A stretch of 61,642 bases of DNA, the filler included, from Trichosphaerium sp. ATCC 40318 (lineage: Eukaryota > Protista > Tubulinea), in the NCBI GenBank assembly GCA_038496445.1. It is 3 parts of 3 records of this genome, joined end to end, with 100 filler letters (N's around TTAATTAATTAA, not from the genome) between each part and the next. Parts side by side here need not be neighbours in the genome. Positions count along the whole stretch, not along the records: positions 29,008 to 58,528 come from JALMLS010000430.1; 2 more parts are not named here. The stretch is one strand, 5' to 3'. The notes beneath the pieces were generated by a model, which saw only the letters and a program-made list of their open reading frames with translations, was not told the origin of the DNA and did not search any database. Each line of letters opens with the position of its first letter. Position 1 is the stretch's first letter. Positions 1 through 61,642 of the stretch are shown piece after piece. The position numbers and the translations under genes are program-made.

Positions 1-2874
1 CACGTTTCATTATAAAATATAATATCAGCTGTATCATCAACGAACAATACAAGAACCTATGAACAAAGTGGGAAAAGAGAAGAAGGAAGCTGGCCGTTGA
101 AAAAATAATGTAAAAAGAAGAACAAACAGAGTTTAGCTTAAGTACGTACTGTCACTACGCACTCAACTGGATCAAAAGTAGCTGTAATCTTCTTCATAGC
201 GGTTTCTTTTAATACAGCAGTTGTATATGTTGGTGCGAGGAACATTCCAGAAGTATCCTAGCGTCATAAAGTTAGAACCAACAAAGGTTTCACTTTGTAT
301 TGTAAATTGTTTTGACGTACACTGTAAGCACGTATTGTTACTTCTGATGGAGTATCCACATACACAATTAATAAATCTGCGTTTATCGCTGTTTCCATTG
401 CAATAATAGCAGATACTTCAGATTCAAGTGTGGGTATACTTAACGTAATATTTGTACTTGATGAAAAAGGTTCTTGATCACTGGAGCAATTTACTAATGA
501 CTTGAAAAGATATAGCAGCTTGTCAACACCATTAGGTTCAATAGTGTATAATGTATCATTAATGGATGTAGTAGATATACTGTTTATATTTATTGATGCT
601 ACAACACCTGATAGGGTGTTTGCATGAGCGAGAAAACCATCACCAAAAACCTTTTCGAACTAGGTTAGCATTGTCGCAGAGTAAAGCAAATTGTTTTTTT
701 TTGGTCTTTATCCTTGTTAGTCTACGATAAAAGGATGCCCATCAACTCATAAACTCTTCGGGAGCGTGTAATTGTAGGGTTGTTTTTTATTGCAAAGATT
801 AAAAAAGAAGTTGAACAATCAACTATTTTTTCAATAGTAAGTACCTTGGATGTGTTTGCATCTACTTTAGCGTTACCTATGACGTGCTCAACAGCAAGGT
901 CTAGTACTAAAATCTTTACAAAGCATCCAGGGGTATTCATACTGGTTATACTGTACTGGTAGTTAATAGCTGCAATCGCTTAGTAAAACAAAGTTAGTTA
1001 TTTTGTTGGTAAGTTCTTTTAGTACTTCTGTTGAATGTGAGTATCTCAAGCGGGGATCCTTCACTTATTATGTACATATAAGAATCGTCTGAAGGGAATT
1101 CTACGTCAAGAAGAAATCTTTCCTTTCCAGTACCTGTTCAGAATTAAAAAAAGTACAAAAAAAAAACAATGTGGAGTAAAAAACACGCTCTCGTTCTATC
1201 TATAGTATGTGAGCTAAAATGCGCTTATGTAGTATGTAAAATATCAAATTTACAAGACATCTGGTAGAACGAGAGTAGGTAAACTGACAAGCACTTTTTG
1301 AACTCGGAAATTAGAAACCACGTGCTATAGATATTCAATTTTAATAATAACTTACTTTGGAATTCTGCTTTATCAAATGATACGTAGTATGCAATATCAG
1401 GTGTACTAGCTATTACCTCTTCTACATCACCTTCATCTATGACTGACGGCAGCTACGCAATCAATCAGATTTGATTAAAAAAAAAGCAACAAAACGCACA
1501 GTAATGTTGTCCGTTGCACTTATAAACCTGTACGAGAGCATTCCGTTTTCGGCTATGAAAACGAATATTACTTTTCTGTTGCCATGCGCTAGGATTGGTC
1601 CAGTAACAGTGTCGGTAAACCCAACACCGTTGGACGTGCCGTTGAAGAACTCTTTTTGGTTTGTTAGTTGTCTCTTGCTGAACTGACTCAAACAATTTAT
1701 ACGCACTTCTGGGCGAGGCTACATCTATTGACGTGTTGCTTGATCCTATTTTAATCAGATTTGCACAACTACAATTTGGGAACCTTCAAAAGCATAGAAA
1801 TATGATGCAATATCGTTGTAGACGCCGAAAGTAACATCTGCAGCAACTATAGAGTTGAATTGATTTGTAAGTTGGCTGGCGTCTCTAAATACATTGAACT
1901 GCGGGTCTGAAAACATAGCCATAGCGACTAGGTACTGTTGAAATGGTTGCTTTGGAAAACAAACGCTGTACGTGCCAATTACTTGGTTAAGCGCTATAAT
2001 TGCTGTAACCGCTCTGTAAATGGTCATTGATAACCCAACAACGGAGTGGCTTTATTAGCAGGCCAATCCGCGTTTCTTGGATTTGACCTGAAATAGTGAG
2101 TACTATTTTATTTTATCGCTAAGCCTAAGGCCACTCCCAATTTGTAGCATGCACGTGACTTTTTGCACTTATGCTCACGTAAAGTACTCCATAAGGATAC
2201 ACTAATGGTATAGTATAGCTTGCAGAGTTGCAAAAGGCTACCTATGTTCACAAACCGTCTCGAAAAATCTGGTTTACCTAACACAAAATATCGTTATTTC
2301 AGGTCAAATCCCTTGTATGTCTGGAACTTCTGCAAGTTCTGGAAGTTCCCTACTTTTAGCTTCTTTTTGCTGTGCCGTACACGGCTGAGGTATAAGAATA
2401 AGTGCAATTGAAAGAGTATTTTTCTAATTTTGTAAAAGGGCAAAGAGAAGTTAGTAATGAAATTCCGGAATGTTTCAGGTAAAATATGAAGAAAAGTATA
2501 CGAATGGTTTGGCTTCTCTTTGCAAACGTGTTCGCAGATTTCATTAATTGATTCGCCCTATTTTTTTTATGTTGAAGTTAACATCAATTTTCAGCACACT
2601 GTTGTCCACTACGAAACTGTAGGTTAAGATGACTACTTGTGTACCGTATTGAGAACTGAAAGTATCTCTGCCTAAACGTTGGACAGGTATAGATGACACA
2701 ATGTCCAGCACGTGCCACTGAAATCTGAGATTATTGTTTTAATAAATAGCCTGAGCAAATTTCGCTGATAGGTCATTACAGATGCTAGTATTGATGGGTT
2801 TAACTGCAACAGAGCTTATTCCTAAGCGTTGTGCGATATAGGATAATTTCACTCGAACATTTAAATGGCTCATA
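1..2874 (-). CDS. Multi-exon gene, probable surface/membrane glycoprotein of unknown family; runs off window start; one exon interrupted by a MITE
   Basis: Short minus-strand exons join in frame across GT/GC-AG introns (...KYSFNCTYSYTSAV|ELPELAEVPDIQ^ETRIGLLIKPL|PIIALNQVIG|...; ORFs 1755-2027, 1461-1706, 722-940). N-x-S/T rich, with a hydrophobic stretch near the window start. Start position uncertain. Confidence 0.45.
2079..2311. mobile_element. MITE (non-autonomous DNA transposon), 233 bp
   Basis: Perfect 17-bp terminal inverted repeats GGATTTGACCTGAAATA (2079-2095) / TATTTCAGGTCAAATCC (2295-2311), flanked by direct CTT (2076-2078, 2312-2314). Removing it restores a continuous minus-strand exon. 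Confidence 0.75.
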
Positions 2875-2879
2875 TACTT

Positions 2880-4264
2880 TTATTGTGTCCTTGCTATATT
2901 GTACCGGCCTTCAAGGGAATTCGTAGATACATACGATAATCCAGAATACGTAAAGTCATCCCTTCTAGCTTTATGCGTACTCCAGAATTGCATCAATCCA
3001 TCAGTGCAACATAATCCCCATTCTCCTATTCTTATACCGCATTGGAATATGAAAGATAAAATCAACACGTGTTTGTCACTTCCTTGTGATAGAACCTTGA
3101 CTGTGCTCCTTATTGATAGTAATATCAGCGTTACTACGCCACATATAGCAAAGAAACAACCAAGTACAAGAAAGACAAATAACTAAAAGGGTGATAAGGA
3201 CAACAAAAAAGTGAGCTTAGTTAGTCCGTACTTTTCTAACGATTGACATTGATTGTGGTGGCTTTTCTTTAAACTGCAGTGGTATACACATAACCTTCAA
3301 AGCAACGAATCCTCCCATCAAAATGCATATACCTACATACAGTGCTGTAATACCATAGTTGATGGAATTCACTAGTTTAACTTCTGGTATTGATACTTGT
3401 AAAATATAAAAAGCAAGTTCAGAGCCAGTGATGCAGATGCACATGAAGAGAAATACTCCAGCTAAAACAGTAAAAAAGCCAAACTTCTCATTATAGAGTT
3501 CATGGAGCGCAAAAGAATAACGTGCCAAACCAAGCAGCCAGGTAGAAAACCTTCAAAAAAGTACATCAATTTGGTTAAATGAGTATTAGTTTTCGTTTCG
3601 CACAACATCACAAAGCCATCAAAGAAGTTGACTTGATGATAATGGTGCGCCAAGTAATACAATGCTATTGAATTTTAAGAACTTACACAAGAGAAACCCC
3701 TAAACCTTGAAGAATTGCGTCAACATAGAACGGAATAATGTGGTTTAATGAGAAGGGATCAGATCCAAACCATACTACTCTGACTAGATAATAAAGTGTC
3801 ACAAATCATCATGTCGCGTATAAATAGACTATCACGTGACTTTAAAAGTAAAGGTACCGATTATTGCGCCAAAGATTGTTGAAAATTGTATCACGTGCAA
3901 TAAAGTCAAGTTTAGAGGTCTACGCGCGTAGAGAAACCCAGAAATGACGAAAAAGAATATTCCCCACAGAGATGCACCAATAATTTGGAATGAAAGGATG
4001 TAATGTTTACCTAGCACATCAGATATACTTAATTGGCAATCAGCACCTAAAGCGGATAGTATTAAATACGAAATAGTACGAAATGATTATAGGTTGTCAA
4101 AAAACAACAAAAACCTTCTTTTTGGTTCTTGGTGTTCGTTAACTAACGTAGTGATGATCACGTGATTTTTTTTTTTGATTTTATTTATCGGCCGTACCAG
4201 TGAAGAATTCAAAGCAAACACATTCATTCATAGAGTTATTAAATCCGTTACCATTGCAGTTCAT
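2880..4264 (-). CDS. Multi-pass (probably 7TM) receptor-like protein with N-terminal EGF-like motif
   Basis: Spliced N-terminus MNCNGNGFNNSMNECVCFEFFTG|ADC is EGF-like. It is followed by hydrophobic exons (ORFs 3832-4017, 3217-3528, 2880-3068, plus RVVWFGSDPFS), resembling GPR137/TOM1-type 7TM proteins. Confidence 0.6.
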
Positions 4265-4410
4265 TGTAAAACGCAACGTTTTGTTTGTTTTACAGCGCTT
4301 AACTGTATTAAGTACATTTCAAGTAAAACCAGTTTGCACCATAACCTTTGATTGTTAGTGCGTGTGCGTTTACAACATTAGAAGACAAAAATTAACTAGG
4401 ACAGAGTCCA

Positions 4411-5170
4411 ATGGCGGTAAGACGCAACAATATCGCTTTAATCAGGTATCATTCTAATTGTACTAGGTTCCTTCTTCAGATTTAGACACTTGCTTACTTT
4501 TAAAGCTTCCGGTGGAGGTACATCATTGTATTATGGATTTAGACTTAAAAACGTATCTAAAATGGCCTATACTATCAAAATACAGCGCAACAACATCAAG
4601 GTTTGATAAGGATTTGAAAAAACACGGGAAATGGCTAAATATAGAATGGTTCGCTGAAGTTCGTATTAATTTATCCCAACTCCCTATGTTTTTGCGAAAG
4701 AACAGAGAAGTATTGATCAAAGCTTACTGGAGTCATGGAGAACTTTCTGGAAATTATACAAAGTGGTATGCCAATGGTAACTTGGAGCTACAAGGACAGT
4801 TTGTGAACGGTAAAAGGCATGGTGAGTTCAAACGTTGGATTCGCAGGGGTGACTTATATTCTGTATCATGTTATGTAAACGGAGAAAAGGTAGAGTACAA
4901 ACAATGGATTAAACGCAAGCTATTTGAGCACTCATTTTATAAAAAAGATAAGCTAGAAGGAGAGCATAAGACTTGGCATACTAATGGCCAGTTGCAGGTA
5001 AATGTTGTTTTGTTTTTTAAACTCAACTTTTATTGAAGGTGCACTGCTTTTTTGCCAAAGGCCAACGGAATGGACTGTATAAGCGATGGAATAAAAAAGG
5101 CGAATTGACTAACATGGAGACTTATGATAATGGTACAAAGGTGGTTGACAACTTTGTAAAAACACAATAG
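4411..5170 (+). CDS. F-box-like + MORN-variant (YwqK-like) repeat protein
   Basis: LLKLPVEVHHCIMDLDLKTYLKWPILSK is F-box-like. Repeats follow: GNYTKWYANGNL, GEFKRW, GEHKTWHTNGQLQ|VHCFFAKGQRNGLYKRWNKKGEL. Intron at ~4998-5038, stop TAG at 5168-5170, first exon uncertain. Confidence 0.7.
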
Positions 5171-5532
5171 AAACACTTTTTCAACAATTTTGTTGTACAG
5201 CTATCTTTTGCTTTTTATTGGATTGTGCTTGCTATTGTGAAGGTTTAGTACGTGTCAAATTAAAGTAGTTTAATAGCAGCGGCTTTGATACGCTACAATT
5301 GTAGACAGTACATTGCTGTAAACCACGTGGCACCAAACAATAAATCTCCAGGTTGTAATCTTTGTTTTGGTTGCACGTTGGGAAATTAAGTTATTGGATT
5401 GCTTCTTTTTTGTCCTTAACAAACTTATGTATTGTACAACAGAATGGAACGTCTAGCTAAATTTATTTCTTTAAAAGTATCGAATATGAAAATCATTTAC
5501 ACACATTTTGTAATCTCAGGGACGTTTCAGTT

Positions 5533-6030
5533 TTAAAAGTCACCAAGCATGGTGCTGCGGCATGCACAGCAGCTATCCGTGGCGTGTTTACAGATGGTAC
5601 AAGCAATCATAGTAACAACCACAACAAGTAATAAAGATATCGTGACTGCTCTTGGTAGTCTTGAACCATCTTCCGTCGTTTCGGAGCACGTGGAAAGTGA
5701 TGAGAATATTCTCATTAAAGTTGAATCTTGGGTAATGGCCAGTAATACTAATACAACGTACCATTTAGAGTGGCACACTTTGTGTTGATTATCGCTGTAC
5801 ACCAATGGAATGTTGCAATTTGGGATGTTTTTGATACGTTTGTGAGTTATATTTCCATTCAAATTAACGCACTCTGAACAGACTTAAGCAAAGTTCCAGT
5901 GGGTAAAGAGAAATCTCCTAAGAAACTTTATGTTTGTAAAAATGTCTCCTTTACCAATCATACAAGAATGAGAATTTGTATATCCAATTAGGAAGGTTGC
6001 CGTCCAAGTTATTAAACGAAAGATCTCTAT
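5533..6030 (-). pseudogene. 3' remnant of an LRR + transmembrane (receptor-like) gene
   Basis: DLSFNNLDGNLPNWIYKF is a plant-type LRR. An in-frame stop precedes a Cys-containing segment, a TM helix (AVTISLLLVVVVTMIACTIC) and a Cys-rich tail (ORF 5533-5862). No 5' part is visible. Confidence 0.4.
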
Positions 6031-6098
6031 TATAAAGTTTTTGAAGTGCTGAGAACCTTGGCTATAGTGCACTCTTGTATTTAAAATCAAGCTTAATT

Positions 6099-8667
6099 TT
6101 ATTCAGTACGTATAGAACACAGTAAGTAAATCCTTGGCACCATATCTTATTTTTTTCCATTTGTCTTGATTTAGGAGAGGTTCTAAGTCAACTTCAGACA
6201 AATTTCTACATTTCAAGAGACAAAGATGCTACGCAAATCTCATCAGTATTTACCAAAAAAGGTGCACAAAAACCAAGGAAAAAAAGAGAGAAAATAACTT
6301 TAAAAGTTTTATGACATACATTTAACTTTGGTAGTGATGCGAATATCGGAACTACTCTAGGTACTAAATCCTTTATCCTTATGTCCAAAGTTGTCAAACT
6401 TGTAAGATGGGAGAGCCTAGACACGAAGTTATGAAACAAACTAAAAAAAGGACAGCTGTTCATGAATCTTTACCTCACCACACTTCTGTGAGTAATCTCA
6501 GGTGAGCTAAATATTTGCAACATCTCTAGTGTATCCTTACACTTTCCAGAAACAAAGTTACATAATCCCTAACAATAAAATTTATGAGAAAATGAACTAG
6601 TCTTTAAAGTAAAGATGCACCTTATCTGTTACACCACATTCAGCAATTAAAATCTTTTTAAGAGCAGGGAGTCGTCCAAGATAAGCAATACCTTCATCTC
6701 CAGCGTTTGTACGCCATATATTAAGATTATTTAGAGTATGTATTTCACAAAGATGCTTGCATCCTTCAGGTCCTAAATTGCTCACAGCTCTCAAACTAAG
6801 AACTCGTAGATTCCGGCAGGATTTCAATTCTGCAACACCCAAGTCTCCAAAACTGGTATCGGCCAAGTTCAGGTTGGTCAGATTTACCCATGATGTAATT
6901 ATATCACTACTGTCCTCTATAACCAATTATGTTAATGTTTCATCGAAAAAATGAAGGAGAAAGGCAACGTAATGTACCAGTTAAGTTACAACAAGATACA
7001 TCGACCCGTTCTAGTTTTCCAATGGATCGAAACGGTTTTAACTCTTTATCACCCATATGCCGTTCCCTGGTCGGTCCTGGATTAAGAAAGGGTTGTACTC
7101 CAACACTTGCTGAGAATACTTTAAGGTGCTTAAAAAAAGTCAACAGAAATAAAGAGTATGAGGTGAGTTGTCCTTATTTTGTACCTTCAAGCGTGACATG
7201 TGTTCATAAGCTTCAACACCGCGGATAGGTGCATTCATAATATCCAGTGATGTCAGATTTGTAAGGACTTTTGTCAAAGCAAGGAAACCAATGTTACCAC
7301 AAGCAGTTTGACAGAGTGTTATGTACTGCAAGTTGGTTAAACTTGTCAAGTGAATAACAGTGTTGTCGTCAACACTTGTGCTGTTAAAAAGCGATAACTT
7401 GGTGAGATTAATTAATTCCGCAACAACAGAAAGACCTATAACAACATCATTAATCCACAAAAACAGAACCAAGACAACACAAACTTTCTGTTGGTTTTTT
7501 TTTTTTCGTACCATAATCATCGGATAATGACTCAGAAAGAACCAACGAAGTTATTTGTGTAAGAGGTTTAAGACACTGAAGTACTTTACTATTTGTTTCT
7601 TTTAGTTCCAAACTCAACGAAGTTATATTAGTGCAACACTCAAGAGGTTTTAAAGCATCGTAAGGTACACGCCATTGTACTAAAAAAAAGTTAACAAACC
7701 AGTTTATGAATGTATGTTTCACCATTTGATACTTTGAGCTCCTGTAAGTTTGTTAAGTTTTTCAGGAAACCAAAATCAATAGATTCAATATGCATATAAC
7801 GAAGTGTCAACTTTGTAAGTGATACCAAGTGTGAAAGCGCTTGACAATTTAACGTTTTCACAACCTACAAAAAAAACCCTTTAAGAATCTCATAGGAGGC
7901 ATAAAATCTGTCACCTTTGGCGGTTTAAGATTGCTATCAAAATACTGTCCGCTTTCAGCTCGAATAATTAATTCTTTCAGCTTTGTAAAACTACCCAATG
8001 GCTTCACATCAACAAAAGGTGAATCGCCAAATGTCTTTGCAAACCACACAAGTGACAGACTTGTCAAGTACTTTGAAGCGTGTTTAAGTCTATATAAAGC
8101 CTTTGTTACATCTAAAATACGTATTACAAGCTTTAAGGGTGAGGTTGTGGTTCTCTGAACAAAAAAAAGCAAGCACGTGACAAAATGTTGTTTACTTTAC
8201 GATGAGTACCTTTCGAATTGTAGACGCCTTCTAAGCGTTTGAGGTCGAGACAAAGCTCGCTGGGATTAAATAGGTGTAAATGGCAAAGCTCTAGCTTACG
8301 ATGGCGAGCTAGTAACGTTATAACTTGCTCCTATAAAATAGTTACAATTGTTTGACAATGTTGCCTCTTACTTGTACACCAAACGCCAGATTAGACATAT
8401 CAATGCCGTATTTAACGCACGCAAGCGCTGATAACCGAAATAAGCTTGAAGGCTGCCAGGATGCTGGTAAGACAAGTCAACTTAACGCTCTAAGAGTTTT
8501 ATGCGAATTTTTCGAAACGGACCTCTTGATGGAACAGACAGCAGCAAACTTTTTGGAATGTCTAATGGGAGTAATTCTTGAGCGTTTATGTGCATATAAC
8601 GCATAATGTAGCGAAACAGTACATATTCGTCAACATTTAAGTGTAAATCGTTATCTATGTCCGCCAT
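6099..8667 (-). CDS. Multi-exon leucine-rich-repeat protein (RNI/AMN1-like)
   Basis: LRR exons: LTNLNLADTSFGDLGVAELKSCRNLRVLSL, LTKLSLFNSTSVDDNTVIHLTSLTNLQYITL, LTSLTTLDI (ORFs 6206-6463, 6597-6926, 7140-7520, 7450-7725, 7858-8172). Joined by short GT-AG introns from ATG 8667. Confidence 0.7.
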
Positions 8668-9378
8668 GCTCCTGTACATACAATGTTATAACGTATGGGC
8701 CAATCTACTACTAACCACAGGTTTTTTAACGTTTCTGGGTTAGAAGGTTGCTCTGAAGATATGAGCGAATCATCCACGCCGTTTATATACTCTGAGTACT
8801 CTCGAAATGATAATAGCCCGTATTCATCATTTGTAATTTGAACAAACTCTTTAACATACTGTATTCGCAACGGCTTAGATATTGTGGCGTTGTTCATACA
8901 CTTCGAAGTAGTTTTGGTTAAACATGGTTTTTTTTCTGACTTATTTTGACCCATGTGCCGGATCAGTCACATGTCAACTAATTTTACTATCCACAACTTT
9001 GAGTTACTACCCAGAAAGTTTAATCAAGCATCCATGAACTTACTGCAACACGAAGATATTGTAAAGGAGTTCTGCCATCACTTGTCAACCTTTCAATGGT
9101 GCTTGTACTCTCAATTACAAAGAGCGGACCTTTTTGTTGCCACTATCCAAACCGGTTACCATTCCATGATGCTGGCGCCATTATTGTACAACAGTTCTCA
9201 TGCATTCACAGCTCCTGAATATCTATTCTTCCCAAGTACTAGAAGATTGAGTGAATTATTTGTTGGGCATGTGTTGAGCCTCAGCCTCAATAAACTCAGC
9301 GATCGATTTCCACGTACCACACTGGATTTCCTTTCACTCCATAACAACAAACAAATAGTACACATCAGCTTTATTTTA

Positions 9379-9939
9379 TCACAGGCTTACATTTTCTAAC
9401 CATTTATGAATGTCAAACTCGTTTATCACATCATCAGCATTAGGCACGTCATCTAATTTTGGATAGTACAAAATAGCAAGCATGAAATCAAGCTCAAGAG
9501 TTTTAAGAAAAGTAATCCAGAGTACCAGATCTTCTTTTGATGCTTTTGTTCCTTCTTTCGTAAATTCTTTTTTTAGCTCCGCTGCAATCATCAGTTCGTC
9601 TGCGAACCGCCTTGCTTTCACTATGTTACTTACAACGTTGGCTTTCTCCGCAGCCGTGTCTCTCTTTACCCCTGGGCCAGAGATAATACTTTCACCTTCT
9701 GGGTACTGTAAACATAGCGTCACTGTGCCGTGGCTTGAGGAATGGTATTGTAGTGTTAATTCTTTCGTAGTTAATTCAACAGTCCTGGAACGACCATCCT
9801 CACGCGTGTAAAGCAATGTACCGCCATTTGCTGCAAAAACAGCTGTCATTCCGATTAGATTAGGCGAAAACTGGTTGTCATCATACTCCTGTTGAGTAAC
9901 GGATACGGCTTTGTTACCAAAAGGATCATTTTTAGCCAT
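9379..9939 (-). CDS. Hypothetical protein (long first exon; may continue toward ~8655)
   Basis: 186-aa ORF with a donor-like GTAAGC near its end. No recognisable domain. Confidence 0.5.
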   Translation of the reverse strand: MAKNDPFGNKAVSVTQQEYDDNQFSPNLIGMTAVFAANGGTLLYTREDGRSRTVELTTKELTLQYHSSSHGTVTLCLQYPEGESIISGPGVKRDTAAEKANVVSNIVKARRFADELMIAAELKKEFTKEGTKASKEDLVLWITFLKTLELDFMLAILYYPKLDDVPNADDVINEFDIHKWLENVSL

Positions 9940-10337
9940 TGTGGTATGTAGCGCAAAGCCTTTGTAATTGTCAAGTGCTTAATTGTGTTTTTAAGTAAGG
10001 TCGTTAAAATATCTTCAGTGAAACCATTTTATCGATTTTGCACAATATTCAGTTTGGGTAGTCACAAAGATGCATCAAAACTTCTACGTTAAAATAACCT
10101 TTTGCCAACATACTACACAGTCCACGTTTGCACTGTAAATCTATCAGTTAGCACATGTTGACTTAGCTACTCATGTTCTTGAACATTCAATGGAGTGCTG
10201 AGCTTTATTAAAAGAGAACCTTACATTTCTGACTTGATACCGTGTTTGCTGACGCTACACTCAACCACTGATTGACGAGCATCATCAATAAGTATCTCAA
10301 ATTTACAAACATCAACAGTGGAAGGTGTTGAATATTG

Positions 10338-11642
10338 TTAGATAGTAATGTTGAATAAAGGAAACGCAATATGCTCATAATAGTGTTTGTTAAGTCCTGG
10401 AAGAGACTTATAGATATTCTTAGAAGTTGACGTGCATGCTACATCAAGTGATCGAACGCCTTTTAGTGCCAAAACACCCTCATCGGTCACGTTTTGACAA
10501 TGATATAAACTAATTGCATAAACACCAGCCAGCGCTTTAACACCTTCATCTGTTACCAAAGTTCCTTCAAGGTTAATACTATAAACTCCCGCCAATGCCT
10601 TTACTCCCTCATCAGTCAAGCGGTGACAACAACTTAAATCAACACTATGAGCACCAGCCAGAGCTTTAACACCTTCATCTGTAATATGCTTGCAATGGCT
10701 TAAGTCAATCGTATGAACACCCGCCAATGCTTTAACACCATCGTCTGTAACATTTGTACAAGAGCCTAAGCAAATAGTATGTACTCCTGCAAGAGCTTTA
10801 ACACCATCATCTACAACACATGTTTTCATTAGCTCAATTTTATGAACCCCAGCCAACGCTTTAATACCAGCACTTGAAACGTTGGTATAATTTAACTTAA
10901 TTATTTTAACCCCTGCCAGAGCCTTAATGCCATCGTCTGTCACTTGCCGGCAATGGCTTAAATCAATAGCATAAACACCAGCTAGTGCTTTAACACCTTT
11001 ATCTGTGATAAGTCTACAACGACTTAAGTCAATTGTGTGAACACCAGATAATGCTTTAATAGCCTCATCTGAAACACTGGTGCGAGCAAGACCAATTGTA
11101 TGAACGCCAGCCAATGCTTTGATACCATCAGCATTTATCACACTATCACAGCCACGTAAATTAATTGTATGTACTCCAGCAAGTTGCTTAATACCATTGC
11201 TTGTCACACACCGATAGCACAGTACAATTCTATGAATACCAGCAAGTTGTTTAAGATGATCATCTGTTACTTCATCACACAAAGAAAGGTCAATACTGTT
11301 TATGTCAAAGCCAGTAAAGTCAATACTCCTATCAAGCTGATTAAGTTTGAGAGCATAACCACCTTGTAAGAACTTCAGATGCTTTTGTTTTATTGGGAAA
11401 TCTATTATAAGTAAGTTTGTTTTGATGAGATATGGTGCTTTGTTGAATAATTTTTTAAGCTTTCTCCGTGTCTTGATAACAATAGTTCCTCTGTATGCAT
11501 AGTTCAAGTGATTTATTGCTATTTTAGACAATATTTTAGATGTTCGTACTACTGAGCGCATATCTAACATGGATACAAACTGTAGAACATGAACAATAAC
11601 CTCAACAGGGATCTCATCAAAGAATGCGCTGGTTGGCTTCAT
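10338..11642 (-). CDS. Intronless F-box/LRR-repeat protein (giant-virus-like GVHTIDLS repeats)
   Basis: N-terminal F-box FDEIPVEVIVHVLQFVSMLDMRSVVRTSK, then ~13 tandem 21-23-aa repeats (GVHTIDLSxCxxITDEGVKALA). 434 aa. Confidence 0.9.
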   Translation of the reverse strand: MKPTSAFFDEIPVEVIVHVLQFVSMLDMRSVVRTSKILSKIAINHLNYAYRGTIVIKTRRKLKKLFNKAPYLIKTNLLIIDFPIKQKHLKFLQGGYALKLNQLDRSIDFTGFDINSIDLSLCDEVTDDHLKQLAGIHRIVLCYRCVTSNGIKQLAGVHTINLRGCDSVINADGIKALAGVHTIGLARTSVSDEAIKALSGVHTIDLSRCRLITDKGVKALAGVYAIDLSHCRQVTDDGIKALAGVKIIKLNYTNVSSAGIKALAGVHKIELMKTCVVDDGVKALAGVHTICLGSCTNVTDDGVKALAGVHTIDLSHCKHITDEGVKALAGAHSVDLSCCHRLTDEGVKALAGVYSINLEGTLVTDEGVKALAGVYAISLYHCQNVTDEGVLALKGVRSLDVACTSTSKNIYKSLPGLNKHYYEHIAFPLFNITI

Positions 11643-11876
11643 ATTTTGTTTACTATAGATTTAAGTAGTGCTACTGGTGAAAACTTGCGATTGGTTTATA
11701 ATATTTAGTGACCACGTTTTTACTACTCTTGAAACTTGGCGACTATCGGTACAAATTTGAGGCGTAAATATTAGCCAAGCAAAAGCAACACATAAAATGG
11801 CGTCCACCGAAAGCGCTTTGAAACAAACGTATTAATGAAATTAGCTACTGTTTAAAATATTCTTGTCATTTTGGAA

Positions 11877-12048
11877 TGTAACGAACAGTTGTGACTTATG
11901 TGGTAACTAATTTATTATCTATCTACAAACACTTAAACACATACAATCGCTAGATAGCGATATACACACGGAGTCTCTCTAAGCACGTGAATACTCTAAG
12001 TATTCAATGAATCCAATCCTCGAGACTTCTCATCTAACTTATCGTTAC
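11877..12048. mobile_element. Solo LTR (~173 bp), split by the younger Gypsy insertion; last base at 18787
   Basis: Termini TGTAACGA...TCGTTAC[A] form 8-bp inverted repeats once the Gypsy element and one GTTAC are removed. 5-bp TSD TGGAA at 11872-11876 and 18788-18792. Confidence 0.8.
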
Positions 12049-12204
12049 TGTTATGATGCAGATTTATTATCAAAGCGTGTTTATTAAGAATTACGACAAT
12101 TACAAAAGTTACAAAGCGAGAAATAATATTGTGGTATTTGATTCAGTGAAAGAGAAAAGGGACTTCGCTGAAGATACGAATCTTAAGTTAGGTACAACTT
12201 AACA
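12049..12204 (-). repeat. 3' LTR of Gypsy element
   Basis: TGTTATGATG...ACAACTTAACA, identical to 18626-18781. Confidence 0.97.
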
Positions 12205-12213
12205 TTCCTCCTC
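12205..12213 (-). promoter_or_regulatory. Polypurine tract
   Basis: Minus strand GAGGAGGAA abutting the 3' LTR. Confidence 0.85.
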
Positions 12214-12220
12214 GTCTGGA

Positions 12221-12961
12221 TTAGTCTAGATTGTAGAAGTATTCTTCAGGGATAAAATCATCAACTTCTTCATCAGATGAGCAAATCATTTCATAATCAG
12301 GTGAGTCAGGTACGTTGTTGAAACCGCTGTTGAAATCGACGTGGATAGTACCATCAGCATTGGTAGTGACCATTGGTTGTTCTTGAGGGTCGTCGCTGTC
12401 GGTGGTACTTAAGCAAGATTCAAAACGCGGCATCTTAAGTGTAGGAACAGGAGAAGGCGCATTTCTGTTCACCGGACACTTAATACTTGTTAGAGACTCA
12501 TTATCCCCAAAATCGACGTCTTGATCGACGTCCATTGAAACATCATCACCATAATGGATCGCAGTATGGTCTATCATGTCATGGTTGACTGGCGAGTCGC
12601 ACCCACTGTAATTTGGCGAAGTTGGGTGATACGAAGGTGAACTCTCTTGAAAATACGGTCTTGGAGCGTTGAGAAGGCCCAGCAGATAAGTACGGCGTGC
12701 GATCGAAGATTGGCGCGTTTGGAGTGCTTGAGCGATAACAATCATGCGTGGTACCGTCGTACAAAAAGCTACGATGGTTTCGGCTTCACAGCGTCTTAAA
12801 ACAAGGTCTTGAACCATTTGCGCAAGAAGCTCATGTATAGCTTTCATTGCGTTGGCACTGAAACTCCCAGGTGTAAGATCAATGGCTGGGATAGGTAAGG
12901 ATGGGTTGTTTGTAAGATCGTCGGTGATTGTTGATACTTCAGTTCTCCAGAGGTGCTCCAT
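12221..12961 (-). CDS. Extra 3' ORF (ORF2, 246 aa) of the Gypsy element; not Env-like
   Basis: Intact ATG ORF between the pol stop and the PPT, same strand. Helical-looking N-half; acidic/Ser-Pro C-half with YFQESSPS-YHPTSPN-YSGCDSP. No signal peptide or TM segment. Confidence 0.8.
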   Translation of the reverse strand: MEHLWRTEVSTITDDLTNNPSLPIPAIDLTPGSFSANAMKAIHELLAQMVQDLVLRRCEAETIVAFCTTVPRMIVIAQALQTRQSSIARRTYLLGLLNAPRPYFQESSPSYHPTSPNYSGCDSPVNHDMIDHTAIHYGDDVSMDVDQDVDFGDNESLTSIKCPVNRNAPSPVPTLKMPRFESCLSTTDSDDPQEQPMVTTNADGTIHVDFNSGFNNVPDSPDYEMICSSDEEVDDFIPEEYFYNLD

Positions 12962-13136
12962 GTTGTTTGTATTTTAATTAAATTATATTCTCTCTCTCGT
13001 TGTTGGGTTCAGTGATTTGTTATTGCGTCATGTATACTAAATGGCAATTATATATGTTTGTCTGTTTTAATCAGACTATTGTATGCTTTGATTTGTTTTG
13101 AGCTTTCTTATTTTGCTGAAAGCTCGCTTCTAATTT

Positions 13137-16100
13137 TCATTTGGAAGTGTTCTTATCTTGTGCCCATCTTTTAGCAATAGTGATAAGAGCTTGTTTGCTG
13201 TTTGCTGTTCTCACTTCCTTTCGGAGTTTCTTTCTTTGGTTGGTATTTGCGATATACCCCTCGATAATTGAATACATTGGTGGTTTATAGTTGGTCGGTT
13301 CATCTGTTTTGGTACCTTCCATTTTAGTAAGTAACCGTTGTAGTTCTATTTGAAAAGTATCCGCCACGTCGGCTCTTCCTGCCGTTCTAGGTGACCTACG
13401 AATTCGTCGCGGTGGAGTAATTGGTAGATCTGGTGCGAAATAATCTTCTGTGTTATTATCGCTTAATTCTACCGTTCCCTGCGATAAATACTTTTTCTTG
13501 CGAGAAACTTCATCCGAATTTTTAACGGATATAACCGGAGCGTTTTGTAATTTATATCTTCGCCAATTTTCATCTTCTTCTTCACTGATGTCATCTTCAC
13601 TACTCGTTTTGGAGCTTGTTTCGCTATTTGAGATACTAATTTCTCCGCTAACACTCTCACTTTGGCTTAATTCTCCGTTATTGTCCACTGAGTCATTTTC
13701 TCCGTTGTTAAGGTTGACGTCGATATCGTCTACACCTCTTGGTAGTGGTGGCGCTGTTGTTATTTGTTGTTTTGTATTTCTAAATTCAATTTCATAATTT
13801 TCGTCGTTTGAGTCCGATTCTTCAGAATCTATTGGTGGCGGCTTTGTAGTAGGTCCATCTGTTTTGCTATTGACCTTAAACGGTGGGTACATAGTGCTCT
13901 GTTCCACATTTTTATCTTCTCGTTCATTGTATTTTTTTAAGTATTTTATGCTGACTACATTGTGCATCCGACTTTGGCTTTTGAAGTTAAGCTTGTATGC
14001 GTTTGCGTTGATACGTTTTAACACCACATATGGGCCCTTCCATCGGTGTTGTAGTTTCTTTGTTAAGCCTGGTGTGGGGTTGTACTGCCACATCAGAACT
14101 TTATCACCAACATTGAATATTATTGCATTTGTGTGTGAATCGTGATTCACCTTTGCTTTCTCTGCTGCTGCTAGCATCTTAGTTCTAGCTAATTGATGTG
14201 ATTTTTGTAGAGCTTCGACCATTCGTGATTTGTATAGCTTCAGTGTTGTTGGTTGTTCGTGTATCACGTTTAAGTCTAGCGGTCTTCTTGGGTGTCGTCC
14301 AAACATTAAAAAGAATGGTGTTTCTCCCGTTGCTACATGGTGCGTAGTACGGTATGCCTGTAAGCATTGTGGTAAGTATTCATCCCAGTCTGTTTGAAAC
14401 TCTTGATCACAGAATATGCCTAACATTTCTGCAAGGGTATGATTAAATCGCTCAACTTGTCCATCTGTTTGAGGATGGTATGAGCTTGTGGAAAGCTTGC
14501 GAATCTTGAATAACTTTAACAGATCTGTCATTAATTCACTTAAGAATTGTGAACCTCGGTCTGTAAGTAACTGTTCCGGGTAACCGAATCTAGCAATGAC
14601 TCGATCGAACAGTAATTTTGCAATTATTTCTGTTGTTGGGTTATAACATGCGAATGCTTCAACCCACTTTGTGAAGTAATCACAGAAAACGACTATACTG
14701 TTATTTCCTAATCTTGTCGTTTTCATTGGTCCTACAATATCGATTGCAAGGCGTTGCCAAGGGAAACTGGCAATCATCGGCATTAGTTTACCCTGTTGTT
14801 TTCCTCGTTTGATCTTCTTTGTTTGGCAAAGTTTACAACTGTCAATATACTTCTTGATCTGACTATAAAATCCTGGCCAGTAATAGTTTGACCTAATTGA
14901 ATTGAAGGTTTTGAAGAATCCTAAATGGCCATTGTTGTCGTGATGGCTCATCAATACTTCTGATATTAATGATTTTGGTATCACAATTTGGGATACTTCG
15001 GCTTTGACTTTTGGTACTGTTGGTAACCATATATGGTTGAGAATGCCATCGTCATTTATCCACATAAATCTTGATAATGCAGCTACATTCCGTGCTGCTG
15101 TTTGGTCTTTTGGCAGTGTTTTGCTCTTGAGGTATGTTGTAATATCTCTACAAAATTGATCGTGACTTTGACATACTTTAAGTCTGTCAATACTGAACCC
15201 AGTTTGTTCTTTGTTATATGCATCTTTAATAAATGGTGGTCGTGATAATGCGTCTGCATTGCCATGTAATTTACCCGCCCGTTGCTCGATTGTGAAATCG
15301 TATTCTTGAAGTGCAAAGATCCACCTTGCATACTTTTGACGCACATGTTTGGTTGTTAACAGCCACTTTAATGATTCGTGGTCTGTAATTATTCTGACTT
15401 TGTTACTGACAATATACGGTCTATAGCGTTCCGCTGCTTTAATGACCGCTAAACACTCTTTTGCCGTGGTTGAATAGTTTCGTTCGGCTTTATTCAAGCT
15501 CTTACTGAAGTAGGATATCACTGATTCATTGCCGTTCTTCTTTTGGGCTAGTACTGCACCTATACCTACATTTGAGGCATCTGTATACAGTATAAATGGG
15601 AGTTCAAAATCTGGGTATCCCAATATCGGAGCATTGCATAGAGCTTTCTTTAGTTTTTCTATGCTGTGGTCTTGCTTCGGTGTCCATTTAAATTGCGTGT
15701 CTGATTTAAGCAACTCATATAGCGGATGCGCGATCTCTGTATATTTGTCTACAAACGAGCGATAGTAGTTTGATATCCCCAGGAATGACCTTAAATCTGG
15801 TACATTCGTAGGTGATGTCATGTTAACAATTGCCTCTATTTTTGTCTTATCAGGTTTAACGCCATGTTGAGTTACTACATGACCCAGATACTTAACTTCT
15901 GGTACACAGAATTTGCACTTCTTCGCATTGAGTGAATGCGAATATTTGTCAAACCGTTTGAATATTAATGCTAGTGCAAGCAAGTGTTGGTTGAATGTTT
16001 TAGTAAATATGATGATGTCATCAATATAAACTAGTGCATACTTCCATGTAAGTCCATTAAGAAGTACTTCCATATATCTCTGGAACGTGGCTGGTGCATT

Positions 16101-18512
16101 GACCAATCCAAAAGGCATTCTGTTAAATTCAAATAAACCAAATTTTGTTGTGAATGCTGTCTTCTGTTTGTCTTGTTCTGCAACCTCAATATGCCAGTAC
16201 CCACTAGGTTGGTCTAGTGTAGTAAAATATACAGCTCCTGCAACCGAGTCCAGTGCTTCTTCTACTCGTGGTATAGGGTATGAATCTTTCTTTGTTAATC
16301 CATTTAATTTTCGGTAGTCCACACAGAAACGAAGTGTTCCATCACTTTTTGGGGCTATTACCACTGGAAATGCCCATGGTGAATTGCTTTCCCTTATTAT
16401 ACCATCTTCCAGCATTGTGTTAATTCGATTCCATAGGTAGTCTGCTTCAGATGGTGACACTCGATATGGTTGGTTCTTGACTGGGCGTGCATCTCCAGTT
16501 ACAATATTATGTGCTGGCATTTTGGACCTGGGGGGACGCTTCGTATTTTTAATGAACAGGTGACGGTATCTTGTGAGAAATGCCATTAGAAGTAGCTTTT
16601 GTTCAGCGTTGATATTACTGTTTGAGAAGTCAAACATATCTCTGATTCCTTCGATTTCACTGCTAAGTGTTTTCATATCTTTTAAGTCGTCGATTATTGA
16701 TTTTGCTTCTTTGAGTTCTGTTGATCTGATAGCGTTAATTCTATTTGACTGCATCCAGCTCCCAGTTGCGATCTTCAAACCCTTTGAGACTCCCATTGTT
16801 TCGTTTGAGAAGTTTGCTATCTTAATACCGGTGTGTCCTCCGTGTACCATTACTATTGCCCGTTCCACTGCTGTTCCGTGTATGTTGCTGAATCTTTTGT
16901 CTGGTTCAATCATCATCACTCCTGATGATATGAGTGAGCGTGTTCTCACAGGAACAAATGAGTATGATCTTGGTGGTAATTTTACTTCATGTGTAACAAA
17001 CAATGTTTGGTCTTGTTTGTCCGTTTGATTGCGAATGCATGGTGCATTGACGTTTGGGTTATTGTTGAAGATCAATTGATAATTGGGGGTATCGATTGTT
17101 ATCTTCATGGATAGGATAGTATCCATACCAATAAGTGGTTTATCGAAATCATCTACTACAATAAATCTAATCCAACATGGTTTTGATAACCCTATTGTAA
17201 CTTGAAACATTACTGTTCCCATTACTTTAAGTGGTTCGTGTCCAGCTCCTTGTAGTGTTGCCTTGGTTGGTTGTAACTTCGTGATCCCCATTTGTACAAT
17301 TTCTTTGTATGGGAATATGCTTCGTACTGCTCCTGAATCTACAATGGTTTCCATAGTGACTCTCCCTGTTTTGTTTGTGAAGGTAGCTAATGTTGATAGA
17401 ACGGATGTTGCTTGACTATTACTAGCTGATTTGATCATATAAACTGGATAGTTCTCGTTGTCTTCTTCGAATTCATCATTGTATTTGTCGTACATATTAG
17501 GTTCATTATCATAGTACTGGTCTTCCCCTTCATTGGTAATCATCCGTATGTATTGTCCTTGTTGTTGGTTACGGGATCGCTGTCCTTGGAATCGTTGGTT
17601 TGATCTGTTGTTGAATCTGCGGCGAAACCCATTTCCTCGTCTTGGTCGTTGTTGGTAACGGTTATACTGAGGATTATAATTCCGAAATGGTCTTTGTTGT
17701 CTGTTATTATATTGTCTACGCCTTTGTTGGTTAGGGCAGTTGCGAGCTATATGTCCAGTTTCATTACAATTATAACATCTTATGTTTGGATTGTTCGGTT
17801 GTTGCACTACGTTAATAGCGTTTGGTACTGGAGTAGGTGTTGGAACTTGCACCGTAGCTTTCATAGTACTCATGACACTGACATGAAACATAGCTACTTC
17901 AGCGGCCTCTTGGGCTGATGCTGGTCTTTGTAGCAATACATATTGTGCCAATTCTGATGGCATAAGCTTTAAACAAAATGCATCTCTGAGTTGTGTTGGA
18001 TCATGAATGCGTGCTTCTCGGGCTGCAATATGGAATCGCCCACTAAAACTACCAATATCCTCTCCCAGTTGCATTTTAAGTGATGCAAACTCATGCTTCT
18101 TCAGGACTGCATTAGTTTTCCTACCATAACGTTCTAACAGGTTTTTAACGATTTGTGTCCAAGCCATGCTGGAAATGCTTGAACCATCAGCAGGCTTGAT
18201 ACGATCGAGTGCTTCGCCAGTGATGTGGTTACGCAAAACAATTTCATATTGTGTAATTTCCCAATTACTGAAAGTACTGATAGACTTGAGCTTATCAAGC
18301 CAATCCTCAACGCTGATTTTGTCTACTAATCTATCACCTGTGAAAGCGCGTAGAGCGCCTTTAGGTACTGCTGGGTATTTAGGTTGAACATAGACAGGAA
18401 GTTCATTCGCTAAAATTGGATTTCCGTCTTCGCCTACTGCTGCAACACGGGCTTTAAAAACTGGTTTGTACACCTCAATGGCATCGTTGATATCAACTAA
18501 CTGCTCTAACAT
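13137..18512 (-). CDS. gag-pol: Gag-Pol polyprotein (CCHC knuckle, protease, RT, RNase H, integrase) in one frame
   Basis: CYNCNETGHIARNC; IVDSGA; LRFCVDYRKLN, MPFGLVNAPATFQ, YIDD; YTDASNVGIGAVL, TDH, NADALSR; HHDNNGH..CKLC, IDIVGP/TDRGSQF/VERFN; WKGPY. PR-RT-RH-IN order marks Ty3/Gypsy. Confidence 0.98.
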   Translation of the reverse strand: MLEQLVDINDAIEVYKPVFKARVAAVGEDGNPILANELPVYVQPKYPAVPKGALRAFTGDRLVDKISVEDWLDKLKSISTFSNWEITQYEIVLRNHITGEALDRIKPADGSSISSMAWTQIVKNLLERYGRKTNAVLKKHEFASLKMQLGEDIGSFSGRFHIAAREARIHDPTQLRDAFCLKLMPSELAQYVLLQRPASAQEAAEVAMFHVSVMSTMKATVQVPTPTPVPNAINVVQQPNNPNIRCYNCNETGHIARNCPNQQRRRQYNNRQQRPFRNYNPQYNRYQQRPRRGNGFRRRFNNRSNQRFQGQRSRNQQQGQYIRMITNEGEDQYYDNEPNMYDKYNDEFEEDNENYPVYMIKSASNSQATSVLSTLATFTNKTGRVTMETIVDSGAVRSIFPYKEIVQMGITKLQPTKATLQGAGHEPLKVMGTVMFQVTIGLSKPCWIRFIVVDDFDKPLIGMDTILSMKITIDTPNYQLIFNNNPNVNAPCIRNQTDKQDQTLFVTHEVKLPPRSYSFVPVRTRSLISSGVMMIEPDKRFSNIHGTAVERAIVMVHGGHTGIKIANFSNETMGVSKGLKIATGSWMQSNRINAIRSTELKEAKSIIDDLKDMKTLSSEIEGIRDMFDFSNSNINAEQKLLLMAFLTRYRHLFIKNTKRPPRSKMPAHNIVTGDARPVKNQPYRVSPSEADYLWNRINTMLEDGIIRESNSPWAFPVVIAPKSDGTLRFCVDYRKLNGLTKKDSYPIPRVEEALDSVAGAVYFTTLDQPSGYWHIEVAEQDKQKTAFTTKFGLFEFNRMPFGLVNAPATFQRYMEVLLNGLTWKYALVYIDDIIIFTKTFNQHLLALALIFKRFDKYSHSLNAKKCKFCVPEVKYLGHVVTQHGVKPDKTKIEAIVNMTSPTNVPDLRSFLGISNYYRSFVDKYTEIAHPLYELLKSDTQFKWTPKQDHSIEKLKKALCNAPILGYPDFELPFILYTDASNVGIGAVLAQKKNGNESVISYFSKSLNKAERNYSTTAKECLAVIKAAERYRPYIVSNKVRIITDHESLKWLLTTKHVRQKYARWIFALQEYDFTIEQRAGKLHGNADALSRPPFIKDAYNKEQTGFSIDRLKVCQSHDQFCRDITTYLKSKTLPKDQTAARNVAALSRFMWINDDGILNHIWLPTVPKVKAEVSQIVIPKSLISEVLMSHHDNNGHLGFFKTFNSIRSNYYWPGFYSQIKKYIDSCKLCQTKKIKRGKQQGKLMPMIASFPWQRLAIDIVGPMKTTRLGNNSIVVFCDYFTKWVEAFACYNPTTEIIAKLLFDRVIARFGYPEQLLTDRGSQFLSELMTDLLKLFKIRKLSTSSYHPQTDGQVERFNHTLAEMLGIFCDQEFQTDWDEYLPQCLQAYRTTHHVATGETPFFLMFGRHPRRPLDLNVIHEQPTTLKLYKSRMVEALQKSHQLARTKMLAAAEKAKVNHDSHTNAIIFNVGDKVLMWQYNPTPGLTKKLQHRWKGPYVVLKRINANAYKLNFKSQSRMHNVVSIKYLKKYNEREDKNVEQSTMYPPFKVNSKTDGPTTKPPPIDSEESDSNDENYEIEFRNTKQQITTAPPLPRGVDDIDVNLNNGENDSVDNNGELSQSESVSGEISISNSETSSKTSSEDDISEEEDENWRRYKLQNAPVISVKNSDEVSRKKKYLSQGTVELSDNNTEDYFAPDLPITPPRRIRRSPRTAGRADVADTFQIELQRLLTKMEGTKTDEPTNYKPPMYSIIEGYIANTNQRKKLRKEVRTANSKQALITIAKRWAQDKNTSK

Positions 18513-18610
18513 AATATCTCTCTACTTGACTACTTCGGCACAGAAAACGGCTGTGATGACTTAACTATTTTGGACGTGCTTAATTGATAATAGTAAGCAG
18601 GTAAAAATCT

Positions 18611-18623
18611 GACAGTGTCGCCA
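18611..18623 (-). promoter_or_regulatory. Primer binding site (probably tRNA-Ser)
   Basis: Minus strand TGGCGACACTGTC 2 nt after the 5' LTR, complementary to a tRNA ending ...CAGTGTCG-CCA (G discriminator, as in tRNA-Ser). Confidence 0.8.
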
Positions 18624-18625
18624 AA

Positions 18626-18781
18626 TGTTATGATGCAGATTTATTATCAAAGCGTGTTTATTAAGAATTACGACAATTACAAAAGTTACAAAGCGAGAAA
18701 TAATATTGTGGTATTTGATTCAGTGAAAGAGAAAAGGGACTTCGCTGAAGATACGAATCTTAAGTTAGGTACAACTTAACA
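18626..18781 (-). repeat. 5' LTR of Gypsy element
   Basis: Identical to 12049-12204. Confidence 0.97.
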
Positions 18782-18794
18782 GTTACATGGAACA

Positions 18795-19563
18795 GTGTTA
18801 TTGGACATGCCTACCGAGATATTATCAACTATTCTACAAAACATACCATCTCGATTTGCAGCTTCTCAAACATGCCGTCTTCTTTCTTCTATTATCCACG
18901 ATATAGTAGGATACTACAGCATTAGATTAACAATACCAGAACTTGCAAAAGAAGCGTTAAAGCACGACGGTATTTTGAAACACAAAAATTAGGTTAGTTG
19001 GTATTAAAAAGACAGGTTTCCTTCCAACAATCTTCTGGAACAATTTGCAGGAGTTCATACAATTGACCTTCGAGGAATATTGTCTGCTAAAAGTTTGAAA
19101 GCGCTTGCTGGTGTCCACACTATAAAACTTGCTGGCACTGATGTAACGGAAAAGGCATCAGGTTTCTGCATTTCACTGGTGTAACAGATAAAAGCATGAA
19201 CGCTTGCTGGAGTACACATCATCAACCTTGATAATACTGCAATCACAGATGAAGGGGTGAAAGCACTCAAAGGTTCATTCTATTTCATTGTCACAATGTT
19301 ATGAAGTAACAGATGAAGGCATTAGAACATTGGCCGGCGTTCATAAAATAAACCTTACTGACACTAATGTAACAGAAAAAGGCCTCAGCTTTCTTAAAGG
19401 AGTTCATACAATAAGCTTAATGGTTGCAAAGACAAAAAAGATATGGTATGACTTCTCTTACCGGTGTTCACACAATACACCAAGATAACAGCCATTAGTG
19501 AACCTTGAAAGACTTGATATTCATAGGTGTTCGAGGATTACAAACAACTGTTGAAACGCTTGA
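18795..19563 (+). pseudogene. F-box/LRR pseudogene, paralog of 10338-11642; putative exon 1 at 11797-11828
   Basis: F-box LLDMPTEILSTILQNIPSRFAASQTCR, then GVHTIDL/GVHKINLTDTNVTEKG repeats broken by stops and frameshifts. Confidence 0.8.
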
Positions 19564-20399
19564 CTCCCCGTAAAACAGTTACAGCAACTAAAAGTGAGAC
19601 AAACTGTTGAAGCACTGGGTATAGCTCCGGTTGAACGCTCTAGACCAACGTAAATATAAACAAATTAAATAAAACTAGTCAAATTGCAGGAACGGGCTTT
19701 CAATCGTTTATTTATACAAATAATCCGATAAACCAGGTGGTACAGTACTTGGCCCATGAAAAATGGAAATTGTTTTTCCAGTACAAAGAGGCCGCAATCA
19801 ATTATGGTTCTTAGATCACCTACGAAATTGAGTAGAAAAGGAATGAGCTCTCAGGTAGCATACATCGTCAATTATACACTAGCTAAATTTTGATCACGTG
19901 CAATGGCGTTCAATCGATCAGCATTTTATACATGATTCTTTATTGCTTGTACAAAAAGCCTTTGCAGCTCAACTTAATATTTCGTACATTGTTTATGTCG
20001 CAGATGAAGAAGAACCAACAAGTGCACTTTATGTTTTTGTTTCTATTCTATTGTATGTTATTCCTGTGCGCCTGGTGAGCGAAGGATGTTTAAATTTGTC
20101 AAGGGTTTGATAACTTAGTCTTCTAGGAGGTTTTCGGATCTCAAACCGTTCACAACAACTTTTGCTGAACCAAAAAGTGTACTGCCCGCAACTTTCGGAC
20201 GTAAAAACTGCTTGCCGGAAGCGATAAAAATGGTAAAACTATAACGATATTTAGTAAATGTAACAAATAACCTGATTTCGGAGCAAAAAGGGGTACGTTT
20301 TATGAATGAACGTGTATCACGTTCAGGAAACGGTTTTTCACATGAAGTGTTAAGTCACTTTTACCGCCGTTTGGTGTCCATCAAAACAAACTCATTAAA

Positions 20400-20856
20400 A
20401 TGACCTCAACCACCCTTCTAGTACTTGCTCTTACCCTTGTAGTTCTGGTACGTGTTCGTTTCAATCCGTCTTTACTCACAGCTTACTAGACTTTCGCTCA
20501 AGAACGCTGCTGTGTCTACAACGCTGAACGTGATGTTTGTGTTGACAACGGATGTGGAGAAAAAGGTATCATTCCTACCATCTGCAAAAAGGTTGGTATT
20601 CGTAACCCTGCCGGAGGTACAGCGCTTTAACTGTAAGTATACTAGCCCTAACTTCATCTTAGAAGTTGTCAAGTCTTGTCTGTGCGTCCCAAGGAATCCT
20701 GAGATCGCTGATAACTGCAGAACACCAGCTACTGGCGATTGTGGAGATATGAACTGCGAAAGAGCCCTTACGCGCGCTCAAATCAGGTCCCCACTCGGTT
20801 GTGTTCGTACTACCAGAGGCAGACAAGACCGTTGTGTATGCTCTGTATGCTTTTAA
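20400..20856 (+). CDS. Small secreted cysteine-rich protein (one 14-Cys module)
   Basis: Signal peptide MTSTTLLVLALTLVVL|TFAQ, then ERCCVYNAERDVC...CLCVPRNPEIADNCRTP...CGDMNC...LGCVR...RCVCSVCF. Two introns. Confidence 0.8.
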
Positions 20857-21650
20857 GTAATGTCTACTCAATAAACCCTCACTCTCATCAACTTGTTTTT
20901 AATTCACTTCCTGTACATGTGCCTTTCAACAAACGCAAATCCACCCTGCTGCACTACTTTGTGCCAATTTCAATAATTTAGGTTGGTGTTTTTGTTGTAA
21001 CAAATGACATGTCCAGTAACAGGTTTCGTCTTAAAAGCTCTATGTCAACAATACAATGTAGATTTGGTAAGCCCGTGATACAGTTACCTCTTAGTGCAAG
21101 CTATTTGGGAAGACAAAAAGATAAAAACATACAACCCCTTTTTCATGCTGCACTTGAATGGACTTACAACAACATGAGAACTTTATAGCGTTCACACAGC
21201 GCAAGTTGGGTAAAGTACTTAATATTATACCAGTTCTCTTGCAAGTGGAATACAGTAAAAAGTAACTCACTGAGGACACAATTTGAGACGTCGGTTTTCG
21301 CCATAAGTAACGTATGTAGTTAACCCGCAAATGTCGGCCTAGCTGAAAAAAAAAACAAGCCTGAAATAGTACAACTGTACAACAGCGTCAAATATAGCTG
21401 GAAACATACTAGCCTTCCTGCAAATTCGGCCGATAAACTCGGTTTTTGTGTTTGGTGCTGACGCACATGTTTTTCGCTTTCCTCTTCGGAATAGGCGTTA
21501 AAGAAAAGCAACACGTGTACGAACAGGCATCTTTGTATTTTCGCACTTTTGGCTATTCTCTTTACGTTATCTAAACACGTGAGTTTCAGCTGAATTTTTC
21601 TTTCGGGTCAAAAATAACCCAACAAATTGGTACATATTTTAACAACAACT

Positions 21651-22534
21651 ATGACGTTAACAACTCTTCTCTTAGTCGCTCTTTCAATTATAACAATTGT
21701 ACGTTAGTTGATAGCGAAACAAATAAGAAAACAAATCGAGTATTCTGATTGAAGTAGGTGTCATCAAAACCATGCTGTACATACAATCCTGTTACTGATA
21801 GCTGTACCGATGTCACTTGCTCTTCTCTCCCTGATGGTCTACCAAACGCTCTTCCTACAGTTTGTAAACTATTCAAAAGAGTATCAAGCAGCGGTAAGTG
21901 CTTTGTCGCAAACAAAAAATAGAACCGCTTGTATTGATTCGCTATAGGAGCCACAATAAAACAATGCGGCTGTGTTGTTGATGAGCCATCGGTAGTAGAA
22001 GGAAGTTGTTTTCCTGACCCTGATACTGGTCGTTGTTTCGATACACCTCCTGTAGAGTTATGCAAAACACGTATGCAAAGACTCGGGTTTGATAACGGCG
22101 AGTGTTGGAACACAGAAGAAGGCTGCCGATGTGTTATCTGCGGTGAAGTCGAACAAAGACCATGTTGCGAATTGTTGGCAAACGGTGAGTGCAGTGACGT
22201 GACTTGCAGCAGAAGAGGTGAGGCAGTTGGTGAACCAACGACATGCTTGAAAGTGTGGAGAAGATCACAAGTTGGACAACGTACGCCTTTACTTGTAAAT
22301 ATTCTAATATTAACATTGATTTTTTTAGTAAGACCTTCTTGTCTCTGTGTACCACGTGATAGAGAATTACTTGATAATTGTAGAACACCAGCCTTCCCAC
22401 AAGAATGCGGTGATATGAATTGTAAACTGGACTTGAGAACATCTGGATTTCCAAATCCTTTAGGTTGCGTTAGATCTGTACTTCGCACACCACAAGGAAG
22501 AATAGAACGTTGTCTTTGCTCTGTATGTGACTAA
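21651..22534 (+). CDS. Secreted cysteine-rich protein (two tandem 14-Cys modules)
   Basis: Signal peptide MTLTTLLLVALSIITI|VSS. Module 1 is PCCTYNP...CRCVIC and module 2 is PCCELL...RCLCSVCD. Paralogous to 20400-20856. Confidence 0.8.
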
Positions 22535-22756
22535 GAAATTCCAAAATACTGTTCAGATCTGAAAGAACAATAAACTCATTCACAAACATGTCTATCCGTT
22601 TCTCTGCAGAATTAAGCTGATCACTTTGACACGATATTTTTTAGTTCGTTGTGCTACTTACAATTGCAGTTTTTAACTTCAATTTAATCTGCTACGCCGA
22701 GACTAAGTATTTGATTTTCATAGCTACTGATACGTTGTTTTTATTTACATTTGTAG

Positions 22757-24145
22757 TTATTGTTGAGCACAGCGGCTTGTAAACACTTCATCATCACTGT
22801 CGCGTTCTTCTGGGACAGGGAAAATACTCATGGGTTGCATTGGAGAATCACATACTTGAGATCTCGGTAATGTAGTTTGTGAAAGCAACTAAACATGCTG
22901 TTAGGTACCAAAAACTGCTTGATAAGTGACATACGTTTACTGAAGCGTCATCTATTGTCATTGGGTACTGAATGTCGAACTCAATATATAGATCACCACT
23001 AGATGTTGGGTTGTTATATAACGGAAGGCCTTCTCCTTGGACAGTATATCTAGCTCCTGGTTTTATTGGACCTCGATTTCTAAAGAAAGTTAGGGTTTTT
23101 TTTTGAGCTTACAGCTTCGTACCTTGTGTTATGTTCAACAACTATCGGCATTCCAGAAACATGCTTGATCTTAAATTTGAACCCAATTAAAGAATCAAGG
23201 AGAGTAATGGTTTTTTTATAAACCAAATGTTGCCCTTCGTTGCCTGTTCTCGAAAACCTGATGAGACATTAAGTGCAAATATTTCAAACAAAAATCATCG
23301 CACGTGCTATGTTCCGCATCGTATAACTGAATGATTACTTCACCTGGTTGCAACCCTTGTATTTCGTCACCAAACCCAGGAAATCTAAATTTATGTCCAG
23401 GCGGTGTTCCAGGTTCAATGTTGAGTGTAAGAGCAACGTGATCCTAAAAACAAAAAGAAAATTAACAAAAAACAGAAAAAAACAGGAAATCATCTTCCGT
23501 TTTTGGCACAACGTGAAATTTAGATCTAAATTCAACAAGGTAAAAATAATGAAATCACGTGCTACTGTATTATTAAGACGTTTACGAGATAATTTGAATG
23601 TTTTTGTGCATCCTGTAAAGATTTCTTTCAAAGTTACTTGAATAGCCATTATTTTTGTTGGACCATAACCTTGAGGTTGTACATGCACAGGAGCGTTTAT
23701 ATCATTCATAAATTCCGTAAAAGGATCTTTTTTATCGTCTTCACGCAGTTTCTGCTCTTGTAAGCCGGATTGACCAGCTAAGTGTTGTCTTAGGTTGTTT
23801 TTACTGTTTAAAAGCATTTCTACGCTATTAAGGGTAGATTGAAGAACATACCGGCGTCGTACACGCGCTTTTTCTCTGGTTTTGATAAAACGCCATAAGC
23901 TTCGTTAATGTTTTTAAACTGGATTAGTTAGGCGCTTAATAGCGGTTTTAGAGCATTTAAGAGGCAACTTGCCTTTTCTACTGCGTCTTCACTCTTGTTT
24001 CTGTCAGGATGATACTTTATTGCTAGCTAGACGCTCAGATGGCCACATTATAACTTTCTAAGCTTCAACGTACTTTTCTGTACGCTTTTTTGATTACAGC
24101 AGCTGAGGCATCTCTTGGTACACCTAATACCTTGTAGTAATCCAT
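22757..24145 (-). CDS. dnaJ: DnaJ/Hsp40 co-chaperone (J domain + C-terminal domains, CaaX end)
   Basis: MDYYKVLGVPRDAS..IKKAYRK|LAIKYHPDRN..|FKNINEAYGVLS; VTLKEIFTG; IEPGTPPG..FPGFGDE; GEGLP..GDLYIEFDIQYP; ends CAQQ*. Confidence 0.9.
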
Positions 24146-24395
24146 TCCACAGGTTTACATACACCTTAACAGGTTGTAAAATGTGACTCCATTTGACCTG
24201 TAAAAACAGTACAGCACGTGATAACCTTGTACAATCATAATGATAACTAACTACAACTTAATACCGTGCTCATAACGTCGAGTAATTATGTTGATGTTAT
24301 TTGATTTCACTTTATTTTGTTGTTGAACATCCAGTTGATGCTTTTGTGTCAATTTTTTTTAATATTGCGATTTTGATTCTTAGTTTCTCCTTTGT

Positions 24396-25414
24396 TTAGT
24401 CTATACTGGCTATTATATGTACTTCCCACTCGTAGAAATGACCCATACAAACTTCTAAGTAAACATAACGCTGGCTTGATAGGTTGTAGAAACCAACAGA
24501 AGATGATAAAGTACTAAATTTAGTAATCTTCCTAATAGGTGCTTCCGATCTTAAGAAAATTACACCACAAGGTACCTCTGTTGCAACAACATCGAGATAT
24601 GAAGGCTTTTCACCAAGCGATCCCATGTAGTCTGGACGAGGTGTGCAAGTTGCTCTAATACTGACAACGCGTTTGCCTTCCATTTCAGTAAATCTGTAAT
24701 TGGCATAGCTGTAAAAACTTTTGGAATTTGTGAACATTGACAAATGACAAGAAAATACAGTCTCCTTTGTTGATTCTATTGATGGAAAACACAGTACTGC
24801 TCTATTTCCACGAGGACTGGGAGTAATGTCGTAATATCGCCTCTTATCTTTTAATTTAGGTCTGCGTAGTGTCGCTCTTTTGTTTCCTCTATAATTTATT
24901 GTATATTCGCCCACGTGATCTAGCACGTTTTTGCAACGTCTCGTGAACGCTTTATTGTGGTGATACGCAGACCTGTGCTTCAAATAGGATGAGTAGTTTT
25001 GACATAAAAAGGATATAGATTCGTCTTGACAGTCTTTTAAAAATATGTCCAAGTTTTTAAAAGCAGTGTTAAGTTTGTTGAATGTATTATGAAACGGAAC
25101 AGCATATTTATGTAGTCTTTTGGCTCTAATAACACCCTAAACGCGCCAAATAATCGATATAATGGTCCGCTTTTGAATAGTATTCGGATGTAAGCCTTTA
25201 AGCTCGATTTAAATGATGAACTCAAGTAATCACGCCAGGTAGAGCATACCACTCGCCCAGAGCATATTACTAGTATATTAGTACGTTTGCATAGTTGTTT
25301 TAAGTTTTTGTGTTGAACGTCATTTGATGGCGCTTTTATTACATCATTTAATATGTAGTACGTCAATTCTAGAGGCAAAGGCCAACAGCCTACGTTGTTG
25401 ATATCCGGTTCCAT
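24396..25414 (-). CDS. F-box-like hypothetical protein split into two overlapping ORFs (frameshift or unrecognised intron near 25040-25100)
   Basis: WPLPLELTYYIL...RVVCSTWRD F-box-like in ORF 25037-25432, followed directly by the 218-aa ORF 24396-25052 in another frame. Confidence 0.5.
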
Positions 25415-25595
25415 GCTACTTTTAACATTCACTTATAGTAGACTACGAAACTTAACCAGACAACTGATCTATCAGTGATTGCAACAAACTCCGTTCGTAC
25501 TTGTGGTTTGAATTCCACAAATACAACTGACATTTGTATCGCTGGCAAGCAAAAGGGAGCACTATTTTCCCACATTCCAAAGGAGAAAAGAAAGC

Positions 25596-28500
25596 TCAAC
25601 GCCTTTCCTGTATGTAACGACATCCAAAAAGGACAGTATACAGAGCAGCGCTGAAAGATGGACAAGAAGGAAAAACCAAACCGAAACGCTCCAAGGCAAG
25701 CATTTGTAAAGAGACTTTTGGTTAAACGGATTTTATTGTACAAAGTAACGAAAAAAAAACTTACTCCTGCTAACAACTTCTTGTAGTTGATTAATTTGTA
25801 TGAAGATTGAAAATACCATACGAAGGGCATCTAAGGTAAGAGTAAGAAAATAATACAATACTGTGAGGACCCGAGAAGTAGTCAATTCTTTTAGATTTTT
25901 TTCAACAAAAATAAAATTTTATGTAAACGTACATGTTTAATACTTTCTCAAACCTCTGATCAAGACGATCCAAATCCATACTTTGCTGCTCAAGGCAGTT
26001 CCTCAAAATTTCATCTGCTGGCATTTTATTGAATAACTTGTGCTAAAAAAACAGGTAAGAAGGTAAATTAAAAAGTTGTTGATTTGTTAACAAACTAATC
26101 GACTTTTACTAACCCTCAATAAACTTGTTGCTGGTGGCCTAGAACTTGGTTGTTTTTTTAGTGCCGTTTGTATAAAATTACGCAAACTAGACGACCACTG
26201 TGTTCCCCTTTTAGAAGTTTAGTAAAGACGAAACAAAAGCCACAAACAAACCTTAGATTTGGTGCTGGGTTCTTTGATATTTGGAACAAAGCAGCCATAG
26301 GTGTCATATCATGGTAAGGTGGTTTTCGTTCTGCGATTTCTAACATTGTTTCGGTTACAAAAAAAACGTCCAGTAAAGTAAGACTACTTACCAATTGCTG
26401 TGATACCCAAACTCCAAATATCGCAACTGTGGTTATGACCAGTGCCTTGAAAAATCTCTGGAGCCATCCTTTAATAAATAAATGAGAAATCATTGTAGAA
26501 TAATACCAATAAACGCAAACAAAAAAAAAAGCAGAGAGGCAAAACATTTATTAGAATCATACGTACCAGTATGGTGATCCAATTGTTGTAGTACGCAGCT
26601 CATCAAACGATGTAACTTGAGCTGATATTCCAAAATCGCCTGTTGGAGCAAAAAAGTTAGTACGTACTGAAAAATAAAATAACGTACTTAATTTGCACTT
26701 TCCATCAGTGCCAAGAAGGATATTTTGAGCTATGCGATCAATTAGAATACCAAGCAAGGATACCCACTGAATGGTAAATACTACGTACACTTTATGTCTC
26801 TGTGTATAATATTGACTGAATGCAAGTACGCAATAGCATGCGTAATCTTATGTAAAATAATGCGAACTTGATCTTCGGTAAAGTCTACAAACGGTTAACA
26901 AGCTGTATGACGTCAAAGCAAAAAATACGTACCAACAGGCATTTTATCGAGAATCATTGTGAGACTACCACAGTCAAAGTATTCCATTACCAACTACATT
27001 ATAATAAGATCAAACAAGTTCAAGGCGTGACAATGGCTGTGTACCCAATGGTAGTCGTAGTAGTAATAAGTAGCATAGTATTTTGATGTATATAACGTAT
27101 TGAGTTGTGTTAGGAACTTAATTTCCTTCTCAATTAGAACTTGTGCGTCATCTGTATTACCAGGCATTGTAAGCAACTTAACAGCTACTATTGAGCCTGT
27201 TTCTTTATTCTTGGCACGAAATACGAGTGATGTAGACCTATAAATGAAAACTCATTAAATAAAATACGTGCGCAGGTAGTGACATTAAATTAAGCGTACC
27301 CTTTGCCAATAATATTTGTAAGCTCAAAATCATCCTGTATATTGCCTTGAATGTACATGTCGTCGTGTGTTTGTGTTTTCTTTAATAAAATATTTTCTGT
27401 TTTTAAATCTTTCATTTGATTTTCAAGAGCTGCTAGCTTTCTCTATAATACCATTAAACGAATAACCGTTGTTTCACGCCCTAAAAGTTATCGTAACACG
27501 TACTGCTAGTTCAGCAACTTGATCCTAACCCAAAATGAGCAAAGTCTTTCAAAAAAAAAGATAATGCGTACGTCTTTATCTGTTTGTGGAGCCGGACGGA
27601 AAGATGAGCTACTAGATGCCTCATACTCTAATGCTGGAACAGAAGAGTTTCTACGTGTCACCCTACTACGTTCGGTGCTTATTCTACTATCTTGACTACG
27701 TCTGGTATCTTGACTACGCCTAGTCTCTAAACTAGCTATAAAGTAAAACAACTTAGCAAAAAAATAAATAGTAAGCTCAGGTACCCCAACCAGAAGCTGA
27801 ATTTGCCAATGTTATACTAAAAGAAACATCCACTGACGTTTGCTCTATAACACGGACTGTGACGTTGACCTACACAACCATTGAACATATATTTTACAAA
27901 AAAAAACACTCATGCTTATCTAAACGTACCATAATTCCACGTTTGTTCTTCATACGCGTTTCGATCACTTGAGCGCCCATTTTGACCTGAGCTACAAATT
28001 TATTCAACGTTTTCATTTCAGGGTCAAGAAACGATAATAATTTTTTGCCAATCATTCTACTACGTTTGTATCTATTATACTAACATTAGAGACATCTCTA
28101 AGAATAGATCTATAAACCTCAAAGAAGCACAGCACCTCAATAACGTCCATAAAAAACTTTCCAAAAATAACCTTTTCAAAAACTGACCAAAAACTGACCA
28201 AAGCGTACCCAAGAGCATCAATTGGCCCAGATACTGCATCAATTTTTGTAGTGGTAATATTACAAGAAACGAATATGCTATCATCAGATGCTGATGCGCT
28301 AAGTGCTTCGGAGTAAGAAAAAAGAAAAATAAAGTAAAAAAGTTACTACGCGTCATCTCCTTTACCTTTGTGTATCTGTGTGTTCCACTGATGATGTACC
28401 AGGTGATCGTGATGATAGAGAGCGCACATTCTCCTTTAGAAATCGATTAATCGCTTTTTCTTTATTGTTTTTTGACAATAAACGCTTACCGTGGCGGTAC

Positions 28501-28907
28501 TAGCTGCTATGCCTGAGAGAGGGAAATACGTGAGAGCCGACAGCCATACTTCCAGTTCTGATAATATTAGACAAAAACGAAATCATTTTCTTGAAACGCT
28601 CACATGCGTACGTTTTCTAGATGCCACAGCGAATATAAACGGTGTTGTTTTCTTCTTTTTTGAATGTTTGTCGATCTAATGTAATAAACATGAGAAAACT
28701 GCTGAGCTCCATGTAGAGCAATAACATACCAACTCAAAGCAGTATTTACGTTTAACAGTTGCTGTTTCTCGAATAACATGCAAACGCAAATTTTTCGTTC
28801 TTTTTTTACCCTGAACAAAGTCCTGTACGCTGTTAATGAACAACAACGTAGTTGAAGTAACCAACCTTTTCACTGTCTGCATAACTGAAAACTCCACCAC
28901 TCGCTCT
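25596..28907 (-). CDS. STE20-family Ser/Thr kinase with N-terminal PH-like and PAS-like domains (5' truncated at contig end)
   Basis: Kinase exons: FELTNIIGKG, IVAVK, KEIKFL, LVMEYFDCGSL, IIHRDIK|AQNILL, GDFGISAQ..TTIGSPYW|MAPE, DIWSLG, PPYHDMTPMAALFQI. Upstream KYCFEL..FIFAVAS..ELEVWLSAL (PH) and IDAVSGPIDALG|YNR..MIGKKLLSFLDPE (PAS-like). Confidence 0.85.
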
Positions 28908-29007
28908 NNNNNNNNNNNNNNNNNNNNNNNNNNNNNNNNNNNNNNNNNNNNTTAATTAATTAANNNNNNNNNNNNNNNNNNNNNNNNNNNNNNNNNNNNN
29001 NNNNNNN
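28908..29007. other. Artificial contig-joining linker
   Basis: 44 N + TTAATTAATTAA (stops in all six frames) + 44 N. Confidence 0.97.
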
Positions 29008-29588
29008 GTCACAAATGGGAGTATCCAAACTTGAGTAGGTCATTGTACTTAAGTTTGTTTTTTTCTTGTCTTATGTACTCTTTAGCTGAAGAGCTATGGG
29101 CAAGAGCACAATTTTCACAGTGGAACGAATTATATTGCAATAAGACAGCTATACGTAACGCCTATATCCAACATGCATCAACAGGAGCAGTACAATTTAC
29201 TTTTCTATATCACAATATGAAGGATCAGATAAACATTCCCTACGATTACAAGATGGAACCTAAGTATGCTATTTGCCTTTTGATCTATTGATTTGTTGTA
29301 GTTTAAGCAGTATTACCTGTATCGCAACTATTGTACGCTATGCACACATCCGGAAAAAAATTATCAGTCTATTGTGCACTTTTTTGGAAGTAGCAGTACG
29401 TTGGTTTTACTTTACCTCCTGTTGATTTATTAATTTGTCACTAGACTTTCATAGAAGATAAGGTACACAGTGATAAAATGTACACAATAACATTGTCAAT
29501 ACCAAAAGTTGAGAGTTCCGTGCTAGATAATTTTCTGCCACTGTACCTAACCCCATATGATAGAGACCGACCTCCAGAAACTTTTTGA
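29008..29588 (+). CDS. NLS-BTB family subfamily A, 3' half (cut by gap)
   Basis: EELWARAQFSQW...LLCTFLEVA|TFIEDK...PKVESSVLDNFLPLYLTPY matches the C-terminal exons of the array genes. Confidence 0.8.
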
Positions 29589-30362
29589 GTTTGTAAAATA
29601 ATAAAATGACTTAAAAATACTGAGTACCATTTTCAGAGACCACAGCAGCCTAGCTAGCACAAGTTGGAATTGTACTATTAACAAGCGTTCTAGTAGAAAA
29701 AAATTGGCTGTACAAAAAAAGTAACAAGCCTAATAGTAGGCAACAAATATTATGCATACCATTCCTTACGCTATTTAAGCGAACAGCTGTAATACGGACG
29801 CCACCAAGTAGTTCATTGAGTAGCGGACAAAACGTGTTCACTGAACAATATTTGACAGGTTCACATTTTAATATGTCAAATATCATGAAATTGCAGTTTA
29901 CCGACATACTGTTGCTCTTGAGCATAACAAATTATTCATATACAGCTTGGAGAAAAACAGCTAGAGCTAGAATAATATTGCAACAGGGACACAATTAACT
30001 CATTGCGGAGTTTGAACAAAACCTTCGCCCAAACCAAAATATTTGAATTGAGTAAGGTCGGAAAACGTTCGTAATAGCACCAGCTACTCTCAAAAGCTAT
30101 CGTGTGTAGATACTATCACGATGTGATACTGTTTAACGTTGGTTCAAACATTTCCTTTTTTAGGTATGCGACGTCTAGAAGTGCTATTTTTTTTCAATTT
30201 TTCAGTACAGTATTAAACTTGCCACGTAAACGATAGGTTTCTAGTTTGCTAGCTTAGAGAAAGGTGTAATGCCAAACCATCGTTGAAACATCCACCTGCG
30301 CTCTTATAAACGTTGATTGAAAAACTGTAAAGTTAGTTTTCAAGCTAATTCACACGTTCGCA

Positions 30363-32173
30363 ATGAGTGCGGCTAAGCGTCAAAGATTGACGCCAGAATA
30401 CCTCAATGGTAAGTTAATTAATAAGATATAGCGTTTAATAATGTGAGTAGAAGATTTAGCTTTTATAGCTAGCTTAGACAGCGCGTTGCTTCTCCCGTAC
30501 TACACACCACCTGGAACCGCAAAAGATGAAGATAAACGGTTATACCAGGAAGACATTTCCCACCTCACATCATCATTGCTTAATACTACGCCAAGCCTTC
30601 AGTATGCTCAAGAACTGACAACGTTTGAACAACTAGAAGCACACGCAAACTTATCACCGTTTTTGTCGTTGGACACAGAATTATACAGGTTCTACTCGAA
30701 TTGCAATTACCGCAGGTCTAACTCTTTTAAGCCATGACATAGCAATACCTAATCCAACCTGGGCAAACCAAAGTATACAATTTATAGAAGGCCACTATAG
30801 ATTCACGTTATCTCAAGCAATTTTGTTTAAGTTCGATGATTCAAAGTTTGCTAGTGCCTACCGCGAACAAAACACTGGATATATGCTCGGGGACGTTATT
30901 CTCGAACAAAATGAGTGCGTGATTGACAATTTTGATTTGATAAAAACATGAATGTCGGAAACGCCATTTCGTTCCTTAACAGTTGTTGCTTTTACGGTAT
31001 TTCTCACTCCTGAATTAACAGGTTCAGCGATGTGCTTGAGACAGTTCTGTTTGTAATGAACAATTTCAACATCAACATTGCAACAACGCAACGCTTGAGC
31101 AGAGGTTTGGATTTCTACCGTATTATACCTATACCAGCTCGTGCGTAATGTTTGAAACAACTTCCGCCTAACTGTACTCCAGCCAAACACAAAGAGGAGT
31201 TCACAGCACCCAGAAAAGTGTTGGAACTACAAACACTCATGAAAGAACAAACTCCATTATTAGTAAAGGAAGTACGTTGATTAAAAATACGTTGTATGGT
31301 TACTAACTGTCAAATGTGAATAGGCGGGCTCTGGTACTTTTAGCTACGAGATGGTGTTGGAAGATGACAATGAGTTTTTATTCTCACCTGAATTAATAAC
31401 CGCCTTGCACACTTATCTAGACACACCCAAGTACAAACTGGTACAAAATGGTATAAAAACCTAACTAACTTACTCTATAGGCACTATCATCAGTTGGACA
31501 TGGATACTCTAAATTGTTGAGATTTAGTTGGCAGAATGTTGATACCACAATGCTAGAAAAATCGTATCAGCTTATTATTGACGGAGTGAAATGGATTCAC
31601 TTTGCTAGTATAGGTACAAAGGAACGCGCAGTGTGATATTGACATTGTTGTAGCTGAAAGGTTGTGGGCAACAACTGTGCATTCGCAGTGGACAGTGGTA
31701 AAGCAACATGACAAAGAGATTATTCAAAGCTACAACACTCAAGTCTTGCGAAACCAAGACCATTTTAGAGTGGCATTGGCATGTCCTGGCTCTTATCAAG
31801 ATGTAGTTCTTTCCAATGTAGACTTCGTAGTATATTTGTACGCACGTGGTGCAGCAACAGCCACCTTATATGTTTATTTAGGAACCACACCTTATTCACG
31901 TCACCAAAGCGTGTAAAAGACAACATTCACGCATGGAATGTACTAACACGTCTTTCATCCATTTTGGAAACGGTAGGTCTCGTTACGTATAAATATACAA
32001 TAGCTAACACAGCCAAGACTTTATCGGGTTATAAGTTTGGCGACACTGAAGTATTAGTTGTGACGCTTGATGTTGGCGAACTTGTGAAGCCTTTAACGTC
32101 TATAATATTGAAAGCCCAAGAGGGAGTTATCGTTCTTGATGAAGTTCCAGAACCAAAGCGTGGTCAAAATTGA
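30363..32173 (+). CDS. Divergent BTB-family gene, subfamily B
   Basis: MSAAKRQRL NLS; IQFIEGHYRFTLSQAILFKFDDSKFA (BTB-like); ERLWATTVHSQW corresponds to the EELWA motif. Similar to 50343-51982. One splice phase could not be reconciled, so it may be disrupted. Confidence 0.6.
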
Positions 32174-32329
32174 TTCTTTACTAAGCAGTACTTGCGACGC
32201 AAAGTGTTCAATAATATTGTAAGCCCTTTCCCAAGATAGTCGAATAAAAAAATAGAAGTACAAAATCTGCGTATCATTTACTAAATAAAGTCAATTGTAT
32301 TCTGAATTACACTGGTGTACTACACTACA

Positions 32330-33873
32330 ATGTCAGAGCCTCCAAAGAAGAAGAAGAAGTTAAATCCAAGCACTGAAACTTCGGTAACGAATGTAAATAC
32401 GACAAACTCTATAGAAGCAAGGCAAGCACCTCTAGCAACGAATGAAACAGCACCAGGGAAAGAAACAAGCGTATCATCAATAGAAACGTCAATTCTGTTT
32501 AAATGTGGTGATTTTAGCTTTGCACTATCGAAAGAGCTACTCAACGCGTATTCATCATCTCTTTTTGCTTCTAAAGTACATTTTGAATCACTGCGCGATA
32601 CTTCTACAAAAACAACTGTCCTGGAGGATTGTAGGCACGTCAACCGATATATTCATCACTGCGACATACTTACTATTTTAACCGTTAGCCACTCAAAGTT
32701 CCTCCCGACAATCTTGCGTTTGATGAAAAAAGAAGAAATGAAGAGTATTGAAGATGCGTCAAATTTGTGGTTTGCAGCTGAATACTATGGTGTACCTATT
32801 GTTTGGAAAGATATCAATATGCCTTTTGGCACGTGAACACTAGTGTACACTTCTTTAATTGCTGATACTGTACATAGGTAGTAAGTTGAAGATTCTTGCT
32901 GTGACAAATATTCTTGAAAAAGTTAGAGAGTTTTGGGAATACCTTCAAGGTTACCTAAAAATGAATGTTAGTCATTCATAGCATCTAATGTCTCTAAGTT
33001 ACAATAGGCGAGTAATGGTGATAACTCAGAGATTGTTGGTGATGAAACAAATGAACAGTATATAACAACACGCTTAGGCAGAGCAGCATTGGCAAAGTAC
33101 TTTAAACAATGTAACTTGGTAAGATGTTAACACTTACTGTTGGTACTAACTATGGTACATTAGCATTACACATATACACAAAATGACACTGGTCTAAACC
33201 AAATAAAAGTATTGTGGACAGATGAAGAAGTTGGACTTGAAGTTGTACAAAAGCGGTGTCTTCATGCTATCGCAGGGATAGAATGGGAGTATGCAAACTT
33301 AAGTATGTTTTCAGGTGCACATTCGGCAGTCTAATGCGTTGCTTAGCAGAACTGTTATGGGCTAAATCACAGTATAAGCGATGGAATGATGTATTTAAAC
33401 AAAGAAAGGAGTTACGGACTGCATATATCCACCAAAGCTCAATAGGTGCAGAATTGTTTATTGTGATGTGTCATGATATGCTAACAGAAAATCCTACAAA
33501 CATTCCTTATCACTTCATGATTAAGCGGCAGTATGTTGTATACAACCTTTGATAAGTTCAGTGTTATTAACTAACTTATGATGTAGTCCAGCGGAGGCTT
33601 ATTCAGTGCAGGCTCTGCTAAAAGATAAACAGATGAGGAAAAAACTTATAAGAATATTGTGCACCTTCTTGGAAGTAGCAGTACGTTGGTTCATCATTTA
33701 TATGATTAACGATTAAAAAGACTTTTGTGGAAGAAAGAATTTACAATAAAAACACGTTCATACTTGCATTAACAATTCCAAAAGTTGATGACGCCATGCT
33801 TGATGACTTTTTACCAATCTTTCTTACTCCATTTGATCCAACGCGAATACATGAAATACTTCAACCAAGATAA
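32330..33873 (+). CDS. NLS-BTB/POZ family protein, subfamily A (8 exons)
   Basis: MSEPPKKKKKLNP...FKCGDFSFALSKELLNAYSSSLFASKVHFESL...HSKFLPTILRLMK..LWFAAEYYGVP...ELLWAKSQ...FLPIFLTPFDP. Confidence 0.85.
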
Positions 33874-34079
33874 TCGACTATGCTTCATTAATAAACTGTA
33901 CTTCTAGGTCAATTTGTGTCGTATACTATTTTTTATCAAGTACGAAATAAAGCATTAGACACTGATATTCCCATTGTTGAGTGGTTCAGTTTACAACCAC
34001 AAAAGTGTGTTTACTTTGCATTCAGTATTTGGTAGATTGATTGTTTATTACACCGCTTAACTAGAATACCGGTTTAAAC

Positions 34080-35560
34080 ATGTGTGAACAACAAAAGAAG
34101 AGAAAATTGATGCACATCACAGAAGCGCCTGTAAACACAGTACTAGCTTCTCAAACGTTAGATTTGGCCGTAGAAACTGTAAAAACATCAGTACAGTTCA
34201 AATGTGGTGATTTTAGCTTCACACTGTCAGAGGAGCTACTCAACACGTATTCATCATCTCTTTTTGCGTCTAAAGTGCATTTTGAATCATTACAAGATAA
34301 TTCAGCACAAATAACGCTTTTGGAAGAGTGTAGGCACGCCAAGGCTCAAAATCATTATCCATTATGTAACTAATTAAGGTTTAGCCATTCTAAGTGTCTA
34401 TCGACAATTGTGAAATTGATGAAAAACGAAAAGATAGAGGATATAGAAGATCCTTCCACTGTGTGGTTCGCAGCAGAATACTATGGCATACCCATTGTTT
34501 GGAAAGACATCAATATGCCTTTTGGCACGTGAAAACATCTTGTTCAATTAGTAATGTATGTGCAGCAAAAAAGTTGAAGTTAGTCACTGTTGCAAATATA
34601 TATGAGCAAGTACAAGAGCTTTGGGAATACTTACAAGTTTACCTTCAAATTAAAGCACGCTAGTATATGCAACCACCAATAATAAGTTGTAATAGGCGGA
34701 TGAGGGTGGCATTTCACAAATTGTTGGCGACGAAATAAACAAACAGTACATAACAACACGCATAGGGAGGGCAGCTTTGGCAAAGTACTTTAAACAATGT
34801 AACTTGGTATGATGCAATGTATTTAATTGATACTAACATATGAACAAAGCATCATAAATATATACGAAGTGATATAGGCGTAACTCAGTTGATAGTAGTT
34901 TGGGGAGATGACGAAGTTGGTCCTGAAGTTGTGAAGAACAGATGTATGCAAGCAATTGCAGGCATTGAATGGACATACGCAAACCTGAGTAAGTTTACTA
35001 CCTAATCCTATTGCCTTCCATTTATTTCTTGCCTGCTTAGCTGAACAATTATGGGCTAAAACACAGAATAAAAGATGGCATGACTTATTTAAAAAAAGAG
35101 GTGTTATGCGCACAGCATATATCCATAGAGGATCAATAGGAGCAGAAACTTTTGTTGTGCTGTGTCATAACAATAAAGCGGTATATCCAACAAACATATC
35201 GTATCATTATCTAATAGAAACAAAGTGAGTTTTGATTAAGTTCAGCTGATTGAAACTAATTCTTGGAATAGTCCAACTGATATATATTCTGTGAAGGCTC
35301 TTGTAAATGATAAAGAGATGCGAAGGAAGCTTATCAGTTTGTTGTGCACATTTTTGGAAATAGCAGTACGCTTTTAACCACGTCATAGACGTCAAATTAA
35401 GGATATGTTTTAGACATTTGTGGAAGAAAGAGTTTACAGTGAAGACACATTTATAGTTGTGTTAACGATTCCAAAGATTGAAGAAGCTATGCTTGACGCT
35501 TTGTTGCCAATCTATCTTACCCCATTTGATCCAACACAAATCAACAAAACAACCGGCTAG
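34080..35560 (+). CDS. NLS-BTB/POZ family protein, subfamily A
   Basis: MCEQQKKRKL...QFKCGDFSFTLSEELL...; same exon series, ending LPIYLTPFDP..TG*. Confidence 0.85.
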
Positions 35561-35703
35561 AAAAGGCTTTCGCTCAACTCGCACAAATATGAAAGTAAAA
35601 AAATAATGTACAAACGTGGCAAGAAGATTACTACTTTAAACACTTTTGCTGCTCATTACATGGGTTGTGAATAATAAATGTCAGGGCTATACAACGAAAT
35701 TTA

Positions 35704-37154
35704 CTAGTACATATGTGGTCGTATGCGAACATACGGTGTTAGATATATTTGTAAGTAATTATCAACAAAAGTGTCACTGATTTGTGGCATAGATAATGTA
35801 ATTTTTATGATATGTTCACTCACTATCTCATCTTCAATAAAGTTCTGATTACATATTAGTACGCTTATCACCAGAACAAAAAAACGTACTGCTGTTTCAA
35901 GGAATAAACATAATAAACTACCAAATTTTTTGCGCATGTGTTCATTGTTTGATAGGGTCTCAACGTTGGCAACTTGCGTTTTGCTACATCCTATTAGTTT
36001 TAAGTCAAACTCCCAACACGTACAAAGAAGTTATTGCATAATCATAATATAGATCTTTCGGAATGTCTACACCCCTAGAGTAATATAGTACAACAAATTG
36101 TAGTGATCCTACCATTGCTTGTTCCAAATACGCTTTCCGTATACGATCTCTACTACTGTATAAGATGTACCATCTGCTTTTTTGAGATTTTGCCCATAAC
36201 TCTTCAGCTAAAACAGGTATCAGGAGGCTATATATTCAAGCAGTGTAAATCAATAAATAAAGCGTACTCAAACTCGCATACTCCCAGTAATTCCCGGAAA
36301 TTGCATCAATACACCTCCGCTTTACAACTTCAGGTCCAACTTCATTGTCTGTCCAAAAAACCGTGAGCTCATCCCTGTCAGTTGTATCTTTTGTGTATTT
36401 ATAGTGCTTGTGCAACTAGTTAGTTTATGAAACGCTTCTTTTACATTTTACCAAGCTACACTGCTCAAAGTACTTTTCTAATATAGTTCTACCCAACTCT
36501 GTCTTCATATATATTGTTGTGCCTCTTGCATCTTTTTTTACGCCACAAACGAAAGCTCTTTGGAGCCCTTCTACAGCCTAAGTATGTTTTATTTGTTGCT
36601 GTTCCAAGGCATCTTACCTGGTCACGCAACGAACTCTGTAGGTCTTCCCACTGCCTCCGCACACAATCAAGAATGAAACTAACCACTAATATTGGTAGCT
36701 TATTTGCTGCACAATGTCAGAAGAAATTAAACAATTGCAGATTACCATAAGGCATATTTAAATCTTTCCAAACAATGGGTACACCATAGTATTCCGCTGC
36801 AAACCACAAACCAGTAGGATCTTCGATACTCGTGATTTCTTCTTTTCTCATCAAACTCAAGATTTTCGGGAGATACTTTGAATGGCTGTTTTGTTTCGTT
36901 AATACGTTGGTTAACACTATAGGAGCGTAGACATACCTACATTCCTCCAGCACGGTTGTAGCCGTTGAATTATCTCGTAGTGATTCAAAATGTACTTTAG
37001 ACGCGAAAAGCGATGATGAATGAGCATTTAGAAGCTCCTCCGAAAGTGTGAAGCTAAAATCACCGCATTTAAACTGTACAGATGTTTCTATGACTGGAAC
37101 TGTAGTTTCTGTAGTTGTGTTCAGTTTCCTCTTCTTTGATGGAGGTTCAGACAT
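35704..37154 (-). CDS. NLS-BTB/POZ family protein, subfamily A
   Basis: MSEPPSKKRKLN...QFKCGDFSF...LWFAAEYYGVPIVW; last exons LLCLFLETA|..YLQIYLTPY. Confidence 0.85.
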
Positions 37155-37288
37155 ATTGTAACCGCTATTGAGCGCCTTAGCGAGTTTATTTGACTTATTA
37201 AGTCGCATCAAAACTGACAGAATCTAATTGATGACTAAATGCAACTTTTATTAACGCAACTGCGTGATAATCTGAAATTCTTACAAAT

Positions 37289-38731
37289 TCAAGGGCTCCA
37301 GAGATTCTTGCCTGCCGACAAGTCAATTCCATCACCTTTTTGGAACAACGGATCGGCCATCTCTGGTAAGGAATCCTTCTCGATACCTCCGAACCTCAGC
37401 CACATAGTATACTTCAACCCAATTGGAGTGTCTGCTTCAATTGTCACCTTCTGTAAGAAATTGTCAGTCACGAGCAAATTTGTAGTACACGTACAGCCCC
37501 TAATTGTTTGGCATAGTACTTCTTCAAGTGCTGCGCATGCATTGATGCTCGAGAAGCAACAAACGCTGCTGTTTTTCTAAAAAAAAAAGTGAGTTTGGTT
37601 GGTTAGATAAATCAGATGACATACACTCGTATCACGTGCAAATATCGTTGACACGCATCATCTCTAGTTAATTCAACTAATCCATCAGCGTTATCAGCTT
37701 TTTCGTTGTACACAATCATGACTCCAACAAACGGATATCCCTTGCTAGCGCACTCAAAGCTACTCTTAACAATGCTTTGTTCAACAGCGTAAATTTTATT
37801 CCAACACGAACTTACAGCTGTAGCCCATAATTTCTCTTCTAAAAACAGTATTTATTTGTGATCGTAGTGACTGCAAGGACTTACGTAGAGAATTAAAAGC
37901 CCACGAAACACCCTTCTTAATTAGCTCATAGTGTGCTACTAAGGATAGCGTACTTAACGGTTTATCCCAACATAAATGCAATTTAAATACATTGTTACTG
38001 GCTTGGTAGGTTAAATTTGCAGCCTAAGTATAGTTAGTTACTCGTTGACTGTAAAAAACGCACAAAGTCGTAGCGTTGAGATTGCAAAAATGTTACAAAC
38101 AAATCCGCTATAACTTCATTAAACAGAAGTCTTGTCTCTTGTTGAATTGGTATATCTATGGTACAACTCAAGCCTCCAGCACGGGCCTATTAGAGCGTTA
38201 TTTACTTCGCAGTTTGCTGATGTACGTTAATTCTTGGAATGTTTTTTATAGCTCCCCAGATTTTAACTAGCTTGTTCAGGTGACCAAGTGACAGGAGTAT
38301 CTCCTGCTTAGATTCTAGATACGGTTATTAGGTACTGTAAGATATTTTAAATGCATACTCATTGGTATTTTTGCCCTCTCCCAATCAATCACAACGTTGT
38401 ACTTGTCCAAGGCCAACAACACTTTTGTTTGATCCAATGTATTTAATCTCTCGTTTCTAAGCAAGGCAAAGATTACCGGAAGCTGAAAAGAGTGCCTGCT
38501 TGCTAACGTTAGTATCCGATCAGCTTATCTATCGCATCTGTACCTGGTATGGCAAAGTACGTATTGCCCTTCACAGTTTGGTGTAGTTGTGTTGAAAACA
38601 CCATAAAACTCGCTCTCATTCTGTGCGTTGAGTTCTGTTTCGCTGAGCTTGTACAGTTTGTTGCCACATTTGAATACAACAAAAGGGCCTACACGAATCC
38701 TTGGTTGCATTGATATCTTTGATGATCGCAT
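37289..38731 (-). CDS. Divergent BTB-family gene, subfamily C
   Basis: VFKCGNKLYKLSETELNAQNESEF..|RHSFQLPVIFALLRNE..LALDKYNVVIDW (BTB). C-terminus LFQKGDGIDLSAGKNL resembles that of 41423-42782. Confidence 0.7.
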
Positions 38732-39772
38732 TAGATGCGTTCAGGGTTCAATAGCTAAAAAATGAAGTGCAATCAATCTAGATTGACTTTAACAAGTTGT
38801 ACGGCTGAATTCGCTCAAACATCTATTTTACATCAGCTAAAAAGTGGCATCCTAGTATTCAAGCCAACGCTTGATTGTTGTTTTGTTTTTCATACGTTTG
38901 TAACATACGTATTCTTAATTGGGAAAGACTATAAGATATGTAGTATAACTTTGCAATTTTTGCCTTCGCTAGGTGAGTTTCGTCACCTGCACATACAGTT
39001 TTCGAACTTAAGAAAAGAACTGACTCAGATTTCATGAAATCTGACTCAGTTCCAAACGCTAGTCTAAATACAGGTACGTACATAAAGGCTTACCACGCCC
39101 TTTGGCATAATTTGGCGGGCGGGGGCTAACGCGGTTTGTAACAAACTAAACAACTACACTGTATGTGTAAGTACTAACATGCCATAACGCTATGTTGAGG
39201 TAATATTTTCGCGGGTATCATTCGCTAGCAAGTTTCTTTGCAGCTATGATAAGGCCTACGCGCGGTGATGAGGATGGGCATATTTTAAATTGGTATCCTT
39301 TCTGTCTAATTTACTGGCAATCTCATTTCAAGCCTTTCGCTGTTACATGACTACGCTTAGAATCTACGTACGTCTTTAACTCAGCAAGCACAGAAAAGCG
39401 AAAAACTGTGCTTGTAATGATTTTTCCTTCTGCCTGCGCGAAATAAAAATTTTGGGCAGCGCAATGCGTATGGATTGTCAGCAAGTGAGGGAAAAATAAT
39501 AAATCGAACCTGGAGCTTTAGGCAAAAAAAAAATAACAAACCCTATCCTGGCGTTTTGAAACATTTTTGTTCATTTCCCTGTTACCAAGCCTAAAATTGG
39601 TTGTTGTCAGTGAAAGATCACATTTGACGTTGACATCTTGAACAACTGTTAAGCAGTGTAGCGTCATGGCAACTAAAATTATCGCTTAAGAAAGTTGTGG
39701 GAGTACTTGCAAGTGACTGCGTTTGGTATAATTGCCTATTCCAACGATACCTTTAGCTTGAGTTTATTATTA

Positions 39773-41227
39773 TTATTGTTGGTTATACGGTATAAGATAG
39801 ATTGGTAAGTAAGAATCCACAAATTCGTCACTAATTTGTGGAATTGATAGTGTGATTCGTAGTGTATATTCGCTAAATACCTCTTCTTTGATAACAGTCT
39901 GCATACAAAGCATTAATAAACAAAGTCAGGTGAAACAAAATAACGTACTGCTGTCTCCAAGAATGTACACAACAGAGTATTTATCTTGTTTCGCATTTGT
40001 AAATCATTTACAACAACCTCAGCACTAGTCCATTGGTCTGTACTACGCCTTGTTAGCTATGGCTCAATAGAACTAGACATACAATATTTTTATTGCATAA
40101 TCGTGGTAAAGATCATCCGGGATTTGAGAGCCCCTTGATTGATAAAGTACAACAAATTCCGTGGCTCCTATTGATGCCTGCTTGACATACGCCTCAAATA
40201 TCGGCTTTTCACAATAGCGCATGTGGCTCCATCGTTTTTGCTGTGATTTTGCCCATAGTTCTTCTGCTATAATAGTTCTTTAGAGGTGGTGATTGTAGTA
40301 GAAATAGTGTAATAGTAGAAAGAAAAAGCGACAAAGCGTACTGAGGCTAGCATAGGCCCATTTTTTACCATTGATTACTTGTATAGATCTTGTCTTTACA
40401 ACCTCAGGACCTACCTCTTTGTCTGTCCAACGCACAGTCAAGTGATCTCTACCATGTTTATCATTCACATACTTATAGCACTTGTGGGTGGTAAGTTACT
40501 GAAAGAATTGTATAGAATTACCAGATTACATTGCTGGAAGTACTTTTCCAATACTTTTCTACCCAGCTCTGTCTTCAAATAAATTGTACGACCTCCTGCA
40601 TGACTCTTTGCTCGACATATGTAGTATTCATTCCGACCTTGTCCTGCCTACAGTTTTTTATTGATATGTAAATCACGTGTAAGCTTACGCTTTTACGAAG
40701 GTCGTCTTGTAGAGATTCCCAAAGCTTCTGTACACGTTCAAGTATATTTGTGACAACTATAATCGGTAGCTTGCTTGCTATGTAGTTTGTCAGCAATACT
40801 AAGCCTTGATACAAGCGTACCAAAAGGCATATTTATATCTTTCCAAACAATAGGTACTCCGTAGTATTCTGCTGCGAACCATAAACCTGCAGGATCTTCT
40901 ACACGCGTCATTTCTTCTTTTCTCATCAAACTCAATATTTTCGGGAGATACTTTGAATGACTGTTTTTGGAGTAAGCGGTAACACTTGTAAGCCATTCAT
41001 TTCACGCACCTACACTCCTCCAAAACGGTTGTTGCTGTAGAATTATCTTGTAGTGATTCAAAATGTACTTTAGACGCAAAAAGAGATGAAGAATACGCGT
41101 CTAGAAGCGCTTCTGATAACGAGAAGGCAAAATCACCGCATTTAAATTGTATTTCACTTATTGTTGTTGTTACCGTTGTTTCAGCCTTTGGATTCAATTT
41201 TCTCTTCTTTTTTAGAGGTTTAGACAT
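39773..41227 (-). CDS. NLS-BTB/POZ family protein, subfamily A
   Basis: MSKPLKKKRKLNP...QFKCGDFAFSLSEALL...LWFAAEYYGVP...WTDKEVGPEVV...EELWAKSQ...YLPIYLIPY. Confidence 0.85.
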
Positions 41228-41422
41228 CGTGGACTAATTGGGGTTCTACCCATGACAATAAGAAACATGACTCGAAGTACCACATTTTTCTGCTGGCAGG
41301 GTGTAGCGGTTGACCAGTCTGTGCGCGTAAGTACACTTGACAAAAAAAAAAGCCATTTATTTTGTAACAACAACTAGCTAGTTACAAACGAATGAGTGGA
41401 GAATTGTTTAGCTATCATGATA

Positions 41423-42782
41423 CTAGCCGAGAAGAGACTGGCCTGCAGCTAGGTCATTGTCATCTTCTTGAAATATACTTGCTAGCTTCACTAATTCAGG
41501 TTTGTTGAAGGTCTCTAACTGCAGCCATAAATTATACGTGTTCGTTGGTTCTGAGTATGTAACTTTCTGGTATGTGTTAGAACACTATTTAGCGTTTGTG
41601 TACTTACAGTAGATAAAGCATCCTGAAAGTATTTGTCTAAATACTTAACGTGAATAGATTCAGCAGCGTGAACGAACGATTTCGTATTCCTGTGAAAAAG
41701 TGAGTTTCCAACAAACAGAAGTACACACAATCGAATACTGCATAGGAAAATATGATTGTCATCGTCCTGTGTCGTTATCATTATGCTGTCATTCTCTACA
41801 CATTCCTCTGCCAGCGCTAGTTCTATTCCAATTGTTGAATAGCCAGCTGCAGCACAGTCAATACCGCTCTTTTTTATGTCATCCTTTAGGTCTTTAAGCT
41901 GTTTCCAGCCAGCACTATGAGCCGTTGCCCAGAGCTTTTCGTCTTACAAATAATTAATCATTGATTGATTCTACAATAGCGTACTATCGAACCGAAAAGC
42001 CAAGAAGTGCCAGTCTTCAACTTGGGGTAGTTGTCTATCACAATGGCATCACTGGGTGGTTCTTCCCAACTCAAATGCAACATAAAGCAATCAGCCTCGT
42101 CCTTGGTTATGCTTGCTTTCTATATAAACAATTAGGTAGAGTTTTAGAAGCTTGAACACGTACAAAACCAATTCTATGAGATTCCAAAAAGTACACAAAC
42201 ATTTGCTGCACTGCTCTTTCATCTAAGAATTTTTCTTCGTCCGACGCTGGAATTGGAATGGAACAATCTAACCAACCTTCGCGTGCCTAGATGTTGTTTG
42301 TATCTTGAAAAGGAGTCTAATAAACGTACTCTTTTTTGCAGTTCATTTTTAATTGTACTCCAAATCGTTTGTATTACACTGTAGTGTTTTGTAGCAAGCA
42401 AAATTCGTATCTTTTCCTCCGCTGATACTTTGGCTGTTTTCCAATTAATGAAAACAGAATAGTACACTAGAGCCAGTAGAAGAGGTAACTTAGACCCGCC
42501 GGTCCCATCCAACTCAAAATCTTGCACCTTCTCATTTTTCATGAGCTTTACAATCGTTGGGAGTTGTTTAGAGTGACTACGTTAGTTAGTGAGAAGAGGT
42601 TTAGCGTGGTAATTGTACACAGTTTCAACAATTTCAGTTTGTCCAGTGGAATAGATTAAACTAAAATGACTATGCGGGTTAGCCTGCAACTCTTTTGATG
42701 TGAGTTCGAAACTGAAGTCCCCACAGCTAAATTCAGTCGTATTAATGACTACTAAAGTTGTCTTAGGCCTCTTGCAGCTCAT
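41423..42782 (-). CDS. Divergent BTB-family gene, subfamily C
   Basis: MSCKRPK..EFSCGDFSFELTSKELQANPHSHF..|HSKQLPTIVKLMKNE..LALVYYSVFINW; EKLWATAHSAGW; ends IFQEDDNDLAAGQSLLG*. Confidence 0.75.
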
Positions 42783-43477
42783 TAGTTGTTGTGCGTTAGA
42801 TTGGACAACGTTGTCAATATAAGGGAGACGCGCTTGGGAGGAAAGACGCTCAGTCTTTGGTGGCTCTAGCGTAGCCACACGAGCGGATTTATTCTACATT
42901 TAAGAACACTCGTGTGAATTGCAAATGTGTTTGAAGGAAAAATAAAGAAATAATTTTTACAAGAAAAAGAAAAGGATTTTAGGGAGGGTGAGGGGATGTT
43001 TTGATTGCTACTCGCCATTGTTGTTGTTGTTGCCTATTGTGTCCTTCGATATTGACAGTCTTGTTCAGTCCAACCAAACGCTTGAAATGTTCCACATCTT
43101 CATTCATTAATAATAACTTACAGGAAAAATCACTCTGAAAGATTATTACTCTTTTGTATCGTAGAAAAGAAAATGATATAAGAACGAGCCAGCCGTTACT
43201 AGATGACGCTGGGCTTAATTGGGAAAGTCCAGAAAATGTTTCGTACGAAAATCCCTGGAGGACGTTTTTATTACAACACTTTTGTTTTTGAAGAGTACAG
43301 GGCGGTGCTGATGGGTACTTTTACAGTGTACAACAAAAATGTTTGCAGCTTTTGAGAGTATGAAAAGGAAGAGTTGAATTTAGAATGTCACATCGACAAC
43401 CAACACACTTATTATATTTTTCATTACCTCAATATTATGCACAATAAGTATCCTCATACCTTGTTTGCATAGTTATA

Positions 43478-45009
43478 CTAACGCACAGGTCTGGGTAGCA
43501 TATTTAAACTATTTGGAGCTCGCAGTTGCTTGTATGGAGTGAGATACAGCGGCATATATTTTTCAACCATTGATTTGCTAATTTTTGGCATTGGCAACGT
43601 GATTGTAAAAGTATCGTCGTTATATATCTGTTCATCAACCAGTTTCTGTTACAATTTGTTAACAAATGCACCATACAAAAAAGAATGAAGTTCAAGTGAG
43701 AACTAAGGAACGTACTGCTACTTCTAATATTCCACGCACAACACTAACAAATTTTTTTCGAAGCACTGTATTGTGCAGTAGAACTTTAACACAACACACG
43801 TCATCTGGTCTGCAAGTATGTTATTTTAACAAAAATTGAAGTGCATACTTATCAGTTATAATACAATCATGGTAAATATCCTTTGGAGGATCTATTACAG
43901 ACGAATGGTACAATATAACAAATTGTGAAGATGCTAGCGATGCTTCTTGAATAAATCTGTTGAGCAAAATTGTCCTGTTACAGTACACGCTTTTCCATCT
44001 TGCACGTTGTGATATAGCCCACAACTCTTCCGCTAAATAACAATCACAAAACAAAAGTATGGATAGAAACAACGTACTAAAGTTTGCAAACTTCCAGAAT
44101 TGACCTGCAATTGCAGACATACATTTAGCCTGTACAAGTTCGGGACCAACCTCAGTGTCTGTCCAAAACACTACTAATTCCTCCTTACCATCTTTATCTT
44201 TGACATACTTGTAGTGCTTGTTGAGGTTAGTAACTAACAAACCAGTTGTGAGCATACCAGGCTACAGTGTTCGAAATACTGTTCCACAACAGATCTACCA
44301 AACTCTGTTTTTAAATATATTGTTGGATGTCTCGCATCACTATTAATACCACCAACAGAAAACGAATCTAAACCTTGCTTCGCCTGTTCAAATTAGCTTT
44401 GATTTGTAGTATTAAACATACAAGAATAATAAGCTCGTCTTGTAGTCTTTCCCAAAGGTCTTGTACTTGTTTGAGTACATCAGTAACAATAACAATTCTC
44501 AACTTAGTTACTTTAACCTGTCAGCAATTTTAAGATTATATCACGTGTACCATAAGGTATAGGCAAGTCTCTCCAAACAATCGGTACGCCATAGTATTCT
44601 GCTGCAACCCATAAATTGGTTGGATCTTCGATACCTTCCATTTTTTCATGTTTCATAATTTTCAAGAGTATTGGAAGATATTTCGATTGGCTAAACACGT
44701 TAGCAAAGCGAATTTTATGCGGGTATGTACGTGTACTAACCTACATTCCTCCAAAACGGTTGTTTCTGTTAGATTATCTTGTAGTGACTCAAAATGCACT
44801 TTAGACGCAAAAAGAGAAGACGAATACGCGTTTAGAAGGTCCTCCGATAGCTTGAAGCTAAAATCACCACATTTGAACTGTACCATTTCTTTTGTAGTAG
44901 CGGTGGTTTCTTCCGTTGCTTTTGTCGTTTCTGTTTTTATTTTTGTTTCTGTCTTTGGATTTAACTTCCTCTTCTTTTTTAGCGGTTCGCTGCATTCAGA
45001 TTCAGACAT
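43478..45009 (-). CDS. NLS-BTB/POZ family protein, subfamily A
   Basis: MSESECSEPLKKKRKLNP...QFKCGDFSFKLSEDLL...LWVAAEYYGVP...WTDTEVGPELV...EELWAISQ...YMPLYLTPY. Confidence 0.85.
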
Positions 45010-45559
45010 TAGAACAGTGCCAATTTGTTTTAATTTGTTGTTAACAGCTGTCTTTATGTTTGAACAGAAAAGACCGGCTTCCCTAAAATTTTTCGTTGCA
45101 CGCTGTTAAGAACAAATATTTACTGTGATTATTGTTATTTATTGTAAGGGGTAGCAACAGTTGCAACAGCGACTGCAATTAAGCGTTCTACTATATTATA
45201 CCTACCTTACGGAAATAGGCAGCATTCTACCCCGAACAAGACAAACGATACAGTACTTTTAAAATACTTGGGGTTTCTTAAAATGTATTTACGCCATAAA
45301 ATAACTACAAATACCAAAGTAACTTCGCGAAACCGTTCAAAAGTCTGAGTTGTTTTTCACTGAAATAGATAGTCCGTGTCAAATGTCCATTGTCATTTTG
45401 TTCAGTGAAATTAAAGTGTCACATTCCAAATAGTGAACGACTGCGTTGATTTAAACTGTATATGCTTGTTTACTTATTACGTGTAACGACTTTGCATTGG
45501 TAAAGATATCCGAGTTAACCAGAATTAGCAGCTTTTTCTTGTGGAGGTAGCTTTTCTAT

Positions 45560-45980
45560 ATTTACCACACGCTTGGCTCATGATGAGATAGAGGCAGCCA
45601 AGAGAGTTACAACCACTCGAAACAACACTGCCGTTTCCAATGCACTATTCAAGTGTAACGGCATTAATATCTATATACTACTTATTTATGTTTCTCTAGG
45701 AAAACAAAATTGCACGTTCCTGAAAAACGTTCTGAATCACCTCATGTCCAGAATTTAGACGAATACTTTCGTTCTATCTTGTCAACTGTACGCATAAACA
45801 TACAAACTATGACTAACACATCAAGAAGATACATACGGAGGAAGTAAGAAGGAAGCGAATACATACACCTTAAAATTGGAGTTACCATCCTACTCTAAAA
45901 ACGAATTAGCGAAGCTTGTGGTGTTATTTTAAAAAGAAGATAATAGTAATCTGGCAGCTGGTTTCAATCTTAGAATAGTA
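45560..45980 (+). pseudogene. 3' relic of a subfamily C gene
   Basis: HVQNLDEYFRSILST and KLELPSYSKNELAKLVVLF*KEDNSNLAAG match the C-terminus of 41423-42782, with an in-frame stop. Confidence 0.6.
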
Positions 45981-46174
45981 AAACATCTAGGTTCATTTTC
46001 GGGCAAGTTGCCTAAACCCTCACCCAAATCTCATTCCACTAATAAACTATTCTCCTTTGATGTTGCGAGTTTGTTGTTTCCTTCAGGTGTGCCATAATAA
46101 CTTCTTGGAGTCTTCACGACTTTGAGTCACAACTTTTCTTTACGCTTGAAACCGTGCTTGCAAAGTTACAGTAC

Positions 46175-47640
46175 ATGATGTCTGAGCCACAAAAAAAGAA
46201 GAGAAAATTGAATCCGGTATCTGAAACGGCCAACACAACAACAGAAACCGCAACTAATTTTAAATGTGGTGATTTTAGCTTTGCGCTGTCGAAAGAGCAT
46301 CTTAACGCGTATTCATCGTCTCTTTTTGCGTCTAAAGTACATTTTGAATCATTACAAGATAATTCAACAAAAACAACGCTTTTGGAGGAGTGTAGGTACG
46401 CATATTAACCCTTGCTTATTGTAAGCCACGCTTACTCCAAAAACAGCCATGCAAAGTATCTCCCGAAAATCTTGAGTTTGATGAGAAAAGAAAAATCACA
46501 AGTATTGAAGATCCTGCAGGTTTGTGGTTTGCGGCAGAATACTATGGTGTACCCATTGTTTGGAAAGATATAAACATTCCATTTGGCACGAAAAATACTC
46601 TGTAACTTAAAAAATGACAGCAATTGATTTAGCGAGCAAGCTACCAATTCTAGTTGTCACCAATATTCTTGAACGTGTTCAGTCACTCTGGGAATACCTA
46701 CAAGTTGACCTGCGTGATAACGTAAAGTATTTCAAGCTATGAGGTGCTAACATGTCTTAGGCACACTTTGGTCAAGATAGATACTTTGTTTGTCGAGCAA
46801 ACAGTAGTGCAACAGCGTACAAAATTTATCTAAAGACAGAAACCGGTAAAACGTTACTTAAAAAGTACTTTAACCAATGTAACTTGGTACTGAGTTTCAA
46901 AAATATTTTAAGTATTACTAACCTCTATTAGTTTTATAAATACCTGAAAGATGAAAAGGGTAATGCTGACCAGTTAACAGTATTTTGGACAGATGATGAA
47001 GTTGGTCCTGAAGTTGTACAGAAGAATTCAAGCAATCTCTGGCGTGAAATGGGACTACACTAGCCTCAGTATGTATTGTAGTATCGAATTAACTTGTACT
47101 ACACTTCCTAATGATACACAATCTAGCGGAAGAGCTTTGGGCCAAGACACAACGCCACATATGGGAACCTCTACTCTGTAGTAAACAGACTTTAATTAAG
47201 GCCTATGTTGAGCACGCAACACTAGGAGACACAGAATTTGTGCTACTTTATCACTCAAGAGGTACAGACATTCCAGATGATCTCTACCATGATTATGCGC
47301 TAAAAGTATTGTGTGTTGTGCTTGTTTGAGTTTTTTGGCTAACAGGGGAGTAGTACAGACCAACAATCAGCTAGTGCTGAGAATGTAGTAAAAGATGAGC
47401 AAATGAGAAAAAAGCTTGCTACTCTATTGTGTATGTTCTTGGAGACAGCAGTACGTTGCTTTTCACGCTTTTTTTCCTTAGTATATACGTAGAATTTTAT
47501 CAAAGACGAGGTTATAAGTCAATATACACTAAGAATCACGCTATCAGTGCCAAAAATCATTAACGAGTTTATGGACTCTTACTTACCTATCTATCTCACA
47601 AACAATACGCTATTGGATCGTTACTGCAGCTTGATTGATC
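46175..47640 (+). pseudogene. NLS-BTB subfamily A copy with apparent frameshifts
   Basis: Full exon series is present, but there is a 1-nt deletion at ~46491 (AAAGAAAAATCACAAGT vs paralog AAAGAAGAAATCACGAGT) and a deletion at ~47020. Confidence 0.7.
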
Positions 47641-47949
47641 GTTGCACACTCTTTTTTTTGCAACTAATTGCCACGTGTTTTGAGGTTGGGTTCGATTTTC
47701 GTTTACGTCACTTGTAACCTCTACGTATATTAGTATACAAGATACATTAAATTTTAAAGGTAGTGCATGACGTGGTTATTCACAGTACTTGAGACTACAA
47801 GGCCATTTCATTTTTTCGTTGTAACGTTTAAAAAAAAAATTATGCTTGAAATTACACATTTTCTACAACCACGGCATCACATTTCTCCTGTCATGCCTTA
47901 TAAAGTACTTTACTTGTTTATTATAAAGTGTCTGGGGATGACTTAACTG

Positions 47950-48148
47950 TGTCACGACTAGGAGACTGATAAGACCTCATTCACATTGAAGATCATTCAC
48001 ATAACGGATTACTCACATTCATGAGTTCATTCTCAACCTTCATGAGATAGTTCATGAGATCATTCATGAGATTGTAACCGTTCTTGTAACCTAAATAAAC
48101 AGATATCTTAAAACCTAACAAACTGGCTCAATGCAGGCCGCTATGAGA
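47950..48148. repeat. Possible solo LTR/TE relic with internal TTCATGAG(A) repeats
   Basis: Starts TGTCACG and ends TATGAGA (near-TIR). Four TTCATGAG copies at 48019-48071 and an AATAAA. No TSD found. Confidence 0.35.
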
Positions 48149-48214
48149 CCTTTACAAAGTAATTGTAGAGATTAAGTCTTATGTGCCAACCTAATGTTCC
48201 ATAGTTAAATCCTA

Positions 48215-49125
48215 GCGCTGAAACTAACGCTTAAGCGACCTTATCAACAACTCAAGCTGAAACGGTATAAATGTGGTGATTTAGCTTTGCACTATCAGAA
48301 GACCTTCTCAACGCGTATTCATCTTTTTCGCGGCTAAAGTACATTTTGAGTCATTACAAGATAATTCATCAACAACAACGCTTTGAGGAATATAGGTGCG
48401 TGCAATCAAATAAAAAGAGTTACGACAAAAGCCATTCAAAATCTGCCAACAAAAAATTAAATAAGTATTAAATGAACAATGCATGTCCGAACCGCAACAA
48501 GAAGCGAAAGTTGAATGCAAAGACTGAACCGAGCGTAACAAAGATAAATACGGCATCACAAACAACGACGTCAATACCGTGCAAGCATATATATTAAGTT
48601 GACCTTGCTAAAGCAATTAAGTTGAAGGTTGTTGCTGTTAATAATATACTCAGAAGAATACGAGATGATTGGGAAACTATTAAAGTTCACAATACAAAAA
48701 GTAAGTTCTTCTCAACCAACACTAAATGATAAGGCAACTCTTGGTGTAAACTCGTATCCTGTTGTTGCTAACGTAAGAGATAGTATATTTGAGGACAGAA
48801 TTGCGTAGCAATAGCGTTGATGAGGTTACAATATATTGGTCAGACCAAGAATTGGATATTGAAATTGTAAAGGAAACATGTATTGAAGCAGTTTCAGGAC
48901 ATTTTTGGAAGTTTTCAAACGCTGTCAATCCCAAAAGTTGATGAATCAATGATTGATAATTATTTACAAACATGCATCGCCCCATATGCTGAAGATCAAA
49001 CTCTTCCAGGTAGTCCATAAACTATTAGGATTAATTGTAAGAATAAATTCCGGAAACGGAAGGCTCTAGTATATAATAAATGTCGAATGAATCCTCCTGA
49101 AGGTTTAGGTACTACTTTGATGGTA
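48215..49125 (+). pseudogene. Degraded, rearranged NLS-BTB subfamily A pseudogene(s)
   Basis: Frameshifted BTB exon (AAATGTGGTGATTTAGC...AAAGTACATTTTGAGTC), a second N-terminal relic ATGTCCGAACCGCAACAAGAAGCGAAAG at 48483, and fragments of middle and last exons. Confidence 0.8.
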
Positions 49126-50342
49126 TAGACGGGCACCAGTTTGAATCAGTTGTTCACTTTTTGAACGGTGACACTTTCGTTTCACTGAACAAAATGACTT
49201 TTGACACATGAATCGGCTGACGCGCAATGTCAAATATTTCAGTGTATCTTGTAACATTTTAAACTTGACACTATAACGCAAAAACTATGGCAATTTGAAG
49301 TATTGTGGTAGTGACTGTTGAATATGTTACAATGGTTGGCGATAGTCTACAAACATGTAGGTGTTGATAACAAATCTATCGACTTTTTTAAATACTTGCC
49401 AGGTATTTGGTTTTCGTAAACAACTAAGTGTTATAGTGTTCAACTATAAAATAGCTATCCGCTAAATAAATCAACGTTGAACCAAGGTGGTACAGATATT
49501 GGTGGTTTTGAATATGGGAGAACAATTACAGGTTTATTCAGGGAAATGGCGCTACGAGGTGCCCATATTGGTACCTTTTTGGCCAGTCCTATTTTGACAT
49601 TGTGCCTTAGTTTTTTAATCATTGATAAGCTCATGCAGAACATAGCGTGTAAGGTAGATTCTAAAACAAATAGCTAAATACTTATCTATCTTGATAAGGA
49701 TCCATAGCTTCAATGATATAAGGCTCCCGTTAATCAATAATTAGACAACTTAATTGTCTCATGGGTCTTCCACGTGCTATCTGATATCTCTGAAAAGGTC
49801 CATACATCTACTGTAAGTGCACTGTTGGTTAATTAAATACCCACATCATCATAAAATTACACTTTTCCACGAACCAGTTTGGGTTTTGTTTAGTTTTTTA
49901 ATTAAATATGCTCATTATTACCGCCCTGCGTAGTCCTCAACACAGAAACAATTTGAAATAAAAACGACCTATGTCAGCCAAAACCAAGTTCCACCTTTAA
50001 AAGGGCAGAAGATAGGGTGGTGAAGTATCTCCACTGAAAGCTACTTCACTCTCCCGTATTTTTTAGTTTACGCTACAAAACGTTGACTTACGTATAGTTG
50101 ATAGTGCACAAAAAGGTTGGTACCGCGTGAAACAAAAAACCTTCAACGATTCCTAATTTGGTAGTTATTCTTATTCGGAACATGTAACGTCCGAAAAAGA
50201 TTTCGGAGATCTACAAGGTCTTTTTTCACCACAGCATCTGCTGTAGGGCAGCGCATTGCTGTTGGTTGTTAATTATTATTTTTGCGAACAGTTGGTTTTC
50301 AATCAAAATTGTTTTAAGTTTTTCACCACAACTACTTCAGCA

Positions 50343-51982
50343 ATGAGTGAGCCGAAGAGGACTAAGGAAAATGAGAGCTTTGTAAATGACAGTGCTTATA
50401 TAGATAAGGTGTATGGTGCGTGTGTAGTTTAAACCTATCTACAACTTTTGTATTTATTCTAGTACAGCAGAAATCAGTCGCGACACTGCTTTGGTGTTGC
50501 CAGAAGATAACTCTTCCAGTAACGAAAAGGCGAATACCAACACTATTATTCAAACAGATATCCAAACAGTAGTGTGTCCAAAGCAATGGTACGTGTACTC
50601 CTCTGCCAAGCCAGTACAATTTTGACTATTCTAGGATTCCTACGTCAGACCTAGACCCACTGATTATATTCAAACATTGTGGTCGTCGATTTGAGTTTAC
50701 GAAAGAGCAACTTCTAAAGTATGAGGATTCTATGTTTGCACAACGTTTTATAAGAAGAGTGCTCCAAACGCCAAACAATCTGATATTTGAACTAAACGAC
50801 GTGTACGTTGATTGATACTAGAGTTTTTGCTCACTACCAACAAACAGGCGCTATTCGTCTGTCTTTCCAACAATCATGGAGATAATGAAACAGCAAAACC
50901 CGCAATTACCAACAGGCGATGCAGCTAAAGTTAAAGAAGTGAATGACGCACTGAACTATTTCGGTGTGCGACTTCCAGGGAGTACGCTATGGCTAAAAGT
51001 TTGGTCTAACTTGTGTGTTCAGGCTTGTCGCCGTCAAATACTTTCGCTGCTATACAGGAGCTTTTGGATAGCCTGAACGCTAACTCAGTCTTACAAAACA
51101 GAGTAAGTTGATTGAGATGAATTGGTTATTAACATATTCAATAGGCTAATTTGGGCGAATTTGATTACGTATTCAATTTGGATCCCTCAACGGAATATTT
51201 ACTGTCAGCCAATGCTACAGCAATATTAAATGAATATTGCAACAATTGTGACTTTGCTTTGGTACAAAATCCTTCATGAACCGCAAATAACGTTACGTGT
51301 TTAGTCGTACAAAATTGAAGCAAATTCTTTCTACTTTATGTGGGATGACTCAAACATAAGCGACGATATTAAAAAAAATGCCTACGAGAATATTAAGAAA
51401 GGAAGTTTTCATCAGTGCAACAGCTTATGTATGAAAGTTCTGTTTTCACTATTAACTGTATCTAGGCGAGAGGTTGTGGGCAACCGCTGTGTTTGTAAAC
51501 TGGCAGCCTGTTAGAGCATATGACATAGCCATTGCCAATGCATATGAAGAACAGGTTGACAAACAAGCTTACGAGTTTGGTTTTTCGATAACGAATACTG
51601 AACGCCAAATCACAGGCGTGGTGCTAAACATTCACTTTGACATATCCATGTGCGTATCTGGTATAATAGCTCAAACCTCATTTGTTTACTAGCCATGGCG
51701 ACTTTTTTCTCAAATCAGGTTCTCTGCATACGCAAAAATTAGAAGAGCACGTGTGGGCAAAATGTCGAAAATCAGTACGTAAAGAAAATCAAGCCCATCT
51801 AATTGTTTTCAAAGAAAATTGTTCGTCGCAATGGCGTGCATGAGGGCAAACTGTACGCTTTTTGGTTCGAGGTAAAAAGTGTGGGTACCCTAGTTTCGGA
51901 GCATATCCAAACAAAGATGCAAGCACGCGACATTGTACAAGAACCAAGACCAGAAGAAGATCTACTTTTGCCAAACATTTAA
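50343..51982 (+). CDS. Divergent BTB-family gene, subfamily B
   Basis: MSEPKRTK; IFKHCGRRFEFTKEQLLKYEDSMFA..|RYSSVFPTIMEIMK..DALNYFGV (BTB); ERLWATAVFVNW; ends IVQEPRPEEDLLLPNI*. Confidence 0.75.
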
Positions 51983-52116
51983 AAAACAGTCTGCAACAGC
52001 GCAAAGAGTTAATAAAAACATCAAAATGGTCTCTTTTTACAAGTACTTGCTTAATCAACGCATTTAAGTGGTTGTAACGGTATTAAATAAAATTAAGCTG
52101 AAACAACGACATCGTA

Positions 52117-53634
52117 ATGTCTGAACCACAAAAAAAGAAGAGAAAGCTCAACCCCAAGACTGAACCAACCGCAGCAAATACAAAAACGTTAGTAGCACCA
52201 AAAGAAAGTGCGATACAGTTTAAATGTGGTGAGTTTAGCTTCACACTATCGGAGGAGCTTCTCAACGCGTATCCATCATCTCTTTTTGCGTCAAAAGTAC
52301 ATTTTGAATCACTACAAGATAATTCATCAGCACCAACCATTTTGGAGGAATGTAAGTACGTGCGAAGACTCTGTAGTATTTATAGATGCATTTTTTAACC
52401 AAAATCAGCCATTCAAAGTATCTACCGACAATCTTGAGTTTGATGAAAAGTGAAATACTGTCGAGTATAGAAGATCCTGCAAATTTATGGTTTGCAGCTG
52501 AATACTATGGTGTACCTGTCGAATGGGAAAAACTAAATATGTTTGTGGGCACGTACATGTTATTATTCATGGCTTACGACAATCTAGTAAACAAACTTCC
52601 AATTGTGGCAACTACGTTCCTTTTCAAAAAAATACAAAAAAAGTTCAAGTCCGTTGCATCTACCCTAAGAAAAGCAGTAAGTTCTTACTGCAAGAACTAC
52701 CAACACATTTTGATCTTAAATACTAGGCGGCTGTTGGTAGAACTATGACTATTATTGGTGATGAAAAAGACTGTTTATTTATACAGACAAGATATGGTAG
52801 AACTGCCTTAAAAAAGTACTGTGAAAGGGCTGCCTTGGTATGGCTCCAACAAGCTTCGCAGTACACTAACCTCGCTTATTAGCATATTAAATTTACAAAA
52901 AATACCGATGAACGTTTTGAAGCAGCAATTTGTTGGAGTGATGACGATGTTGGGCCTGAACTTGTAGGGACGAGGTGTATTGCAGCAATTTCAGGAAAAT
53001 TTTGGGATTTTGCTAACTTGAGTATGCTTGTACTTGTGTTAATGTACCTTACCTGAAGTATGTTGTTTTAGCTGAAGAGTTATGGGCCAAATCTCAATAC
53101 TACATATGGAATACGGTATATGCAAAGAAACCACGGTTTCTTTCTGGCTATCTTCAACGAGGAACAATAGGAGCATCAACGTTTACAGTACTTTGTCGTG
53201 ATTGGAAGTATGACAGACATGGCATAACCTGTGACTTTATGTTTGACACTCAGTACTGCATTCTCTATCCAATTATTTATTACTGACTTCTGTTACAGTC
53301 CAAAAGATATTCCCAATGCATTGGACCTTGTGAAAAATGCACAAATGCGAAATAAGCTACGCCGGCTGATGTGTGCCTTCTTGGAAGTAGCAGTACGTTA
53401 TCTTCGATGTTTTACTCACAAAATCCCTTTTGTACTTACAAATTGCGCCAGACGTTTGTGGAAGAAAAAATCGTCAAAGAAGACGCATTTATCTTCATAT
53501 TTACATATCCAAAAATTGATGAATCTGTGCTTGATGATTATCTGCCTATCTACGATCCTGAACCTTATCAAAAAGATGAAACAATTCCTGAGACACTACA
53601 TTTTCCACACTTAGACTTTGTGCCTAAGAGATAA
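52117..53634 (+). CDS. NLS-BTB/POZ family protein, subfamily A (8 exons, ~390 aa)
   Basis: All exons splice in frame from MSEPQKKKRKLNP to PETLHFPHLDFVPKR*. Confidence 0.9.
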
Positions 53635-54023
53635 CTAATATGTATCACCTCAAGTGAATCAATAAACTACAGATGTAAGATTACGAATTAACCAATTCAC
53701 AAGTTACATGAAGATAAATGATGCTAGTTTACCGAATACAGGAGGCGCCGAAGGATAGTTCCTAAGTTTTTTCGGTGATTGTTTTATTGTCTGCGACTTT
53801 AATAACAAGGGTCTCAGGCTTGTGACCAAGCGGTCAAGCGAAGAGACGGAGGTCTCCTCCAATGTGGTGTTGTTTTTGTTTCTAATGGACCATAGGATCT
53901 AGCGTTTCTAACGTTTTCTCACCGCCAACACAAAAAGTTTGATAGTGCATGTTACAAGTTCCTGTTTACGGACTCAAAATGACACTTTCATTTTCAATCA
54001 AAGCAAACTTTTACGACAACAAC

Positions 54024-55463
54024 ATGTCTGAACCTCAACAAAAGAAGCGAAAATTGAATCCAACAGCTGAAACAAGCGCAGCAAAAACAGAAAGCTCAAT
54101 ACAGTTTAAATGTGGCGATTTTAGCTTCACACTATCGAAGGAGCTTCTAAACGCGTATCCATCATCTTTTTTTGCGTCTAAAGTACATTTTGAATCACTA
54201 CAAGAAAATTCATCAACAACAACGCTTTTGGAGGAATGCAGGTGCGTGAAGACTCCTTCATAATTCACAATGTGTCGCTGATAACAAACCAGTCATTCAA
54301 AGTATCTACCGACAATCTTGAGTTTGATGAAAAGAGAAAAACGCTCAAGTATAGAAGATCCTGCTGGTTTATGGTTTGCAGCTGAATACTATGGTGTACC
54401 TGTTCAATGGGAAACACTAAATATGACTGTGGGCACGTGCTTGCAATGGTTAAGTAAGCTTACAACCAATCTAGCTAACAAGCTTCCAATTATGGTTATT
54501 ACATACCTTCTATCAGAAATACAAAAAGAGTTTCAGGCCCTGGAATCTACCTTAAGAAGTGTCGTAAGCTTTTTTCTACTTACGCAGAATGCCAATCTTG
54601 TATATAGGCGGCTACAGGTAAAACTACAAGTGTTATCGGTAATGAAAAAGACTGCGTATTTGTCCATACAAAATTTGGCAGAACTGCTTTAGAAAAGTTC
54701 TGTGAAGACTGTGCCTTGGTATGGTTCCAGCTGGTACTTGACAGTACAAACTAACCCATCTGTTAGCATGTTAAATATACAAAAGATAGCGAAGGAAAAA
54801 TTGAAGCAACAGTTTGTTGGAGTGACGCTGAAGTTGGACCTCAACTTGTAAACAAGAGGGGTATTGATGCAATTGCAGGACAATTTTGGGATTTTAAAAA
54901 CTTGAGTATGTTCTTGATCTTTAAGTAAACTCCCTAATACTTGTTTTAGCAGAAGAGTTATGGGCCAAATCTCAGTATTGTACATGGCACACAATTTTTA
55001 ACAAAAAAGAAGGGGTACGTCCGGAATATCTTGCTAAGGGAACACAAGGAGCATCAAGGTTTATTATACTTTGTCGTGATTGGAAGCATACCAGCGCAGC
55101 AAATATACCTAATGATTTTATACTTAATACTCAGTACGTTGCTATAAAGTGTTTTTTATCTAACTATTTGTAGTCCAGATGATATAGCTAATGTAAAGGC
55201 GCTTGTGAAAAATCCACTCATGCGAGGAAAGCTTGTTGGTTTGCTTTGTATCCTGTTGCATATAGCAGTATGTTTAGCGTTTGTCTTTTATGTCATTCCT
55301 TATGCTAACAATTGATTAGACGTTTGTGGAAGAAAAGATATACACTCCAAATGTATTTACCATCACATTGTCGTTTCCAAAAATTGATGAGGCTATGCTT
55401 GATGCCTATCTACCTATCTATAGATCCACATATCAAAAAGACAAAACAGTACCTAGGATATAG
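54024..55463 (+). CDS. NLS-BTB/POZ family protein, subfamily A
   Basis: MSEPQQKKRKLNP...; same exon series, ending YLPIYRSTYQKDKTVPRI*. Confidence 0.85.
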
Positions 55464-55709
55464 GACATAATTATGTAAACCTAATACTAATGCAAACAAT
55501 TTTAAAACATTCCCTTGTTGTTATTCTTGTTGCTATGTGAATGTACAGCAAACAAACTTCAAGATTATATACAGACAAAGAATGCTGCAAAGCGTGAATG
55601 TGAACCTTAGAGATAGCACGTGTCTTCTGACCTTTCCTGATTAAGACTTCTCGAAAGAAGAATAGTATTGGAGTCAACAAACTAAGCAACTCCACTTCTG
55701 ACGCCAATC

Positions 55710-57230
55710 ATGTCTGAACGACAAAAAAAGAAGCGAAAATTGAATCCAACAGCTGAAACAAGCGTAACTAAAACAGAAGCATCAGTACAACCTATATTAA
55801 GCTCAATACAGTTTAAATGTGGTGATTTTAGCTTCACACTATCGAAGGAGCTTCTAAATGAGTATCCATCATCTCTTTTCGCGTCTAAAGTACATTTTGA
55901 GTCATTACAAGATAACTCATCAGAAATAACGCTTTTGGAGGAATGCAGGTAGGAATCGCACGTAGACTAGTAGTGCTTACTTTTATTGATAAACCAGTCA
56001 TTCAAAGTATCTATCGACAATCTTGAGTTTGATGAGAAAAGAAGCACAGACAAGTATTGAAGATCCTGCAAACTTATGGTTTGCAGCTGAATACTACGGT
56101 GTACCTGTTGTGTGGAGGCATATAAATATGCTTGTGGGCACGTGTGCGTTACTGTTTAGCGAACTAACAACAATCTAGTACACAAGCTTCCAATTGTAGC
56201 AACTACATACCTTCTCAAAGAAATACAAAAAAAGTTGAGGTCTCTTGCATCTAAACTAAGAAAAGCAGCAAGTTCTTTCACTATGACTCTTTCGCCTGAC
56301 AAAATGCTGACTTGATCTACTAGGCATTTGTTGGTAGAACTATGAGTGTTATTGGTAATGAAACAGACACTGTATTTGTTCAGACAAGATTTGGTAGAAC
56401 TGCTTTAGAAAAGTACTGTGACAGCGCCGCCTTGGTACGTTCACAACTAGGGCTTCACAGTACAAACTAACCTCACTTATTAGCATGTTACATTTACAAA
56501 GAATAAAGATAACCGTTTTGAAGCAGCAATTAGTTGGAGTGATGACGATGTTGGGCCTGAAGTTGTAAAGAAGAGGTGTATTGCAGCAATTTCAGGAAAA
56601 TTTTGGGATTTTGCCAACTTGAGTATGCTTGTACTTGTGTTAATGTACCTTACCTGAAGTATGTTGTTCTAGCTGAAGAGTTATGGGCCAAATCTCAATA
56701 CTACATATGGAATACAGTATTCAAAAAAAAATATAGGCTACTACAAGGCTTTCTTCAACGGGGAACAAAAGGAGCATCAACGTTTACAGTACTTTGTCGT
56801 GATTGGAAGTATGACAGACATGGAGTAACATGCGACTTTATGTTTGACACTCAGTACTGCATTCTCTATCCAATTATTTATTACTGACTTCTGTTACAGT
56901 CCAAAAGATATTCCCAATGCATTGGACCTTGTGAAAAATCCACAAATGCGGAAAAAGCTCCGTAATATAATGTGTGCCTTCTTGGAAGTAGCAGTAAGTT
57001 ATCCTTGAGTTTTCTCAAAAAACCGCTAGCATTATTACTAACGCTGTGATAAGATGTTTGCACGAGAAAAGATAGTCAAAGAAGACGCATTTATCTTCAT
57101 ATTTCTTTATCCAAAAATTGATGAAGCAATGATTGATGCGTATCTGCCTATCTATGGTCCTGAACCTTATCAAACAGACGAAACAATTCCTGTGACACTT
57201 CACTTTCCACACTTAGACTTTGTAGACTAA
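55710..57230 (+). CDS. NLS-BTB/POZ family protein, subfamily A (mosaic)
   Basis: MSERQKKKRKLNP...; 3' part nearly identical to 52117-53634, ending LHFPHLDFVD*. Confidence 0.85.
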
Positions 57231-57514
57231 AAATTAAGTTTGTGTACAAGCTTAAGACAGTGAGTGAATCAATAAACTACAACTTCATAGACGTATTAAT
57301 TTAATCAAAGGAATTGACTACCAGTAATCCCAGTATTGAGCTTTCAGTACATTGTAGCAAGCAATATTAAACGTTGAATAAACATGATCGTACCCATTTT
57401 ATCAACGAGGTATGGATTATTAAGGTTATGAGTAATGCCAAACTGAAATTTGAATCAACACGTCTTGAAATGTGACACTTTAGTTTCACTGAACAAAATG
57501 ACAGTGCATTATCT

Positions 57515-57651
57515 ACGTAAATGAAACTTTCGCTATTTGGTTCAATATAAAAGATATGGCTACTACCGTTTCAGAGCATATTAAAGAAAAAATGCAAGCT
57601 CGGGAAATCGTTCAAAGTCCCAGACACGAAGTTGCTGAAGAGGAGATTTAA
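57515..57651 (+). pseudogene. Last-exon relic of a subfamily B gene
   Basis: NETFAIWFNIKDMATTVSEHIKEKMQAREIVQSPR aligns with LYAFWFEVKSVGTLVSEHIQTKMQARDIVQEPR at 51850-51952. Confidence 0.65.
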
Positions 57652-57803
57652 TTCTCCCACAACAGGATTTGTATTTTTCGAAACAACATCTACAGTTCGA
57701 CCTTAAATAAACATCAAAAAAACAAGTAATTTTTTGTGCTTTATTAGTCAACGTGTTTAAGTGTCAAACCCTGAACATTTACTTATAATCAACCGTAACA
57801 ATC

Positions 57804-58528
57804 ATGTCTGAACCACAAAAAAAGAAGCGAAAACTGAACCCAATCCCTGAAAAAAGCGTAGCAAAGACAAAAGCGTCAGTATCAACAGCACAAAGAGCAA
57901 CACAGTTTAAATGTGGTGATTTTAGCTTCACACTATCGGAGGAGCTACTCAACGCGTACTCATCATCTCTTTTTGCGTCTAAAGTACATTTTGAGTCATT
58001 ACAAGATAATTCAGCTAAAATAACTCTGTTGGAGGAATGCAAGTACGTATGAGACTAATGCAAATACTAAGCTCCCTTGAAATAACGAAAAACCAGTCAT
58101 TCAAAGTATCTACCGACAATCTTGAGTTTTATGAAAAAAGAAGTACTGCCAAGTGTCGAAGATCCTGCAAATTTATGGCTTGCAGCTGAATACTATGGTG
58201 TACCAATTCAATGGAAAAAACTAAATATGCTTGTGGGCACGTGCTTGTTATTATTCAGCGAACTTACAACAACGTAGCTAACAAGCTTCCTATTGTGGCA
58301 GTTACATTCCTGTTAGCAGAAATACAAAAAGAGGTGACGGTCCTTGAATGCGCGCTACGAAAAGCAGTAAGCTTTTTTCTACAACTTACATATACATGAA
58401 TTCTAATTTATGTATTAGGCGGCCATTGGTATAACTACGAGGATTATTGGCAATGAAAAGATTGCGTATTTTTACAGACAAAATTTGGTAGAACTGCCTT
58501 AGAAAAAGTTTTGCAATGACTATTCTTT
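57804..58528 (+). CDS. NLS-BTB/POZ family protein, subfamily A, 5' half (cut by gap)
   Basis: MSEPQKKKRKLNP...QFKCGDFSFTLSEELL...LWLAAEYYGVP...NKLPIVAVTFLL. Confidence 0.8.
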
Positions 58529-58628
58529 NNNNNNNNNNNNNNNNNNNNNNNNNNNNNNNNNNNNNNNNNNNNTTAATTAATTAANNNNNNNNNNNNNNNN
58601 NNNNNNNNNNNNNNNNNNNNNNNNNNNN
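58529..58628. other. Artificial contig-joining linker
   Basis: 44 N + TTAATTAATTAA + 44 N. Confidence 0.97.
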
Positions 58629-59867
58629 AGAAAGTTTACGTCACTCACCATATTTCCTTGCACACGGCTTGGAGGCTTGGTTCCCGAAGTGGAAAACTTT
58701 CAAAGGGTTGAAGGAAACGAAGGACGGGATGCTTTGCGGAAGTTGCAAAAGGCGAGAATGCATGCCCGAGAAATTCTACAAGAATCACAAAGAAAGCAAA
58801 ACACTATTATGATCGTAAACGGCAGGAATCAAGATTGGAGTCGGCGAATTAGTGTTGCTCACAAAAGTTCGAAGAAACAAAATTGGTCCAAGATGGTATG
58901 GTCCATTTAGAGTATGGAAAGTCTTGTCACGAAACCGAGTTGTGATTAAGCACTGCCTAAAGGACAACACGTTTCGAACTGTAAACGTGGATCAAATAAG
59001 CCGTACATGTTGCGCCATGATTCCACAGAAGAAAAGAAGATATCTCAAAAGATAGAGATTGTTTCCTTAGAGAATGTGCGCTGGAGAGGACACAATTATG
59101 AATACCTAGTCATCACCAGTGAGAAAACTAAGGATGGAAGAAGTTCACAGACCTCAATAAGGATCAAAGACGGAAGTTGCAGAGATTGATCAAGAAATTT
59201 CTCAATAAGAGAAATGCAACATCCTTGCGCGAAATTTTGCAAAAGGAGGAGGAGAGTGAGACGATAACAATTGTCGTAGAAAGAAGTGCAGTTGCTGAAG
59301 ATATAACCTCGGAGCCAAAGATTACTGTCGAAGCACAGAACCAGAAGAAGCGGCGGAGTGGAAGAAAATCAGGAGAGCACAAAAGAAATCATAACACCCG
59401 AAGTTCAATTGGAAGTTCCAACGGAAGACACAATTGAAAAGAACCAGGAAGAAATTGTAGAGACCAAAGAGAAAAGTCGGAATCTGGCTAAACACCGAAA
59501 GAAATCAAAGAAGTCACGAAGAAAGAAACCTACAGGGAGCTTGTATCAAGAATTCAAACATATTCAATTAAACACGGTGAAAAGAACAAAGAGAAGACTT
59601 CGACGGAAAGCAGCAGCGCGAAAGCAAGAGGAAGCTACGCGGCTGAAGAAGGAGGCTTAGTTTAGAAGGAGGGTGATGTGACGGGGTCACAGGCATTCAT
59701 AGGGGTTCACGACGTGAAGGACGCTTCACAGAAGAACACCTCTTGCGTCACTTACAAGTGTTGGTTCTTGGGAGATTCAGAGAATAATAGAATGAACAAA
59801 ACGCGAGTTGTGACACAATAAACATTATCTTTTTATTCAACAAACCATTCAAGGTCTACTTGTCATA
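58629..59867 (+). mobile_element. 3' end of a degenerate Gypsy element (integrase C-terminus, chromodomain-like relic, PPT, 3' LTR 59677-59867)
   Basis: Frameshifted KIGPRWYGPFRVWKVL (GPY/F motif), VRWRGHNYEYLV, and a K/E-rich tail to stop 59660. PPT AGAAGGAGGGTGA, then TGTGAC...GTCATA containing AATAAA. Confidence 0.8.
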
Positions 59868-61642
59868 ATTCACGTAATCTCTCGAAAACGTGGCGCAGAT
59901 CTCTTAGATGGTCTGCAAAGGTTTCGCTGTAGACGATGATATCATCTAAATAGACGAGACAGCAGAGCCATTCTAGACCATCTAAGACCTGATGCATCGC
60001 GCGTTGGAAATGCGCAGGTGCATTCGACAGGTCGAAAGGCATGGCGACAAATTGCCAAAGCCTCCCATCGGCCCGAAAGGCCAATTTTTGACGGTCTTTT
60101 GCTTTCACGGGGATCTGCCAGTATCCGGAAGTCAAATCCAGCGCCGATCGAAACGGACACGGCTTGATACTTTGCAGAAGCTCTTCAGCGTTCGGCATAG
60201 GGTAGGCATCCTTTATTGTGATGTTGTTCAATGGTGAAAAGTCAATGCAAAAACGCCATTGACCGTCCTCTTTTTCACCAACACGACAGGAAATGCCCAA
60301 CTGCTCAGACTAGATTCAATCGCAGCAATGCGATACATCTCCACAATTGAGTTGGAGATGATTTCCTGCGCAGCCGGCGGTTTTCTACCTCGGACTACGC
60401 GGACAGGAATTTTAGAGCAAGTTTTGATGGTGAAAGGATCCACCTTTGCTTGTCCAGCCTTCTTCAGCGGATTTTCAAATACATCGCCGAACTCAGTCAG
60501 TAATTTGATCATTTCTTCAATCTGATCAGATTTTAATCCGCGATTTGTCCAAATCTTAATCCAACCATTAAGATCGGTCAGAAATTGCTCCTCCTTGGCC
60601 GCAGTTTTCGCTGTTCGCGATTTGGCCGAGCGAGCATCAATATTTGACTGCGCTTGATTTCCCTGACAGAAGTTCCTTTGTCAACTCTGCCACAGCAGCA
60701 CCCGTCGCATCGACGATGTCGATCCCGTCGGCGATTTCTTCGGCAATGCCCAACGCGGTACCCTCGTTTAGAGTAATGTGGTTTTTGGAATTGTTCCACA
60801 ATTTCATCCGATAGTGCACGAATCCGTTGTGATTCCTTTTTTCGTGAATCACATTCGCGCGCAACAAACCTGTGGGAGATTTTCCACATCTCCTTTCTCC
60901 AGTAAGGCTCGTTTCGGGGAGTGTTTATCAATTGTTGGCGGGTCTTCACCCACACGATTTGAAATTCGCCTGGCAGCAATCTAATTCGTTTGGCAGTGAA
61001 GATCCGCCAACTTTGCAGTTGCTGCAATTGAACACTTCCAGTTCTAGTGTCCAATTTGAGGCGCAGTTTTTTGAGAGCCTTTCGGCCGAGTAAGCAACCC
61101 TCCGCCAATTTCTTCGTGACGAAGAGTGTGAGTTTTGCTTGACCCGTTGGATTGAGATTGCTACATCTATCGTTCCCAAAATTTTAACTGGTGCACCTTG
61201 GCAGTCGTCGACTTTCAGAGCACAAGCTTTAGGTGGTTCATCGCTGAGTTATCCAATCTGCTCACCAATCTTCTTGAATCAAGCTGATTGAAGCCTCAGT
61301 GTCGCAGAGGGCAACGATCGAATCTGCTTCAGATCGCAAAGAAATTCTATAATTTTTATCGTCCTGTAGAAGGGACGCATTTAAGACAATATGATAGTCT
61401 TTAAGAATTTCTTCTTTATTGAGCGTTTCCGGTTTGGATTTTCTCCATCCATTCAAAATCTGTAATCGGATTTCGTTTTCCACAACAACGGAAGTTTCCC
61501 GAGTGAGATCCCTTGGATGAAAATCCAAAGTGAAATCCTGAATGTCCGCGGGGGAATCTTTTTTGATACCCCAGATCTCCATTTGATCATCCACGCAGAA
61601 AATCCAAATCAGCCCAATTAGAATGTCTCCAGGGTACAAATT
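59868..61642 (-). mobile_element. Degenerate Gypsy pol (protease + RT) interrupted by the plus-strand element
   Basis: ALCDTEASISLI (protease, DTG>DTE); WAFPVVLVKK/DGQWRFCIDF (frameshift); LDLTSGYWQI, MPFDLSNAPAHFQ, YLDD. RT ends exactly at the LTR. Confidence 0.9.

Follow-up and report, generated by a model that had tools for sequence, protein, structure and literature searches.

A Tandem Array of Intron-Rich Genes Encoding Putatively Nuclear Proteins With a BTB-Like Module in Trichosphaerium sp. ATCC 40318

Introduction

The MATH-BTB and F-box families of nematodes and grasses occur in lineage-specific tandem arrays that turn over by birth and death, leaving pseudogenes, and they fuse a better-conserved adaptor module to a more divergent one; positive selection in the substrate-binding domain is what defines the expansions (Thomas, 2006, as cited in PMC4334554; PMC4091423). 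Large lineage-specific BTB expansions of unknown role have also been described in Glomeromycotina fungi (PMC9453076). At the level of the protein, the KCTD/T1 type of BTB protein (BTB_2, PF02214) carries a ~95-aa BTB domain near its N-terminus, followed by a C-terminal domain that is particular to the family and spans 100-250 aa. Several T1/KCTD domains do not bind Cullin-3, and oligomerization without a link to cullin is found in T1 domains and in several KCTD or zinc-finger BTB proteins.

Here, we describe a locus that resembles each of these systems in part. It lies in a window (the whole stretch of DNA analysed, 61,642 nucleotides including filler) from Trichosphaerium sp. ATCC 40318 (GCA_038496445.1). 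Like the nematode and grass families, it is a lineage-specific tandem array with turnover and pseudogenes, in which a better-conserved module is joined to a more divergent one (PMC4334554; PMC4091423). Like the Glomeromycotina families, it combines a fungus-like gene structure with a large lineage-specific expansion (PMC9453076). Like the KCTD/T1 proteins, its products have an N-terminal module of ~95 aa, with predicted elements in the order β-β-α…β-α-α-α, followed by a C-terminal region of similar extent. Our preferred reading, which we hold at slightly better than even confidence, is that of a lineage-specific birth-and-death family whose products unite an NLS-type motif, a BTB-like module, and an α/β C-terminal region without detectable relatives, and which evolves under purifying to relaxed selection.

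Results

Extent and Composition of the Array

Motif scanning, ORF lists, tblastn with exon fragments, and DNA alignment show that positions 29008-58528 (JALMLS010000430.1) are occupied essentially by one gene family in mixed orientation, which agrees with what a sequence-only reading of this DNA had proposed. The ~30-kb stretch is a genuine tandem multigene family of ~16 related genes. It comprises 11 type-A copies (8 with intact models, 1 frameshifted, and 2 truncated at the edges of the piece), 1 gutted A relic, 2 B copies, 2 C copies, and 1 small B-like relic, as follows.

29008-29588, + strand: A1, 3' part only, from the end of exon 5 to the stop; the 5' part is lost at the left edge
~30640-32170, + strand: C1, diverged paralogue with a BTB-like 'IQFIEGHYRFTLS' start and a 'ERLWATTVHSQW' motif
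32330-33873, + strand: A2, intact 8-exon model, 404 aa; intron 1, with its GC donor, can be read through in frame
34080-35560, + strand: A3, open 8-exon model, 385 aa; degenerate N-terminus (MCEQQKKRKLMH) and GC donors
37154-35704, - strand: A4, intact 8-exon model, 376 aa
~38740-37460, - strand: B1, diverged paralogue without the KKKRK motif; 'VVFKCGNKLYKLS' and 'EEKLWATAVSSCW'; collinear with B2
41227-39773, - strand: A5, intact 8-exon model, 371 aa
42878-41518, - strand: B2, diverged paralogue; 'FSCGDFSF', 'HSKQLPTIVKLMKNEK', and 'DEKLWATAHSAGW'
45009-43478, - strand: A6, intact 8-exon model, 404 aa
45668-45971, + strand: B-like fragment, short relic resembling the 3' end of B2
46178-47717, + strand: A7, pseudogene with frame changes in exon 2 (~46453-46492) and exon 5 (~47018-47020); no open model
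48205-49017, + strand: gutted A relic, a frameshifted exon-1 fragment with pieces of exons 3, 5, and 8
50343-51700 (start approximate), + strand: C2, diverged paralogue; MSEPKRTKE start (a degenerate basic motif), 'IIFKHCGRRFEFTKEQLL', and 'GERLWATAVFVNW'
52117-53634, + strand: A8, intact model, 391 aa; used as reference
54024-55463, + strand: A9, intact 8-exon model, 374 aa
55710-57230, + strand: A10, intact 8-exon model, 391 aa
57804-58528, + strand: A11, exons 1-3 and part of exon 4; the right edge cuts the gene

The first tally of this array had included 12 A copies, 2 B copies, 2 C copies, and 2 relics. The B and C pairs stand, whereas the A copies are recounted as 11 plus the gutted A relic, with a single B-like relic besides. 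The two A copies that had been taken to be cut by gaps (A1 and A11) are instead cut by the edges of the piece, within which there are no N gaps. Duplication by haplotype or assembly artefact, a possibility that the sequence-only reading had itself raised, is ruled out by the DNA identity of the closest copies, no more than 82%, and by the mixed orientation of the array. Scans of the piece for tRNAs, Rfam families, and tandem repeats returned nothing relevant; no genes of mobile elements, such as a transposase, and no terminal repeats were found in it, and no k-mers common to the promoters were detected upstream of the ATGs.

Gene Structure and Constraint

Type-A genes have 8 exons, as first proposed and as borne out by spliced models of 8 copies, and 7 introns of 34-75 nt, and they encode proteins of 371-404 aa. 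The splice signals look fungal. All of the sequence anchors originally quoted for the family (FKCGDFSF, ASKVHFES, HSKYLP, WFAAEYYG, EVGPE, EELWA, FLEVA, PKID, and YLPIY) are present. Each protein is laid out as an SV40-like basic motif (MSEPxKKKRKLNP), a low-complexity linker of T/S/E/A, a conserved module of ~95 aa, and a C-terminal region of ~245 aa. The reference copy, A8, is organized as follows.

52117-52355, 52409-52548, 52588-52676, 52727-52837, 52883-53021, 53072-53252, 53299-53392, and 53452-53634, + strand: the exons
52117-52155, + strand: basic NLS-like motif
~52213-52548, + strand: BTB-like module

Open 8-exon frames were recovered in 8 of the 9 complete A copies, the exception being A7 with its two frameshifts. 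The models are free of internal TGA, TAA, and TAG codons and terminate in TAA or TAG, and an alternative genetic code is unnecessary. Selection was evaluated among the 8 intact copies with our own maximum likelihood implementation of codon models, the power of which is low (8 sequences, saturated dS). Under M0, ω was 0.25 in the BTB-like module and 0.29 in the C-terminal region, and values among copies, including pairwise values, ranged from 0.2 to 0.5. That the genes are functional is favoured by the 8 independent open 8-exon models and by an ω far lower than 1 in each half.

The Basic Motif and the Conserved N-Terminal Module

Nearly all A copies carry a basic motif, K-K-K/R-R/K-K-L, at residues 5-11 (variants KKKRKL, KKKKKL, SKKRKL, and QKKRKL). 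Within a segment of low pLDDT, the A copies match the K-K/R-X-K/R core of the classical monopartite NLS consensus. The identification of a PKKKRK-type NLS in the sequence-only reading is consistent with this match, which suggests that the type-A proteins are probably nuclear.

The BTB core fold runs β1-β2-α1-α2-β3-α3-α4-α5, with three β-strands and five α-helices in all. We modelled the conserved module with AF2 on the A4 N-terminal read-through ORF, which carries a 17-residue intron read-through; the resulting model is mediocre (pLDDT 64, pTM 0.38) and has the element order β-β-α-β-β-α-α-α. All matches listed by Foldseek for this model contain KCTD/T1-type BTB domains (E 0.24-2.3, TM 0.25-0.35), T1/KCTD domains are its best structural look-alikes by both Foldseek and VIA-align, all of them weak, and in an unbiased structural scan BTB/T1 entries were enriched far above their share of the PDB; all of these structural scores lie under the usual significance levels. 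In an atlas search with ESM features of the same ORF, BTB scored 0.91 and the look-alikes were mostly BTB. At the level of sequence, a Pfam hmmscan of 16 exon/read-through ORFs from subfamilies A, B, and C returned no BTB family (PF00651, PF02214, or PF03931) even at E ≤ 10, and a PDB sequence-profile search with the N-terminal alignment yielded nothing, a PPR match being rejected since it falls on intron-derived columns. The structural and language-model evidence is weak and sub-threshold but converges, and its best reading is that the module probably adopts a BTB/POZ-type (T1/KCTD-like) fold. The BTB domain originally named here is made probable by structure matches and ESM features pointing to KCTD/T1/BTB and not by sequence or profile matches, of which there are zero.

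If the module is BTB-like, it could be purely oligomerizing, with no cullin link, and the proteins could be nuclear scaffolds or regulators of chromatin or transcription with sub-functionalised paralogues. This account, which we regard as possible though not probable, draws on the T1/KCTD domains as best structural look-alikes, on the NLS-like motif, and on purifying selection along the whole length of the proteins. It is weakened by the lack of a detectable DNA-binding or chromatin domain in any exon, and it gains no verdict on self-association from a complex prediction with 4 copies of residues 22-136, for which the predictor returned no answer (score 0.00; evidence neither way).

It is unlikely that the module is not BTB at all and that the proteins are true orphans with two uncharacterised folds, the resemblance arising incidentally from a small α/β arrangement that is common. 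The zero profile and sequence matches to any BTB family fit that explanation, as do structural scores no higher than those of unrelated rows in the same lists. However, two independent methods, 3Di/structure alignment and ESM features, agree on one superfamily, BTB/T1 entries are strongly over-represented relative to their share of the PDB, and a C-terminal model of equal quality gave a heterogeneous list instead.

The C-Terminal Region

That C-terminal model was computed for a read-through of exon 5, intron 5, and exon 6 of A6 (43851-44216; 122 aa), and AF2 predicts it to be α/β with long helices (pLDDT 68). Fold searches of the PDB and ESM Atlas with the fragment gave heterogeneous matches with TM below 0.4, a PDB sequence-profile search with the C-terminal alignment returned nothing, and Pfam returned nothing above noise on the 16 ORFs, including no DNA-binding, chromatin, Kelch, or BACK domain. 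The initial statement that this region fits no known family therefore still holds after these searches. A weak ESM lead toward a β-trefoil lectin-like fold (0.87) was rejected, as it is contradicted by the long helices of the AF2 fragment, by the lack of an internal repeat in an hhalign self-comparison, and by the lack of a trefoil among the fold matches. A core motif of the region, LWA..Q/H..W, persists in subfamilies B and C as well.

Searches for relatives elsewhere were likewise negative. A phmmer search with the A4 N-terminal read-through ORF against 1.84 billion representative proteins gave 0 matches, and a word search together with a profile built from the alignment of copies gave 0 matches at E ≤ 1. 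Scans with the conserved exon-1 alignment produced only pattern matches, none of them confirmed as relatives, in metagenome contigs and in 2.9 million viral contigs, and a search of phage DNA found no match.

Divergence, Selection, and Gene Conversion

Mean pairwise amino acid identity is 74% in the BTB-like module (66-85%; 42 of 95 columns invariant) and 43% in the C-terminal region (34-80%; 30 of 244 columns invariant), where the alignment is nearly indel-free. Given these identities and the similar ω of the two halves, the initial description of an 'invariant' BTB domain and a 'hypervariable' C-terminal region was overstated. Synonymous divergence is also ~2.7-fold lower in the module than in the C-terminal region, so that conservation of the module does not simply reflect tighter constraint on the protein. 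Introns and synonymous sites are saturated in divergence between A copies. A gene-conversion tract of ~500 bp, introns 5 and 6 included, is common to A8 (52900-53400, + strand) and A10 (~56500-57000); it is 93-100% identical, as compared to 53-90% elsewhere, and it includes an identical run of 106 nt (53233-53338 = 56834-56939).

These data bear on the proposal of a pathogen arms race, in which the proteins would form a nuclear surveillance repertoire of Cullin-3 substrate receptors whose C-termini have diverged under positive selection exerted by viruses, intranuclear symbionts, or retroelements. The pairing of a conserved, adaptor-like module with a more divergent one, within a tandem array that turns over, fits such a repertoire, and gene conversion could shuffle variation among the copies. 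In the youngest trio (A8, A9, and A10), a class comprising 17% of sites has an ω of 2.6, which is suggestive but non-significant (2ΔlnL = 4.9, p ~0.09) and is confounded because the conversion tract is present. Against this, M2a adds nothing over M1a in the C-terminal region across the family (2ΔlnL = 0; 67% of sites at ω 0.21, 33% neutral), so that positive selection focused in the putative substrate-binding region was not found, and C-terminal ω hardly exceeds that of the module. The near absence of indels, the retention of LWA..Q/H..W in B and C, and the lack of a relative among the viral contigs also count against it. We consider this reading quite unlikely, and the immune or arms-race interpretation is currently without support.

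Finally, a decaying or selfish array without host function (transposon cargo, a killer-type element, or untranscribed pseudogenes) would account for the mixed orientation, the relics, and the frameshifted copy but is very improbable given 8 of 9 complete A copies open despite saturated synonymous and intron divergence, ω of 0.2-0.5, and the absence of mobile-element hallmarks from the piece.

Discussion

In the birth-and-death family that we favour, the array would have grown by tandem duplication and inversion, lost copies by frameshift and deletion, and exchanged segments by ectopic gene conversion, with both halves of the genes under purifying to relaxed selection. The proteins would enter the nucleus via the SV40-type basic motif, the BTB-like module would drive oligomerization and may dock a cullin-3-type scaffold, and the less constrained C-terminal region may bind partners that differ between paralogues. 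A bolder version, in which sequence-orphan BTB-fold adaptors and a new α/β recognition domain constitute a nuclear Cullin-3 repertoire diversified by duplication and gene conversion, as a fungal or protist counterpart of the nematode MATH-BTB and F-box families, strikes us as improbable.

Comparison With Known Systems

The array proteins differ from KCTD/T1 proteins in showing no significant sequence or profile similarity to them, in carrying a putative basic import motif at the N-terminus ahead of a low-complexity linker, and in having a C-terminal region that resembles nothing known. Unlike the MATH-BTB and F-box families, they are without MATH or another recognisable substrate domain, family-wide positive selection was not found among them (8 copies, low power), and synonymous divergence is unequal between the two halves of their genes. 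The Pfam BTB model recognises the Glomeromycotina genes (PMC9453076) but not those of the array. The BTB(-Kelch) genes of poxviruses and giant viruses differ in turn, as the array genes are intron-rich and cellular, neither Kelch nor BACK was detected in them, and no relative was found among the viral contigs.

Lineage-specific BTB-type expansions are common, and the kind of family described here is therefore already known. What is unusual is that the genes are under clear constraint and yet, among 1.84 billion representative proteins, no relative is detectable for either half of their products. That introns are saturated while synonymous sites in the BTB-like exons are conserved poses a small puzzle of concerted evolution in gene arrays. 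If the BTB fold is confirmed and the C-terminal fold proves to be new, the array would represent a very divergent branch of the BTB superfamily, joined to a new candidate partner-binding domain.

Organization of the Gene Array

The piece at 29008-58528 (JALMLS010000430.1; G+C content of 34-39%) harbors a real, constrained, and tandemly expanded gene family that has experienced turnover and gene conversion. Nearly all of its longer ORFs belong to this one protein family or are antisense to it. Copies were mapped by combining a motif scan, tblastn searches with exon fragments, and DNA alignment of the copies.

Members of the gene family identified in the array
A1 to A11: 11 type-A genes, with eight exons where complete
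48205-49017: one gutted type-A relic
~38740-37460 (-) and 42878-41518 (-): two copies of the diverged paralogue subfamily B
~30640-32170 and 50343-51700: two copies of the diverged paralogue subfamily C
45668-45971: short B-like fragment

This map agrees with the copy count of the sequence-only reading. The two copies that it described as cut by gaps are instead truncated at the two ends of the piece, which contains no N letters. That reading also named a haplotype or assembly artefact as a potential source of the copies; such a duplicate is excluded because the closest pair (A8 and A10) is only 82% identical in DNA and because orientation is mixed.

Intergenic segments at 45384-45443, 49147-49206, and 57459-57506 recur upstream of different copies, with 83-93% identity over 42-60 nt, and a longer shared pair (51802-51979 and 57511-57641) shows up only when translations are compared (52-57% amino-acid identity). 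Probably, these are what remains of the duplication unit, or else common regulatory sequence. The spacer between the first B copy and A5 contains a 36-nt near-perfect palindrome (94%; 39017-39052), and the sole tandem repeat in the piece (12-nt unit, 2.8 copies; 48039-48072) lies immediately upstream of the gutted relic.

Gene Models

Exon/intron borders were carried across copies via alignment and were picked to keep frames open. This yielded open eight-exon models of 371-404 amino acids for eight copies (A2-A6 and A8-A10); A7, whose reading frame breaks in both exon 2 and exon 5, gave none. In length, the 56 introns of these models span 34-75 nt, with a median of 45.5 nt; they have mostly GTAYGT donors (GT in 49, GC in 7), TAG (34), CAG (15), or AAG (7) acceptors, and a CTAAC-like motif ~12 nt upstream of the acceptor. 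We take this gene structure, with its short introns, to resemble that of a fungus. Models terminate in TAA or TAG, and their coding G+C content is 37.5% (31% at third positions). Confidence in the models is lowest for intron 2 borders and GC donors: some of the GC donors (e.g., 32635, 34334, 34655, and 56268) and AAG acceptors may be modelling errors, above all in intron 2. AATAAA, likely a polyadenylation signal, occurs 20-40 nt past the stop codon in several copies (about 53655-53662 and 57250-57260, and downstream of A2). Spliced models were used for alignment and codon analysis only, while searches and folds used exon or read-through pieces.

The N-Terminal Half Likely Adopts a BTB Fold

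Almost all type-A copies start with MSEPxKKKRKLNP, which fits a classical monopartite nuclear import signal, consistent with the earlier proposal based on the same motif. This is followed by a T/S/E/A-rich linker of variable length and then by a ~95-amino-acid module interrupted by intron 1. The family has no detectable relatives. Pfam returned no match to the module even at E<=10, diverged B and C copies included; a PDB profile search likewise returned none, phmmer yielded 0 matches among 1.84 billion representatives, and word and profile searches yielded 0 matches at E<=1.

The AF2 model of the A4 N-terminal piece, which includes a 17-residue insert from in-frame read-through of intron 1, is mediocre (pLDDT 64, pTM 0.38) and has a predicted β-β-α-β-β-α-α-α order. 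A KCTD/T1-type BTB domain is nonetheless present in each of the 50 Foldseek matches listed from the PDB, a few of which are designed fusions with BTB; the alignments cover 104-117 columns, with E of only 0.24-2.3 and TM of 0.25-0.35. The exon-encoded halves are collinear, with residues 22-75 matching the Kv4.3 T1 domain and residues 80-136 the second half of KCTD17. Independently of structure comparison, ESM features placed PF00651 BTB in 56 of the 100 nearest clusters (score 0.91), followed by Skp1/Elongin-C. These N-terminal lists are informative in being homogeneous, since the matches of a C-terminal model of similarly mediocre quality were heterogeneous. Structure-level evidence is weak, yet all in one direction, and suggests that the module probably has a BTB/POZ fold, a claim of fold and not of membership in a named BTB family.

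The C-Terminal Half

The ~245-amino-acid C-terminal region (exons 3-8) aligns between copies nearly without indels around conserved anchors, and its core motif LWA..Q/H..W is retained in subfamilies B and C. As in the sequence-only reading, it could not be assigned to a known family from the fragments searched: Pfam and PDB profile searches returned no match, nor did PDB and ESM Atlas searches with the AF2 model of A6 exons 5-6. This piece, the only contiguous foldable one, holds a 15-residue intron insert and is predicted to be α/β (hairpin, helix, two long helices, and two strands; pLDDT 68). Language-model features weakly suggested β-trefoil lectins, but the predicted helices and the absence of internal repeats contradict this.

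Divergence, Selection, and Gene Conversion

Pairs of copies share on average 74% of amino acids in the BTB-like module but 43% across the C-terminal region. Between pairs, dN/dS (ω) ranges from 0.13 to 0.76 in these two structured regions and exceeds 1 only in the short linker of one pair. Codon-model likelihoods were computed by script for the eight intact copies, with low power given eight sequences and saturated dS. The C-terminal region has ω = 0.29 (model M1a: 67% of sites at ω 0.21, 33% at ω 1) and the BTB-like module ω = 0.25. Site tests for positive selection, suggested in the earlier reading, did not detect it: M2a, which adds a positively selected class, gave no gain over M1a in the C-terminal region (2ΔlnL = 0) or in the module.

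Although ω therefore differs little between the halves, their total tree lengths differ ~2.7-fold, at 2.9 substitutions per codon for the BTB-like module and 7.8 for the C-terminal region. Synonymous sites show the same trend: divergence at four-fold sites is 0.36 in the module and 0.47 in the C-terminal region, and the identity of third positions between clades is 0.69 and 0.47, respectively. Yet intron 1, inside the module, is no more similar between copies than shuffled sequence. Part of the conservation of the BTB-like exons therefore lies in the nucleotide sequence itself, and either exon-confined gene conversion or RNA/DNA constraint could be the cause. Low synonymous divergence is seen in exons 1-2 of all type-A copies (e.g., 52213-52548). 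Antisense ORFs of 77-153 amino acids span exon 1 in many copies (32320-32643 (-), 44648-45109 (+), 52083-52340 (-), 54035-54268 (-), 57779-58042 (-), and 48308-48574 (-)); they coincide with the conserved synonymous sites and are probably a by-product of conserved codon choice.

Conversion does occur in the array. Although A9 lies between them, A8 and A10 have a ~500 bp tract in common (52900-53400 and 56500-57000; exons 5-7 with introns 5 and 6) at 93-100% identity, including an identical 106-nt run (53233-53338 and 56834-56939), compared to 53-90% beyond it. This tract is a recent ectopic gene conversion. When the young copies A8, A9, and A10 are tested as a trio, 17% of sites fall in a suggestive class with ω 2.6; this falls short of significance (2ΔlnL 4.9, p about 0.09), and the tract confounds the test.

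Comparison With Known Systems

We infer that the proteins would be imported into the nucleus, oligomerize, dock a cullin, and bind partners through the C-terminal region. The sequence-only reading likened them to nematode adaptor families. The likeness in architecture holds, and extends to those of grasses (PMC4334554; PMC4091423). These families are defined, however, by a substrate-binding domain under positive selection (Thomas 2006, cited in PMC4334554; PMC4091423), a signature that the site tests did not detect family-wide in the candidate substrate-binding half of the array proteins. A scan of viral contigs found no viral relatives. Although the BTB genes expanded in Glomeromycotina are recognizable by Pfam, whereas the array genes are without any Pfam match, those expansions provide a closer ecological parallel to the array family (PMC9453076).
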